Of a stretch of 64,000 nt of DNA, positions 1-64,000 are shown one piece after another (the stretch's first letter is position 1; the number at the start of each line of letters is the position of its first letter). Location: the IMG/VR virus record IMGVR_UViG_3300044846_005433, positions 3,143-67,142 of that record. One strand, written 5' to 3'. Both the position numbers and the translations under genes were made by a program. This stretch comes from a virus. Below the pieces are notes generated by a model. That model had not been told where the DNA came from and made no database searches. It saw only the letters and a list, made by a program, of their open reading frames with translations.

Positions 1-2583
1 ATTTTTATTTACACCAATTGGTACAATATCGTAACGACGATTTACGTGATAATCTGAAGTTAAGTATCCATTCGGATCAGTGGCAATCGGATTACCTAGC
101 GAATCTACACCAAGCGAAAGCTCATCAACTCCACCAAATAAGAATGAAATAAGTTCAAGCGTACTGGCTGATGTATTTTGAATTGAAATTACATATTGTT
201 TTGTAACAATTCTACCTTCGTTATAAACAGTGGTTCCGCCAGTAGTGTCCTTAATTAAGTCTCTATAATAACCAGCAAATAGGTTAATTGTATCACCATT
301 TGCAACCTCAGTAGTGTTTCCGTCTGGGTCAATGATACTAAGCTTAATAACTCCATTGTCAGATGCGATTGCTTGTTGTAAACTTTCCACGGTAGATCTT
401 AACGCTTTAATCTGCTCGTACATATTAATTACGTTGCCTTGATCCGTAAAGAATCCACTTGAAATATCCTCAGCCGTATGTGCAAAGAACTTTTCACCAG
501 TTGTAAATTGATGTGCTAAGTGAGTATCTAATCCTCTAGCAATTAAACTCCTTTCGAAATCGATTTTAGTCTTATCTGCAAATGCTCTTTGTGTAATAAC
601 TGTAGATTCTTCCTCAGAAGAAATATTTTCTGGGAAAGGTATTTGCACTGAATTTGACCATGCAGATTCAGCAGCATTATCAGGCCATCCAGCTTCAGAT
701 AGGGATTTTACTTGTATTTCTACAATTTCACCTTTACGGATTGTAATATCTAATTGATTAGAATTTACAACTTCCGAATCAGCAACATTTTCCGTATCCC
801 AAACATATAAACCGGTTGTTGGATCTAATGATTTAGTACGCGGCTTGCCTAATACTTCTTTCCATGGTGAAAATGAAGCAGATCTCTGTGTTCCATCTTC
901 ATCTACAAACGTTTGTTGTTGAGCAGTAGGCTGATTTCCAGATTGACTTAAATATCTGTAACGATACTTAAATTGAACTATGTTTTGTTCACCATATACT
1001 GTTTTAACTGGACTAGGAATTTGCCAAAATCCTCGAACTGCATATTTTTTAGGTACAACAAATTGAGGAGTAGTGGAAATCTGTAGAGTAAGGTTAGTAA
1101 CAACAGTCGATAAGCTAACTGTTTTTTCATCTCTATTTTTTTGAACTTCAGTTAATTGTTTTTTAAGTCTTTTTACCTCAGGCTCAGACTTAGCAGTAGT
1201 AGTAATCGTTGACTTAATGTCATCGATCTTTTTATTCAACTCTTGAATTTCTTTTTCAGTAGTTGCTTTTTCTTTTATTGTGTTTTGAACTTGGGTGACA
1301 TTCTTATCGTCCTGTATGTGTTGATCTACTTGAATAACACTAAAGTTTGCAGTAGATAAGGTAGGAGCAGTAGGCGTACTTGCAACAATCGCAGGTAGTT
1401 TACGCTCTTTTGCCATATTTAATAGAATTAAACCAAAATCAGAAACAAAATTTGTATAATAATTTTCTAAAGTAGCAGTAGTGTTATCTGGTAATGGAAT
1501 AGTAAGATCATTTGTATAAACTGCAACTCCAGTTGAATAGTCATCAACTGTTAAGTTTTTGGCTTTACTAATAGGTTTAATAAAAAGGATTTGACGCTCA
1601 TTGAAACCTACATTAATTTGTAATTTAGGCTCACGATAAGGAACTGGTTTTATTTTAAGAATGCTTGCACCAATTGTAATTGGATCAATTCCAAAAATTC
1701 TTTCTAATACGACTTCAGTATTTGTTTTGTCAACTGTTGTTACTTTATATTCAGAATCATTTGAAGTAATTAAGGTATCTCCCTCAGCTAGGATTCTAGT
1801 ATTTTTTACACCAGAAAGAACGTCAGTATAGTTTAAGCTGCTTAATTTATAACGACGTCTAACTACAGTAACAGTTTGATTTGTTAAAGTTTGAGCTACT
1901 TCTTCTTCAAGAATACGCAATACATCGAATGATCCTTTATATCGGTTGATTGCAGTTTGAACATCGACGATATTATCGTCTTCAAAATAGTCAATTGAAT
2001 TATCATCAAGGTCAAGTTTTAATGCCTCTAATGAAATATCATTTCTGTTTTTGTAATTGTTATCAAAGAAGGTAGCAATATCATCGTTATTTACTGAGTT
2101 TACAATTAGTCTCTTTACTACGAAACTATCAATATCATCAGTTAAAACTCCTGAAATATCTAAGTTTACATAAAGTAATGGGTTTAAAAATGATTCAAAG
2201 AACCAGTTGTTCTTAACTCCAAATTCAGTAGGTAAGGTGAACGAAGCAGTTGAAATGCTCTCTAATTCTTGTAATAATTGTGATGTTTTCTTTAATTCAA
2301 ATTTACGAACGTCTCCATTCGCAGATTTAATTCCAATAACATCGCTATTTGTTGAAAGTAAAGTTTCAAATCGAGTATTAATATCTTCGATTTTTCCTTT
2401 TAAATATCCAAAAGATGGAACGTTAATGGAATACTTTGAGCCATCACTATTTGTTTGGCTAACATTTACATTTTCTGACTTTGATTCAAGTACGTTTTCT
2501 AAGCTATACAAAAAAGAGTTCATGTTGTCGATATCAACAACAAGTCTTTTTAAAACGTCTGATAATGTGTGTTTAACTTCCAT
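1..2583 (-). CDS. Large putative virion structural protein (partial, runs off window start)
   Basis: Absent from the ORF track. ATG at 2583 reads MEVKHTLSDVLKRLVVDIDNMNSF, and the same frame is open at the window start (...HVNRRYDIVPIGVNKN). Co-oriented with the upstream late genes. The middle was not checked codon by codon. Confidence 0.75.
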   Translation of the reverse strand, partial: MEVKHTLSDVLKRLVVDIDNMNSFLYSLENVLESKSENVNVSQTNSDGSKYSINVPSFGYLKGKIEDINTRFETLLSTNSDVIGIKSANGDVRKFELKKTSQLLQELESISTASFTLPTEFGVKNNWFFESFLNPLLYVNLDISGVLTDDIDSFVVKRLIVNSVNNDDIATFFDNNYKNRNDISLEALKLDLDDNSIDYFEDDNIVDVQTAINRYKGSFDVLRILEEEVAQTLTNQTVTVVRRRYKLSSLNYTDVLSGVKNTRILAEGDTLITSNDSEYKVTTVDKTNTEVVLERIFGIDPITIGASILKIKPVPYREPKLQINVGFNERQILFIKPISKAKNLTVDDYSTGVAVYTNDLTIPLPDNTTATLENYYTNFVSDFGLILLNMAKERKLPAIVASTPTAPTLSTANFSVIQVDQHIQDDKNVTQVQNTIKEKATTEKEIQELNKKIDDIKSTITTTAKSEPEVKRLKKQLTEVQKNRDEKTVSLSTVVTNLTLQISTTPQFVVPKKYAVRGFWQIPSPVKTVYGEQNIVQFKYRYRYLSQSGNQPTAQQQTFVDEDGTQRSASFSPWKEVLGKPRTKSLDPTTGLYVWDTENVADSEVVNSNQLDITIRKGEIVEIQVKSLSEAGWPDNAAESAWSNSVQIPFPENISSEEESTVITQRAFADKTKIDFERSLIARGLDTHLAHQFTTGEKFFAHTAEDISSGFFTDQGNVINMYEQIKALRSTVESLQQAIASDNGVIKLSIIDPDGNTTEVANGDTINLFAGYYRDLIKDTTGGTTVYNEGRIVTKQYVISIQNTSASTLELISFLFGGVDELSLGVDSLGNPIATDPNGYLTSDYHVNRRYDIVPIGVNKN

Positions 2584-2590
2584 TTAATTT

Positions 2591-4678
2591 TTATCTTATT
2601 TTATCGATTCTAAAAGTAAGTAGAGTTTCATCAATACATACAATATCGAATATTGGTTTATTTAGTGATGGAAGAAAATCTAAGTCGTTTAGTACGGCAA
2701 TATTTACTCCATACACTCCAGTATTCTTTTTATTTAAAGCATCAGTATAAATTTTTACGTTATATACGTCTGCAACTAGTTCGTCATCAAATACTAATCT
2801 TACAACTTGACCTTTTTTCCAAGCAATAGTTGTATCATTTATAAATATCTCCAAGTCTCTAACTAATACTGTTTGTACTCCACTATTTTGGTGAACAAAG
2901 TAGTTAGTGAAATTTGATAATTCCAATACGTTATTTGTAAAGATATTAGTAATAGAATTGGGTGCGATGTTGTATTGTTGATTAGTATTTACTACTCTAA
3001 TACGATTAGGAGTTCTACGATCAATTGAAATACCTTCGCCTGGACGAACCGTATCTAAGTCATATGACACGGTGATGTTTGAATCACCATTAATAATATC
3101 GTCAACTTTTTGGTTTACGTTAGTTATCATCTGCACAACAGCATTTGTGTTATCAAATAATGCAGTACTTGCAGCAACCGACGTTTCCAAATTAGTTACT
3201 CTAATTTTTAATTCGTTTTGATCTTCAGTATTAATTAATAAGTCCTTTAGACCTTCTACGTCTTGGCGAAGCTGTTCAAGATCTAATAACTTATCATTGT
3301 ATCGTTGTTGTAACTGTTTGAATTGAGTTAAAACATCAGTAAATAATTCTAATGAAAAAGTAGAGTAGTCATTTATTGATTTTTCAACAATAACATTCTC
3401 AATTGACGTATCTAATTTAAGGTTCATCTTAAATGAGAACGCGTTTCCATTGATTTTATTTAAAGGATCTGGCTTGAATTTTTGAATTACTGGAATTTGA
3501 TATTCAAGTCCACTCTGTTGTATTTTATCTAGGAAAAGGACACCATATAGATTTGTTCTAAAATCGACAGGTAGTCCATTTGTATCTAGGTTATTAGGAT
3601 CGTATGTATCATAATAAATTAGAACAGCATTAAATTCAAAGTCGCGGTTTGCAACATAATCGTTAAACTGTGCAAATACTTTTATTTCTGGATTTTCAGA
3701 AGCTAATTTATAATTTGCAAGATCAAAATCTAGAGAGATTCCATCAAGTTTAGATCTTAAATATTCTACTGTAAATAAACCAGATTGCTTTGAAATTACT
3801 TGATCTGCTGCAATATTAAATACACTGTCTGTATAGTATGCATTACGAATAGTTTGGGTAAACCAGTTTCCTGGAGCATAAGTATCAGGAATAGTATTTT
3901 TGATTTGTGCAAAAACAGTAGAGTCATCTAAATCGTAAAATGCTTTCATTGAAAGTCCAAACGGGTGAGTCTCATTGTATTTTCTTCCAGCTAGATATTC
4001 GATATTTAGAGGGTCTGCTGCATTGTTTGCAACTGTCATGTTCTCATAATAGTTATAATCGCTAACTGACTTAAATAATACGTGTGGTGTAGTACCAACG
4101 TTAGTTGGAACATGGATATAAATTTCAGTGTAAGAATTGTCTTTTGATTTTAAGGAGTTTACTACATCGATATCACCAATGTATTTTACTACTCGTTTAT
4201 AAGTAGAACTAGTTTCTGTTTTTTCTACGAATCTAGGAGTGGTTCCTAAAACTGCAGTATTTTTCTCTAGGGCATTTGCATCCTGAAATCTGATTGCTCC
4301 GAGCTCTTTTACCCACTTCCAAAAAACACGCTCAGATATCGTTAATTTTTCGTCTCTTTTATATTGTGGACGATTTAAAAGTAACGCTTCAAAGTTTAAT
4401 GCGTAATTTTGAAAGCTTTGTGCAAGATTTACGTTATTGTCTGGATTTAAACCATCAATTAGCGGTGTTTCTCCTTGAGCTAAAAACTGAATTTTATTAT
4501 CAGTAGCTAATGTGTTTGGAGTACCTATTTCCGGAATACGAAGAAGAGCAAATTTTGAAAAGCGCACTGCATTCTCACTATTACTTAAAGTAATATTGAT
4601 GTCTTCTAGCGCACTCTGAAAGTTGTAGAAAATACCCTTTTTGTCTTGTACTGGTTTAATTAATGGAGTAACTGCCAT
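2591..4678 (-). CDS. Putative virion structural protein with central coiled coil
   Basis: 695-aa ORF in the late-gene cluster; heptad-like segment QFKQLQQRYNDKLLDLEQLRQDVEGLK. Confidence 0.6.
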   Translation of the reverse strand: MAVTPLIKPVQDKKGIFYNFQSALEDINITLSNSENAVRFSKFALLRIPEIGTPNTLATDNKIQFLAQGETPLIDGLNPDNNVNLAQSFQNYALNFEALLLNRPQYKRDEKLTISERVFWKWVKELGAIRFQDANALEKNTAVLGTTPRFVEKTETSSTYKRVVKYIGDIDVVNSLKSKDNSYTEIYIHVPTNVGTTPHVLFKSVSDYNYYENMTVANNAADPLNIEYLAGRKYNETHPFGLSMKAFYDLDDSTVFAQIKNTIPDTYAPGNWFTQTIRNAYYTDSVFNIAADQVISKQSGLFTVEYLRSKLDGISLDFDLANYKLASENPEIKVFAQFNDYVANRDFEFNAVLIYYDTYDPNNLDTNGLPVDFRTNLYGVLFLDKIQQSGLEYQIPVIQKFKPDPLNKINGNAFSFKMNLKLDTSIENVIVEKSINDYSTFSLELFTDVLTQFKQLQQRYNDKLLDLEQLRQDVEGLKDLLINTEDQNELKIRVTNLETSVAASTALFDNTNAVVQMITNVNQKVDDIINGDSNITVSYDLDTVRPGEGISIDRRTPNRIRVVNTNQQYNIAPNSITNIFTNNVLELSNFTNYFVHQNSGVQTVLVRDLEIFINDTTIAWKKGQVVRLVFDDELVADVYNVKIYTDALNKKNTGVYGVNIAVLNDLDFLPSLNKPIFDIVCIDETLLTFRIDKIR

Positions 4679-4701
4679 TTAACTTTTATATTTTTTATAA
4701 A

Positions 4702-5679
4702 TTAAAAGAATTCCATTCCAACTGAACTTGTAATAATTAGTCGGTCGTCTGTATTTTCATCAAGAATATAGAGAAGAGATAAATTATTGCCATAGTAAGA
4801 AACAACGTTGTTACCTACGGTTAAGCTAGCTGGATTGATTCCGATATCGTATGTTGCTGGACCTAAATTGTTGTGTAAATACACTGGAACAGTGGTAGGT
4901 AATGCACTTAAATTGTCTCCTCCTCTAATAATAGTTGGAAGAGCCGCACTTGAAACAAATGGTAATATACTTGTTGAAGTAATTTCTTCAATAATATCTA
5001 CTAAATGGATAGTAAATGCAGTATTTTGAACTGGTGGGTTAATTGCATCGAAATCAATATAAAGCACGAATTGAGTGATTGCTGGATCAAATCCACCAAC
5101 GCCATCGTACACAAAACTTAAGTTAGGTGCAGTAACTGCTTTTAATTTAACGAAGATATTTTTTCTAGAAGAGCTAGTTAAAGTGATTCTAGCCTCAGCT
5201 TGAGTTCCGGCATTCGTTAAAGTTGCAGTAACTGTTTCTTTTGATTCGATAATGGATGCTTTGTATTCAATTGAATTGTTGAATAAGGCAGTTCCATCAA
5301 CTACTAGAGTATCATTAACTACTGCGGAGTTTACATTAACTTGATCGGTCGTTGTTAATACGTTAACATTGATACGATCTACTGTAAATACTGACTCAGT
5401 ACTTGCATTTTTTTCTAATCGTGCAATAATTTGGGTTGGAGTTCCTGTTTGGAATGTAATTCCCGTATCTTGAACGATAAATGACTGTGCTCTTACATAA
5501 TTGATCGGATTATCTGTTCCAATTGATAGCGCAGTAAGATCAAACTCGAAGTTATTAATTAAGTCTTCAAGTTTATCTTTAAGGATTAAATCGTTAGCAT
5601 TACTAATTGTTGCAATATCAGTAACGAAATTGGTCAACAGGATTTCTTGAATGGGTAACGAAACAGGTAAAAATGCCAT
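4702..5679 (-). CDS. Putative virion structural protein
   Basis: 325 aa, rich in beta-prone T/V/I/N residues; AATAAATA late motif at 5701-5708 upstream. Confidence 0.55.
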   Translation of the reverse strand: MAFLPVSLPIQEILLTNFVTDIATISNANDLILKDKLEDLINNFEFDLTALSIGTDNPINYVRAQSFIVQDTGITFQTGTPTQIIARLEKNASTESVFTVDRINVNVLTTTDQVNVNSAVVNDTLVVDGTALFNNSIEYKASIIESKETVTATLTNAGTQAEARITLTSSSRKNIFVKLKAVTAPNLSFVYDGVGGFDPAITQFVLYIDFDAINPPVQNTAFTIHLVDIIEEITSTSILPFVSSAALPTIIRGGDNLSALPTTVPVYLHNNLGPATYDIGINPASLTVGNNVVSYYGNNLSLLYILDENTDDRLIITSSVGMEFF

Positions 5680-5712
5680 GTTCTTTAAATTATTTTAGTT
5701 TATTTATTATTT

Positions 5713-8700
5713 TTAAACTCGACTCTTTAATAAACGACGCTTTCTGTCGTTTAACCGAGTTTCGATTCTTCCAGTATATTGTTTTTTATCAAGAACTTGT
5801 ATAAAGTTTTGAATCTCTGAAACATATCTTGTGTTTCGGTTATCAAAAACTTCTACGCTAAGAGTAAAGTTACCGAGATCCTTAAATTTCCATACAAAGA
5901 ACGGCACGGATTTAGCTTTTACTATCTCTTCTCCAGTCACAACGTTTGTTAATTTCCAAATAAAGTCACTTTTTCCATCTAAGTTGTTAATTACGAAAAA
6001 GATAATACCGTTTTCTGGCACAGTAAAGGTTTCTTCATATAACTTAATATCTGTAATATTAAATGCATTTTGGTCAATAGTGGTTGGCAAGTAACCGATC
6101 TGCTCGTCATTAACAAATTTCCAGTACCTTTCATCTCTCCAGAATCCTGGATCTTGCACCGCACCAGAGAGAACATCACTGGTTTTTGCAAGAAGGAACA
6201 TGGTCTCGTCGTCAAATACTGGAGATATTGATTTCATGTAATCGATAAGCGACTTTGAAAATACTTTCTTCGGTAAGAAGAATGTATATTTGTCGCCGCG
6301 TAAACCGCTACCTATGCCTGGACTAGTTGGACTCGCTGGACTACCTGCTCCAGAAATATTAAGGATGTGATACATTTCCTTACTTAAGTAATTAGCTTGA
6401 GCATGGATAATGTATTGGTTATCCGACTGGCGCCCGTTAATTATCTCGTAATTAAACAATTTTATTCCAGGATGGTCACTATTATTAAGTATCTGCACTA
6501 ATTCATCTAGTGTAGAGAAATTAGGTAGGATATAGTCTGAGAAAAGGGAAATTTGAATAACGTCACCAGGAGTTGGATTTCTAAGGTAGAACCCTGCTTC
6601 AAAATCATCTAAATAGATGAGATCAGTCAATCGCATCCAATATAGCTCACCAAGTTTAATACTTCTAAGATCTTTGATCTTGACTGGAGTGTCATCTTCT
6701 CCTAATCCCCAATAGAGTTTCTTTGGGTGTTTTTGGAAAGGGCTAGTATATGGAACATAAATGTTTAAATCTGTGTCCCAAAGTTCAACATCATAAAGAT
6801 TTTGTCCCATTCCATATCTAGTTTTATAGAAAGAGATCCACTCGATTAAATTCTTGTAAATATCAATTTTTACAGCAGAGTCCTCGTTATCCAAAACGTT
6901 TACTTTTGGATAATAGATTGGAGATGCACCAAAATCTTGTAACTGAACATTAGCTAAGTTACCGACTGAATATTCAAACTTGTCTTCAAGTCTAGAATAG
7001 GCAATAATCTCAGGTTTCATGTCGTCCTGTACTGTTACAAATCGACTAAATACACTAGTGTTTCCATAGAAGTCATGTAATTCTACTGTAACTCTATATT
7101 TTCCAGCATAGGGTAAGAAGTGCGCAATACGATATAAGTCAACGATTTTGCCTCTGTGTTCAAAGTTATAGGGATTCGGAGAGTCTTTTGTGATTCTCCA
7201 AGTTATTTCATAATAGTTCTTAAAATCAATATTGCCAAGAGTCCAATAAGGAAGTAAACTTGGAGCAATTTGATCTAAATCTTCAAGCTTTACGCCTTTT
7301 AGGTCAGCAATTGTAAACTTTCCGATATCTACTGTAAAAACAGCTGGTGCTCCAATAATTCGTTGAGGATCATCACCAGATTCCCAAGTTAGTTTTTGTC
7401 TAAGACTTGGAAATTTTTGATCCTTAATCTCAGAATAGAACGTTTCAATATTGTTAATTACTCGCGTATTTTCTTCAGCAGTTAGATATTTTTGACCAAA
7501 TTCAAATGGATTCTTTGCAATCTCGTTTATTCGAGCAACACCAAAGTCAATTCCATTTGTGCTAACGCGACGATATAATGGATCAAGAGCACGAAGCGTA
7601 AGATTTACATTTAAGTCAGGATAAACGTTAATTGTTGCGTCCTCGTTTAAATCATAGTCAAAAATATGAGTATCGTCCAGCCAATAACTAATTGTGAGCT
7701 TTTGAAAGTAGATAAATTCTCCAATAATGTCCTTTATTTTAACATTTACGGGTAAAAACTCATTTTTTAACTTATCATTTAGTAAATTAAGCTTGTAGAA
7801 GATCTCATTTACTGTAAATTCAGTAGTTTCCTCAATTAGAGGTACTCCATCGTCATCGTAATTATCAGTTGCTCGAGTAAATTGATAAACTAGGGCTAAA
7901 AATTCTGTTTTGTGAAATTGTCTGCCCTCTTTTATGTTTTTATTGCGATCAGATATGTCAAAACTGTCAATTTTACCGTCATCTAGGTAATCAGATAAGT
8001 CTACCATGAGTAACTTATTGAAATAAGACGATTTTGGATTAACATTTGTCCAATATTCTTTAATTTGTAACACATCTCGATATCCGAGGATATTGATGAA
8101 ATTTACAAGACCCTTATAGGTTCCAATATATGGATAAATGTGCTCCTTGCTAACTAATAAGTCTTTTCTTGCACGATTGAGGTCCTCAATATTAACGATT
8201 GCCTCCTTGATGTCATATTCTTTAAGAATATTTGCGTCTTCCTTTTGAAATCTAATCCCAAAGTTAGTTGCCCAATCGCGAAAACGCTCTTCTTCTTCAA
8301 TTCCTTCACCATAAAAGTAGATCTCAGCAATCTTTGTCTTGGTTGAACCTGTTTTTAAGTAGATTGAAAGGGTTCTTTCAAATATTGCCTCATCCGTTGG
8401 GCAAAATGCGATATTTACTTGTAAAGGAATGTTTAAATCAAGTGGAGCAGTTCCACCAATATGAATATCTGAGTATGCAATAGTCTTGCTCTCGACTTTA
8501 GAGATAAAGTTCTCGTTAAGTTGAAGATCTTTAACTACATCATAGAGAAAAAACTGATCGCTATTTTTATTTGATGTCCACTCAAAAATTAAGCTTTGGT
8601 TTGGTGATAGGACTGGAAATTTATAGTTGTTTACCACCTTTTCTAACATAAAAAGGTTTTCGTTATCAAACAAATAGATTGAGTTTCCTTCGAAAAAGAC

Positions 8701-8790
8701 CTTACCTTCCCAAATATTAGTGTCCTGATTAAGCTGAAGGTTTAAATTTCGCCCAAATTTATCAAAAAAGTTAAGATTTTGAAGAAGCAT
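5713..8790 (-). CDS. Putative baseplate wedge/tail protein with PKD/Ig-like segments
   Basis: 1025 aa; YPYIGTYKGLVNFINILGY resembles baseplate wedge motifs; PKD-like GKYRVTVELHDFYGN and GNFTLSVEVFDNRN; late motif at 8812-8820. Confidence 0.55.
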   Translation of the reverse strand: MLLQNLNFFDKFGRNLNLQLNQDTNIWEGKVFFEGNSIYLFDNENLFMLEKVVNNYKFPVLSPNQSLIFEWTSNKNSDQFFLYDVVKDLQLNENFISKVESKTIAYSDIHIGGTAPLDLNIPLQVNIAFCPTDEAIFERTLSIYLKTGSTKTKIAEIYFYGEGIEEEERFRDWATNFGIRFQKEDANILKEYDIKEAIVNIEDLNRARKDLLVSKEHIYPYIGTYKGLVNFINILGYRDVLQIKEYWTNVNPKSSYFNKLLMVDLSDYLDDGKIDSFDISDRNKNIKEGRQFHKTEFLALVYQFTRATDNYDDDGVPLIEETTEFTVNEIFYKLNLLNDKLKNEFLPVNVKIKDIIGEFIYFQKLTISYWLDDTHIFDYDLNEDATINVYPDLNVNLTLRALDPLYRRVSTNGIDFGVARINEIAKNPFEFGQKYLTAEENTRVINNIETFYSEIKDQKFPSLRQKLTWESGDDPQRIIGAPAVFTVDIGKFTIADLKGVKLEDLDQIAPSLLPYWTLGNIDFKNYYEITWRITKDSPNPYNFEHRGKIVDLYRIAHFLPYAGKYRVTVELHDFYGNTSVFSRFVTVQDDMKPEIIAYSRLEDKFEYSVGNLANVQLQDFGASPIYYPKVNVLDNEDSAVKIDIYKNLIEWISFYKTRYGMGQNLYDVELWDTDLNIYVPYTSPFQKHPKKLYWGLGEDDTPVKIKDLRSIKLGELYWMRLTDLIYLDDFEAGFYLRNPTPGDVIQISLFSDYILPNFSTLDELVQILNNSDHPGIKLFNYEIINGRQSDNQYIIHAQANYLSKEMYHILNISGAGSPASPTSPGIGSGLRGDKYTFFLPKKVFSKSLIDYMKSISPVFDDETMFLLAKTSDVLSGAVQDPGFWRDERYWKFVNDEQIGYLPTTIDQNAFNITDIKLYEETFTVPENGIIFFVINNLDGKSDFIWKLTNVVTGEEIVKAKSVPFFVWKFKDLGNFTLSVEVFDNRNTRYVSEIQNFIQVLDKKQYTGRIETRLNDRKRRLLKSRV

Positions 8791-8831
8791 TAAAAAATAC
8801 GATAGTTTATGTTATTTATTAGTTTAAGAGA

Positions 8832-9230
8832 TTAAATGCTGTAAATTGAACTTTCTCCGCTATATCCCAATGAGATAAATTCCAGCGGATCATCTTTGTC
8901 TAAGCCAGTCTTTTTATGGATCTTTTTCCATTCCTTAGCGTATCCGTTTTTACACATTTGAGTAAAGTAAGCGAATGCATTGGGTGTTTCAGATTTAGTC
9001 TCATCAAAGCTTCTCCAATACTTTAAGCAATCTAGGATTGCAGATTGAATACAGTCTTCCCTGTCTCTAGGATCTTTAAAGTAAAGTCGGTCCACTGCAC
9101 GATTAGCAAGGGCAATAAAGCAGTCAATTGCAAACTTATTTAATTCTCCGTCCACTTTACTTGTAATAATTGCATTAGTAAAATCTTTGTTGTTAATGTA
9201 GTGTACGTCACCACGTTTTTTTCTAGCCAT
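8832..9230 (-). CDS. T4 gp55-like late-transcription sigma factor
   Basis: HYINNKDF N-terminal motif; DREDCIQSAILDCLKYWRSFD and NAFAYFTQ sigma region-2 motifs typical of gp55. Confidence 0.85.
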   Translation of the reverse strand: MARKKRGDVHYINNKDFTNAIITSKVDGELNKFAIDCFIALANRAVDRLYFKDPRDREDCIQSAILDCLKYWRSFDETKSETPNAFAYFTQMCKNGYAKEWKKIHKKTGLDKDDPLEFISLGYSGESSIYSI

Positions 9231-9239
9231 TGTTTGTGG

Positions 9240-9902
9240 TTATTTTGAGAGGCCATAGATTTTTACAACGCCTAAGTAAGCGTCAGTCATGTCTATGATT
9301 GGAGATAAAATTTTATCTCCTTCAATTACCCAATCCTCTTTGTGTAAAAGAGTAAAGAGATCGGATTTTTTTACAGATTCAATAATTGGGTCGCTCTTGA
9401 ATTTAGCTAGAATGTCTTGTTTGTTTGCATTACCTTTGCAGTTGATCGCATTTTTAAGTTCGCTGGGGCTAAAGATGAAAAATCTGTCAGTAGAATTATT
9501 AAGTATTTGAGTTACAATTTGGTGTTTTAAGACTCCAGTAGATTGGGATATATCAACTAAAGAGTTACCGCTAGAGCCAAAGGAAATCCCCTCTAGGCAC
9601 ACGATAAGTTCCGGATCGTCCTTAACCTCTTCTTTAATTTCTCCAATAAGTACGTTGATGAGTTCTAGATAGTTATCTAGCTTGATTCTTTCAGTAACAT
9701 GGTACTGTTCGTCCTTCTTTCTTTTTGACTGAGTCTTAAGGATTTTAATATTAGGGTAATTAGCATTAATCCAATCAAAGTGGTCCTCATCCTTTTTTCT
9801 GACTTTAGTGTTTACTACAGCAATCCATTTAAAGTCTTTAAAGTCTCTACAGATACAAACTCCTGGATAAAGTATTGAAAAATCTATGCTAATTATAGTC
9901 AC
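9240..9902 (-). CDS. RuvC-like Holliday junction resolvase
   Basis: IISIDFS..PGVC, CLEGISFGS, SPSELK...GNANK and late DMTDAY acidic motifs of the RuvC fold; GTG start. Confidence 0.7.
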   Translation of the reverse strand: MTIISIDFSILYPGVCICRDFKDFKWIAVVNTKVRKKDEDHFDWINANYPNIKILKTQSKRKKDEQYHVTERIKLDNYLELINVLIGEIKEEVKDDPELIVCLEGISFGSSGNSLVDISQSTGVLKHQIVTQILNNSTDRFFIFSPSELKNAINCKGNANKQDILAKFKSDPIIESVKKSDLFTLLHKEDWVIEGDKILSPIIDMTDAYLGVVKIYGLSK

Positions 9903-9936
9903 TCATGTTATATTATTTTAGTAGTCCTAATATTGC

Positions 9937-9962
9937 TTATACTTTGCTTTATCTAAAAGTTC
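9937..9962 (-). promoter_or_regulatory. Early/middle-type promoter motif (GAAC-N16-GTATAA) upstream of ruvC-like/gp55-like genes
   Basis: Matches the recurring AAC-N16/17-GTAWAA motif found at several other intergenic sites. Confidence 0.55.
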
Positions 9963-10016
9963 TCCAGCCTAATACTATTTATTTTTTAAAACTATCCTAT
10001 TTTTCGTTAGTAGAAG

Positions 10017-10112
10017 AGGGTTGGTGGGTGGGAGTACTAGCTAGTACTAGATAGTCTATATTCTTTCTTTAATAATTACTAGATAGTACCTTAGTACTAC
10101 CCCCGCCCGCGG
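10017..10112. repeat. Palindromic, G/C-skewed non-coding element (origin candidate)
   Basis: Perfect 16-bp palindrome AGTACTAGCTAGTACT (10033-10048); direct repeat TACTAGATAGT (10045-10055, 10077-10087); G-run and C-run arms forming an imperfect inverted repeat. Confidence 0.6.
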
Positions 10113-10158
10113 AGATGAGAAATTTTAAAATGGACAAGATTTATAGTATAGTAATCCT

Positions 10159-11103
10159 ATGAGATTAGGATATTGCTGCATAAACCTTAGCCTTCGAGAC
10201 CAAGGCATCACTATTAACAGAGGAATGGTCAAAAAGACTTGGCTGGCTCAAGGTATCAAATATGCTGGCGAACTTGCTGAGCTCAATCTTAAAGATCTCC
10301 ATAAAATACTAGAGTGGAATGTTGCACATGATATCCAAGTATATCGCATGTCCAGTGATATTTTTCCATGGATGAGCGAGTATCGTCTTGAAGATCTTCC
10401 TAACTATCAACAGATCAGGGATATTGCTGAACAAATTGGCAAATATGTTAATCAACACAGCTTACGTCTTTCCTTTCATCCAGGTCAGTTTGACGTACTT
10501 GCTTCCCCTAACGAGGAAGTTGTGCGTAAAACCATTTATGATCTCGATCAACACGCTCGTATTATGGATCTTATACTCCTTCCTCAAAATTACGATGCAC
10601 CAATCAATATCCATATCGGTGGTTCATATGGAGACAAAGAGTCTGCACTAGCTAGGTTTTGTGAAAATTTCCAAAAACTCGCCCCGTCTACTCGTGCTCG
10701 ACTAGTCGTAGAAAATGATGACAAAGCAAGTCAGTTTGGAGTAGCTGATCTCTATTCTGGTGTCTACATGAAAGTTGGCTGTCCAATTACATTCGATCAT
10801 TTTCACCATCGATTTTGTACTAATGACCTACCTGCAGAGACTGCTGCGCGTCTTGCCTCTACTACTTGGCATGGACATCGTCCTCTACAACATTTTTCTA
10901 GTTCAAAGGCTCTCCATGAAGACGCTACCGTAATTAATCGTTCGCATGCTGACTACATTTATGACTACATTCCAGACTATGGTCAAGATGCAGATGTTGA
11001 AGTTGAAGCAAAAGCAAAAGACCTTGCTGTACTAAAGTATCGTGAAGACGCTAAAACCATTGCCCCTTTTTCAGTTAAATTATTTGAATTTGAAACTATA
11101 TAA
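10159..11103 (+). CDS. uvsE: UV DNA damage endonuclease UvsE/UVDE
   Basis: MRLGYCCIN, YRMSSDIFP, RLSFHPGQF, INIHIGG, LVVENDD, FDHFHH, HADY and EAKAKDLA motifs. Confidence 0.95.
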   Translation: MRLGYCCINLSLRDQGITINRGMVKKTWLAQGIKYAGELAELNLKDLHKILEWNVAHDIQVYRMSSDIFPWMSEYRLEDLPNYQQIRDIAEQIGKYVNQHSLRLSFHPGQFDVLASPNEEVVRKTIYDLDQHARIMDLILLPQNYDAPINIHIGGSYGDKESALARFCENFQKLAPSTRARLVVENDDKASQFGVADLYSGVYMKVGCPITFDHFHHRFCTNDLPAETAARLASTTWHGHRPLQHFSSSKALHEDATVINRSHADYIYDYIPDYGQDADVEVEAKAKDLAVLKYREDAKTIAPFSVKLFEFETI

Positions 11104-11107
11104 AATC

Positions 11108-11281
11108 ATGAAATACATACCTTTAATTTTTAGCGGAATAGGCACAATTTGCAGTATTTTACTTGCGCTCTACTGTTTTTTTAATCATCAGAGCGACGAA
11201 GCTACTGCTTGGGGTGTAGGCGCTATTTGGGCTACAAATTGCGTAATCTATGACTTAATCAATCTTAAAAATGGGAACTAA
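11108..11281 (+). CDS. Small two-TM membrane protein
   Basis: ATG at 11108 (MKYIPLIFSGIGTICSILLALYCFF...); two hydrophobic stretches. Confidence 0.55.
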   Translation: MKYIPLIFSGIGTICSILLALYCFFNHQSDEATAWGVGAIWATNCVIYDLINLKNGN

Positions 11282-11774
11282 TTACTATCGTATTCCTACT
11301 GAAGAAGAAGTAGAAAAGCGTAAAGCTAAGCTTATTAAGCGTATTAAGTCGCTTGAATTAACTCCTTCAAATATCGAAAGAAATTTTAGTACTTTACAAG
11401 GAGAAAATGAATGGGACACAATCAATCCTTGGGATGAATTTACTTCAGATCTTTCTATTCATCTAGGTAAACGTAGCGTAGGTTGGCTTTTTTGCTGGAA
11501 CTTTCATAAGAACCGGTATTTTAACAATAAAGCCACCCTACTTCAGTTTATTAGAGCCGGTCGAGTAGTTGACGAATATGGGTGTGAAGAAGACCCTGAA
11601 GAATTTATTAAAATGGCCCTTGACTGGGGACAACCTAATGGATGGCGATACGATGCTTTCTATATAGAACAGGAACGTAAAAACAGTAGAAGACCTACTC
11701 ATTTTGACAATCCGACATATTATGATAGAAATATCGATGGACTTAGAGTTTCTTCATCAACCAACTTTAGTTAA
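11271..11774 (+). CDS. Hypothetical phage protein
   Basis: 167-aa ORF; MGTNYY...HLGKRSVGW pattern familiar from phage hypothetical proteins. Confidence 0.7.
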   Translation: MGTNYYRIPTEEEVEKRKAKLIKRIKSLELTPSNIERNFSTLQGENEWDTINPWDEFTSDLSIHLGKRSVGWLFCWNFHKNRYFNNKATLLQFIRAGRVVDEYGCEEDPEEFIKMALDWGQPNGWRYDAFYIEQERKNSRRPTHFDNPTYYDRNIDGLRVSSSTNFS

Positions 11775-11804
11775 TTATTAAAAATAATATAGTATAGTAA
11801 CAAC

Positions 11805-12221
11805 ATGGAAAACAAAAGAATTATCGTAAATCAAATTCGTACCCCAGATGGTACAATTTTAAAATCAATGCACAGACATGATTATGTTCAATATACCGAT
11901 AAAAACGGTAAGGACTACATGGTAGATGGTGGAACTGACTACCTACGTAGAATCGTACACGAAGAAGCTCCATATGAAGAACTAACCATTTATGAAGATT
12001 CGCCATTTGAAATAATTCGTGAGAATTTATGTCGAGGTGGTCGCGGGAAAGATGGTACTCAACCTCTTACTTGGGTACCGATGAATCAGATGAATGATAA
12101 TTGGCTTGCTGCATGTATTATCTACAATGAAGAACGTGGCATGGGCGACAGTTTTGCAAATGAAATGTACCGAAAAGAACAAGACTATCGTAAGGAACAT
12201 AATATTACAATTACTGAGTAA
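11805..12221 (+). CDS. Hypothetical phage protein
   Basis: 138 aa; SMHRHDY...MVDGGTDYLRR motif. Confidence 0.7.
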   Translation: MENKRIIVNQIRTPDGTILKSMHRHDYVQYTDKNGKDYMVDGGTDYLRRIVHEEAPYEELTIYEDSPFEIIRENLCRGGRGKDGTQPLTWVPMNQMNDNWLAACIIYNEERGMGDSFANEMYRKEQDYRKEHNITITE

Positions 12222-12226
12222 ATAAA

Positions 12227-12727
12227 ATGGAACACCAAATTCAAGGATCAATAATGAGTCCATGCTTTATGACAGAGGCAGATTTCGAAGAAGCTTATCG
12301 TAACTCTACTTTTTACGTAGAGTCAAATTATTTAAACGAGTATCGAAAACACCTTGCTGCATTAGAGCACATTGCAAATATTGCAAAGAGCTATATCTTT
12401 AATAACTGGAAACGCGTCAGTGACTGGTCTAGTCTTAATGTCATTATTATACATGGCCCAAGTGGAGTTGCTACTGAATATTATAATTATGTTCCAACTG
12501 ATTTCACTAAAATTAATAGTGAGACCTGGCGTAAACTTCGTGAAGAAATGGATCAACGCGAAAAAGAAAAGCATAATCCTATCCTTGAATTTAATGAGGT
12601 AGTTTTAGATCCTACTGATGGAGATTTTTCAATTACTGTAAATGGAGATCAAGCACACTGGTGGATTCAAGATGAAGCTGTGATTCTTATTGCGGACTAC
12701 ATAGAAAAACAACTTAACTCTAAATAA
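12227..12727 (+). CDS. Hypothetical protein
   Basis: 166-aa ORF within the operon. Confidence 0.6.
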   Translation: MEHQIQGSIMSPCFMTEADFEEAYRNSTFYVESNYLNEYRKHLAALEHIANIAKSYIFNNWKRVSDWSSLNVIIIHGPSGVATEYYNYVPTDFTKINSETWRKLREEMDQREKEKHNPILEFNEVVLDPTDGDFSITVNGDQAHWWIQDEAVILIADYIEKQLNSK

Positions 12728-12728
12728 C

Positions 12729-13481
12729 ATGTATACACAACCTGAAATTCAAAAAATGGTCTTCTTTGACCTAGAAACTGCATCTACTTATTCTTCATTA
12801 AGTGAATTACGTTTAGCTAATTCAAAAATGGCTGAACTTTGGGAGAAACGATGTGACTATCTTCGTACTCGCTTTGAAGAAAATAAAGCAATGAGTAATG
12901 ATGAGCTTTATGTAGCAAAAGCGGGATTAACTCCAGAATTTAGTCGTATTGTATGTGCTTCCTTTGGAAGAATCTCTTTTCAGGGAGACGATATTACTGG
13001 AGTTGAACCAGCTCTCTTAATTAAGAGTTATTCAGCATTAGATGAATCACCCGTTCTTGCTGGAATTCAAAAAGTTTTTACTTCATTTGCCAGCAATAAA
13101 TTTGTTGGACATAATATCAAGCGCTTTGATATTCCAATGATGTGCAAGAGAATTATTATGTCTGGCTCGCAATTACCGAAAGGTTTACAAATACAAAATT
13201 TGAAACCTTGGGAAATGCCTTTTGTTGATACTTCTGAATTGTGGAGCTTTGGTGCATGGCAAGAAAGTTTTGCTTCACTTGAGTTATTAGCTACTTCTCT
13301 TGGCTTAGAGACTCCAAAGGACGATATCCGAGGAGACGAAGTCGGTCAGGTTTTTTGGCAAGATCGAGATATTGCTCGTATCACCAAATATTGCGAAAAA
13401 GACGTAATGGCCACTGCTCAAATAATTTTGAAACTTTCCGGTCTGCCTGTAGTAGAAGATTACCAGCTACAAAGCAATTAA
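12729..13481 (+). CDS. Stand-alone DEDD 3'-5' exonuclease (PolB-exonuclease-related)
   Basis: ExoI FFDLET, ExoII GHNIKRFDIP, ExoIII YCEKDV. Confidence 0.85.
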   Translation: MYTQPEIQKMVFFDLETASTYSSLSELRLANSKMAELWEKRCDYLRTRFEENKAMSNDELYVAKAGLTPEFSRIVCASFGRISFQGDDITGVEPALLIKSYSALDESPVLAGIQKVFTSFASNKFVGHNIKRFDIPMMCKRIIMSGSQLPKGLQIQNLKPWEMPFVDTSELWSFGAWQESFASLELLATSLGLETPKDDIRGDEVGQVFWQDRDIARITKYCEKDVMATAQIILKLSGLPVVEDYQLQSN

Positions 13482-13483
13482 TA

Positions 13484-15885
<2,402 letters not shown>

Positions 15886-15913
15886 TCACGGCCATTTTTA
15901 TGCAACTTTAATA

Positions 15914-15941
15914 AAAAGAGACAGCCCGCGCTGTCTCTTTT
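15914..15941 (+). terminator. Intrinsic terminator after groEL
   Basis: AAAAGAGACAGC-CCGC-GCTGTCTCTTTT hairpin. Confidence 0.85.
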
Positions 15942-15947
15942 GCATTT

Positions 15948-15956
15948 AATAAATAA
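15948..15956 (+). promoter_or_regulatory. Late promoter motif (AATAAATAA)
   Basis: gp55-type TATAAATA-like box about 24 nt upstream of the 1503-aa ORF. Confidence 0.6.
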
Positions 15957-15979
15957 TCCTATACAAATAATCCTTTTTC

Positions 15980-18900
15980 TTGTCTTATTCAATACTAGAC
16001 ATTCTAATAAATGAAGTAGCAAATGCCCTTGGAATAACTCCAGACGAGGTAAAGAACCGATTTACCCAAGAACAGCTTAATGATTTACTAAATAATTCAT
16101 TGTGCACTCCGCTTGGAGATACTGGAGTACCTTTTGCCTCTACTGAAATTCCATGTGATGATCTTGCGGTGCCAGATTTATTACCTCCAATTGATGTAAA
16201 TGTTGAAGTTCCAAAATCTGATCCAACCAAGGTACAAAAGTGTATTGATAACCTTGAGGAGACTAATAAAATAATTGAAGCTCAAATTGAGCTTTATAAT
16301 CAACATCGAATCCTATTAGATAAGTTAGTCGAATATCGAGACAACTATGCAATAATCGCAATCTACTATCAAGAACGAGCAAATGAAGCTGCTCGAATAC
16401 TTGGCGAATTTGGTCCTCTTATTACTGAACTTCGTCGACTTGAAACTCTCAAAGCATCTCTCGCTACTGAACTTTCAACTCGACAAACTGCATTGACTGC
16501 TGCTCAAAATGCATATAGTCAATTTTCAAGCACTGCAAATCAAACCGCTGTTCTTGCCGCTTATAATTTAGTCAACGATACTAAAGCTGCAATCGACCAG
16601 AATGCTAAAAATATTGATACACAAAATGCAAAGCTAACAACTGAGGAACAAAAATTTCCAATTTTTAGCAATCAACTATATCGAGACGTTTTAAATAACC
16701 TAAATAATTCAGAATATATTGCAGGTTATCTTAAAACTCTATATGATGATATTTTTACTACCTCTGAAATTAATAGCATTAGCCAACAAGTTGAAGCCTA
16801 TTCAGAAGGCGTCATTTTAAGAGGATTTGGAGATGCCCCAAACAATCTTACCGAAGTATTTCAAAATAGATATGTTAAGCTTGATTTACAGATTCCAACA
16901 ATTGATTATATTCGTACTACCAAGGAGAAATTTAATAAAGAAAACGGCGAGTCATACCAAGAAACTTTAGACTATCTTATTCGAAAGAGTCCATTACTTG
17001 AAAAGACTTCTTTCTTTGAAAACACTAACAATTTTATTCTTACTAATTTTCCATTAGAGAATAGAGGATTGCCCACTGGGACAATATATCAAAACTATTA
17101 TAATTGGTTCGAGGACCCAGTAAATAGATTCTTTTCATTAGAAGAAAGAGGGCTTACTACTAATATTGCGCTAGTTGATCCTAATCTAAAGGGTACTGGT
17201 TCTGAAACAAAGAAAGAAAATAATGCTGACTATTATATTCAAAATATTAATACTCTACAGAATTTTTATAATGAGTTTGATAGCCGATTTGAAATCAGAA
17301 AAGCTGAACAACGTGCAAAGATAATTGACACTGCACAAAATGCAATTCGTACAACTATGAAGTTGATTGCAAAAAGAGAAATTACAGTAATACTTGCTCT
17401 TTCAAACGTAAATAAATTTCTTCCTGCTGAGAGCGCGACTTTAGAAACTGCCATTCAAAAATTAAATCGAGAAAACGGAGAAGCCATTCAAAAGTTAGCT
17501 GATCTTGATAGTGAAATCTCTAGAATAAAACAGCGTGTATCTGAACTTAAACCCGATCCAGCAAAGATAAAAACTCTCTTAAAAACTAAGAGTCCAGAGT
17601 GTTTTGACAATATTGATAAAGAGGTTAGTGACTGTAGCGAAACAAAAGGTCTATTAGGGTCTGACCCATTTTTTACAAAAACTATTGGGGGAGTAGATCC
17701 TACTCTACCTAATATGAATCAAATGTGTTATTGGATTGAGTTTGCAAAAATTGCAACCCTGGTTGGATTATTACCAATTCCAAATGCAACTGCTCCACCA
17801 CAATTACGATATTGGCCAGTTGGCCTAACGATCCCTTATCCAGGCGGATTAATTAAAATCCCTTTACCGATTATATGGATACCGCTTGTTGCAATTTCAA
17901 CACCACTAGGTAGTGTCGTTCTATTTTTAACAATTAATGGAATCTTTATTTCACCAGTTGTATTTTTTGTTTCAAGCACAGGATTTAAACAACATATTCT
18001 TACAGTAAAAGGTCCATCTAAACAATTTGGTTATACTGCAGAGGATGCGTCAATTAAACCTGGAATTCAAGTACCAGCCTCTTTGCTTGCTGCTAAAGCA
18101 AAAGCCAATCGATTATTAAATGCACCAAATTTTGGTCTCTCGCCAGAAGAATTAATTCAACAGCAGAGACAACAAAATATTCTTAGCGCAAAAGAGGCAT
18201 CTGCCAATAGAACAGGTAACGAAAATCAGCAAGCTAAAGTAAAAAGAGAAAAGGCTAATTTTGAAAAAGCAAAAGATGATCGACTTAAATCTGGAGAAGA
18301 AAAACTTGCAGAGCTTCTTGATAAGGGTGAATCTGTAAAAGATATAATTGATGATACTAAAAAGAGTCTCCTAAATCGGATTGATGAATTAGGAAAACCT
18401 GCACTCTCCGCCTCAAACAAACTTAAAGATAAAATCGCAGCACGTCGTGCACAATTATTGGAAGAGTTGAAGGGTGCACTAGTTGAGGGTGACGATGCTA
18501 AGATCGATGGGATACGTGCAAAGTTAGGCGAAGAGGGAGTAGACATGTCTGCTAAAATTCAAGCAGTAAAAGACGATGCGATGGCATATTTCAATAAACT
18601 GAAATTTCCAAAAATCACAATTCCAAAAGATACTTCAACAATTGACCCTAAGCTTAATGCAATACAAGAATTAGTACTTAAGGTTGCAGATTTTTCAAGC
18701 ATTTCAGGCACGCAATTCTTTTCAAAAGACGACTCTAAAGTTCAAAAGTTAATTACTCGACAAATTGCAAAAAGCAAAGATAAAGTAAAATCTGCTATCT
18801 CTTCAGTTGCAGCAATCGATGGAACAATAGATCTTGAAAAGGAACCTGAAAAAATAAAAGCAGCACTAAAGAAAATTAATAAGACTCTTATTGATGATCT

Positions 18901-20491
18901 TACTGGAGCTGGCGAAGTTCCTAGTATTTCTGGAATCCAAAAGGAAATTAAAGAGGTTCAGACTCAACTTGAAAAAGAAACAGATACTGTTAAGAAAACT
19001 AATCTTAGAAAAAAATTACAAGAAAAACAAGTTTCTCTTTCAGCTGCTCTTGAAAAGGATAAGATAAAAAAGGCATTTGCATTAACTCCAGCAGCGTTGA
19101 CTGCTTTATCTCAAGTCTCAGTTGATTTTAATCCATTTGCTTCTTGCTGTAAAAAGAAACCATTTGAATTACCGACAGACTTAAGTCCAGCCCTTGCAAT
19201 ATTTTCAACTACACTAGGTTTACTTAATTCGTATGTTGACACAATGTCAGTTGCTGACCTTAAAGCGATGTTTGGCGGAAAGACAAAAATATCAGCAAAT
19301 GATATTACTGGTGCAATGCTAGGAATGGTCAAGAAAATTATTCCAATAAGCCTAGAGATACCCCTGCCGGCACTAAACTTATTAACCTTTGCTACTTCTT
19401 TTGCTGCAGTTTTGGGAGGCCTGTTTGAACCCAAAGCACCTAATTTGGGCGCACAGCCTGCTCTTCCAACTAGTGTTACAATAGATTTAAACCTATTGAA
19501 AAAACCAATGATTGACTTGCTCATTAAGTTTCTAGCAAACTGTTTACCTGATGGTGCGCCTTCTCCAGCTGAACCTAAAGCAAGTTCTCCTGCAACTCTT
19601 GCTGGAAAAAATAATTTATTAGCTGCTGGTAAACAATCAGTAATTAGTAACTCAGTAAAAGCAGCAAAACTCGATCCTAATATTAAACTTGTAAATTGTG
19701 AGCCAGATACTTCGACCAAATCTGCAATATCTAGCGGACAGTATGATCCTGCAACAAATTCTGGTCCGGCAACATCGAGTGGACTTTTAAATCCATATCA
19801 AAAACCAACGTCTTCACAGTTTAGTTCAAGCAATGTAGTAGTAGATTCACGCAAAGATATATTGCCTAATTTTCAGACCTTAGATATTGACTTTTTAAAT
19901 ATTAATCCTGGAGATATTCTTGTAATTATCAAAAACTTTATCGATCTTATTTTTGATAAGATTGAACGCCTACTTGAACCATTTTATACACTATTAAAAG
20001 TTGTAAAAGGACTAAAGGGGGTTAACTTAAACGTACTAGAAGCAGTTCAACATAAAGCTCCACCATATGGCCCAGCATCGGAAGCCATTCACCTAGCCAT
20101 CACTAATCTTAAAAAACAGATCCCAAAATCGGCAACTGTAAAAATGATTAATACTAGTGCAGTTGAAGCGGCAGCTAAACAGTTAGAGACAATACTTTCT
20201 CCAGTTATGAGTACGCCATTGCCAGGGTTAATCGTTGCCGGCGCTGGTGCAGTAGATGTTATTTTACCAGCATTAAAAGTTCCTAGCATAGATGCTGCAA
20301 CTGGTGCAATTGCGACAAAGGACGTTAAGGCCACTTCTCTTGCACTAAGATCGATACACCCTCTTCTTGCACAAGACGATCTTCCTCCTTGGGAGAGGCT
20401 TACGGCTAAAAATCTACTGTTTCTCTTATTCGTAGACGAATTTGTTGCAAATGCTGCAGATAAAGTTGGATTTTTTAGATCATTTGTCTAA
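15980..20491 (+). CDS. Very large hypothetical protein, probably a virion component; coiled coils plus hydrophobic core
   Basis: 1503-aa ORF with TTG start, late motif upstream and a Pro-rich hydrophobic segment around aa 590-665. Confidence 0.65.
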   Translation: MSYSILDILINEVANALGITPDEVKNRFTQEQLNDLLNNSLCTPLGDTGVPFASTEIPCDDLAVPDLLPPIDVNVEVPKSDPTKVQKCIDNLEETNKIIEAQIELYNQHRILLDKLVEYRDNYAIIAIYYQERANEAARILGEFGPLITELRRLETLKASLATELSTRQTALTAAQNAYSQFSSTANQTAVLAAYNLVNDTKAAIDQNAKNIDTQNAKLTTEEQKFPIFSNQLYRDVLNNLNNSEYIAGYLKTLYDDIFTTSEINSISQQVEAYSEGVILRGFGDAPNNLTEVFQNRYVKLDLQIPTIDYIRTTKEKFNKENGESYQETLDYLIRKSPLLEKTSFFENTNNFILTNFPLENRGLPTGTIYQNYYNWFEDPVNRFFSLEERGLTTNIALVDPNLKGTGSETKKENNADYYIQNINTLQNFYNEFDSRFEIRKAEQRAKIIDTAQNAIRTTMKLIAKREITVILALSNVNKFLPAESATLETAIQKLNRENGEAIQKLADLDSEISRIKQRVSELKPDPAKIKTLLKTKSPECFDNIDKEVSDCSETKGLLGSDPFFTKTIGGVDPTLPNMNQMCYWIEFAKIATLVGLLPIPNATAPPQLRYWPVGLTIPYPGGLIKIPLPIIWIPLVAISTPLGSVVLFLTINGIFISPVVFFVSSTGFKQHILTVKGPSKQFGYTAEDASIKPGIQVPASLLAAKAKANRLLNAPNFGLSPEELIQQQRQQNILSAKEASANRTGNENQQAKVKREKANFEKAKDDRLKSGEEKLAELLDKGESVKDIIDDTKKSLLNRIDELGKPALSASNKLKDKIAARRAQLLEELKGALVEGDDAKIDGIRAKLGEEGVDMSAKIQAVKDDAMAYFNKLKFPKITIPKDTSTIDPKLNAIQELVLKVADFSSISGTQFFSKDDSKVQKLITRQIAKSKDKVKSAISSVAAIDGTIDLEKEPEKIKAALKKINKTLIDDLTGAGEVPSISGIQKEIKEVQTQLEKETDTVKKTNLRKKLQEKQVSLSAALEKDKIKKAFALTPAALTALSQVSVDFNPFASCCKKKPFELPTDLSPALAIFSTTLGLLNSYVDTMSVADLKAMFGGKTKISANDITGAMLGMVKKIIPISLEIPLPALNLLTFATSFAAVLGGLFEPKAPNLGAQPALPTSVTIDLNLLKKPMIDLLIKFLANCLPDGAPSPAEPKASSPATLAGKNNLLAAGKQSVISNSVKAAKLDPNIKLVNCEPDTSTKSAISSGQYDPATNSGPATSSGLLNPYQKPTSSQFSSSNVVVDSRKDILPNFQTLDIDFLNINPGDILVIIKNFIDLIFDKIERLLEPFYTLLKVVKGLKGVNLNVLEAVQHKAPPYGPASEAIHLAITNLKKQIPKSATVKMINTSAVEAAAKQLETILSPVMSTPLPGLIVAGAGAVDVILPALKVPSIDAATGAIATKDVKATSLALRSIHPLLAQDDLPPWERLTAKNLLFLLFVDEFVANAADKVGFFRSFV

Positions 20492-20517
20492 ACCATAATA
20501 CTAAATAGTTGTATAAT
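20491..20517 (+). promoter_or_regulatory. Early/middle-type promoter motif (AAACC...GTATAAT)
   Basis: Recurring AAC-N16/17-GTAWAA motif upstream of the S1-like gene. Confidence 0.55.
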
Positions 20518-20538
20518 TTAATACTAAACGTACCTTAT

Positions 20539-21717
20539 ATGATTTCACCAAATTTCGACGATTCAATTTTTCAGAACACTGGAAAGTACAACACATTAAT
20601 TAAATTAACCGAGGAAGACAAAAAAAACAAAGTTAAAGTTTTTTGTAAAGAACCCTATGCTCAAGCGTTATATGACGCAATGGTTGCATATGACAAGTCT
20701 TCAGGCATTACTAAATTTAGTAAAGACCTAACTGAAGGCCAAGTTTACAAAGTAAAAGCCAAAACGATCTCTGCGCAAGATCGCATGATCTATGCAGAAG
20801 AATCAAATTCAAAATGCATGGTCTCAATTCCATTTAGAGAATATTCTAAATCATTAGAAGATTTAGCAAAAGGACACGAAAAACTCGAGTTCCTTGTTAC
20901 TCTATATAAAGTGACTCAACATGGAGAATTCTTAGCGTCTGAGAAGAAAGCCCTTTCTATTTCATACAAACAGGAACTTTTCGATCACTTAAAAAACAAT
21001 ACATGGTTTGATGTAAAAATCACCAAATTAATTAAAGGTGGGTATCTTGCAATCTACAATAAAGAAATTGAATGCTTTATTCCTGGGTCACATGCGGCAG
21101 CCAACGTAGTTCATAACTTTAGCGATCTTCTAGGAAAGACCCTTACTGTTATGGTAGACAATTATGATGCAGCAAACAATCTTTTCATCTTATCATATAA
21201 GAAATACGTTACTGCATCTATGCCAATAATGATAAGTGAACTTCAATTTGACAAAGAGTATGTCGGCACATTAACTAACAGACCTTATGACTTTGGAGTA
21301 TTTATTGAATTTGAAAACTATTACACTGGACTAGTACACAAGTCTGAATTTGAGAACTATGACGAGGTTTGTAAGAAAATGAAGTCTGGAGATAAGCTTA
21401 ATGTTTATGTTAAGGATGTTACCTCTAAAAACGGACAATACCGTATCGTGCTTACCCTAAATCCTGAACAAGTAAACAATGAGAAATTGCAATGGCAGAC
21501 TCTTAGAAACAGAACCGAAAATCAAAGTTTTAGATACAGTATCAGTGAGGCCAATAATTCAATCTCTATTGATATAGACGGAGAGAATTTTGAAGTTGCC
21601 TTAAAACGTAAGGATCTTGAAAGAAACCTTAATAAGTATCCACTTGTTAAAGTATTTAAAGTTGATCCAATTAACAAACGTCTTAAGTTTGAATTCGTTG
21701 AGGAAAATATTAATTAA
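20539..21717 (+). CDS. Ribosomal protein S1-like multi-S1-domain RNA-binding protein
   Basis: S1 repeats VKITKLIKGGYLA...CFIPGSH and DFGVFIEFENYYTGLVHKSE...GDKLNVYVKDV; likely ATG at 20539. Confidence 0.8.
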   Translation: MISPNFDDSIFQNTGKYNTLIKLTEEDKKNKVKVFCKEPYAQALYDAMVAYDKSSGITKFSKDLTEGQVYKVKAKTISAQDRMIYAEESNSKCMVSIPFREYSKSLEDLAKGHEKLEFLVTLYKVTQHGEFLASEKKALSISYKQELFDHLKNNTWFDVKITKLIKGGYLAIYNKEIECFIPGSHAAANVVHNFSDLLGKTLTVMVDNYDAANNLFILSYKKYVTASMPIMISELQFDKEYVGTLTNRPYDFGVFIEFENYYTGLVHKSEFENYDEVCKKMKSGDKLNVYVKDVTSKNGQYRIVLTLNPEQVNNEKLQWQTLRNRTENQSFRYSISEANNSISIDIDGENFEVALKRKDLERNLNKYPLVKVFKVDPINKRLKFEFVEENIN

Positions 21718-21864
21718 TTTTTTCCAAATCAACTCATCAAAAGTCGGTTCAGAATAAATAATACTGAATGGTCTTTCAAAACTCCTAAATACGCTTTAAT
21801 AATAAAAAGTTAGTTATTAGTGATGCTAATGATAGGCTCAGTTTGTCTAAAATAAGTAGAAATA

Positions 21865-22875
21865 ATGGTAAATAGCACACTTTTTAAAGAAAGAATAGAA
21901 TATAAGCCCTTTGAGTATCCAGTTTACTACAATGAGGGCTGGTTAAAACAAGCACAAGCATTTTGGTTACACACCGAGATTTCAATGCAAGGCGACGTAA
22001 AGGACTGGAATGAAAATTTAACAAATTCTGAAAAAAACCTAGTTGGAAATATTTTGCTAGGTTTTGCACAAACTGAATGCGCGGTCTCAGACTACTGGAC
22101 TGGAATGGTAACTAAATGGTTCCCAAAACACGAAATCAAGCAAATGGCTATAATGTTTGGCTCTCAGGAAACAATTCATGCCACTGCCTACTCTTATTTG
22201 AATGAAACACTAGGCCTTGAAGATTTTAAGGCCTTTTTACATGAACCGGCAACTGCAGCTAAATTTGAATTTTTAGTAGAAACCAAAGCTGAATATACTC
22301 ATGAAGACTTATTAAATTCTGCAGATGTTCGTAAGGACGTTGCTCGTTCGCTTGCAATCTTTTCGGCTTTTGCAGAAGGAGTTTCTCTCTATTCTTCATT
22401 TGCTGTGCTGTATTCATTCCAGATGCGCAATTTTCTTAAAGGAATTGGTCAACAGATGAAATGGTCAGTGCGTGATGAATCTTTACATTCTAAAATGGGA
22501 TGCCAATTATTTAGACACATGTGCGAAGAATATCCTGAATTAAAGGATGCAGTTCAGGTGATGGTAGAAGAAGCAGCAAATCTTATGGTTGAGATGGAGC
22601 TTAAATTTATTGATAAAATGTTTGAAATGGGAGACCTTGAAAACTTAAAGGCAGTCGATTTGAAAGAGTTTATCAAAAAAAGAGCAAACGAAAAACTTAA
22701 CGAATTAGGATATGAATCTATTTTTCACTATGACGACGAAAAAGCATCAAATTTAGATTGGTTCTATCATCTAACTGGTGGAACTACTTGGACCGACTTT
22801 TTTGCAATTAGATCTACTGATTATTCTAAATCTGGAGAGTCAGAAAATTGGGATGAAGACCATTTATTTTCATAG
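21865..22875 (+). CDS. nrdB: Ribonucleotide reductase class Ia beta subunit
   Basis: YKPFEYP, FAQTE, ETIHATAY, FAEGVSLYSSF and RDESLH di-iron motifs. Confidence 0.95.
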   Translation: MVNSTLFKERIEYKPFEYPVYYNEGWLKQAQAFWLHTEISMQGDVKDWNENLTNSEKNLVGNILLGFAQTECAVSDYWTGMVTKWFPKHEIKQMAIMFGSQETIHATAYSYLNETLGLEDFKAFLHEPATAAKFEFLVETKAEYTHEDLLNSADVRKDVARSLAIFSAFAEGVSLYSSFAVLYSFQMRNFLKGIGQQMKWSVRDESLHSKMGCQLFRHMCEEYPELKDAVQVMVEEAANLMVEMELKFIDKMFEMGDLENLKAVDLKEFIKKRANEKLNELGYESIFHYDDEKASNLDWFYHLTGGTTWTDFFAIRSTDYSKSGESENWDEDHLFS

Positions 22876-22917
22876 TAAATTGTTTTATCACTTAACTATA
22901 GATAAAAAAATAATATA

Positions 22918-24723
22918 ATGGAAGAAACTGAAATAAATCATGGAGCAGAATTTGGTTGGGAAATAGGTGTACACTTTCCGATTTGGGCAAATACTGAAGT
23001 GTACGTAAAAACTGTATCAAAAGGATATCTCTTAAAGGGAGAAACTCCAAAGGACGCCTATTGGCGAGTATCAACAACTGTTGCTAAGAGATTAGGCAAA
23101 CCAGAAATGGCTAGTAAATTTTTTGATTATATTTTTAGAGGGTGGTTAAATTTAGCTACTCCAGTATTTTCAAACACTGGAACTGAGAGAGGTCTTCCTA
23201 TTTCTTGTTTTGGAATCGATGTTGCAGATTCAATTGCAGATATTGGCGGTAAAAACTTAGAGATGATGCTTCTTGCTAAACATGGAGGTGGCGTAGGAAT
23301 CGGAGTAAATCAAATTCGACCTGCTGGATCAAAAATATCACAAAATGGTACGTCAGATGGAGTAGTTCCTTTCTGTAAAATCTACGATTCCGCCGTCCTG
23401 GCTACTAACCAAGGCAGCGTTCGTCGCGGTGCAGCTTCAGTAAATATTGATATTGAACATGGAGATTTTTGGGATTGGATAGAGATCAGAGAGCCGAAAG
23501 GTGATGTAAATCGTCAATGTTTAAATGTTCATCAATGTGTTGTCGTATCAGATACTTTCATGGATAAACTTGAACAAGGAGATAAAGATGCACGTAAACG
23601 TTGGACCGCTGTCCTGAGAAAACGTAAGTCCACTGGCGAGCCTTATATCATGTATAAAGGAAATATTAATCGTCAAAATCCAGAGGCCTACAAGAAAAAT
23701 GGGTTAAAGGTGTACATGACAAATATCTGTTCTGAAATAACTCTTCATACTGATGAAAACCACTCATTTGTATGTTGTCTCTCTTCCCTAAATCTTGCAA
23801 AATACGATGAATGGAAAGATACTGACTTGATCTATACTGCAACGTGGTTCTTAGATGGAGTTCTTGAAGAGTTTATCCAACGTGCTAAATATATGAGAGG
23901 TTTTGAAAACTCTATTCGTTCTGCTGAAAAAGGTAGAGCTTTAGGTTTAGGCGTTTTAGGATGGCATACTTATTTACAAGACAAGAATATTCCATTTGAT
24001 TCGATGCCAGCTCAATTTGAGACCAGAAAAATATTTTCGCAATTAAAAATTGAAAGCGAGCGTGCTAGCCGCGATATGGCTAGAGAATATGGAGAGCCGC
24101 TATGGTGTTCTGGTACAGGTATGAGAAATACTCACCTTCGTGCAATAGCGCCAACTGTTTCTAATTCAAAACTTTCAGGTAATGTATCTGCTGGTATTGA
24201 ACCTTGGGCAGCTAATGTATTTACTGAACAGACAGCCAAGGGTACATTTATTCGTAAGAATCCTACTTTAGAAAAGGCTCTTGAAAAAATAGGGCATAAT
24301 ACTAAAGAAGCTTGGGACCAAATCTTAGCAGACGGAGGATCTGTGCAGGGTCTTGCTGTTATGGATAACTATCGAGTAAAATTAGGAGAAGCGACTAACC
24401 CAATTACTTTAAACAAATTTTCAAAGCTTCCTGAACACGAACAAACCTTGTATATTCCTCTAAAGGACGTATATTTAACATTTAAGGAAATTAATCAACT
24501 TGAACTGGTTCGTCAAGCCGGAATCAGACAACAATATATTGACCAAGCAGTATCACTTAATCTTGCTTTCCCTACTGAAGCTGAACCTAAATTTATCAAT
24601 CAGGTTCATCTAGAAGCATATCAAGCCGGAGTTAAAACTCTCTATTATATGAGAACAGAATCTGTGCTTCGTGGAGATATTGCAGCTAGAGCAACCCAAG
24701 ATTGCCTTGCATGTGACGGATAA
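22918..24723 (+). CDS. nrdA: Ribonucleotide reductase class Ia alpha subunit (no ATP cone)
   Basis: LPISCF, TNICSEI, VCCLSSLNL, AIAPT, KTLYYMR and C-terminal CLACDG. Confidence 0.95.
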   Translation: MEETEINHGAEFGWEIGVHFPIWANTEVYVKTVSKGYLLKGETPKDAYWRVSTTVAKRLGKPEMASKFFDYIFRGWLNLATPVFSNTGTERGLPISCFGIDVADSIADIGGKNLEMMLLAKHGGGVGIGVNQIRPAGSKISQNGTSDGVVPFCKIYDSAVLATNQGSVRRGAASVNIDIEHGDFWDWIEIREPKGDVNRQCLNVHQCVVVSDTFMDKLEQGDKDARKRWTAVLRKRKSTGEPYIMYKGNINRQNPEAYKKNGLKVYMTNICSEITLHTDENHSFVCCLSSLNLAKYDEWKDTDLIYTATWFLDGVLEEFIQRAKYMRGFENSIRSAEKGRALGLGVLGWHTYLQDKNIPFDSMPAQFETRKIFSQLKIESERASRDMAREYGEPLWCSGTGMRNTHLRAIAPTVSNSKLSGNVSAGIEPWAANVFTEQTAKGTFIRKNPTLEKALEKIGHNTKEAWDQILADGGSVQGLAVMDNYRVKLGEATNPITLNKFSKLPEHEQTLYIPLKDVYLTFKEINQLELVRQAGIRQQYIDQAVSLNLAFPTEAEPKFINQVHLEAYQAGVKTLYYMRTESVLRGDIAARATQDCLACDG

Positions 24724-24748
24724 CCTTTACCTAAACTACTACTTAGAT

Positions 24749-24778
24749 AAGCAGCAATATTCGTATTGCTGCTTTTTT
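24749..24778 (+). terminator. Intrinsic terminator after nrdA
   Basis: AAGCAGCAATA-TTCG-TATTGCTGCTT followed by a T-run. Confidence 0.9.
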
Positions 24779-24783
24779 GTTTA

Positions 24784-24792
24784 GATAAATAA
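24784..24792 (+). promoter_or_regulatory. Late promoter motif (GATAAATAA)
   Basis: Directly after the terminator and upstream of ORF 24819. Confidence 0.6.
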
Positions 24793-24818
24793 TACAGACT
24801 AAATAGTAATCATCTAAT

Positions 24819-25316
24819 ATGAAAAAACACATAAAACCATACTCAGCATTTGTTCTTGAACAAGACATGGGCCTAGGCGTGCCTGCTCCAGGCATGCCAG
24901 CCGCAGGTGCAGTAAAAAAGGAAAAACCTTTACTTTTCATCTTTATTGATGATTTAGAAACAGACGGTACCCATATGCGTCGTTATCCAGATGGAAGCAA
25001 ATCAATTGATTTTCCTTCATATTCAGTTACCCCTACTGAGATCACCGATTGGGCAAAGAAAAATATCCTAGTCAACGATAACAATAAACTAACTGATACC
25101 GTCTTAGATCTTCGCAGAAAGAATTTAGTTAATATTGTCAAAGGTGATAAAGTAAATATCTCAGACGAAGATATTCCATTTATTGAAAAACTAAGACAAG
25201 CATTATCTACTGATATTTTCGGTAAAAGAGAGCCAGACGTAAATGTAATTTTCACAAAAGGCGGACTTCCGACAACTGAAGAAATAAGTGTTACTTTCAT
25301 AAAATATAAAAAGTAA
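24819..25316 (+). CDS. Hypothetical protein with capsid-targeting-like N-terminus
   Basis: Begins MKKHIKPYSAFVLE; late motif upstream. Confidence 0.6.
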   Translation: MKKHIKPYSAFVLEQDMGLGVPAPGMPAAGAVKKEKPLLFIFIDDLETDGTHMRRYPDGSKSIDFPSYSVTPTEITDWAKKNILVNDNNKLTDTVLDLRRKNLVNIVKGDKVNISDEDIPFIEKLRQALSTDIFGKREPDVNVIFTKGGLPTTEEISVTFIKYKK

Positions 25317-26065
25317 TGTTAAAGTCATTTTCCCAATTTATTAACGAATCCGAAAATACTCGAGAAGATTTTATTAAGGACCTTGCTCTAAAACTTTCAC
25401 AAAAGATTCGTGCAACTAGATCTGCTGAATCTGAAGACTATGAAACAGCTAGCGGAATGGAGTTTAAAGAACCATTTGAATTTGATTTAACACTTGAATT
25501 TAGAAGAGATTCTAGATTTGAACCTAAGGTAGATTCTCATTTTCATGGATTACCATGGGAAAATATTAATTACGGAAAGGACGGTTATGCAATTGATGCA
25601 AATACCATAGTAAATAATAGAGGACTATCGATTCCTAAGATTATAATTACAGTAGTCCTTAATCCAAATGAAGAACCTCATCTATATAGTAAATTATATG
25701 CACGAATCGTTGACATTTTAACACACGAATTAAACCACGTAGAACAAATAGGTTTAGAAACGGACCCATTTACTGAAAATCCATCGTCTAAAGAAGAACG
25801 TGAAGCGGCAAAGAGAAACTTTAAGTACTTTTTAATGAAAGACGAAATGGAATCGATGATCGAGGGTATGGAAGCTAGATCCAAGGTGCTAGATATTCCA
25901 CTAGACTATGTTTTTACTGATTACTTAAGTACATTTGTTCAATCTAAGTACATTACACCAGAAGAATACTCTCAAGTTATGCAGCAATGGGTAAAATATG
26001 CGCTGGAGAGATACCCAGATACCTCTTTTTCTAAAAATGTTGATAAAATAGTGAATTCGATATAA
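25316..26065 (+). CDS. Putative zincin (HExxH) metalloprotein with capsid-targeting-like N-terminus
   Basis: Begins MLKSFSQFINE; ILTHELNHVEQ followed by YFLMKDEMES. Confidence 0.6.
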   Translation: MLKSFSQFINESENTREDFIKDLALKLSQKIRATRSAESEDYETASGMEFKEPFEFDLTLEFRRDSRFEPKVDSHFHGLPWENINYGKDGYAIDANTIVNNRGLSIPKIIITVVLNPNEEPHLYSKLYARIVDILTHELNHVEQIGLETDPFTENPSSKEEREAAKRNFKYFLMKDEMESMIEGMEARSKVLDIPLDYVFTDYLSTFVQSKYITPEEYSQVMQQWVKYALERYPDTSFSKNVDKIVNSI

Positions 26066-26091
26066 AACTTACCAATTTTTGCAAGTATAAT
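26064..26091 (+). promoter_or_regulatory. Early/middle-type promoter motif (AAAAC-N16-GTATAAT)
   Basis: Recurring motif upstream of the Hc1-like gene. Confidence 0.6.
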
Positions 26092-26109
26092 ATATCAAAA
26101 ATTATCAAC

Positions 26110-26382
26110 ATGAATCAATTTGAAAAACTTAAGGAAGAAGTAGCAGCAACACAAGCAGCGATCTTTGATCCAATTAATGCACTTCTTGCTTCAGCGGAAG
26201 AAGATGCTCAAAAGTACTATGGCAAAGGCGTTCGTAGCGCTGGAAATCGTCTTAAGAAGAAAATGCAAGAGATCAGAAAAACAATTAAACATCCTGCAGT
26301 TAAGACTCAGATGACTGGAATCCAAAATTCTGCAAAAGACTTACGCCAAACTTTAGTTGAAGAAAGTAAAGTTAAAGCATAA
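26110..26382 (+). CDS. Histone H1-like (Hc1-type) nucleoid protein
   Basis: EEDAQKYYGKGVRSAGNRLKKKMQEI resembles the Hc1/Bacteroidota histone-H1-like pattern (D..KF..KGN..AG.R.RK). Confidence 0.7.
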   Translation: MNQFEKLKEEVAATQAAIFDPINALLASAEEDAQKYYGKGVRSAGNRLKKKMQEIRKTIKHPAVKTQMTGIQNSAKDLRQTLVEESKVKA

Positions 26383-26405
26383 TCTTCATCTTATACAAAA
26401 TTCTT

Positions 26406-26432
26406 AAAATGCCTCTTTTTGAGGCATTTTTT
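26406..26432 (+). terminator. Intrinsic terminator
   Basis: AAAATGCCTC-TTTTT-GAGGCATTTT followed by a T-run. Confidence 0.85.
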
Positions 26433-26442
26433 GTTTTTTCTT

Positions 26443-26469
26443 AAAACTTTATTAAAACCGCTAGTAAAA
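26443..26469 (+). promoter_or_regulatory. Early/middle-type promoter motif (AAAAC-N16-GTAAAA)
   Basis: Recurring motif upstream of the gp32-like gene. Confidence 0.6.
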
Positions 26470-26494
26470 GAACTTACAAATAATAACTTACATT

Positions 26495-27508
26495 ATGACA
26501 GATTTTTTTGATCTACCAGATGACGCGATCTCAAAAGGGAAGAACGCGCAAAAAACAAAGAAAAGCGATCCGCACGTTTACGATCCGGATCCTAATGCAC
26601 ACAACGGTTCCTATAAGTCAGTCTTTAGGTTCTTGCCGTATGTTTTCGATAAGAAAAAGAGCAAGTACACTAAATATTCGGCTAAATTCTGGAACCCATT
26701 AACTAAGGAGGCATTGATTATCGACTGTCCATCTAATGTGGAACAGCCATCAATCCTTTGGACAATTGAATCAACTTTACGTGGTCTTAAAAAAGAAGAG
26801 CCTGAGTTAGTTGAAGAAATCGGAAAAAATTTCTCAAGATGGTATACGCATCATTCAGCAGTATACATCAAGAAAGATCCACAACGCTCTGATCTTGAAG
26901 GATCAATCAAAATCTTCAAATTCAGAAATCAAATTGATCAAGTTATCGATCAGCAGATGAATCCTGAGGAACTTGATGGATTAGATGGCGTTAAGAAAAT
27001 CAATCCATACCATTTATTAGAAGGAAAAGATTTCCTTTGCGTAGTTGGTAAGAAAACAAAAGACTTTAGAGATTGGTCTAAGTGTAAATTCATGGATGAA
27101 GTAACTCCATTTGTTTTCAAAATCGGAGATACCTCAGTTCAAGTTAAGAACGATGAAAAAGCAATAAAGCTTGTAAACGAATTCTTAACTAAGAATACTC
27201 CAAAAATGGACGAGTACTTCCACCAAGAATGGACTGAGGAAACTTACGAAAAAGTTGCAGAAGCAGTACTTGCGGCAATTCCTCAAAGACAAATTTTGGA
27301 GATGATCCTCGGAAAGAGTAAAGATCAAAAGATGAACGATCTTATTCGTGGAAAAATGAAGCCTGGAAAAACAAACAATCCAATTAAACAAAATGATGAT
27401 TTAGAATTTGGATTAGACGCTCCAGCTGCTCCAGCAAAAACTAAAGACGCTGCTCCATTAGCTACTGAACCTGCTGATGAGTACGATGATTTATTCAAAG
27501 ATCTATAA
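26495..27508 (+). CDS. T4 gp32-like single-stranded DNA-binding protein
   Basis: VFRFLP, YIKKDPQ...EGSIKIFKF and NPYHLLEGKDF motifs; acidic C-terminal tail DEYDDLFKDL. Confidence 0.85.
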   Translation: MTDFFDLPDDAISKGKNAQKTKKSDPHVYDPDPNAHNGSYKSVFRFLPYVFDKKKSKYTKYSAKFWNPLTKEALIIDCPSNVEQPSILWTIESTLRGLKKEEPELVEEIGKNFSRWYTHHSAVYIKKDPQRSDLEGSIKIFKFRNQIDQVIDQQMNPEELDGLDGVKKINPYHLLEGKDFLCVVGKKTKDFRDWSKCKFMDEVTPFVFKIGDTSVQVKNDEKAIKLVNEFLTKNTPKMDEYFHQEWTEETYEKVAEAVLAAIPQRQILEMILGKSKDQKMNDLIRGKMKPGKTNNPIKQNDDLEFGLDAPAAPAKTKDAAPLATEPADEYDDLFKDL

Positions 27509-27523
27509 AAAAATAATATTATT

Positions 27524-27856
27524 ATGTTAGATGAAACATTAGAACAGACAGAAGCACAAACTGAAGTTGGCAAAACTGGAGAAACTATTTCTCCAGAGCA
27601 AGCTGAACAGTTAAAAAAGAACGTACTATTTGGTACTATTGCTTATAAGGACGACGAGTCTTACGAATCTTTCTTACAAAAGATGAATCTTGGTCAAGCG
27701 CTATTTGTATTGGTTGCATCCGCAAACCTTGCACAAGCGAAAGGCTCATTTAACATCTTAGAATCAGAAGTTCTTTCAACTGCAATTCGTATAATTCGTA
27801 AAAACTCTACTCCAGCACAGGAGAATAGTGAAAATGGTGAACCCGTAAAAGACTAA
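27524..27856 (+). CDS. Hypothetical protein
   Basis: 110-aa ORF within the operon. Confidence 0.65.
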   Translation: MLDETLEQTEAQTEVGKTGETISPEQAEQLKKNVLFGTIAYKDDESYESFLQKMNLGQALFVLVASANLAQAKGSFNILESEVLSTAIRIIRKNSTPAQENSENGEPVKD

Positions 27857-27863
27857 AATATAA

Positions 27864-29003
27864 ATGGACTTAATTGTTGATGGAAATGCCTTTATAAATG
27901 TTGCAATCAGTGTGGCTAAGTCACAAGCAGCAAAGGACAAGAGGACTGACGAAGCGTATTATGTCAACGATCTATTTAATGACGGTGGGTTTATTCTTAA
28001 AGAACACATTAGAACTTCTTTTAGAAATTTCTGCTTTACTTATTTTAATTCACTAATTGCACCTATCGGGTCTTCACTCGATAACGTGCATTTTGTGTTT
28101 GACTCAAAGAGTTGGAGAAAAGAATACATTTCTTCTTTCTTTGAAAGATCAGATTTTAAAACTACTTCTGCCCCAACCGAGTTTAAATACAAAGGAACTC
28201 GAAAATACGACGACCGTCACTATCTCTTCTTTGATTACTTTCAACAGGTAATTATTCCTGCGCTAAACGAAAAGTGTGGAGTAAACCATTACCGTTTTAA
28301 AGGAACTGAAGGCGACGATATTATTGCATACTTATGCGAAAAGTTATCGACCGATATCCTAATTTATTCTGTCGATCAAGACTTAAAACAGTTAGTCGGG
28401 ACTCCAAATAAAAACGTAATGCTAATCGTTCCAAAGCAGATGAGTAAAACAAAGAAAATCTTTGTTCCTCCTACTTTGATTCCCGAAATGGCAGAGGAAG
28501 AAGAAGAGGACTTCTTTTCCCTAAACGAATCACACATTACTGGTTCAAGTGTTGATAAGATCATCAAGGCTTTTAAAAATAAAGACTATGCTGAACTTCC
28601 TGTGGATCTTACTGATGATGTACTTAGTAAAATTCTATTGGGTGATAAATCTGATAACATTCCAAAACTAGTAAATATTACTCCATCTAAAGCTAAAAAG
28701 ATTATTTCAAATCTTCAGCAAAAGTATGGAGACTCATTAATTTCTCTATTAGATGAATTAAATGATGACTTTATTTTAAATTTCATTGAAGAAATTAGTA
28801 TAGTAAATAAACTAAAGGATACGAATAAAATAGAGGAACTTAGAGAACACCTAATTTTCAATATTAAGATTATACGTCTATCGACTCAAGTTTTCCCTGA
28901 TGAAATCAGAGACGCTCTAGTACAATTCTTTGGTGAATATCAAGTACTTAAATTTAATTCAAAAGAATTTTCAACATTAAAAAATAATCAATCAACGTTA
29001 TGA
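27864..29003 (+). CDS. T4 RNase H-like 5'-3' exonuclease (FEN family)
   Basis: LIVDGN, FDSKSWRK, YKGTR, EGDDIIA, SVDQDLKQL and GDKSDNIP motifs. Confidence 0.9.
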   Translation: MDLIVDGNAFINVAISVAKSQAAKDKRTDEAYYVNDLFNDGGFILKEHIRTSFRNFCFTYFNSLIAPIGSSLDNVHFVFDSKSWRKEYISSFFERSDFKTTSAPTEFKYKGTRKYDDRHYLFFDYFQQVIIPALNEKCGVNHYRFKGTEGDDIIAYLCEKLSTDILIYSVDQDLKQLVGTPNKNVMLIVPKQMSKTKKIFVPPTLIPEMAEEEEEDFFSLNESHITGSSVDKIIKAFKNKDYAELPVDLTDDVLSKILLGDKSDNIPKLVNITPSKAKKIISNLQQKYGDSLISLLDELNDDFILNFIEEISIVNKLKDTNKIEELREHLIFNIKIIRLSTQVFPDEIRDALVQFFGEYQVLKFNSKEFSTLKNNQSTL

Positions 29004-29299
29004 AGCCGTTATACGAAAGAATCCTAGTAAAACCAAGAAAAAAAGAGACCCAAACCAAACAGGGTATCTTGATTCCTGAAAAAGCCGTTAAGAAACCAAA
29101 TATTGGAATCGTTGTTGCCTGTGGCGACGGAAGTACAAATAACCCAATGCTAGTAAAACCTGGAGACATTATTCTCCACAATCGTTTTGCTGGATCTGAT
29201 ATCTTCTACCAAGGAGAAAAACACCATGTTATCCTAGCAAATGAGGTAATTGCTATTTTGGACAATGAAGATGAAGTTAGTTTAGACGAATTCGAATAA
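29000..29299 (+). CDS. groES: Co-chaperonin GroES
   Basis: MKPLYERILVKP...GILIPEKA...GIVVACGDG...VKPGD...EVIAIL. Confidence 0.93.
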   Translation: MKPLYERILVKPRKKETQTKQGILIPEKAVKKPNIGIVVACGDGSTNNPMLVKPGDIILHNRFAGSDIFYQGEKHHVILANEVIAILDNEDEVSLDEFE

Positions 29300-29309
29300 A
29301 CAAAAAATA

Positions 29310-29729
29310 ATGAAACATAAAGCTAGGCGACTATTACAATTTATAGCTATTAAATGGCTTCGACTTTTTGAAACTAAAAAAACTCGAGAGCCTAGTGACT
29401 ATGAAAAGGAATGTTTTTATGTATGTAAAGCTCTTATTAATCAAGAAGACAGTGTTCTCCTAATGTCACCGATTTCCGGTAAGAGATACATTAAGAGCGA
29501 AGACGACCAAATCTTCATTATTATTGAAGAAAATCAAATAACTATCGTTAATCATAACTACAGTTACAACATAGACCTTTGGGGCACAGTATTAACTCGA
29601 ATCTCAAACGTGTTCGATATTGAAGTCGAAAAGAGAAGAGCCTCAATGGAAACTGAAATTCGCTCTAATGTTAAACATTCATTAAGTAACATCTATAAAA
29701 ACTTAACTCATGCAAAATCAACCCAATAA
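29310..29729 (+). CDS. Hypothetical protein
   Basis: 139-aa ORF. Confidence 0.65.
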   Translation: MKHKARRLLQFIAIKWLRLFETKKTREPSDYEKECFYVCKALINQEDSVLLMSPISGKRYIKSEDDQIFIIIEENQITIVNHNYSYNIDLWGTVLTRISNVFDIEVEKRRASMETEIRSNVKHSLSNIYKNLTHAKSTQ

Positions 29730-29997
29730 AATGACTTCTTTATTTTATACTGGCTTTGTAATAGTTAGTATACCGATATCGATGATTGGATTTTTATTAT
29801 TTTTTGGGACACAATTTCACTCAAGCAAACCTACTGAATCTATTCCTCCTAAAAAAGAAGAACCAATAATTGAGAGAAAAATAGTATATGATACAATTAG
29901 AGTTGAAGTACCTGAAGTTCGACCTAAGCAAAAAAAAATAATTGATGATAATATCAATAATATAAAAAAGGATTCTTTAACAGTATCTATTGAATAA
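29710..29997 (+). CDS. Hypothetical single-TM protein
   Basis: Hydrophobic N-terminal segment followed by IVYDTIRVE. Confidence 0.6.
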   Translation: MQNQPNKMTSLFYTGFVIVSIPISMIGFLLFFGTQFHSSKPTESIPPKKEEPIIERKIVYDTIRVEVPEVRPKQKKIIDDNINNIKKDSLTVSIE

Positions 29998-30026
29998 AAA
30001 AGGAGAAGTTTTAAACTTCTCCTTTT
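29998..30026. terminator. Bidirectional terminator between convergent genes
   Basis: AAAAGGAGAAGTT-TTA-AACTTCTCCTTTT. Confidence 0.85.
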
Positions 30027-30046
30027 CTTTTTTAGGTATCTTCAGA

Positions 30047-33000
30047 TTAGAAGCTTGGAATAAATCCTGTAGATTCAGAACTTAATTGTCCTCCTACTCT
30101 AGTGATTGTGATACGGTTGATAAATTTGTGAATTCCTCTTGGGAAATCTACTCTAATATCAATGATCGCAGTATTTGCAGAGATTACTTCAGTTGTATTA
30201 TTTGAAGAATCGAAGATGATTTCGTAAGAACTTAATCCTCTTGCAGCTACTACTGCATCTAAGTAGTTTTGAACAATTGTTTTAACTCTCATTCTTGTAA
30301 TCTCATCGTTAAAATCAAATAAGAAGTTGAAAAGGATTTTCTCAATATCTTTCTCAATTGTAGATAAGTTATCACGAATATGAGCATTGTTTAGAGCTGA
30401 ATTAATTCTTTGGTATGCAGTATTGTTAGAAAACAAGATAATACCAAATCCTCTACGTTTAACGATCAAGTTATGTCCTACTGGCTCTAAGAAATCTCTG
30501 TCCTCATCAGTTAAGTCGTACTCAATTCCAACTACATCTGCATCATTGATTGCTCCGCGTTTTCCACCGGCTACAATCAAGAATGGTGTTCCATTTTTGA
30601 ATTTTCTAACATATAAGTTAGAAATGTATCCTGCTGGAGGAACTGAGATGTTTTTGCTTCCGCTTCTTACAATTAAGTTAGGGAAATAGTAAGTTGCATA
30701 AGACGATAATGGAACTCCATTTACATCCTCTTCAGCAAATTTAAACAAGTAGCTTGGATTCAATGCTAAATCTCCACCTTGCGAAATAAGCTCTGCAGAA
30801 ACCAATTTGTTTGCAGTGTTAATAAAGCTAGGGTCAACTGATTCTTCGAATTGTTTGATTGATGGAGTATTTAAGATCGCCATAGCTTGACCATTCATTG
30901 CTGCAATCTTAGCTAAATAATATTTAGAGTTTGCAGAAATTTCTCCTTCGTAAGTATCAACAACATATCTAAAGTCTACTAATTCTCCATTTGCAAGAGC
31001 TTGTGGAATAGAAGTATCTGTAAATAAGTAAGAAAGAATTGAGCTTTGTCTGTCCGCTGTTGAGTTTGGAAGACTTTCTTGTCTAATCTTAAATCCTTTA
31101 AGGTATTGGCCTTTCAAGTTAGTTACGAAATTATAAATTCCTTTGTAAACTTGAAGAGTGTTTCCAGTCACATCTAATCCTACTACTTCTTCAGTAGATG
31201 GAGACATAGTAGTGATTGTGTATTCTAAACGATATGGACTTAATTCAGTCTTAGAAGTAATAGAGATAATTTTAACTAATCTTGTTCTTCCGCTAGTTGT
31301 TTGTGCCTTAATGTATTGATTTACTTTAAGGAATTCATCAACTAATGCTTTGTTTGCAAGATTAATTCCTAATACTAATTTGTTAGGTTGTAACACTGAA
31401 TAGTCTAAGAAATCAGTTGTTAAATCAAACGTATGTTTAAATTCTGCACCAGATTCAAGAGTTACTTTAATATAATCTTTAGTGTCGGTTGCAGTATAGA
31501 AACCATTACCTGGTAAATAACTGTCTTGGTTCAATAAGCTAATATCATTGAAAATTAACAATTTAATGTATGGAATGTTTACTACGATTGGACCAGCACT
31601 GTTAACTGATATATTATCAATAACTTTTACATAGAAAGTATTTGAACCGTCTGTGAGTTGGTCACCAGCTTTTAAGAAGCCTTTAACGTATGCTTTATAT
31701 AAAGTACTTCCATACATTGCAGCAATATAATTATCACCAAGTGCAGGGTTTACAACATAAGTTTCTCCTTCAGCAATTGACGTTGCACCTGGAGTATCGC
31801 TATATCCCGCTAAGAAATCAGCTTCAACTAGAGTATTAATTGATGGATTGTTTGTAATATTAAACACTAATTCCGCATCAGCAGGTCTTGCATAACTTAA
31901 AGTATCAATTAATGGAGTATAGTCAACTGGAGTGGTTCCATCAGTATCATAACCTCCGTCATCTGCTGCATATACGTCATCTAAATTTAAGTCATCGTAT
32001 CCATGTCCTACGATATCTACACGGTGAGTGTAAACGTCTTGGTCAACAAATGTACCATTTGTTAAATCAATTAAGTCTAATTTTTTAACATCAAGAGCAC
32101 ATAGAATTCCAGTGGTTGGGTATGATCTGTTTACTAAACGATCAATTGATACAGTAAGACCTCTTTGGTCTTTGAAATCAGGAATTAAACATCCGATTGT
32201 TCTATTAATTACTTTAATCTCACGAAGAGCAAAGAAATCAGCAGATTTAGAAGATTTTAATCCAGCTTCATCAAAGAACTGTTTGTAGATTGGGTCTTTT
32301 GCAAGTTTTAAGTAGTTTGACCAGTCACCATTTACCACGATAACTTCAACGAAGTAATCAGAGATAAAATCATCAGGGTGAAGGAATGTTGGAAATTCAA
32401 CATCAGTTCCACCGATTGTGCTATACCATTCTTTTGCAGTTACATCATAACCAGCAACAGATGCTTTTCTAACCCAGATTGTTGCATTGCTATTTGCTAA
32501 ATTAACAAATGATAAAATCTTGTTAGAAGTTGTCGATACTTGACCTAGAGTACTAGGACTAGCTACGAAATCATCTTGTAAAGCTAAGTTTTTTGATCTA
32601 TTTAATTGCTCTGCTTCTGCAACCCATAGTCTTCTTCTGTTGAAGAATTCTACAATTGGATAAGTGCTTAACACTTCGGTTTGATCGTTATTGTTTGATG
32701 CAGCTTCAGTATTAAATGTAGTAAATGCAGCTTGGTCCAAGTTTAATGTTGGGTCAGTTTCAGAATCCAATGGAACTACGTTCATTGCAAATACTGGCCC
32801 TTCTCTAAGAGCTACCTCAATAGTTCTATGGAAATAACTTCCTGCTTTTTCTAATTTTGGGTCTATTTCGCCATACACTGCTTTAAGAGTTCTAATATCG
32901 TTGATTAAAACTACAGTGTTGAATGGACCCACTCGGCTAGATCCGACAACAAGTCTACCTGTGGTAAGAGGAAGTACAACGTTTTCACTTTGATCTATCT

Positions 33001-33058
33001 CAACAGTGTAGACGCCACTTGACTTATAATTATTCAAATTGATCCTTTGTTCGGCCAT
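30047..33058 (-). CDS. Contractile tail sheath protein (gp18-like, enlarged)
   Basis: SSGVYTVEID N-terminus, GPFNT, VPPAGYISN, AGGKRG, SALNNAHIR, FDFNDEITR and NNTTEVI sheath motifs. Confidence 0.92.
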   Translation of the reverse strand: MAEQRINLNNYKSSGVYTVEIDQSENVVLPLTTGRLVVGSSRVGPFNTVVLINDIRTLKAVYGEIDPKLEKAGSYFHRTIEVALREGPVFAMNVVPLDSETDPTLNLDQAAFTTFNTEAASNNNDQTEVLSTYPIVEFFNRRRLWVAEAEQLNRSKNLALQDDFVASPSTLGQVSTTSNKILSFVNLANSNATIWVRKASVAGYDVTAKEWYSTIGGTDVEFPTFLHPDDFISDYFVEVIVVNGDWSNYLKLAKDPIYKQFFDEAGLKSSKSADFFALREIKVINRTIGCLIPDFKDQRGLTVSIDRLVNRSYPTTGILCALDVKKLDLIDLTNGTFVDQDVYTHRVDIVGHGYDDLNLDDVYAADDGGYDTDGTTPVDYTPLIDTLSYARPADAELVFNITNNPSINTLVEADFLAGYSDTPGATSIAEGETYVVNPALGDNYIAAMYGSTLYKAYVKGFLKAGDQLTDGSNTFYVKVIDNISVNSAGPIVVNIPYIKLLIFNDISLLNQDSYLPGNGFYTATDTKDYIKVTLESGAEFKHTFDLTTDFLDYSVLQPNKLVLGINLANKALVDEFLKVNQYIKAQTTSGRTRLVKIISITSKTELSPYRLEYTITTMSPSTEEVVGLDVTGNTLQVYKGIYNFVTNLKGQYLKGFKIRQESLPNSTADRQSSILSYLFTDTSIPQALANGELVDFRYVVDTYEGEISANSKYYLAKIAAMNGQAMAILNTPSIKQFEESVDPSFINTANKLVSAELISQGGDLALNPSYLFKFAEEDVNGVPLSSYATYYFPNLIVRSGSKNISVPPAGYISNLYVRKFKNGTPFLIVAGGKRGAINDADVVGIEYDLTDEDRDFLEPVGHNLIVKRRGFGIILFSNNTAYQRINSALNNAHIRDNLSTIEKDIEKILFNFLFDFNDEITRMRVKTIVQNYLDAVVAARGLSSYEIIFDSSNNTTEVISANTAIIDIRVDFPRGIHKFINRITITRVGGQLSSESTGFIPSF

Positions 33059-33078
33059 TTCTATACGGATATTTTTAA

Positions 33079-33087
33079 TTATTTATC
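33079..33087 (-). promoter_or_regulatory. Late promoter motif (GATAAATAA)
   Basis: Upstream of the tail sheath gene. Confidence 0.65.
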
Positions 33088-33173
33088 CACTGAGATCCAA
33101 ATAAATCCAAAAAAATACTAAAAATAAAGATCCTTTGGCTATACATTAAGTATAATAAATCAAATAAGACAAA

Positions 33174-33641
33174 ATGGCCAATACTGACAACCAATGTTCA
33201 GATCTTAAGATAGAAGATCTTTATTCCCAAAGCAAAGACACACTAGGAGACATTCTTGCTCTCCAAAAGGACACCCAAAAGAACGTTTACGGCTGGAATT
33301 TCGAAAATATGACTCTTCGAGAAGTAATGAATTTCTGGCACGCTAATACCCATGCCATGATTGATGAGATCCATGAAGCAACTGATGCTCTAGGCGGAAT
33401 CAAAGATGGCAGCGGAAATGCTGTTTGGAAGTACTGGAAGAAAGATTTTGCAAAATACAGCTTTACTAAGTTCTCAGATCTTTCTGAAGCAGATCAACTC
33501 GAATGCAAATTTGAAATTATTGATATGCTCCATTTCTTTATGAATTATGCGATTTCAGTCGGCATGACTCCTCAGGAGATGTATAATATGTACATGAGTA
33601 AAAACCAAGAAAATCGTGATCGTCAAGCTCGCGGTTATTAA
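33174..33641 (+). CDS. T4 gp56-like dCTP/dUTP pyrophosphatase
   Basis: AVWKYWK, DQLECKFEIIDMLHFFMN and KNQENRDRQARGY closely parallel T4 gp56 as recalled. Confidence 0.88.
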   Translation: MANTDNQCSDLKIEDLYSQSKDTLGDILALQKDTQKNVYGWNFENMTLREVMNFWHANTHAMIDEIHEATDALGGIKDGSGNAVWKYWKKDFAKYSFTKFSDLSEADQLECKFEIIDMLHFFMNYAISVGMTPQEMYNMYMSKNQENRDRQARGY

Positions 33642-33656
33642 AATAACAAAAATAGC

Positions 33657-33908
33657 ATGGAATCAATCATCGGTGGCGGTGACGCCCCTAATCCGCAAGG
33701 AGGCCAACAAAAATTAAACATCAACTTAGCAGATGCTCCATATATTGAATGCGAGAGCTGTAACGGGACTATTTTCGAAGAGAAAATGATGATTAAAAAA
33801 GTATCCAAATTTATGACAGGTGGTGCGCAAGATTCAATTGTGCCTATCCCAGTAGTAATTTGTGCAAAATGCGGACATATTAACGAACTATTTAAACCAA
33901 AAGTATGA
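33657..33908 (+). CDS. Zinc-ribbon protein
   Basis: CESC...CAKCGH. Confidence 0.7.
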   Translation: MESIIGGGDAPNPQGGQQKLNINLADAPYIECESCNGTIFEEKMMIKKVSKFMTGGAQDSIVPIPVVICAKCGHINELFKPKV

Positions 33909-35329
33909 TAATTGGAGCTGAAGTATTAAACGATAACACATTAACTATTTCTTATTATAATGCAGCTGGCAGAATAGCTTTTATTAAAAAGCGACTTGTT
34001 GACCATGAACTTTATAATTGGGTAGAATCTTCTACTCCAACTGCAACCAAGAACTGGGATGGCAAATACATCAAGAAGAGTAAAACTGAAGGTCGATATA
34101 TTAATCAGTTTAGAATCCAAGAGTTAATTCAAGAAAAGCTTACCAGAGAAGAACTTGAAGCAATTTACAGTTTCGATAATCTTCCAAAGAAAACTTATCT
34201 CGATATTGAGATCAAGTTGATTGATGACTCATTTCCAGATCCAGAACGAGCCAGAATGCCAGTTGGCCTAATTTCTTTTTGTAACGAAGACAATGTAACC
34301 TACATTCTCTCTATTTTACACGATGACGGCAAGCCAGAAGGACTTTCTCCAGAAGATATTGTTCGCATGGAAAAAGAAGTTAATGAATACTTCAGAAAGA
34401 CAGTTCCCTTAAATCCAAAAGATGCGTGGTTATTTGAACAAGAGTTTAAAATACGATATAAGTTTTTTGCGACAGAAACTGAATTGCTAGATTTCTATTT
34501 TCAAAATCTAGTTCCAAAGTTTTCATTTGTTACTGGATGGAACGTAACCGACTTTGACTGGAAGTATTTAATGAATCGTGCTAAAAACATGAAAGTCGAT
34601 TCTACTGTAAATCTTCCGTCTCGTACTCTAATTTCTAAAAATAGAATCCCAGCTCACCTTGGAGTTCTTGATTATATGCAGGTTTTTGAAAAGCTTAAAC
34701 CATTTAAAGTTGTAGAAAACTACAAATTAGATTATATTGCAGGTCTTGTGCTAGGTGTAGCTAAATTAAAACACGATTATCCATCTTTTCTTGCGTTTCA
34801 AAAAGATACTTATCTCTTTACCTTATATAACGTAATTGACGTTATTCTTGTTAAATTGATTGAAGATAAGCTTTCTTTACTCGATGTTGCCTATTCAATT
34901 GCAAATGTGGCTCAAGTAGACGTAAACAAAGTATTTAGTCCAGTGTATATTGCTGAGATCCTAATGTGCCGTGAGTTCTTAAACAAGAACTTAAAAATGA
35001 TGAAACTTCCTTGGGGAGAGTCAAAAGATAACGATGGCACATACGAAGGAGCATACGTTAAGAAACCAAATCCTGGTCACTATAACTATATTGCATGTTA
35101 TGACTTTTCATCCATGTATCCAAATATTCAAATCCAATTTAACATTTCACCAGATACTTATTTAGGTAAGAAAGGTAGTGTAAAAACCAGAGGTACTGAA
35201 ATCCATACGAAAAACGATACTCTTTTTTCAAGTGAAAACGATTCAGTTGCCCGTACAATTTTAACTCGTCTTTATGATGAACGTATTAAAACTCAAGGCG
35301 AGATTAAACAATTAAAAAATTCAAAATAA
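33905..35329 (+). CDS. Family B DNA polymerase, N-terminal subunit of a split enzyme (exonuclease plus motif A)
   Basis: YLDIE, TGWNVTDFDW, YNVIDV, YEGAYV and YDFSSMYP present; ORF ends before motifs B and C. Confidence 0.88.
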   Translation: MIIGAEVLNDNTLTISYYNAAGRIAFIKKRLVDHELYNWVESSTPTATKNWDGKYIKKSKTEGRYINQFRIQELIQEKLTREELEAIYSFDNLPKKTYLDIEIKLIDDSFPDPERARMPVGLISFCNEDNVTYILSILHDDGKPEGLSPEDIVRMEKEVNEYFRKTVPLNPKDAWLFEQEFKIRYKFFATETELLDFYFQNLVPKFSFVTGWNVTDFDWKYLMNRAKNMKVDSTVNLPSRTLISKNRIPAHLGVLDYMQVFEKLKPFKVVENYKLDYIAGLVLGVAKLKHDYPSFLAFQKDTYLFTLYNVIDVILVKLIEDKLSLLDVAYSIANVAQVDVNKVFSPVYIAEILMCREFLNKNLKMMKLPWGESKDNDGTYEGAYVKKPNPGHYNYIACYDFSSMYPNIQIQFNISPDTYLGKKGSVKTRGTEIHTKNDTLFSSENDSVARTILTRLYDERIKTQGEIKQLKNSK

Positions 35330-35330
35330 G

Positions 35331-35636
35331 ATGGCAAAACCAATATTTATTGTAGGATTTCCAGCAGCAGCAGATGCTCAGGCAATTCATCAAGTATATT
35401 CTGGCTTGGATGCAAAGCTCGGAGATGAATATCATGTTCTTACTTATCGTGCACAAAATATTAATAACGTTAAATTTGAAGTATTAAATGCAATCAATGC
35501 AACTGATATTGAGATATCTGAACTTATTGCTAAGACTAGAGAAGATATTGATATTATCTTAAAAGAAAAAATGCTTAGCGAGCTCACCGATCTTGCTAAC
35601 GACCTAAATAAAAATAATCCAGAAGAAAATGTCTAG
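35331..35636 (+). CDS. Hypothetical protein
   Basis: 101-aa ORF. Confidence 0.65.
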   Translation: MAKPIFIVGFPAAADAQAIHQVYSGLDAKLGDEYHVLTYRAQNINNVKFEVLNAINATDIEISELIAKTREDIDIILKEKMLSELTDLANDLNKNNPEENV

Positions 35637-35910
35637 TAAATTCATCAGTTGGCTCGAAGGTTACCTCGATGCCAGTAAAAACAAAGTGACTCCAAATCAA
35701 GTAAAGGAGATTCGTAAAAAAATTGCTGAATATAGAGTCCAACGAGAAAGAGAACTTATTCCGCTTTGGGATGATTCCTATAGTGAAATTCCTCTAAATT
35801 CATTTAACTCGTTAAATAAATCCGCTGCACATGAAGAATTTCTTAACGAGATTAGCAAAAACAAAAATGCTTCCACAATGGAAGAATTGGTTCTCGAAGA
35901 CAAAAAATAA
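35629..35910 (+). CDS. Hypothetical protein
   Basis: 93 aa; FISWLEGYLD...QVKEIRKKI pattern. Confidence 0.65.
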   Translation: MSSKFISWLEGYLDASKNKVTPNQVKEIRKKIAEYRVQRERELIPLWDDSYSEIPLNSFNSLNKSAAHEEFLNEISKNKNASTMEELVLEDKK

Positions 35911-35917
35911 AGAAAAA

Positions 35918-36574
35918 ATGGATACTGATAAACTAATTTCTCTAAAGGAGAATTTTACTGGCCAACGATTTCAGTGGGTAAAAACGGACCAGTCCGCATT
36001 ACTTGGAAAAGTAGTAAAATGCAGAGACGTTGAGCCTTTAAGTAATGGCCGATTTTTAATCGTGTTCGATGATGGCTCAAAAATCGACAGTAGCAAATTA
36101 AATTCAAACTTAATGATGTTACACGGAGATGATAAGCCATTAAGCCGTGAGGAAGCAATGGCAATCAATGGACCAATTCGTCCACTTGCTGATGTTAAAC
36201 GGACTCCTCCAGTAGTGCCTCCTCAAGTCAATGTTCCAGCCAATCCTGCAAATCCGATGCAGCCTGTTCAGACTGGTGCACAAGTTCCTCCGCCTATACC
36301 GAAACCGAACATGTTTGCAATGTTTAACTCAGAAGAGTCTCAAATTTCAATTAACTTGACGGTTAAATTACCAGATCGTAAGCTTCTTAAAATGATGTAC
36401 AATGGGGCTGAAAACAAGGACAAGTTTTTATCTGAACTTGCAGAATACTTGCATGGAATGATAAATAAACAAGTAGTACAGGACTCTATGAAATCAATTT
36501 TGGCACCAGTTGTGCCAGCAAAGAAAGAGGCTAAACCTACTGTAAATTTAACTGAGGTAAATGAATCCCGATAA
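35918..36574 (+). CDS. Hypothetical protein with Pro-rich linker
   Basis: Likely ATG at 35918 (MDTDKLISLKE); PPVVPPQVNVPANP linker. Confidence 0.65.
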   Translation: MDTDKLISLKENFTGQRFQWVKTDQSALLGKVVKCRDVEPLSNGRFLIVFDDGSKIDSSKLNSNLMMLHGDDKPLSREEAMAINGPIRPLADVKRTPPVVPPQVNVPANPANPMQPVQTGAQVPPPIPKPNMFAMFNSEESQISINLTVKLPDRKLLKMMYNGAENKDKFLSELAEYLHGMINKQVVQDSMKSILAPVVPAKKEAKPTVNLTEVNESR

Positions 36575-37124
36575 CAAACATTTCGACAAAAAGGAAGAAT
36601 ACAATGATGGTAAATACTCAATGTATTCTTTTTCTGGAAATAATGGAAAATTTAGAAGACTTGCTTGCTCTGAAGAGTCTATTTGCATTTTGCCGTTTGA
36701 TTTAAACGAACGCGGCCAAATCAAAAATATTTACTTAGCAAAATACATGGATCATTTACTCGGAGGAGTTGGATTTACCTGTATTACTGATACTTTTAAT
36801 AAAGATCAATTCGACTCATATTATAATGCAGTTGAATCGTGTCTTGCAGATGAAATGGGACTAAACGATATACATGTAAACGATACTTACTTATTAGGTA
36901 CTGTAAGACATGGTGTACCGTTTAGCAAAGAATATAAGTGTTATGGTGTTAATTTGACTAATCACATGGAAGATCCTTCTGGATATACTCCAATTGGCCT
37001 TAACCCAAACCAAAATATTCAATCCATCGAAAAGGTCAGATTTACTAGACTTTTAAATGGGGATATCCAAGATTCTCTTGCGTTATCTTGTTCCCTTCTT
37101 CTCATTTCTTATTTTTCAGATTAA
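36561..37124 (+). CDS. Nudix-fold protein with degenerate Nudix box
   Basis: SICILPF...IYLAK...AVESCLADEMGL...YLLG spacing resembles ADP-ribose pyrophosphatase-like Nudix proteins. Confidence 0.45.
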   Translation: MNPDNKHFDKKEEYNDGKYSMYSFSGNNGKFRRLACSEESICILPFDLNERGQIKNIYLAKYMDHLLGGVGFTCITDTFNKDQFDSYYNAVESCLADEMGLNDIHVNDTYLLGTVRHGVPFSKEYKCYGVNLTNHMEDPSGYTPIGLNPNQNIQSIEKVRFTRLLNGDIQDSLALSCSLLLISYFSD

Positions 37125-37150
37125 GAACTTTTTGTCGGCATTAAGTAAAA
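37125..37150 (+). promoter_or_regulatory. Early/middle-type promoter motif (GAAC-N16-GTAAAA)
   Basis: Recurring motif upstream of uvsX. Confidence 0.55.
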
Positions 37151-37171
37151 GATTATTAAAATAATTACGAT

Positions 37172-38368
37172 ATGTCACATACAAAAGACGTACTTAACGC
37201 ATTCAACAAATTTAACGATTTGCTTGAGAAAAAAGTTAAGTCTAAAATTACCCTAATGGGATTCTCAGATATTGATGAATACATTCCAACTGGTAATTAT
37301 CTCCTAAATGCACAAATGTCCGGCTCAGTATTCGGCGGCTATCCAAATACACGAAGTATTGGGATTGCTGGTGATTCTGGTGCAGGTAAAACCTTCTTAT
37401 GTTTAAACGCAGTTCGCGAATTACAAAAGAAAGGTTATTTAGTTTTTTATATTGATACTGAAGGTGCAATCGACCGCTCAGATTATGTAAAATTCGGAGT
37501 CGATCTAGATGGATTAAAGTATTTGCGTATGGGCTTAATCAGCGACGTTAAATTCTTTATTAACGACTTTATTGAAACAATGAGAGAAAATCCAGGATTG
37601 AAGCCAGCAATCTTCGTCGACTCAGTAGGTATGTTAGATACTGATAAGAGTAAACGAGATATGGATGCTGGTAAAAATGCTTCAGATATGGGTCTTCGTT
37701 CGAAAGAAATGAGATCACTTTTCAAATCATTTACTCTTGAACTTTCAAATCTTAAAGTTCCTTTTATCTTTACTAACCATACGTATGCTTCAATGGATCA
37801 ATACACTCCAAAGGGTATGTCGGGCGGAGGAGGTCCGGAATTCTCTGCATCAATTATCTTGATGTTGAGTAAAGGAACTCTTCGTGATGAAGCAAAAACC
37901 ACAACAGGAATTATCGTTCGCTCTAAAACTAAGAAAAATCGTTTAGCTAAACCGATCGATATTGAATTCCATATCTCTTTCCATAAGGGTATGAATCCAT
38001 TTGTAGGACTAGAGCAATTTGTTAGTTGGGAAAATTGTGGAGTCGGTCGTGGTAAAAAATTAACTGAAAAGGAATTTTCTAAACTTAAACCTGCAGAGCA
38101 AGAAGATTGCTCTAAATTTGAAGTATCTGGAGAAACTTTCTATTTTATGCCAGGTAAACTTGCAAAAAATTATATTAGTCGTCACAATGGAGATGAAATT
38201 CCAGTAAAAGAATTTTTCTCAGCTAGATTATTCACAGAAGATGTTCTAAAAGAATTGGACGAGAAAATCATTAAACCAACATTCAAGTTTCCAGAAACAC
38301 AAGACGGAATTGATATCCTTGAAAACGATGAACTTGAAAACCTAAATAATGATGAAGATTCGCTCTGA
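37172..38368 (+). CDS. uvsX: RecA-like recombinase (UvsX)
   Basis: Walker A GDSGAGKT, YIDTEGA, FVDSVGML, TNHTY and SGGGG motifs. Confidence 0.92.
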   Translation: MSHTKDVLNAFNKFNDLLEKKVKSKITLMGFSDIDEYIPTGNYLLNAQMSGSVFGGYPNTRSIGIAGDSGAGKTFLCLNAVRELQKKGYLVFYIDTEGAIDRSDYVKFGVDLDGLKYLRMGLISDVKFFINDFIETMRENPGLKPAIFVDSVGMLDTDKSKRDMDAGKNASDMGLRSKEMRSLFKSFTLELSNLKVPFIFTNHTYASMDQYTPKGMSGGGGPEFSASIILMLSKGTLRDEAKTTTGIIVRSKTKKNRLAKPIDIEFHISFHKGMNPFVGLEQFVSWENCGVGRGKKLTEKEFSKLKPAEQEDCSKFEVSGETFYFMPGKLAKNYISRHNGDEIPVKEFFSARLFTEDVLKELDEKIIKPTFKFPETQDGIDILENDELENLNNDEDSL

Positions 38369-38678
38369 TTTACCAATTAAATATTACTTAAATGTTTATA
38401 ACGAAGAGAATTTGCAAGATGAATTGACAATTCTTTTTGACATAATACAGTACTTAACTAAAGTTATTCAAGCGAAGGACAAGGATCTTTCGCTTGAGAA
38501 CTTTAAGTTCACATCCAAATCTATGAAATATATTTTCGGAGATAAGTTAAAAGATGAAACTTTTAAGCAAAATCTAGTTAAAAGATTAAAGAATCTGATT
38601 GCTACCGAAAATGTTTCAGTTACTGGAGAGACCATGAAGATTACAGAAAAAGGATTAACGAACTTTTATAAAATATAG
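38349..38678 (+). CDS. Hypothetical protein
   Basis: 109-aa ORF between uvsX and the helicase gene. Confidence 0.6.
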   Translation: MMKIRSDLPIKYYLNVYNEENLQDELTILFDIIQYLTKVIQAKDKDLSLENFKFTSKSMKYIFGDKLKDETFKQNLVKRLKNLIATENVSVTGETMKITEKGLTNFYKI

Positions 38679-40157
38679 ATGATAGACTTTACCGAAAATA
38701 TAGACTCGCTTGAAAAGATGGTGTGGAACTTTATTTTACATACCGATAATGATAATAATGAGCTTAAACCGAAAAGCCATGATTCATTAAGACGAGAAGA
38801 GTTGATAACTATGGTAAAGCCTTCATATTTCAATGAAGAAAATAGACAAGAATCCTTTAAGATCGCGTTAAAATTTTTTAGAGAATACGAAAAAATACCA
38901 AATCACAAGGAACTAAGAAGTTACTTGGAATTAACAAATGCAACAATAGATGATGAAGAATTTGATGACTTATATGCGTTCAATTTACGAGAGTATAATT
39001 ATGACTATCTATACAAATACGTACGTTCTTTTATTTTGCTTAGAAATCTTAACCTTACTGTTTTTGATCTACTCACATATCTAAAAACTACTTCGATCGA
39101 TCCTGAAAATATCGATAAGATCTCAGAAAAAGTAAGAAATGATATTAGCAGTAAACTCTCAGTTAATTTCTCTAGCGGAGACACTGGACTAAACTTCTTT
39201 AATCCAGAAGCACATATACAATTAGCTAAAAACGGAAGCCCTACCGGTTTTCCATTTTTAGATAAGTGTTTAGGCGGAGGATGGAACCCAAAATCTCTTG
39301 TAGTTTTTCAAGGTCGACCTAAGGTTGGTAAATCTATGGTTCTTGGAAATATTGCTGCTCGTTCGTTCCTAATCGGAAACGTAACTGGATTAGTAACGGT
39401 TGAATTACCAGAACGTCAATACATGAAACGTATTGGTTCAAATATTTTAAGTATTCCATCTGATGTATACTCTGGAATTACCGATGCAAAACACAGCCAA
39501 TTAATTGGTGATAAAATTGCCGAATTAAAATCTTCTGGTAAATCTTGTGGAGAGTTAATAATTAAAGACTTTCCAACAGGTAGTGCAACTGCAATCGATA
39601 TTGAAAATTACTTTTTACGTCTTGAAAGCAAGATGAACAAGCGATTTAAAGTTATTGTTGTCGATTACTTAAATCTATTACGCCCAATTAAAGATCAAAA
39701 CGGTCTTTATGAAAAAATCAAGTGTATTTCTGAGGAATTACGTGGTGTTGCAATGAGAAATGAATGGTGTATTATTAGCGCTACTCAAATCAAACGAGAA
39801 GACATTGATAATTTTGACCTAGGTATGGATTCGGTTGCTGAATCCTTTGGTCTAATTCACACAGTTGATTCATTATTTGGATTGATGCGCAGTCCACTTG
39901 AAAGTAGAATGAAAATAAAAGCGATTGCAAATCGCGACAATGGATATGAAGAAAGTTATAAGTTCTACACAATGCATAAAGAATACTTTAGGCTAAGCGA
40001 AGAAGTAGGAACAAATAGCGAGTTTTATAGTGATGATGAAGAAGCTAGTAAATTAGCTGATTCTCTTCGTGATGAATATTCAAACTTAGAAGATTCAACC
40101 ACTCCTTCTTCTCCAAAAACTGATGAAGATTATGATGACCTCTTCAATCAGATATAA
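38679..40157 (+). CDS. Replicative DnaB-family helicase (gp41-like)
   Basis: PTGFPFLD, GRPKVGKS, VVDYLNLL, SATQ and AESFG motifs. Confidence 0.93.
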   Translation: MIDFTENIDSLEKMVWNFILHTDNDNNELKPKSHDSLRREELITMVKPSYFNEENRQESFKIALKFFREYEKIPNHKELRSYLELTNATIDDEEFDDLYAFNLREYNYDYLYKYVRSFILLRNLNLTVFDLLTYLKTTSIDPENIDKISEKVRNDISSKLSVNFSSGDTGLNFFNPEAHIQLAKNGSPTGFPFLDKCLGGGWNPKSLVVFQGRPKVGKSMVLGNIAARSFLIGNVTGLVTVELPERQYMKRIGSNILSIPSDVYSGITDAKHSQLIGDKIAELKSSGKSCGELIIKDFPTGSATAIDIENYFLRLESKMNKRFKVIVVDYLNLLRPIKDQNGLYEKIKCISEELRGVAMRNEWCIISATQIKREDIDNFDLGMDSVAESFGLIHTVDSLFGLMRSPLESRMKIKAIANRDNGYEESYKFYTMHKEYFRLSEEVGTNSEFYSDDEEASKLADSLRDEYSNLEDSTTPSSPKTDEDYDDLFNQI

Positions 40158-40172
40158 AATAATTAATATCTA

Positions 40173-40748
40173 ATGAGACCAAATGATGACGAACTTGAAA
40201 ACATAAACGAGATTGAAGAAGAGGATGATGAAAACGTTCCCGCGATAGTCAGGGAAGACAAAATTTTTAATAATCGTTATAATACTGGCGATGGTCTGCC
40301 AGATTCAGACGAATATTCTTTATCGAGAGGAATCTCGGTTTCACGAGACTACTCAGATTCCTACTTACGAGATTTATACGAATATGAAAGTGAACTTGAG
40401 ACTAAATTTATTTTAGACGCAATCTTTTCTTTCTTACAAAACGATCCTGAAATTTCAGAAATAATAACCCGATCCTCAACTGATCCGTTTGTGACTAAAT
40501 CTAAATTTTCAAAGGAAGACGTTAATTTCATATTTAACAAGATTAACACAACGCTTGAGTTAAAATCTAATGTAATCATGTTTTATAGCCCAATTTATAT
40601 TTTAGAAGTAATATCTTCTATTTCATCAATTGAGTACAAGAAGTTATTTGATATGTTAGAAACAGAGATTCAAGAACTCTTATTAACCGAATTAAATAAA
40701 AAGTATCAATTCCTTGATGGAAAGATGCACAAAAAAAAGATACACTAA
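40173..40748 (+). CDS. Hypothetical protein with acidic N-terminus
   Basis: 191-aa ORF within the replication operon. Confidence 0.65.
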   Translation: MRPNDDELENINEIEEEDDENVPAIVREDKIFNNRYNTGDGLPDSDEYSLSRGISVSRDYSDSYLRDLYEYESELETKFILDAIFSFLQNDPEISEIITRSSTDPFVTKSKFSKEDVNFIFNKINTTLELKSNVIMFYSPIYILEVISSISSIEYKKLFDMLETEIQELLLTELNKKYQFLDGKMHKKKIH

Positions 40749-40975
40749 TGGCTTGGATTAAACTTACACACTCAACTGGAGTCGATTATCTAAATATCGA
40801 TCAGGTTTACAAAATAGTGCAGACTGCAGCGACTGATCTTACTTTTTATGATGCAAATTCTATTTTGCCGACAACTTACGTATTTTCATCAGCTGCTGAT
40901 CTTGCTGAAAATCTTGCAAAATTTGAGAGTATAACAAAAATTATTGACATCGATAAGCTAGCTCCACAAGGATGA
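40748..40975 (+). CDS. Hypothetical protein
   Basis: 75 aa; overlaps both neighbours at start/stop codons. Confidence 0.6.
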   Translation: MAWIKLTHSTGVDYLNIDQVYKIVQTAATDLTFYDANSILPTTYVFSSAADLAENLAKFESITKIIDIDKLAPQG

Positions 40976-42084
40976 AATTAAAAGATATTAGAAAAGTATT
41001 TGTACTTGGCGACCTTCACCTTGGTGTAAGAAATAACTCAATGGAATGGTCAGACATACAATCTGATTTTCTTCTTAATTTTTTCTTACAAAAGGTAGAC
41101 GAAGAAGGATTTGATCCAGAAAGAGATATTCTTGTTCAAGTTGGTGATTGGAACCATATTCGAGAATCAACAAATGTTCGTATTCAAAATATTTCTTTAC
41201 AGATAGCTAAGGTCTTGTCTGAAAAATTTAAACGCGGCATCTATCTTATTCTTGGAAACCATGACGTTTATTATAAAGATCGAACTGATACTCATTCTCT
41301 AAAAGGATATGATCTTATGTTCAAGAATTTCAATATCTTTGAAAAGCCAGAGATCTTGGAACTAAACTCACATAAGTTTTTAATGTTACCTTGGATAGAA
41401 TCTGTACCTGAATTAAAAGAAACTGTAAAGTTATATGATTCCGCAAAATATATCTTTTGTCATGCTGATTTCAAAGGATTTAGTCTAACTAAAGCAACTA
41501 AACTTGAGCATGGACTAGAATATGATGATGTAAAGTCATTTAAACGAGTTTATTCAGGTCATATTCATATTCGTCAAGACAAAAACAATGTCCTATATGT
41601 TGGAACTCCATACGAAATGGACAGGGGAGATCGCGGAAACGCAAAAGGTTTTTATGTGCTTGATGTAAGTGGAGCGGATATAACTGAGAAATTTGTAGAA
41701 AATACCATTTCTCCAAAGCATATTAAACATGACATAATTGAGCTTCTTAACCTTAATACTGATGAGTTAAAAAAACTATTCTTCAATAATTTTGTGGATG
41801 TTACGATTGAATCTACGCTATCCGCTCGATTTCCAATAACCAAGTTTACTGAATTAGTTAAAGACTTTGGATATCGTCGACTTGAATTCTTTTCATATTC
41901 AGTCGAGCAGCTTAAAACAAAAAGTGAAGTTGAAATTGATTCAAACTATGAGTATAATATTTTTAGTATTCTTGAAGAAAAAATTAAAGAGTCGACCCAT
42001 ACTCCAGATCTTTCTAAACAAGTGATTGATCGATTTAAAGAGATATACGACGCATTACGAAATAATAAAAGTTACGAGCAGTGA
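40972..42084 (+). CDS. Recombination endonuclease subunit (gp47/Mre11/SbcD-like)
   Basis: GDLHLG, GDW, GNHD and SGHIH metallophosphoesterase motifs. Confidence 0.92.
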   Translation: MKLKDIRKVFVLGDLHLGVRNNSMEWSDIQSDFLLNFFLQKVDEEGFDPERDILVQVGDWNHIRESTNVRIQNISLQIAKVLSEKFKRGIYLILGNHDVYYKDRTDTHSLKGYDLMFKNFNIFEKPEILELNSHKFLMLPWIESVPELKETVKLYDSAKYIFCHADFKGFSLTKATKLEHGLEYDDVKSFKRVYSGHIHIRQDKNNVLYVGTPYEMDRGDRGNAKGFYVLDVSGADITEKFVENTISPKHIKHDIIELLNLNTDELKKLFFNNFVDVTIESTLSARFPITKFTELVKDFGYRRLEFFSYSVEQLKTKSEVEIDSNYEYNIFSILEEKIKESTHTPDLSKQVIDRFKEIYDALRNNKSYEQ

Positions 42085-43754
42085 GATTACTAGAATTTTC
42101 ATATAAGAACATACTTTCGTATGGCAACTTATTACAGACTTTTAAATTTAAAGATGAAGCACAGCTTATCCTAGTCGAAGGCGAAAACGGCGCAGGAAAA
42201 TCTTCAATAAAAGAAGCATTAACTGTTTCAATATATGGAAGATCTGCAATTCGTAAGATGAAAGATATTCCAAACTGGATTAATAAGAATGCATACACAA
42301 ATGTCAAGTTTGTTACCAATTCTGGAGAATTTATTGAAATTGATCGAGGCATTGAACCTAATTTTAGCGATATTAAAATAAACAATGCCCAATTCAATCT
42401 TCCTGACAAGAGAAAAGTAGACGAGTTTATTGAGGAAGAACTTTCAAAAATTCCATTTTCAGTTTTTTGTAATACTATTAGTCTTTCGTTTGATGATTTT
42501 AAGTCCTTTGTTAATTTAACTCAATCTGATAAAAGAAAAATAGTCGACCGTATTTTTGGAATCGATATTTTAACTGATATGCGAGCAGTTGTTAAAGAAG
42601 ATCTTAAACAAAACAAAAAAGATCTTGATATACTTGATTCTCAAATTGAAAGAAATACTACAACTCTTAATACTTCACTCGAACAACTTGCTAGTCTTCG
42701 AGAAAAACTAAGTAAAAAGAAAGAAACCCAATCTGAAGATATTTCAAGTAAGATTGAGACCAAGAAGAAAACAGTAGAGGAAGTCAAACAGCAGTACGCT
42801 GATTTAAAAAAAGATATTGAGTCTTTCCAAGCCACTCTTAATACTATTCGCGATGAAATGAGTACTTCTCGAGCGACTATTCAAGATTTAGCAAATAAAC
42901 TTGCTCTATATCAAAAGAATAGGTGTCCGCACTGCTTAAACGATCTTACTTCAGAATCTTCTGTAAAAACAAAAGATGCAATTGAAGCTAAGAAAAAAGT
43001 AGTTGAAGACAAATTGCCTGCACTTAAAACATCTTTTACTGAAATTACTAATAAAATCACGGCATTAACTGAGGATCAAAATACTTCTAAATCTGAGTAT
43101 TACGAATTGACTGCCGAGATTAAATTGCTTGAAGCTGAACTGCAAAAAACAGTAGAGGAACTTGGAGTGGATGAAACTGAATCTATCCAAACAATTATTG
43201 ACTCGATCCAAACTGAATTACAAACAGATGGTGATTCTGCGCTTGAGAAAAGGGACCAAGCAAATTTATTTAATATTTTAGATGATTTGCTTTCTGATTC
43301 TGGAATCAAGAAAACTTTAATCGATAAAATAATTCCAACCCTAAATAATAGGATCAAAATTATTTCAGAGAGACTTGAATTTAAGTTTCAATTTGAGTTT
43401 GATAGTGATTTTAATCCAGTTATTTCTTACTTAGGGATGGATATCTCACCAGAGAGTCTATCTAGCGGTCAACGTAAGAAGATGAATATTATTGTGCTCC
43501 TAGCATTTATCGAAATTATTAAGATGAAGCATAGCCAACTGAACGTGCTTTTCCTAGATGAAATATTTAGTTCTCTCGATAAGAATAACGTTTATCGTGC
43601 GATCGAAATTCTTAAGGAGTACGCTGAAAAATATAAAATGACAATCTTTGTTGTGTCTCACGAATCCTTACCTGAAGAATTCTTTAATTCTAAGATTTTT
43701 GTAACTACACAAGACCACTTCTCAGAAATGAAAATAACCCAAATTGGAGCATAA
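42081..43754 (+). CDS. Recombination ATPase subunit (gp46/Rad50/SbcC-like)
   Basis: GENGAGKS, CPHC zinc hook, LSSGQ signature, FLDE and VVSH motifs. Confidence 0.93.
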   Translation: MRLLEFSYKNILSYGNLLQTFKFKDEAQLILVEGENGAGKSSIKEALTVSIYGRSAIRKMKDIPNWINKNAYTNVKFVTNSGEFIEIDRGIEPNFSDIKINNAQFNLPDKRKVDEFIEEELSKIPFSVFCNTISLSFDDFKSFVNLTQSDKRKIVDRIFGIDILTDMRAVVKEDLKQNKKDLDILDSQIERNTTTLNTSLEQLASLREKLSKKKETQSEDISSKIETKKKTVEEVKQQYADLKKDIESFQATLNTIRDEMSTSRATIQDLANKLALYQKNRCPHCLNDLTSESSVKTKDAIEAKKKVVEDKLPALKTSFTEITNKITALTEDQNTSKSEYYELTAEIKLLEAELQKTVEELGVDETESIQTIIDSIQTELQTDGDSALEKRDQANLFNILDDLLSDSGIKKTLIDKIIPTLNNRIKIISERLEFKFQFEFDSDFNPVISYLGMDISPESLSSGQRKKMNIIVLLAFIEIIKMKHSQLNVLFLDEIFSSLDKNNVYRAIEILKEYAEKYKMTIFVVSHESLPEEFFNSKIFVTTQDHFSEMKITQIGA

Positions 43755-44851
43755 TGTACTCACTATTAATTTACGATCCAACTGATCAAATAAAAACCAA
43801 ACCTGCACTTACAATCAAGATTGAGATTGCAAAAGATCGTCGCGATCTACTTAATCTTCTTTGTAAAAAAGAATGGGATACCATTATTACTTTTGGAGAA
43901 AAGGAATGGTCTCTACTTGAAAAACAACCCTATCATATTCGACATAAGTGGATACACTTAGATACCTTTCCAGGTGATCAGGATCTACTTGCTCAGGTAC
44001 AACAAGTATATTATAATTACACTAAACTTGGTAGCTCAGATGTTCCCCTAGTTTCGATTTATACTCCTACCTATAATTCTAGAGAATTTATTCTGCAGAC
44101 TGCCTCTTCTGTACAGATGCAAATTTGGCAAAACTGGGAATGGATTATTGTTGACGATGGTTCTACTGATGATACTGTTGCTCTACTTGAAATGTTACAG
44201 GATCCTCGTATAAAAATATTTAAGTTTCCAAATAGCGGTCGTATTGGATTTAATAAGGGTGCTGCTACTAGTTTAGCCAAAGGCGACTATCTAGTTGAGT
44301 TAGACCACGATGATTTTCTTACAGTCAATGCACTAGATAAAGTAGTTAAGACTTTTACTGAAAATCCAGATGCAGGAATGGTCTATTCAAACTGTGCAGA
44401 GTGGTGGCAAGGCACAGATCAGAGTAATACTTATAATGCCACTTATTGGCGATATCGCGATGTTGAATGGAACGGAATCACCCTAAAGGAGGGTTTATGT
44501 CATGATGTAATGGGCAAGTGTGAACTTGAAAATGGATCAGACTGGGTAATCAATAATATGCCAATTTGTCCAAACCACTTGCGTGCATTTAGAGCAAGTA
44601 CTCTTCGTGAAATCGGAGGCTACCGTAACCTAGTATGGGCAGATGATTATGACGTAATGCTACGTATGTTTATCCACAGTAGAATACATCATATTGATGA
44701 GATGTTATATGTACAAAGATTTGGTACAAATACTTGGACAAAAAATGCCAGTCTCTTGTGGCCATGTTTTGCTAAAATTAAAGAAAATTATCGGGATCAA
44801 CTTACAGCGCGCTTTGCTGAACTTGAAAATATTATCCAATTACCACTCTAG
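43754..44851 (+). CDS. GT2-family glycosyltransferase with N-terminal extension
   Basis: VSIYTPTYN, IIVDDGSTD, ELDHDD (DxD) and ADDYD motifs. Confidence 0.9.
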   Translation: MYSLLIYDPTDQIKTKPALTIKIEIAKDRRDLLNLLCKKEWDTIITFGEKEWSLLEKQPYHIRHKWIHLDTFPGDQDLLAQVQQVYYNYTKLGSSDVPLVSIYTPTYNSREFILQTASSVQMQIWQNWEWIIVDDGSTDDTVALLEMLQDPRIKIFKFPNSGRIGFNKGAATSLAKGDYLVELDHDDFLTVNALDKVVKTFTENPDAGMVYSNCAEWWQGTDQSNTYNATYWRYRDVEWNGITLKEGLCHDVMGKCELENGSDWVINNMPICPNHLRAFRASTLREIGGYRNLVWADDYDVMLRMFIHSRIHHIDEMLYVQRFGTNTWTKNASLLWPCFAKIKENYRDQLTARFAELENIIQLPL

Positions 44852-44871
44852 TTTGTATTTGATAATATTTA

Positions 44872-44894
44872 TTTTTTAGGTAAGCCTAAAAAAA
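44872..44894. terminator. Hairpin between convergent genes
   Basis: TTTTTTAGG-TAAG-CCTAAAAAA. Confidence 0.5.
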
Positions 44895-44911
44895 GTTTAG
44901 GTGTGTCTAAA

Positions 44912-46741
44912 TTATGGTTTTAATTTTAAGAAAACACCCCATGCACTATCACCACTATTTGCTAGTGTTATTGAAACTACCAAATATTTATTTGTTGTAA
45001 AATCTGGTGTTATTGTAGATGGTGCTGTAGTAGATGAAACCCCAACATCTATCAATGAGGTTGAACTTGTTGGCAGTATTCTAGTTCCCGCACCTGTACC
45101 ATCTTTCTTTTTAATATTGATGTATCTTTGGACTGTTGCATTTCTTGTAGTAGCACCTAATGCAGTACTTTGAAAAACTAATATAGGACTGCCAGATAAA
45201 TTAGGAGTAGAATTTATATACATTTTTAATGTTATAGCTCCACCACTTCCTGTTTTTTCTATTTTAAAAGATGAATCTAATGAAAGATTATCCGTGATAA
45301 GCGAACTATTTATTAGTTCAGCATAAGTAACCGATTCAGCTGTAGTTCCTGTTATTACCGTTCCATCTGCCCCTTGATTTATTATAGGTAATAAAAAAGT
45401 TAAACCTAAATTTGCTCTAGCAACTGAAACACTTGTTAAATCACTTAGATTATTAGTAGGGTTTAGAGGGATATATCCTAATGCATTTTGTTTTCCATTA
45501 AATGTACTCCAATCTGTAGAACTTAATACACCTCTATTAGTAGCAGATGCAGTAGGTAAATTTAATGTATGAGTAGTTCCAACAGAACTAACTGCAAAGT
45601 CAGTTCCACTTGTACCTGTAACTATTGTTTGTGATGCACCCGTAAGAGAATTAATAGCAGTTATACCTGTTCCTGCCATAATTCCTGACTGTTGGGTAAC
45701 TGTCATAATAACTGATGCAGCAGAAGGTGGAGGAGAACCTGCTGCATAGAACTGCATAGTTACATTAGTGTGGTTGTTTGTACTCCAAACTAATTCATAA
45801 TATTGTCCTGCTACAACACTTAGTACATAATTCCAACTTGTTATTACATGTCCTTCATTTCCTACACCTGCTGCTCTTCTTTTTGGAATTTGAACAAATC
45901 CTGATGACCCTGTTACATCTGTTCCATTTAGCCTCAACCAAATAGTTACGTTATGTTCTGCATTATCAATATTTTGAAACTGAGAACTAAACTGTATGTT
46001 ATATATACCTGTATTTGCAAATGTTATTCTTGTAGGATCACCACTTCCATTATTAACAATTGATATACCATTTGGAGTAATATCAGCTATTTCAAATCTC
46101 ATAGGGTATCCCACATTACTAGCAGCAGCAGTTTGTGTTGTATCTGTCTGCCAAGCTCCATAATATCCTAATGGTGTAGGAGTACTCTGTGGACCTTGTG
46201 GACCTTGGTCTCCCTGTGGACCTTGAGTACCCTGGTCTCCTTGTGGACCTTGAGTACCTTGGTCTCCCTGTGGACCTTGTGCTCCTTGGTCTCCTTGTGG
46301 ACCTTGAGTACCCTGGTCTCCTTGTGGACCTTGAGTACCTTGGTCTCCCTGTGGACCTTGAGTACCTTGGTCTCCCTGTGGACCTTGCGGGCCTTGATTA
46401 CCAGCTGGTCCTTGTGGACCTTGAGTACCTTGGTCTCCCTGTGGACCTTGAGTACCTTGGTCTCCCTGTGGACCTTGAGTACCCTGTGGACCTTGCGGGC
46501 CCTGGTTACCAGCTGGTCCTTGCGGACCTTGATTACCCTGAGTTCCCTGTGGACCCTGCGGTCCTTGTGGCCCTCCTCCACCTCCTCCACCTTCAAGAAC
46601 AATAATGTTTCCAAAATGATCCATTTTAGACAAATAACCTAAATTATTCGAATCGAACCCAATTAGGAATGTCCCAACTGGTATTTTATCGTAGTCGATG
46701 GTAGAAAAATCAATTAAAGGGTATATTGAGGTAGTTGCCAC
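44912..46741 (-). CDS. Collagen-like fibre protein with C1q/BclA-like domain
   Basis: About 43 Gly-X-Y triplets followed by [19 protein letters not shown] and [12 protein letters not shown]; likely GTG start at 46741, downstream of the late motif at 46764-46771. Confidence 0.8.
46187..46573. repeat. 9/27-bp coding tandem repeat (collagen GPQ-GDQ-GTQ)
   Basis: Repeated unit GTGGACCTTGAGTACCTTGGTCTCCCT and variants. Confidence 0.95.
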
Positions 46742-46780
46742 TAAAGTCAGTAAGTGTTTATTATATTTATTCAAAAATAA

Positions 46781-46808
46781 AAACTTTCGACACAGTCTTG
46801 TGTATAAA
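46781..46808 (+). promoter_or_regulatory. Early/middle-type promoter motif (AAAC-N17-GTATAA)
   Basis: Recurring motif upstream of the thymidylate-synthase-family gene. Confidence 0.55.
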
Positions 46809-46823
46809 AATAGAAAGCAAAAT

Positions 46824-47687
46824 ATGAAAGTATACCAAGCTGAAGATTTTTCAACTCTATATCAGTCAAGTTTAGCTGACTTGATGCGAAATCCTGAATA
46901 TGAAACTAAGCCTAGGGATTTAAAGATCAGAGAAAACACGAATGTTGCTCTAGTTTTAGAAAATCCTCTTTCTTGTCTCTATTCTAATGATTCTAGATCG
47001 TCTCAGCGAAAATACATTGCCGCAGAATTGATATGGTATTTTATGGGAAGAAATGATGTTGAATATATTAAAAAATACGCAAAGTTTTGGGAATCAATCC
47101 AAAACGAGGACGGTACTGTTAATTCGTCATATGGCAATTTGCTTTTTACCAATAAAAACCGATTTGGTCATACTCAATATGAATGGGCATATAATTCCCT
47201 AGTTAAAGATAAAGATTCTCGTCAAGCGATTCTTCATTTTAATTTACCAGAGCATCAGTATACTACAAATAAAGATTTTGTATGCACGATGTATGGAATC
47301 TTCCAAATCCGAGATAATAAACTTAACTTCACAGTTTCAATGCGAAGCAACGATGTTATTTGGGGTCTGCCTACTGATATCGCATTTTTTGCAATCTTAC
47401 AGAGTCAATTGCATACTCACTTAAAATCTACATATCCTGCTCTTGAACTTGGTTCATATACGCATATCGCAAATTCATTCCATATCTACGAACATCATTT
47501 TGATGCAGTAGAAAAAATGTTAGCTTGTGATTTTACAAGAGAAGAAATTCCAAGCATAGGCAATAATTTAATTACTACAAGCGGCACACCAACTTCAGAA
47601 CTTAATGTGTTATTCCATAACACTCAAGACGATCATGAATTATTCGCAGATCCTTTATTTAAGTGGATTTGTTCAAATATAAAATAA
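46824..47687 (+). CDS. Thymidylate-synthase-family enzyme, dCMP hydroxymethylase (T4 gp42)-like
   Basis: KDFVCT catalytic Cys; [13 protein letters not shown] has Asp at the position of ThyA Asn177; SFHIYEHHF; likely ATG at 46824. Confidence 0.8.
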
Positions 47688-47688
47688 G

Positions 47689-47883
47689 ATGATAAAATAC
47701 ATTAAACCTTTCACCACTAGATTAATCACAGTTTTATTAACGGCATTAATCTGTTTTTTAGCATTTAAGATTTGTACTCTTGAAGAAGTATTCGATGTGC
47801 AGATTACTTATGTGCAATGGCTAGGAATTTCTACAATTTCTGTGCTCCTATTTACTCAACCAGTTAGCGATAAAAAAGAATGA
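47689..47883 (+). CDS. Small two-TM membrane protein
   Basis: 64 aa with two hydrophobic helices. Confidence 0.6.
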   Translation: MIKYIKPFTTRLITVLLTALICFLAFKICTLEEVFDVQITYVQWLGISTISVLLFTQPVSDKKE

Positions 47884-48299
47884 CTCAAAAAGATTTAAAA
47901 TATCACAAGACTTATTTAAAGATGGCAATGGAGTGGTCAACACTCTCTTGTTGTAGTCGCAAAAAAGTTGGTGCAATTATCGTAAAAGACGGAATGATTA
48001 TCTCAGACGGATTTAACGGTACACCAAAAGGTTTTCCAAACGACTGTGAAGACGCAAATGGCAATACGTATTGGTATGTTTTACATGCTGAAGCTAATGC
48101 TATCTTAAAGGTTGCAAAATCTTCTCAAAGTACAGACGGAGCAACCTTGTACGTAACTTACTCTCCATGTAAAGACTGTTCTAAACTTATAGTTCAGTCT
48201 GGAATCAAGAGAGTCATTTACGGCGAAGAATATCGAGATGTTGCCGGACTAGTTATCTTACGAGAAGCTGGAGTCGATATTTTAAAATTAGACATATAA
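47880..48299 (+). CDS. dCMP deaminase
   Basis: KVGAIIV, GFNGTP, HAEANA and SPCKDC motifs. Confidence 0.93.
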   Translation: MTQKDLKYHKTYLKMAMEWSTLSCCSRKKVGAIIVKDGMIISDGFNGTPKGFPNDCEDANGNTYWYVLHAEANAILKVAKSSQSTDGATLYVTYSPCKDCSKLIVQSGIKRVIYGEEYRDVAGLVILREAGVDILKLDI

Positions 48300-48300
48300 T

Positions 48301-48699
48301 ATGGAAGACCGCCAAGTTTCAATAGTTTTCGTTAAAGAATACAAGAATTTTATTAGTGCTTTTGAAAAAAAGAACAAGGAAGATTATGTATTGAACGTTA
48401 GTAAAATTATCAAAGACAAATTCAATACTAAGTTTATTGTGCCTAATAAAGTACAGTCTTTTCTTCTCAATTATGAGATTAAGAAATTATTAGATAAGGC
48501 AATCAATATTAAAAACAAAAAGTATCGTCGAGTAGTTTATCTAAATTCTAACTTGTCTGCGTCAATTATCCTAAATACAATTGATTTTGTAGAAGAAGAA
48601 TATTCAGAACTTGCCTTTTCTTACTTTTTAATTGAGTCTAAATCTCTAGACGAACCTCAAATTAATATAATTGACAAATTAACTAAAATAAAAATATAA
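48301..48699 (+). CDS. Hypothetical protein
   Basis: 132-aa ORF. Confidence 0.6.
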   Translation: MEDRQVSIVFVKEYKNFISAFEKKNKEDYVLNVSKIIKDKFNTKFIVPNKVQSFLLNYEIKKLLDKAINIKNKKYRRVVYLNSNLSASIILNTIDFVEEEYSELAFSYFLIESKSLDEPQINIIDKLTKIKI

Positions 48700-48815
48700 G
48701 CATAATTAAAATCTTTTCTGCTTGGGTAAAATCCCTAAATGAGTCTTCAAAAAGCACCTACGATTACGGATGTGCAATGGTGCATTACAATATGCCTCAA
48801 AATCAACTAAATTAA
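48696..48815 (+). pseudogene. Remnant 5' end of a gene with capsid-targeting-like N-terminus and Acb1/gp57B-like start
   Basis: Frame reads (I)SIIKIFSAWVKSLNESSKSTYDYGCAMVHYNMPQNQLN*; ATA sits where an ATG would be expected and the frame is truncated. Confidence 0.45.
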
Positions 48816-48822
48816 AAAGTTT

Positions 48823-49224
48823 ATGAAAAAATTAATATTTTTAATAGTAATACAAGCAAATATATATAGCCAACCTAAACTTAAAGAAATATATGATTAT
48901 ATGGTTGAAAAAGAATGTATTTATCCAGAAATACATTTAAAAGTAATTGTCCTTGAAACAGGATGGTTAAAATATGGAGGTAATAACCTGTGTGGTTGGA
49001 ATCCTAATCCTGGATTTAAACATTGGAAAGAATGTATTGACTATTTAAAAAATTGGCAAGATACACATTTTACCAACCATGTTAAAGAAGAGCATAATAA
49101 TAATACAGAATGTGATTATTATCATTTTTTAAGATGGAGAGGTTATAAAACAGGAAAAAAGCATCATCCAAAAGAAACAGGTTATACCGACTATTTAAAG
49201 AGAATTAAAATTAATTTAGAATGA
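48823..49224 (+). CDS. Glucosaminidase/lysozyme-like protein, foreign composition
   Basis: IVLETGW...NNLCG...FKHWKECIDY resembles GH73-like proteins; only one CpG in about 400 bp. Confidence 0.55.
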   Translation: MKKLIFLIVIQANIYSQPKLKEIYDYMVEKECIYPEIHLKVIVLETGWLKYGGNNLCGWNPNPGFKHWKECIDYLKNWQDTHFTNHVKEEHNNNTECDYYHFLRWRGYKTGKKHHPKETGYTDYLKRIKINLE

Positions 49225-49376
49225 AAATAGGATCTATAGTAGAATCGGTAGATGATTCTAATTGGAAAATAGCGCATGATGATAATATCAATCCTGCAAA
49301 AGGTGTAAATTCGGATATATCAAAAAAGGAAAAGGTCAACGTTATGCTGACCTTTTTAAAAATGAGTCTTATTTAG
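49221..49376 (+). pseudogene. Probably truncated small phage gene
   Basis: MKIGSIVESVDDSNW...PAKG N-terminus; the frame then runs through the terminator hairpin. Confidence 0.35.
49330..49357. terminator. Terminator hairpin between convergent units
   Basis: AAAAGGTCA-N9-TGACCTTTTT. Confidence 0.7.
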
Positions 49377-49434
49377 TGACTCCTAAGAAATTAGTTTATT
49401 CAATGCCTAGTGGAGATAAGCGTGAAGTTGAACT

Positions 49435-50307
49435 TTAGTATTCGTCTTCTTCCTCTTCGTCTTCTTCAGTCTCAAAAGATTTTAACAATCTTTCAGCCGC
49501 TTTTACACTAGTCGTATCTGTTGGAGCTTCTTCTTCCTCTTCTTCAAATTCGTCTTCTTCTTTTTCACGAGGTTCGTTAAATCTATAGAAGTCATCTTCT
49601 CCACCGTCAGTATCTTCTTCCCAATCTTCCATGTCCTCAGTTGGTTCGCTTGAGTTTGGTTCAAAGATCTTTTTGTATTTCGTGTCATCCATTACTGGAG
49701 CATCTGGCATAATGTACAACTTTCTTGCTTTAACATCAACAAAAGCAACCAAATCACCATCTGCATCTAGATAATCTACTCGAGATCCGTCTTTGCTTCT
49801 ATAAAAGCTATCAAAATCAATTCGTGCTTGCATTAACTTATCTTCAGCATCGCCGATTGCATCACCATCGCTTTTTCCACGTAATCCCATTTTAGTCGCA
49901 TCATCTGGATTTACTCCCATTGACTCTGCTTGGTCATAATATTCATTAACGAATTGTTTAAATGAAGTATGCGACAGTCCTTCGTTTGCAGCCTTTCCAA
50001 CCATTACTACTGGAATACCCATGTGATCGTAAGAATCAGGATAGTTCATTGGTTTCTTCTTTTCTTGCTTATATACAAGATCATTGCTCATGGCTTTGTA
50101 GGTAGGGTTATACACCTCATGCTTAAACGCTGGGTGGCGATCTACCACTCTTTGAAATCCATCTAATTTTGGATTATCATTTACCTTTTTACCGCTTTTA
50201 TCACGGTACATTTTTGCAGAGCTAGGTCCACCGAATCCCGGTTTTTTAAGATCCATGTAGTTATCAAAACTCATAATATCTCGACGATGTACATTAAACA
50301 TTTCCAT
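49435..50307 (-). CDS. Hypothetical late protein with very acidic C-terminus
   Basis: Likely ATG at 50307 (MEMFNVHRRDIMSFDNY); internal SFKQFVNE motif; E/D-rich tail. Confidence 0.7.
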   Translation of the reverse strand: MEMFNVHRRDIMSFDNYMDLKKPGFGGPSSAKMYRDKSGKKVNDNPKLDGFQRVVDRHPAFKHEVYNPTYKAMSNDLVYKQEKKKPMNYPDSYDHMGIPVVMVGKAANEGLSHTSFKQFVNEYYDQAESMGVNPDDATKMGLRGKSDGDAIGDAEDKLMQARIDFDSFYRSKDGSRVDYLDADGDLVAFVDVKARKLYIMPDAPVMDDTKYKKIFEPNSSEPTEDMEDWEEDTDGGEDDFYRFNEPREKEEDEFEEEEEEAPTDTTSVKAAERLLKSFETEEDEEEEDEY

Positions 50308-50326
50308 TTCTATAATAGTATTTTTA

Positions 50327-50896
50327 TTAAACGCGGATTTCTCCAATACGAGTTTCTTTCCAAGCATCTGCTCTAAATGTAGCAGTAACTTCATATAGAC
50401 CATTTGCAGTATAGTTTAAGTCCATTGGAGTTAACCCGCCGTTTGGAATACATGGAGTAAATCTAAACTCTCTGAAAATATCACCAGCTTTATTGAATAC
50501 TGCTACGTAAATTTGACCATAGTAGTCTTTCTTTAACCCTTGTCTGCCAGTCAATGGATCGTATGCAAGATCAAACCATCCTCTTAAGATGTTATAGATA
50601 TACATATTATTTTCTTCATTTAAGTTGACAGAAAACTTAATACCTAAATCTGCAATTGTCTCTTTTGGAATTGCTCCAGAGTAAGAACGTTTTGCAAACT
50701 TATAAGTTTGAGTAACAGTCTCAGGTGCAGTTAACTCTGGCAAACCTTTGATCTCCATAACGTGCTCAACTAGTAAGTCAACATTATCTGTAATGCTTGC
50801 AGGAGGTGTAATAACTACTTCGAACTGGTTTAAGAAAACAGGTTCGTAATAATTTGTTGCTGCTCTTGAATTATCCCAATGTGGTAAACCGGCCAT
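50327..50896 (-). CDS. Tail tube protein (gp19-like)
   Basis: EPVFLNQFEV, W.DL.YDPLTG.QGLKKDY and late motif at 50917-50925. Confidence 0.8.
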   Translation of the reverse strand: MAGLPHWDNSRAATNYYEPVFLNQFEVVITPPASITDNVDLLVEHVMEIKGLPELTAPETVTQTYKFAKRSYSGAIPKETIADLGIKFSVNLNEENNMYIYNILRGWFDLAYDPLTGRQGLKKDYYGQIYVAVFNKAGDIFREFRFTPCIPNGGLTPMDLNYTANGLYEVTATFRADAWKETRIGEIRV

Positions 50897-50928
50897 TTTA
50901 TTGTGATTATTTTATTTTATTTATTTGA

Positions 50929-51741
50929 TTAAGCAGTAGGTTTGACCTCTGCATCTTTTGTTGTATCTTCAATTGTAAAAAGATTATCATAATCTACTGC
51001 TGCTCCTGCTGAAACCATGGTAGATCTATGAGAATACGTATCGATTGCAACCGATTCTCCAGTGAATTCCAAAATCAGAGACGGCACAATTGTTCTAAAA
51101 ACGATATCTTCAATATTTTCAACATCGTCTCTTTCCTTTATACGAGAAATCGGCTCGTCTCCAGAATTGTCTAAACTAATTGAAGTAGTTCCGTCTACTG
51201 TCACTTTAAATTTATCCCATGTTCCAGTAGGTTGACCGTCTAAGGTATCGACCATTCCAGTAGAAAGTTTTAAGGTGATTTGAGGACGACCTGAATTTAA
51301 ACCACTAGTTGAAACTTCTCTTAGCACAATATGGTCAGTCGTTAGGGAAGCTTCGAAATAAGTATTTTTAAAATGCTTTTCGTTTAATTCCTTTATTTTA
51401 ACTGCTGATATTCCAGTTCCAGAGCTAACAAGATTTAAGAGCTCAACTCCATATTCTGGTTTAAGTCTTTTCTTAAGTGCTTCACTGGCCAATTCGAATT
51501 TTCTCTTTAAGATATTAACTTCACTTAAGATAACATACGAAGAGGTAGCATAACCTTCCTTAAACTTCATGTCTGGGAAAACATCGACTTGGTGAAGAAC
51601 ACAATTAATTTTTTTAGGATCAATCTTAGTTTCACCATTATCAATTTCCCATTTTACATCGTGACTAACAATAGCTTGAAAGACGAAACCTCCGTCCTTT
51701 GCACTAGCTTCGTCACCATATTTTTCAAAAAGTTTAGTCAT
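50929..51741 (-). CDS. Hypothetical late protein
   Basis: 270-aa ORF in the late operon. Confidence 0.65.
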   Translation of the reverse strand: MTKLFEKYGDEASAKDGGFVFQAIVSHDVKWEIDNGETKIDPKKINCVLHQVDVFPDMKFKEGYATSSYVILSEVNILKRKFELASEALKKRLKPEYGVELLNLVSSGTGISAVKIKELNEKHFKNTYFEASLTTDHIVLREVSTSGLNSGRPQITLKLSTGMVDTLDGQPTGTWDKFKVTVDGTTSISLDNSGDEPISRIKERDDVENIEDIVFRTIVPSLILEFTGESVAIDTYSHRSTMVSAGAAVDYDNLFTIEDTTKDAEVKPTA

Positions 51742-51998
51742 TACGCTTGTTTACGGTCTCTTGTTCTTTTGTAATTCTTCCAAATCTCGTTGTAGATATT
51801 ACATGAAGCCCCTAAAAAGTTAATAATTCCGACATACTTTTTCTTGTCCTCACCGTCCATGTTTGCAATTTTAACTCCAAGTTTCTTTGCATCATTTACA
51901 GTAAGTTCTTCGTCGTCTTCTTTACCGACTAATTTTTTAAGGTCTCCCTTCTTTTCGTACAGAGCGAACTTATTAAAGCTCTCAATTGCTTTATTCAT
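51741..51998 (-). CDS. Small late protein with capsid-targeting-like N-terminus
   Basis: Begins MNKAIESFNKFALYE. Confidence 0.6.
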   Translation of the reverse strand: MNKAIESFNKFALYEKKGDLKKLVGKEDDEELTVNDAKKLGVKIANMDGEDKKKYVGIINFLGASCNIYNEIWKNYKRTRDRKQA

Positions 51999-52009
51999 GT
52001 ATAAGTGAA

Positions 52010-52240
52010 TTATTTAGAGCTAACTACGTTCTTCTTCTTCACAGTGCTTAAATACTCTTTAGTGTATTTGTCAATGTGAGGAGTGCCTTTACCTTTAACA
52101 GGTCCTTCTGCCAATTCTTGTTTAACTTTTGCAGTACCAGTAGCGCTTTTGTCTGCTACATTAGCTTTTCCACTGTATCCAGCAGCTGCTTTTTTGAAAG
52201 CTGACATGAATTGATTGTAGTTCATTACAGGATTACTCAT
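52010..52240 (-). CDS. Small basic late protein
   Basis: Begins MSNPVMNYNQFM; K/A-rich; late motif at 52260-52268. Confidence 0.6.
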   Translation of the reverse strand: MSNPVMNYNQFMSAFKKAAAGYSGKANVADKSATGTAKVKQELAEGPVKGKGTPHIDKYTKEYLSTVKKKNVVSSK

Positions 52241-52325
52241 TTTGTCCTAGATTTTTTTATTATTTATCTTTATGTTGTAGGATTTTTTTAGTATTGTTTA
52301 TTAGAGATAGATCAATTTTAACAAT

Positions 52326-53108
52326 ATGCCAGAATTAGCAGAGATAAAAATAATGTCAGAATACATCAACAATGTATGTCACGGTGAAGACTTTACAAGC
52401 ATCGGTGTTTCACCGGAGGTTGCAAAAAGACTTTCTTTGGTCCAGCCGACTGAACTACAGATATTTGATATTTCGGCTGAGTCTAGAGGTAAAGAACTAC
52501 TCTTAACTCTAACTTCAGGCATTGACAAATATCAACTATCTGTCTCAATGGGCATGTCTGGTCACTGGGTTCTATATAAAGGCTGGACTGCTCCAAAGCA
52601 CACTCACCTTAAATTTAGAACGGTTTCGGGTAATTCACTATGTCTGGTAGATGCTCGTCGTTTTGCCAAATGGAAATGGAGCACAGGCTGGTCGCCAAAT
52701 CGAGGACCCTGCCCAGTTACCCAATTTGACCAATTTAAGGAAAATATCTGCCAATCCTTTAGTAAAAAAGCATTTAGCAAGCCAATTCATCTTGTGCTCA
52801 TGGATCAACGCTATTTCAATGGTATAGGAAATTATTTACGTGCTGAAATATTATACAGGGCAAATCAGGATCCCTTCGAGGAGGCTCGTACCGCTCTTAC
52901 TAATAATCCAGAAATCCTAAGATTATGTAGTACTATTCCATTTGAAGCCTATCTTATTGGAGGAGGTCAGCTTAAAGACTGGTCCAATCCATTCGATGTT
53001 CCACCAGATGGATTTAATTCTTGGATTAAGTGTTATGGCAGATCTGACCGATCTATTGTTGATAAAAACGGTCGAACTTTTTGGTATTATCAATCCCAGT
53101 GTAAATAA
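52326..53108 (+). CDS. Fpg/Nei DNA glycosylase, NEIL1-like (zincless finger)
   Basis: N-terminal PE, RGKEL, GMSG, DARRFA, RGPC, DQRYFNGIGNYLRAEILYR and W.KCYG...DKNGRTFW motifs; no C4 zinc finger. Confidence 0.9.
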   Translation: MPELAEIKIMSEYINNVCHGEDFTSIGVSPEVAKRLSLVQPTELQIFDISAESRGKELLLTLTSGIDKYQLSVSMGMSGHWVLYKGWTAPKHTHLKFRTVSGNSLCLVDARRFAKWKWSTGWSPNRGPCPVTQFDQFKENICQSFSKKAFSKPIHLVLMDQRYFNGIGNYLRAEILYRANQDPFEEARTALTNNPEILRLCSTIPFEAYLIGGGQLKDWSNPFDVPPDGFNSWIKCYGRSDRSIVDKNGRTFWYYQSQCK

Positions 53109-53110
53109 TT

Positions 53111-53341
53111 ATGCATACAGTAATTGTAAAAATAAAAGTTAAAGCAAAAGACGAGTCAAAACTTCCAGACTGGGGGTTAGGCAAGGGTATCCTGGCCGAG
53201 CAAGAGGTTGAGTTATTGGAAAAGGTAACCGAAAGTAATAAACTCAGACTTGCTTACAAACTTGAGGAAGTCTATTCCGAACTATTAGCATCTACATTAG
53301 AAACAATAATCGAAATAAAAGATGAAGGGAAAACTACATAA
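53111..53341 (+). CDS. Hypothetical protein
   Basis: 76-aa ORF. Confidence 0.55.
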   Translation: MHTVIVKIKVKAKDESKLPDWGLGKGILAEQEVELLEKVTESNKLRLAYKLEEVYSELLASTLETIIEIKDEGKTT

Positions 53342-53579
53342 AACAATAGATGGTTGGGTGGTAAAGTATCACAAATATGATATGACTAACCCATCTGTAC
53401 CGGGTACCAAATTTGCTGAAGATTGCTTTGGACAATATCCTCTAATCGACAATGGTCATATAGATGGACTAAAGTTGTATGCCTCTAATGAAGGACTAGA
53501 AGTAGAGTTTGAGATTATTGATCATTTTGATAATAATGGACCTGAACATTTCAAAAAATTTGCTAAAATTATAATATGA
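53322..53579 (+). CDS. Hypothetical protein
   Basis: 85 aa; MKGKLHKT..GWVV...EVEFEII pattern. Confidence 0.6.
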   Translation: MKGKLHKTIDGWVVKYHKYDMTNPSVPGTKFAEDCFGQYPLIDNGHIDGLKLYASNEGLEVEFEIIDHFDNNGPEHFKKFAKIII

Positions 53580-54001
53580 AACGATTACTATGGTTAGACG
53601 ATATTCGAGATCCTTTTACTCCCATTGAAAATGACGGTGGGTCATGGCTAATATTTAGCCCAATTGAACAGCCTTATACTGCATATTGGGTAAAATCCTA
53701 TCGAGAATTTGTGGATTGGATTAAATTCAATGGATTGCCAGATGCAATCTGTTTTGACCACGACTTAGGAATGGAGGTTGCGCTTAAAGCTAGGGAAAAG
53801 GGCATGTCTAAACGTGAATCTAGGAAACTAAAGCAGAAAGAGATGACTGGAATGGATTGCGCAAAATGGTTAGTTGATTACTGCATTGCTAACCAATTGA
53901 CTTTACCGTTGTATAATATACAGTCAGCCAATCCAGTCGGTAAAGAAAATATCGATGGATTACTTAAAAATTTTATAAAACATCAAGATGGCAACATATA
54001 A
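53576..54001 (+). CDS. Cyclic-phosphate-processing receiver-domain protein
   Basis: LWLDDIRDP, ICFDHDLG, TGMDCAKWL and SANPVGKENI motifs. Confidence 0.8.
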   Translation: MKRLLWLDDIRDPFTPIENDGGSWLIFSPIEQPYTAYWVKSYREFVDWIKFNGLPDAICFDHDLGMEVALKAREKGMSKRESRKLKQKEMTGMDCAKWLVDYCIANQLTLPLYNIQSANPVGKENIDGLLKNFIKHQDGNI

Positions 54002-54308
54002 GGAACCGAAATGGACATTTTACTTGTATAAAAATTATGCATTCACATGGAAACCGCATTACAGTCACCTAAGAGAACTATTATGGAAAGATAAATATGA
54101 CTCTCCGCGTTGTGAACTAGAACCATATTATAGATTTGAATGGTTATGGTGGGGATTCAGAGCACAGCAAGGAACTGATGATGAATGGGAACAGTGGTTA
54201 TGGGTACACAAATATCACGATGGTGATGTAGAGAAAGCGAAACAAACTTGGGGTTGGATAGATTATAATACAAAAAAAAATACTTGGAACGATGAATATG
54301 GCAACTAG
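53988..54308 (+). CDS. Trp-rich hypothetical protein
   Basis: WKDKYDSPRCE...WEQWLW. Confidence 0.65.
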   Translation: MATYKEPKWTFYLYKNYAFTWKPHYSHLRELLWKDKYDSPRCELEPYYRFEWLWWGFRAQQGTDDEWEQWLWVHKYHDGDVEKAKQTWGWIDYNTKKNTWNDEYGN

Positions 54309-54564
54309 AACACAAAGAGAAGAATTTACAATGGTCGCAATCCTCAAGCAGCTTGAGATTGCAGGTGTTGACCCTACTGTGTTGTCCCAAGACAAAGAGT
54401 GGTTTAGTAACAATACTATCACAAAAGAACAGCACGATGAATGGAAAAAGTGGTTTATTGCCGAGGCCAGAAAGACATTTAAGATGAACAAGAAACTAGT
54501 AGAACGTGAGTTTCAGTGGTTTAACTTGTCATATGGTTTACGTGACGCCGATCCTATAAAATAA
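54298..54564 (+). CDS. Hypothetical protein
   Basis: EQHDEWKKWF...FQWFNLSYGL. Confidence 0.6.
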   Translation: MATRTQREEFTMVAILKQLEIAGVDPTVLSQDKEWFSNNTITKEQHDEWKKWFIAEARKTFKMNKKLVEREFQWFNLSYGLRDADPIK

Positions 54565-54573
54565 TTAATTTTT

Positions 54574-54601
54574 AAAACTGCTGCGAGTTCTCGTAGTAAA
54601 T
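54574..54601 (+). promoter_or_regulatory. Early/middle-type promoter motif (AAAAC-N17-GTAAAT)
   Basis: Recurring motif upstream of the DinG-like gene. Confidence 0.5.
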
Positions 54602-54606
54602 ATTAC

Positions 54607-56199
54607 ATGGCAGAAATAAAATTGGAGTTCACTCCTAGAAAACAGCAGGAAGAAATACTTCAGTTTACCAAAGATTCCATTGCAGATGGCAAAAAATTCG
54701 TAATGATTGATGCCCCAACTGGAGTAGGAAAATCTTATGCGGCCATCATGATCGCAGATTGGTATCGACGTGAAATTAATAAGAGAGCAAGAGTTGATAT
54801 TATTACAAACACCAAACTCTTACAGGATCAATACGTTAGAGACTTTAGTTTTGCAGCAAATCTAAAGGGTAAAAACAACTATTGGTGTCGCCGTCAAAAC
54901 ATGGGTTGCGGCGATGCACAAATTCTAAATAAATCTACTGAAAAGAAATGTGAAGCATGTCCGCATAAAATTGCACAGGGTTACTTTCTTAAAAATCCAC
55001 TTAGTTTAACTAACTTCCATCTCATCACTTCATATGCAATGTATTCTCCAGATATGATGGCAGAACGCAATTCAAAGCTGCTAATTATTGATGAAGCTCA
55101 TTCTTTTGAAGAGGCATTTTGTGATTTTATCGCATCCTCTTTTTCTGAAAGAAGCTTAAAGGCTCTCGATATTTGGCAAAACTGGATGGAACGCGATCTC
55201 GATAGTATTACTTCAATTCGAGAACTTTCCGAATATGTTGCTAGAGTAATTGTGCCACTATTAGATTCGAAGGCTGCAACTCTTTTAGAAGATGCAAAGG
55301 AAACCAGAAGTCGAGCCAAAAAACTTGACTTAATTAAAAAAGCAGATCATGCAGATAAATCAATGTGTAAATACAATCGATTTATCAAAGACCATAAAAA
55401 CTATGCAACCAACTGGACTTTTGAAAAAGATCTAGATCAATATGGAAAAACCCGAATCTTAGTTGAACCTATTTGGGGAAATCTCTATCTTAAGGAAATG
55501 TTTTGGGATACTTATGACCATGTAATCCTAATGTCGGGTACTCTCCTAAATCGCGAACTTATTTCCTTTATGATGGGAATCGAAGACGAAGAGTCCGCAT
55601 ATATTGCTCTTCCTTGCCCTTTTGAAGCTGAGAAGCGACCTGTGATTTATCTAAAATTCGGCAAAATGTCCTATTACAACAAGAAGGAAAGTTTTGCACG
55701 AGCAGTTCCAATTATTTCTAAAATTCTAGAAAAAAACGGTGAACATAAAGGAATTATCCATACTGCAAATTATGAGTTCAGCAATTGGATTAAGAGTTCA
55801 ATAAAAGATAAGCGACTTATTTTTCATGATTCACAAACTAGAGAAAAAAGTTTAACTGAACATTTAACTTCTAAGCTAGAAACTGTATTAGTATCTCCAT
55901 CGATGATTAATGGAGTTGACTTAAAAGATGATTATTCTCGTTTTCAAGTAATTTTAAAAGTACCTTTTCCGAATTTGGTGAGTACAAAAATAAAAAAGAG
56001 ACTTGAAACCAGACCAGATTGGTATAATTGGAAAACGCTAATCGATCTCTTGCAATCATATGGTAGATCTATTAGAAATGACGAGGACTGGGCAGAGACT
56101 TATATTTTGGACGAGTGCTTCGACCAAATATTAAATAATAAGACAGTGCCTCAATATTTTTTAGATGCGCTTAAAGTAAAAAAATTACCTAAAAAGTAA
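54607..56199 (+). CDS. DinG/XPD-family SF2 helicase
   Basis: APTGVGKS, Cys cluster (YWC..GC..KC..CP), DEAH, MSGT, GVDL, KVPFP and QSYGRSIR motifs. Confidence 0.9.
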   Translation: MAEIKLEFTPRKQQEEILQFTKDSIADGKKFVMIDAPTGVGKSYAAIMIADWYRREINKRARVDIITNTKLLQDQYVRDFSFAANLKGKNNYWCRRQNMGCGDAQILNKSTEKKCEACPHKIAQGYFLKNPLSLTNFHLITSYAMYSPDMMAERNSKLLIIDEAHSFEEAFCDFIASSFSERSLKALDIWQNWMERDLDSITSIRELSEYVARVIVPLLDSKAATLLEDAKETRSRAKKLDLIKKADHADKSMCKYNRFIKDHKNYATNWTFEKDLDQYGKTRILVEPIWGNLYLKEMFWDTYDHVILMSGTLLNRELISFMMGIEDEESAYIALPCPFEAEKRPVIYLKFGKMSYYNKKESFARAVPIISKILEKNGEHKGIIHTANYEFSNWIKSSIKDKRLIFHDSQTREKSLTEHLTSKLETVLVSPSMINGVDLKDDYSRFQVILKVPFPNLVSTKIKKRLETRPDWYNWKTLIDLLQSYGRSIRNDEDWAETYILDECFDQILNNKTVPQYFLDALKVKKLPKK

Positions 56200-56200
56200 T

Positions 56201-58069
56201 ATGGCAAAAACAAAAGGAATAGAAGACAAGTACCAAAAACTAACGGACGTCGAGCACGTATTGCTCCGTCCATTTATGTATATTGGTTCAATCTCACCCC
56301 ATACTGGAGATCAATACTTGTTTGACGGTGAAAAAGTTTGGAACGAAGAGATTACTTATAACCCCGGTTTTATTAAATTATTTGATGAAATTATTTCAAA
56401 CTCAGTCGACGAACATCGTCGTAACTCAAAATTAAATGAGATCAAAGTAACGCTTAACCTAGACACTAGTGAAATTTCAATTTGGGATAATGGTGGAATT
56501 CCAGTAGAAAAACACCCAGTCCACAAAGAGTGGATTCCCGAAATGATCTTTTCAAATCTTAAGGCAGGTTCAAATTTTGATGATACTGAACAGCGTACTG
56601 TTGCTGGAACAAATGGCGTAGGTTCTACCCTAACTAATATTTTCAGTAAAAAGTTTGTAGTTTCAACTTGCGATGGAAAAAATAGATTCGATCAAGAGTT
56701 TACTAACAACATGCACAAACGCAGTAAGGCAAGCGTTTCTCCAGCAAAACGCGGATTTACTGAAATTACGTATATTCCAGATTTAGAAAGATTTAAGATG
56801 CGTGGAATCGATGAAAAGTCGTTTCAGATCATCTTTAAACGCTGCTTAGATGTTGCTGCCTGTAATAATAAGCTTACTGTTAAGTTTACTAAAATAAAAG
56901 ATGGTGCTTCCACTAATTCGACCTTAAAATTTAAGACATTCGAAGAATATATCAAGCTTTATACTCAAGAATTCTTTTATGAAGAGTCAAAAGATTGGAA
57001 AATTGGCTTTGCAAAATCAGAAAACGGCTTTGCAAACGTAAGTTTTGTCAATTCAGTACATACTAAAGACGGTGGAACCCACGTTGAATATATTGTCAAT
57101 CAATTGATCGCTCAATTGCGTGAAATGATTAAGAAAAAGCACAAAGTTGAGGTAAAACCAAGTGATATTCGTAATTATATGTCAATTTTTATTGATTGTA
57201 CAGTAATTAATTCATCATTTAGTTCTCAAACAAAAGAAAAGCTTATTACTGAACCTAAAGATTTTGCAACTCGACATGAAGTAAGCGATAAAATCGCAAA
57301 ACTTGTCTTTAAATCAGAAATAGTTGCTTCAGTTTTAGATTGGGTAGAGAAAAAAGCGCTTGCTCAAGAGAGGGCCGAACTTCGAAAACTAAATAGTACT
57401 CTAGACAAGACGAAAATTCCAAAATTGATTGATGCACAACGCAAAGGCGATCGTGGTCCTTGTATTTTAGGAATTTATGAAGGATTATCTGCACTTTCTG
57501 CAGTTCGAAAGTTTAGAGATACTCAAACACAAGGAGCCTTTCCACTAAAAGGAAAATTCCTCAATGTTAGTGAGATGAAGAGCGCTGAAATTATTAAAAA
57601 CGATGAAGCTGTGCAGTTAATGGCTTCTTTAGGTTTAAAATTAGGTGAAGAACCAAAGGGATTACGTTATGGTAGAATTTATATTTACACAGATGCTGAT
57701 CCTGATGGAAATTCTATCGCTGCACTACTAATAAATTTCTTTAATCGCTTTTGGCCTGAGCTTTTTGATCAGGGAAGAATCTATAAAGTAATGACTCCAT
57801 TGGTTGTTGCAAAAAAAGGAAAAGAATCACTAAATTTTTATACGAATGACGAGTTTGAAAAGTGGTCCGCTAAAAATAAAGCTAACGCTTGGAATATTGA
57901 ATATAAAAAGGGATTAGCGGCGTTAGAGGATTTAGAATATGAAGAAATTATCCGAAATCCCAAAACCGTTCAGATTAAAAATGATAAAGAATACAAAGAT
58001 TCGTTAAATGCATGGTTTGGAGCTGACTCTGCACCTAGAAAAGAGCGAATCTTAAATAAACCAGAATAG
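56201..58069 (+). CDS. Type IIA DNA topoisomerase, ATPase/TOPRIM subunit (gp39+60-like)
   Basis: EHVLLRP.MYIGS, DEIISNSVD, GTNGVG, EGLSA, PLKGK, DADPDG and YKKGL motifs. Confidence 0.95.
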   Translation: MAKTKGIEDKYQKLTDVEHVLLRPFMYIGSISPHTGDQYLFDGEKVWNEEITYNPGFIKLFDEIISNSVDEHRRNSKLNEIKVTLNLDTSEISIWDNGGIPVEKHPVHKEWIPEMIFSNLKAGSNFDDTEQRTVAGTNGVGSTLTNIFSKKFVVSTCDGKNRFDQEFTNNMHKRSKASVSPAKRGFTEITYIPDLERFKMRGIDEKSFQIIFKRCLDVAACNNKLTVKFTKIKDGASTNSTLKFKTFEEYIKLYTQEFFYEESKDWKIGFAKSENGFANVSFVNSVHTKDGGTHVEYIVNQLIAQLREMIKKKHKVEVKPSDIRNYMSIFIDCTVINSSFSSQTKEKLITEPKDFATRHEVSDKIAKLVFKSEIVASVLDWVEKKALAQERAELRKLNSTLDKTKIPKLIDAQRKGDRGPCILGIYEGLSALSAVRKFRDTQTQGAFPLKGKFLNVSEMKSAEIIKNDEAVQLMASLGLKLGEEPKGLRYGRIYIYTDADPDGNSIAALLINFFNRFWPELFDQGRIYKVMTPLVVAKKGKESLNFYTNDEFEKWSAKNKANAWNIEYKKGLAALEDLEYEEIIRNPKTVQIKNDKEYKDSLNAWFGADSAPRKERILNKPE

Positions 58070-58070
58070 C

Positions 58071-58409
58071 ATGACGTTTAACAAATTTAAAACACTAGCT
58101 GACCTCATGGTTGCTCAAAATCAAAAGGTTTCAGCAGCATATAAATTAAATATCGATCTTTTGGATTTTAATAATTCACAAGATGTACTTATCTCAAATT
58201 TATGGTCTTATATACTCACAGATCATGGAAAAGATTGGTTTGACTGGTTCATGTATGAGAAAAATTATATTCACGATGGCATAGGTAATTCATTAACTGC
58301 TACCGATGATGGAAAGCCAATTTGTGAAGATCTACAAGGACTTTATGATTACCTAGTAGAAAACAATTATTTTAAAATACCAGTAGAAGATGCAAAAACA
58401 AGAAATTAA
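58071..58409 (+). CDS. Hypothetical protein between the topoisomerase subunits
   Basis: 112 aa; DWFDWFMYE motif. Confidence 0.65.
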   Translation: MTFNKFKTLADLMVAQNQKVSAAYKLNIDLLDFNNSQDVLISNLWSYILTDHGKDWFDWFMYEKNYIHDGIGNSLTATDDGKPICEDLQGLYDYLVENNYFKIPVEDAKTRN

Positions 58410-59748
58410 ATCAGTCACACAGTATCTTGATCAAGATTATAGAGAATATGCAGTATACGTTGTTGAAGAGCGTGCAATTCCATCAGTAATTGATGGATTT
58501 AAACCAACTCAGCGCAAAGTAATTTTCGTTGCTGATAAAGTTTGGAGAAACGGCGGAGAAAAACCGCTTAAGATATTTCAATTAGCCGGTAAGGTTGCAT
58601 CTGATGCGCATTACCACCATGGAGACGGCAGTTTAAATGGTGCAATCGTAGGTATGGCTCAAAAATTCAAGAACTCAATGCCAGTACTTGAAGAAATAGG
58701 ACAATTCGGTTCCCTACGTTCTCCTGAAGCGGGTGCGCCGCGTTATATTTCAACTAAATTACATAAGAACTTTAGATTGCTCTATATGGATTTTGAACTG
58801 CTTACTTCTCGTTATGAAGAGGGTAATGAAATTGAACCTAGTTATTTTTTACCAATTATTCCAACTGTTCTCTTAAATGGAGGTAGTGGAATTGCTGTAG
58901 GTTTCGCAACAAATATCCTAAATCGAAATCCTCTTGATCTAATCGATGCCTGTATTAAAGAATTAGATGGAAAAAAATACAAGGAACCTACTCCATGGTA
59001 TAATGGATTTTCTGGCGAATGTATTAAGGATCCAAATAGTAATGCATGGCTGTTTAGAGGAAAATATGAAGTTAAGAATACAACTACATTGGATGTTACT
59101 GAATTACCGCCATCTATGACTTATGAAAAGTTTGACTCTCACCTAATTTCTTTAGAAGAGACCAGACGACTTACTGGTTATGACAACAACTGTAAAGCTA
59201 ATGTAAATTATGTGCTTAAATTTAGAAGAGAAGATCTTAAGTCTCTTCAGGATAGTGATAGACTTGATCGCTTCCTAAAAATGGAAGAAAAACAGAGCGA
59301 AAACTTTACAGTGTTGGACGAAAACGGTAACCTTAAGATCTTTGAAAGTGCAACCCAAATTATCCAGTATTTCGTAAAATTCCGTCTAACTTACTATATT
59401 AAACGCAAGGAATACTTAATCAATAAACTTAATCAGGAGCTCTTATTACTTTCAAACAAGGCCCAATTCATTAAGATGATTATTGACGGTAAATTAAAAA
59501 TCAATAATGTTCCGCGTAAGCAAATTATCCTAGCTTTAGAAACTGCCGATTTTGATGAAATCAATGGTTCCTATAACTATTTGCTTTCCCTGCCGATTCA
59601 TACCTTAACTAAGGAAACATATGAAGATCTCTTAGGTGATACCCATGCAAAAGAGAATGAATTAGAATCTACTAAAGCAAAGGATACGACCCAGATGTAC
59701 AGAGATGACCTTCAGGAACTTCGCAAAGCTTTAATTAAATCATATTAA
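58390..59748 (+). CDS. Type IIA DNA topoisomerase, breakage-reunion subunit (gp52-like)
   Basis: RAIPSVIDGFKPTQRK, YHHGD, GAPRY (catalytic Tyr) and GIAVGFAT motifs. Confidence 0.95.
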   Translation: MQKQEIKSVTQYLDQDYREYAVYVVEERAIPSVIDGFKPTQRKVIFVADKVWRNGGEKPLKIFQLAGKVASDAHYHHGDGSLNGAIVGMAQKFKNSMPVLEEIGQFGSLRSPEAGAPRYISTKLHKNFRLLYMDFELLTSRYEEGNEIEPSYFLPIIPTVLLNGGSGIAVGFATNILNRNPLDLIDACIKELDGKKYKEPTPWYNGFSGECIKDPNSNAWLFRGKYEVKNTTTLDVTELPPSMTYEKFDSHLISLEETRRLTGYDNNCKANVNYVLKFRREDLKSLQDSDRLDRFLKMEEKQSENFTVLDENGNLKIFESATQIIQYFVKFRLTYYIKRKEYLINKLNQELLLLSNKAQFIKMIIDGKLKINNVPRKQIILALETADFDEINGSYNYLLSLPIHTLTKETYEDLLGDTHAKENELESTKAKDTTQMYRDDLQELRKALIKSY

Positions 59749-59761
59749 CTCTAATAACTGA

Positions 59762-60127
59762 ATGAACCAGGGAAAATTCAGGATATACCGAAACCTACAT
59801 AAGAAGTGTTTCAGTATACTAAAGTACGATAAATCTAAAGGAGGATATAGACTCTATGCACACGAAGAAGAACTCTTTTTGCCATGGGCAGATTTTAAAG
59901 TCTATGAAACTGGTAGAAAAAGGGTGCTTGCCGAGGGTCGAAAAAACGTGCATGCATTTATCCTTTGCGATCGCTATACAACTCAACTTCCAAAACGCAA
60001 ATCAATAGCCGATGTATATTATAATCCATATTCGTGTGATTCTTTTATTCGAACTGATCACCGCACTCCAATCTTTGACTCACCAAATGTTATCTTAAAA
60101 AACTCAAAATGCAGCATACTATCATGA
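59762..60127 (+). CDS. Conserved phage hypothetical protein
   Basis: YRNLHKKCFS...GRKRVL.EGRKNVHAF...YNPY pattern. Confidence 0.7.
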   Translation: MNQGKFRIYRNLHKKCFSILKYDKSKGGYRLYAHEEELFLPWADFKVYETGRKRVLAEGRKNVHAFILCDRYTTQLPKRKSIADVYYNPYSCDSFIRTDHRTPIFDSPNVILKNSKCSILS

Positions 60128-61170
60128 AACACGCACTCACTTACGACGATATCCAACTCGTTCCTAATTTTTCAAAAATTAATTCACGAACTGAAATTTC
60201 TCTTAGAACCCCACTTACTACTAACTATTCAATGTTGATGCCGTTAATTGCATCCCCAATGGACACTGTATGTGAATTTGAAATGGCATATAAAATGTTT
60301 ATCTTAGGTGGAGCCGGCTGTATTCATCGCTTTATGAGTGCAGAGAACCAGTCAAAATTAATAGAGAAACTATCCGCCGCTGTATATGGTGGATATGGAC
60401 ATAATTATATTGATTTCGGTTGGGACGGCACTGTGCCTATTGTTGCTGCTATTGGGGTGAATGGTGCAGAGGATCGAGATCGTGCAGAAAAATTAGTTGC
60501 AGCTGGTGCAAATGTCCTAGTGATTGACGTTGCACACGGACACCATCAAAAGGTTATTGATATGCTTAAATGGTGTAAAGATAAATTTAATAGTGGCGCA
60601 GATATTATTGCTGGTAATATTGCAACTGCGCAAGCTGCAATTGATTTACAGGAAGCTGGTGCAGATGGTTTACGTGTTGGAATCGGTGGAGGATCACTGT
60701 GTACTACTCGAATCAAAACTGGATTCGGCGTGCCAAATGTTTCCTGTATTGAAGAGATTTCAAATGTAGCACTCGTGCCCGTAATGGCAGATGGAGGAGT
60801 CAGAACGAGTGGTGATATTGCAAAAGCCCTAGCAGTCGGCGCAAATTGTGTAATGTTAGGTTCCTTACTTGCGGGAACTGACGAATCTCCTGGTCAAATT
60901 ATTGAAAAAACAAATGGTCTCTATAAGAGATATCGGGGTTCTGCTTCGCTTGAAACTAAAGTTGCACACGGACGAGCTGCTCGAAATGTAGAGGGCGAGT
61001 CTACTGTTATTCCATATAAAGGTGGCACTAAATTTATAGTTAATGGTCTTTTAGATGGGGTTCGTTCTGCGCTTTCCTATGCTGGTGCAACTAACCTACA
61101 TGAATATTATCCAGAATATGTAATAGTTACTAATGCTGGAATAAATGAGGCAAAACCTCACCTTTTGTGA
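60124..61170 (+). CDS. IMP dehydrogenase/GMP reductase family protein lacking CBS domains
   Basis: LTYDDI.LVP, SPMDTV, IDVAHGH, GIGGGSLCTTR, ADGG and MLGSLLAG motifs; likely ATG at 60124. Confidence 0.9.
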   Translation: MKHALTYDDIQLVPNFSKINSRTEISLRTPLTTNYSMLMPLIASPMDTVCEFEMAYKMFILGGAGCIHRFMSAENQSKLIEKLSAAVYGGYGHNYIDFGWDGTVPIVAAIGVNGAEDRDRAEKLVAAGANVLVIDVAHGHHQKVIDMLKWCKDKFNSGADIIAGNIATAQAAIDLQEAGADGLRVGIGGGSLCTTRIKTGFGVPNVSCIEEISNVALVPVMADGGVRTSGDIAKALAVGANCVMLGSLLAGTDESPGQIIEKTNGLYKRYRGSASLETKVAHGRAARNVEGESTVIPYKGGTKFIVNGLLDGVRSALSYAGATNLHEYYPEYVIVTNAGINEAKPHLL

Positions 61171-61196
61171 AACCTGAGTATTTTTCTTTGTATAAT
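61170..61196 (+). promoter_or_regulatory. Early/middle-type promoter motif (AAAC-N16-GTATAAT)
   Basis: Recurring motif heading the 61216-62390 unit. Confidence 0.6.
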
Positions 61197-61215
61197 TTAA
61201 TTAAACATTCAAACA

Positions 61216-61482
61216 ATGGCAGAATTTTCTAAGCAGTGGTGTGAAATCCACGATGAAACAGGAATAGGATCAGATTTCGATATTCATGAAATCGCAGACG
61301 GTCTTCCGAACGAACACTATACCTCAATTATTTGTGAAGGATTTGGTTTCGTTGCAGTTGCAAAAGATATTAATGGAAATATTTTACTTGCATTTCCAGT
61401 AGAACCCGAAGAGGGAGAAGACCCTTTAGAAGAAGGAATGACTCAAGTATTGTGGAAATCTTATGAAGAAGTAGTAAAATGA
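61216..61482 (+). CDS. Hypothetical protein
   Basis: MAEFSKQWC...ICEGFG. Confidence 0.65.
   Translation: MAEFSKQWCEIHDETGIGSDFDIHEIADGLPNEHYTSIICEGFGFVAVAKDINGNILLAFPVEPEEGEDPLEEGMTQVLWKSYEEVVK

Positions 61483-64000: not shown

Follow-up and report, generated by a model that had tools for sequence, protein, structure and literature searches.

A gp42-type enzyme and a GT2 glycosyltransferase beside a collagen-like fibre gene in an uncultured T4-like phage, and a predicted 5-hydroxymethylcytosine module

Gene organization of the locus

The window, that is, the whole stretch of DNA analyzed here, comprises 64,000 nt of IMGVR_UViG_3300044846_005433 (positions 3,143 to 67,142) and represents about one quarter of the genome, roughly 250 kb, of an uncultured T4-like phage. 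The genes and features concerned are as follows.

33174-33641, + strand: gp56-like dCTPase/dUTPase, all-alpha NTP pyrophosphohydrolase, 155 aa, assigned by T4 gp56 homology
40972-42084, + strand: gp47, SbcCD-like recombination nuclease
42081-43754, + strand: gp46, SbcCD-like recombination nuclease
43754-44851, + strand: soluble GT2 (GT-A) glycosyltransferase, 365 aa (PF00535, E 3.4e-25)
44912-46774, - strand: collagen-like tail-fibre protein, 620 aa (PF01391, E 1.4e-17), convergent with the GT2 gene
46735-46764, + strand: promoter-like site (TTGCCA, 18 nt, TATTAT) 5' of the gp42-like gene
46824-47687, + strand: gp42-type dCMP hydroxymethylase (predicted 5hm-dCMP synthase), 287 aa (PF00303, signature residues)
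47274-47285, + strand: Asp-Phe-Val-Cys, with Asp at 47274-47276 and the catalytic Cys (TGC) at 47283-47285
47343-47378, + strand: 12-residue segment with the Ser167-equivalent, the Asp169-equivalent (47352-47354) and Asp at the Asn177 position (47376-47378)
47689-47883, + strand: small membrane-like protein, 64 aa, with a hydrophobic, transmembrane-like segment
47880-48299, + strand: dCMP deaminase, 139 aa (PF00383, phrog_174)
48301-48699, + strand: conserved 132-aa protein (o132), function unassigned

The order given in an earlier note on this DNA, namely GT2, inverted collagen gene, gp42-like gene, small membrane gene and dCMP deaminase gene, was upheld, as was the coupling of GT2 to gp46: the GT2 ATG and the gp46 TAA stop overlap by one base (ATAATG), and the genes are translationally coupled. 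The gp47 and gp46 proteins matched phrog_100 (E 4.5e-52) and phrog_77 (E 1.3e-81). In related loci, which are not independent samples, the order uvsX-41-47-46 | gp42-like - deaminase - o132 was conserved, and gp47 and gp46 form the upstream border of a variable site. The deaminase gene lay 3' of the gp42-like gene in 80/83 loci, and o132, always 3' of the deaminase gene, was present in 79/83; Pfam and PHROG searches with o132 gave no match, and it has no Walker A motif. The gene for the 64-aa protein, whose hydrophobic segment has a 19-residue Kyte-Doolittle mean of 2.36, was found by tblastn in 17 of the 83 loci. The promoter-like site had 10 of 12 consensus matches in a consensus scan, but such sites were no commoner in the region than in shuffles, which makes this weak evidence.

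The thymidylate synthase homologue carries gp42-type signature residues

The open reading frame at 46698-47687 matched the Pfam family Thymidylat_synt (PF00303, E 1.2e-21). Its first 42 codons overlie the 5' end of the collagen gene, and all 80 kept relatives match the protein from Met43 onward; Met43, at 46824, is likely the true start. A PDB sequence search placed two CMP/dCMP hydroxymethylases on top, MilA first (E 3e-21) and T4 dCMP hydroxymethylase second (E 2.7e-19), with every thymidylate synthase ranking below both, and the identity to T4 gp42 was 28%.

The protein bears DFVCT and a 13-residue motif, which were compared with E. coli ThyA, T4 gp42 and RB69 gp48 by alignment. The Asp reported earlier in place of ThyA Asn177 was confirmed: the codon at 47376-47378 is GAT, and it aligns with Asn177 of E. 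coli ThyA and Asp179 of T4 gp42. The Asp three residues before the catalytic Cys (Cys-3) corresponds to the Asp145...Cys148 arrangement of T4 gp42, whereas E. coli ThyA has Leu143 there. The pattern RSND...D is that of T4 gp42, in contrast with RSCD...N in E. coli ThyA and RSQN...D in RB69 gp48. The NSSYG motif (Ser-x-Tyr), Ser167, Arg126 and His207/Tyr209 were also present, and the ThyA Arg127 position is Gln in the clade of the window. The set of Asp at Cys-3, RSND and Asp177 occurred in 81/81 related loci (58 distinct sequences), so it is not due to chance.

Asp177 is a published cytosine determinant (PMC13326640, PMC5175136), Asp at Cys-3 is the water-activating residue (PMC6400193, PMC13326640, which also describe determinants of hydroxymethylation), and Ser167/Arg126 are deoxyribose determinants (PMC5175136). 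Every tested 5-hydroxy-dCMP synthase has Asn at position 169 (the D169N rule; PMC13326640). Because RSND keeps Asp169, the enzyme is not of the RB69 5-hydroxy-dCMP synthase type. These residues support assignment of the homologue as a gp42-type, dCMP-directed enzyme.

A predicted T4-type precursor pathway for 5-hydroxymethylcytosine

The partner enzymes proposed in the earlier note were borne out. The gp56-like protein is a full-length homologue of T4 gp56 (30% identity over 149 residues, E 1e-23), reaching the common C-terminal GY, and it matched phrog_173 (E 8.9e-21). Its PF08761 match was weak, and T4 gp56 itself scores likewise. Copies 85% identical to it are carried by two relatives (G001 and G002). 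The deaminase matched PF00383 (E 1.4e-25) and phrog_174 (E 1.3e-54) and has the HAE and PCKDC zinc motifs.

The rest of the genome had been named as the place to look for a separate Asn-type ThyA or ThyX and a dNMP kinase. Of 10 related records, 4 additionally encode a canonical thymidylate synthase. In three of them (G001, G003 and G008) it is a ThyA with LPPCH, QRSVDT and GLPFNIASY and 45-50% identity to E. coli ThyA, and in G005 it is ThyX; in these lineages, therefore, dTMP synthesis is not the task of the Asp-type enzyme. However, neither a second thymidylate synthase nor ThyX was found in the nearest relative (G006 and G007, jointly about 94% of the genome by the completeness estimates given), where the Asp-type gene is the only member of its family, so that the host or an unrecognised route must supply dTMP. 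The kinase was not recovered. A T4 gp1 protein query matched none of five large relatives, Pfam DNMK (PF21448) matched none of five relatives nor the contig of the window itself, Thymidylate_kin gave a single sub-threshold match in five records, and the Pfam inventory of the nearest relative (191 ORFs) contained no kinase. The kinase step of the pathway is thus unaccounted for.

It is quite improbable, in our judgement, that the homologue makes something other than 5hm-dCMP, whether as a thymidylate synthase, as a dCMP methylase (Xp12-type 5-methylcytosine), as a 5-hydroxy-dCMP synthase, or as the source of a product that the neighbouring deaminase turns into a 5-substituted dUMP. Its solitary status in the nearest relative, its constant pairing with dCMP deaminase and the failure of the gp1 and PF21448 searches to find an hm-dCMP kinase would fit such a product, and the residue rules are drawn from few characterised enzymes. 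The closest homologues in isolated phages are those of Xanthomonas phage Xp15 (34%) and of Acinetobacter and Ralstonia phages, none of which, to our knowledge, has been characterised. The residues themselves argue the other way: Asp at the Asn177 position speaks against a dUMP substrate, Asp at Cys-3 and Ser-x-Tyr favour hydration over hydride transfer, and Asp169 is kept where the tested 5-hydroxy-dCMP synthases have Asn. The extra canonical ThyA or ThyX in relatives argues in the same direction.

Since the gp42-type marks occur together with a gp56 homologue, a dCMP deaminase and, in relatives, ThyA or ThyX, a 5-hydroxymethylcytosine precursor pathway of T4 type is likely, as judged from sequence. 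The gp56-like pyrophosphatase would remove dCTP (and dUTP), giving dCMP. The gp42-type paralogue would then hydroxymethylate dCMP at C5, with methylene-tetrahydrofolate as the donor, with cytosine selected by the Asp at the Asn177 position, and with water activation by Asp at Cys-3 and Ser-x-Tyr replacing hydride transfer. The deaminase would send some dCMP to dUMP for dTMP synthesis; some relatives have a ThyA or ThyX of their own for that step, and the lineage of the window presumably relies on a host enzyme. The 5-substituted cytosine suggested earlier is thus a reasonable prediction, most likely as 5-hydroxymethylcytosine.

The GT2 glycosyltransferase and the variable site

The GT2 protein has a 95-residue alpha/beta domain at its N-terminus and no transmembrane segment, and its DDG, DHD and DDYD motifs are invariant across its family. 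Foldseek matches of its AlphaFold2 model (pLDDT 93) were generic GT-A enzymes (K4CP, SpsA, TarS and TarP). Its PHROG matches were GtrB-like families covering the GT2 core only.

The gp46|gp42-like junction was compared in 57 relatives. No insert was present in 48, where gp46 directly abuts the gp42-like gene; five carried an insert with neither collagen nor transferase, three carried both, and one (L014) carried collagen only. No glycosyltransferase was found at this site unless a collagen-like fibre gene was there too, and the transferases paired with it in this way belong to three or four distinct types: the GT2 of the window, another GT2 coupled to gp46 (L012), a GT2-methyltransferase fusion (L009/L063) and a GT1/GT9/methyltransferase giant (L061). 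The GT2 of the window occurred in 6/83 loci, three of which were fetched using GT2 itself as query.

The earlier note placed GT2 in the cytosine pathway by analogy with T4 alpha-gt. The T4 adjacency to gene 47 stands (alpha-gt adjoins 47/47.1, and beta-gt adjoins 42). However, the analogy is weak, because gene 46, which GT2 adjoins here, is not the neighbour of alpha-gt and the position of GT2 is not ancestral in the lineage. The case for novelty drawn from the GT-A fold loses force as well: enzymes of this fold that glycosylate 5hmC in DNA have been described, and in metaviromes they are associated with thymidylate synthase homologues and dCMP deaminase (bioRxiv 10.1101/2023.12.21.572611).

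A role for GT2 in post-replicative glycosylation of 5-hydroxymethylcytosine, which would yield a genome with glycosylated hmC, is therefore not without precedent. It is coupled to gp46 in a replication/recombination operon, one inverted gene from the gp42-like gene; TarP is a structural neighbour of the GT-A 5hmC enzymes; and neither the window nor the nearest relative's Pfam inventory yielded another candidate (AGT, T4 beta-GT or GT1). A gp42-type enzyme was present somewhere in 8 of 16 large viral records with the GT2 family, an observation that also counts against a fibre acceptor. We nevertheless consider this role unlikely. The transferase is absent from the site in the 48 relatives above, which retain the gp42-like and deaminase genes; PF00535 was found in only one of five large relatives, at another place in the genome; and unrelated transferase types occupy the site solely with a collagen-like gene. 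The gp42-like gene lay within 10 kb in just 5/81 GT2 loci, a complete 512-kb phage record with the GT2 family has no thymidylate-synthase-family gene, and the Foldseek matches are generic. Bacterial homologues adjoin collagen-like genes, and we know of no DNA glycosylation in the bacteria bearing them. As most relatives that keep the pathway genes lack it, and as its family accompanies collagen-like genes in phages and in bacteria of many phyla, GT2 is probably not part of the cytosine-modification pathway.

The acceptor of the GT2 enzyme

The association with collagen extended across the family. An ORF was counted as collagen-like if it had 12 or more G-X-Y triplets. One lay nearby in 43 of 78 viral loci (32 within 3 kb) and, among 77 cellular loci of many phyla scanned with 8 kb flanks, in 46 (31 within 1 kb). 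A cassette of collagen-DUF6445-GT2-[GT2]-[prolyl-hydroxylase-like 2OG oxygenase] recurred.

The closest cellular homologues (53-56% identity) belong to Planctomycetota genome bins L179-L181, in the order HU - MutS2 - unknown - GT2 - unknown - chorismate synthase, and no collagen-like gene was found within 8 kb of them. This context runs counter to a fibre acceptor and fits a different one: a virion protein other than the fibre, a glycan of the host envelope (superinfection exclusion) or a substrate common to the planctomycete homologues, with collagen nearby through a shared hypervariable host-recognition region. We regard such an acceptor as a lesser possibility, though one to be taken seriously. 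The GtrB-like PHROG matches are consistent with it, as is a separate island in the nearest relative, where 4-5 GT2 genes accompany genes for nonulosonic-acid synthesis, but GtrB-type enzymes have a membrane segment, GT2 has none, and the matches are limited to its core. In addition, cellular collagen adjacency (31/46 within 1 kb) is much closer than if the genes were spread evenly over the flanks. A precedent in favour of such an acceptor is a pelagimyophage study that interprets tail-fibre-region glycosyltransferases as O-antigen modifiers (PMC7029224).

Other observations also run counter to a fibre acceptor. GT2 is co-transcribed with replication/recombination genes on the strand opposite to the fibre gene, L014 has collagen without a transferase, the window encodes no hydroxylase, and the collagen region lacks Lys.

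GT2 most likely glycosylates the collagen-like fibre. GT2 and the collagen-like gene would have come jointly, inserting between gp46 and the gp42-like gene. We give an even chance to the whole explanation, in which a T4-type 5hmC module was joined by a GT2 that arrived with the fibre gene and decorates the fibre. SgtA, encoded directly 5' of bclA3, puts O-GlcNAc on Thr of the BclA3 collagen repeats (PMC7157674), and GT2 would likewise O-glycosylate the fibre, plausibly at Thr of G-T-Q triplets. The collagen-like protein matched tail-fibre PHROGs (e.g. phrog_5073, E 4.3e-55). Its residues 68-196 form 43 G-X-Y triplets, with no Lys and with Thr at X in nine of them.

Active site of the gp42-like enzyme

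The earlier note had seen a probable cytosine-hypermodification pathway in this region, made up of a gp42-like enzyme, a gp56-like dCTPase, a GT2 glycosyltransferase and a dCMP deaminase. All of these elements were found, with the following layout:

33174-33641, plus strand: gp56-like gene
40972-43754, plus strand: gp47 and gp46
43754-44851, plus strand: GT2 glycosyltransferase, 365 aa
44912-46774, minus strand: collagen-like tail-fibre gene, 620 aa
46698-47687, plus strand: ORF of the gp42-like enzyme, a thymidylate-synthase homologue
47880-48299, plus strand: dCMP deaminase
48301-48699, plus strand: o132, a 132-aa protein

The ORF at 46698-47687 matched the Pfam family Thymidylat_synt (PF00303, E 1.2e-21) and contained the DFVCT motif. 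Met43 (46824) is the likelier start of the gene and would give a protein of 287 aa. The alignment of all 80 relatives kept (the best 80 of at least 278 related stretches) begins at Met43, the 42 codons before it overlap the 5' end of the minus-strand collagen gene, and a consensus scan placed a promoter-like site upstream of it at 46735-46764, in a region where such sites occur at shuffle level. The top matches in a PDB sequence search were the CMP hydroxymethylase MilA (E 3e-21) and T4 dCMP hydroxymethylase (E 2.7e-19), both of which outranked every thymidylate synthase.

The enzyme was aligned by MAFFT with E. coli ThyA, T4 gp42 and RB69 gp48 taken from annotated records. The catalytic Cys (47283-47285) aligned with ThyA Cys146 and T4 gp42 Cys148. 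The Asp said to replace ThyA Asn177 was indeed present (codon GAT, 47376-47378), and this replacement is the rule for cytosine specificity given in section 24 of PMC13326640 and in PMC5175136. Asp or Glu at Cys-3 together with Ser-x-Tyr is described as the signature of hydroxymethylation in PMC6400193, which also gives T4 D145N as inactive; the window enzyme has Asp at Cys-3 (the ThyA Leu143 position) in DFVC, and Ser-x-Tyr as NSSYG. MAFFT opened a gap just before the Cys-3 Asp, so the equivalence of this residue rests on its constant spacing to the Cys. The Asp169 equivalent was also kept (Asp at 47352-47354), in RSND as in T4; Asn is given at this position for all tested 5-hydroxy-dCMP synthases in section 28 of PMC13326640, and RB69 gp48 read RSQN in the alignment. 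The equivalents of Ser167 and Arg126 were Ser (in RSND) and Arg (in DSRQ), the deoxyribose pattern under the rule that sets Ser167/Arg126 against Ala/Lys for deoxyribose and ribose (PMC5175136). The equivalents of Glu58, Trp80, Tyr94, Arg166, His207 and Tyr209 were kept as well. Asp at Cys-3, RSND and Asp177 occurred together in 81 of 81 related loci, representing 58 distinct sequences (best matches of at least 278).

Judged by these residues, the gp42-like enzyme is likely to make 5hm-dCMP. A 5-hydroxy-dCMP synthase of the RB69 gp48 type was ruled against by Asp, not Asn, at the Asp169 position, a canonical ThyA by Asp at both the Asn177 and the Leu143 positions, and MilA-like CMP specificity was ruled out by the Ser/Arg pattern.

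The window enzyme resembles T4 gp42 (PDB 1B5E and 6A9B) in its fold, catalytic Cys, Cys-3 Asp, Ser-x-Tyr, RSND, Asp179 equivalent and conserved His/Tyr ribose contacts, and its gene lies in a T4-like replication region with a gp56 homologue. However, the two are only 28% identical, the window enzyme extends about 60 residues further at its C-terminus and has Gln as the Arg127 equivalent, and its gene adjoins gp46 and the dCMP deaminase gene, whereas that of T4 adjoins the beta-glucosyltransferase gene. RB69 gp48 and DLP3 gp80, from the 5-hydroxy-dCMP branch of thymidylate-synthase homologues, also have Asp at 177 and an acidic residue at Cys-3 (PMC13326640), but Asn at the Asp169 position. No genes for arabinose or other NDP-sugars were found in the window. 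MilA (PDB 5JNH and 5B6D), the best PDB sequence match, has the same Asp for cytosine specificity, but its ribose residues are Ala176 and Lys133, whereas the window enzyme has Ser and Arg as in deoxy-specific enzymes.

Other enzymes of the predicted precursor pathway

The T4 pathway consists of gp56, gp42, gp1 and the glucosyltransferases. Homology of the gp56-like protein to T4 gp56 was borne out (30% identity over 149 residues, E 1e-23); it is full-length, includes the C-terminal GY and is accompanied by a weak dUTPase_2 Pfam match in both proteins. In contrast to the 171 aa of T4 gp56, the window protein has 155 aa, and its dCTPase activity is predicted. A search with it against PDB sequences gave no useful match. 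The deaminase carried the HAE and PCKDC zinc motifs. Directly 3' of the deaminase gene in 79 of 83 related loci was o132, which had no family match.

A separate ThyA or ThyX, which the earlier note proposed to look for in the rest of the genome, was sought in 10 related records. It was found in G001, G003, G005 and G008, and neither enzyme was found in the nearest relative (records G006 and G007). G001, G003 and G008 each had a second full-length thymidylate-synthase-family match (275-290 bits), 45-50% identical to E. coli ThyA, with LPPCH, QRSVDT and GLPFNIASY, and G005 had a ThyX. In those lineages, therefore, the Asp-type enzyme is a paralogue with another task. T4 has the same paralogue arrangement, with gp42 beside td. 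In the nearest relative, 191 ORFs (80 aa or longer) from the part outside the collinear region, except for three ORFs that span piece borders, were also scanned against Pfam, and no second thymidylate synthase or ThyX was found; dTMP would then have to come from the host enzyme or by an unrecognised route in that phage. This lack runs against the simple picture.

The dNMP kinase proposed for the same search did not turn up: no gp1-type kinase was found in the incomplete records searched. The T4 gp1 protein matched 0 of 5 large relatives, its Pfam family PF21448 matched 0 of 5 relatives and not the window's own contig (all incomplete records), a search of 5 records for Thymidylate_kin yielded a single match, below threshold, and no ORF of the window stands out as nucleotide-kinase-like. 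Section 24 of PMC13326640 reports that a thymidylate-synthase homologue alone already gives some modified base in E. coli DNA, so a dedicated kinase may not be strictly required.

We regard the base-modification half of the proposal as a sound prediction: an abundant new lineage would have a hydroxymethylcytosine precursor pathway of the T4 type. The pathway of gp56 and a gp42-type enzyme would thereby reach into uncultured phages of about 250 kb, a large lineage with at least 278 related stretches. The active-site rules from the literature can be used to tell apart, in metagenomic data, thymidylate-synthase paralogues that form hydroxymethyl, hydroxy and methyl products.

GT2 at the junction of gp46 and the gp42-like gene

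Translational coupling of GT2 to gp46 is supported by a single base shared between the start codon of the one and the stop codon of the other (ATAATG). An N-terminal domain precedes the transferase core, which occupies roughly residues 100-330. An AlphaFold2 model (pLDDT 93) gave an ordinary GT-A fold, and the nearest solved structures by Foldseek were K4CP, heparosan synthase, SpsA, RmlT, TarS and TarP, all generic GT-A matches from which a DNA acceptor and a protein acceptor are not separable. The isoelectric points (5.3 for GT2, 6.1 for T4 a-gt and 9.1 for T4 b-gt) gave no discrimination. GtrB-type enzymes carry C-terminal membrane helices. A GtrB-like bactoprenol glucosyltransferase of O-antigen conversion was rejected because GT2 has no membrane segment; its 19-residue mean hydropathy peaks at 0.61, and PHROG matches are confined to residues 100-240.

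The window's proteins were searched by tblastn in 83 fetched loci (of at least 278 related stretches).

Loci with a tblastn match, of 83
gp42-like gene: 81
dCMP deaminase: 80
o132: 79
gp46: 58
GT2: 6 (3 of these loci fetched with GT2 itself as query)

The conserved linkage to the gp42-like gene expected if GT2 belongs to the cytosine pathway was thus not found, GT2 being present in 6 of 83 loci. The state of the junction was then recorded for the 57 loci in which gp46 and the gp42-like gene are both present.

State of the junction between gp46 and the gp42-like gene, of 57 loci
No insert: 48
Insert with neither collagen nor glycosyltransferase: 5
Insert with collagen and glycosyltransferase: 3 (L009, its near-duplicate L063, and L012)
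Insert with collagen only: 1 (L014)

A transferase of any kind was lacking in 53 of the 57 complete junctions, and where one occurred at this junction it was always together with a collagen-like gene. The transferases found with collagen were of several kinds.

Transferases accompanying a collagen-like gene
Window's GT2 type: also L081, L082 and L083
Different GT2, again gp46-coupled: L012
GT2-methyltransferase fusion: L009/L063
GT1/GT9/methyltransferase protein of 1314 aa: L061

From these counts and the mixed kinds of transferase it follows that the transferase tracks the collagen-like fibre gene in this lineage, not the gp42-like gene. Of 5 large relatives, a single one had a PF00535 match, at a place distant from its gp42-like gene, and a gp42-like gene lay within 10 kb of GT2 in 5 of 81 GT2 loci.

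The GT2 family and collagen-like genes

We analyzed the wider GT2 family with an alignment of 26 homologues as the query, which gave at least 572 viral relatives and at least 541 in genome collections, the best 80 of each being kept. A collagen-like ORF was defined by at least 12 consecutive G-X-Y triplets. Such an ORF was present in 43 of 78 new viral loci, in 32 cases within 3 kb (best 80 of at least 572). The cellular loci (L182-L258, best 80 of at least 541), which come from Bacillota, Actinomycetota, Pseudomonadota, Acidobacteriota and other phyla, had one in 46 of 77; 31 of these 46 lay within 1 kb, where a uniform spread over the 8-kb flanks would place about one in eight. The convergent order, with GT2 on the plus and collagen on the minus strand, recurred in cellular loci and in viral loci L133, L139, L141 and L162. 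Collagen adjacency was thus seen across unrelated genomes, except in the three closest cellular homologues among the matches listed (0 of 3, L179-L181).

These three, from Planctomycetota bins, were 53-56% identical to GT2 and had the same 370-aa architecture (e.g. L179:8001-9116). Their gene order was HU, MutS2, an unknown protein of 478 aa, GT2, an unknown protein of 493 aa and chorismate synthase, and the GC content of the bins was 0.60-0.67 versus 34% in the phage.

Neighbour clustering of the viral loci gave a recurrent cassette: a collagen gene that also encodes a Peptidase_S74 chaperone domain, DUF6445, a GT2 protein about 600 aa long, in many cases another GT2, and 2OG-FeII_Oxy_3, whose protein matches PKHD/PiuC-type hydroxylases. 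The collagen, DUF6445 and GT2 cassette recurs among viral loci L108-L163 (e.g. L113:8411-9343). In phages, the GT2 family had DUF6445 as its most frequent neighbour (best 80 of at least 572). DUF6445 had no match in the PDB by sequence or by profile, and an Atlas search returned DUF6445 clusters only. Its invariant H-x-D...H...R columns suggest a 2OG-Fe(II) oxygenase, and the phage cassette may serve to hydroxylate and glycosylate the fibre.

Acceptor of GT2

Comparative genomics points to glycosylation of the collagen-like tail fibre, and we lean somewhat towards the reading that GT2 glycosylates the fibre of this phage. In C. difficile, the gene for SgtA lies directly upstream of bclA3, and the enzyme attaches beta-O-GlcNAc to Thr residues of the collagen repeats (PMC7157674). 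As with SgtA and BclA3, the window's transferase gene adjoins a collagen-like gene, and Thr is on offer in the fibre, which has 43 G-X-Y triplets with Thr at X in 9 and no Lys. SgtA is described with its transferase domain at residues 1-260 (PMC7157674), unlike GT2 with its core behind an N-terminal domain. A fibre acceptor is argued against by the three closest cellular homologues among the matches listed, which have no collagen gene within 8 kb, and by the reading of GT2 together with the replication genes and not with the fibre gene. In addition, a gp42-type enzyme is encoded somewhere in 8 of the 16 large viral records that contain the GT2 family; the remaining 8, including a complete 512-kb record with terminal repeats, had none. 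Collagen-like fibre glycosylation is a poorly studied phage virion modification and could affect host recognition.

Action of GT2 on an acceptor other than fibre or DNA seems to us rather unlikely. Transferases in pelagimyophage fibre regions have been taken as O-antigen modifiers (PMC7029224), and the recurrent collagen adjacency of the GT2 family speaks for the fibre.

Action on DNA, the role given to GT2 in the earlier note, we consider improbable. Both GT-A and GT-B phage enzymes glycosylate 5hmC, and metavirome mining has turned up GT-A enzymes in the neighbourhood of thymidylate-synthase homologues, in association with dCMP deaminase (bioRxiv 10.1101/2023.12.21.572611). As an idea, a GT-A enzyme close to a gp42-like gene therefore has precedent, which weakens the novelty suggested for it. 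GT2 has the GT-A fold of the phage 5hmC glycosyltransferases, TarP is among its structural neighbours, and its phage probably makes hmC. However, those enzymes were defined by linkage to genes for a cytosine methyltransferase and a TET-like dioxygenase, whereas GT2 is linked to collagen-like genes and is dispensable in most relatives that bear the gp42-like gene. In the same preprint, about 65% of its transferase contigs had no base-modification gene nearby, and its authors caution that a good number of these enzymes work on other targets. Adjacency to a gp42-like gene does not by itself make DNA the target of a glycosyltransferase.

In T4, a-gt adjoins 47/47.1, in agreement with the earlier note, and b-gt adjoins 42; the neighbourhood is loosely similar to that of GT2. 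In contrast to GT2, the T4 alpha- and beta-glucosyltransferases are GT-B enzymes (Pfam AGT and T4-Gluco-transf), and neither family was found in the window or in the Pfam inventory of the nearest relative.

The most far-reaching reading would run from cytosine to 5-hydroxymethylcytosine and then to an undescribed glycosylated cytosine through GT-A instead of GT-B decoration, either by the gp46-coupled GT2 or by the GT2 proteins of a glycan island in the nearest relative, with its nonulosonic-acid genes. We hold this whole sequence of steps to be very improbable, and an undescribed glycosylated cytosine is not favoured by the evidence. If true, one GT2 family common to collagen-fibre and DNA decoration would be new.

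The island in question spans about 12 kb in record G006 (L167:2353-14757), just past the end of the window's contig, and adjoins DnaJ and the gp23 capsid gene. It encodes a cytidylyltransferase, 4-5 GT2 proteins, two DegT aminotransferase fragments, hexapeptide/PglD-like acetyltransferases and NeuB, a nonulosonic-acid synthase. The sugars made there could go onto the virion or, speculatively, onto the DNA.

Genome and other gene content

The window (bases 3143-67142) belongs to a single viral contig of 67,142 bases with an estimated completeness of 26%. Its T4-like genes encode the N-terminal half of PolB, UvsX, a gp41-like helicase, gp47/gp46, topoisomerase II subunits, a Dda-like helicase, ribonucleotide reductase, tail sheath and tail tube. 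The window was collinear with G007 (reversed) and G006, in blocks of 66-79% nucleotide identity; these two records meet at the collagen-like gene and have about 240 kb between them. The largest other relative has 207 kb at an estimated completeness of 81%, so the phage genome is about 250 kb. A nucleotide search for isolated phages with 43000-49000 returned collagen-repeat matches and one uncultured huge phage, and nothing else.

The T4 late-promoter motif TATAAATA occurred once in the window versus 9.07 expected from shuffles. T4-style timing signals are therefore unreadable in the window, and late transcription probably differs from that of T4. Promoter and terminator scans of the region gave counts no higher than the shuffle level, and no tRNA genes were found in the window. 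One weak Sigma70_r2 match was present (8832-9230), and the nearest relative encodes several sigma-70-like proteins.

Other features of the window
10159-11103: UvdE UV endonuclease
14245-15885: GroEL-like (Cpn60) chaperonin
26110-26382: 90-aa protein with a match to chlamydial histone H1-like Hc1 (PF07432, E 7e-11)
29000-29299: GroES-like (Cpn10) protein, 13 kb from the GroEL-like gene
33905-35329: N-terminal half of a family-B DNA polymerase, 474 aa, with the exonuclease domain and the start of the polymerase domain
52326-53108: Fpg/Nei-type DNA glycosylase
53576-54001: protein with a cREC_REC cyclic-phosphate processing receiver domain
60109-61170: GMP reductase/IMP dehydrogenase family protein (PF00478, E 1e-96)

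In the nearest relative, the remainder of the polymerase domain is encoded by a separate 480-aa ORF (L168:15927-17369), tens of kilobases off. In Aeromonas phage 44RR2.8t the split polymerase genes 43A and 43B are adjacent, unlike these halves. The Fpg/Nei-type glycosylase, a base-excision enzyme, is of note in a phage with probably modified cytosine. In the nearest relative, a 527-aa protein of record G006 (L168:14273-15856, minus strand) has a Mom-family domain and DUF7487. Mom is the adenine modification of phage Mu, and a second DNA modification in the nearest relative is possible.
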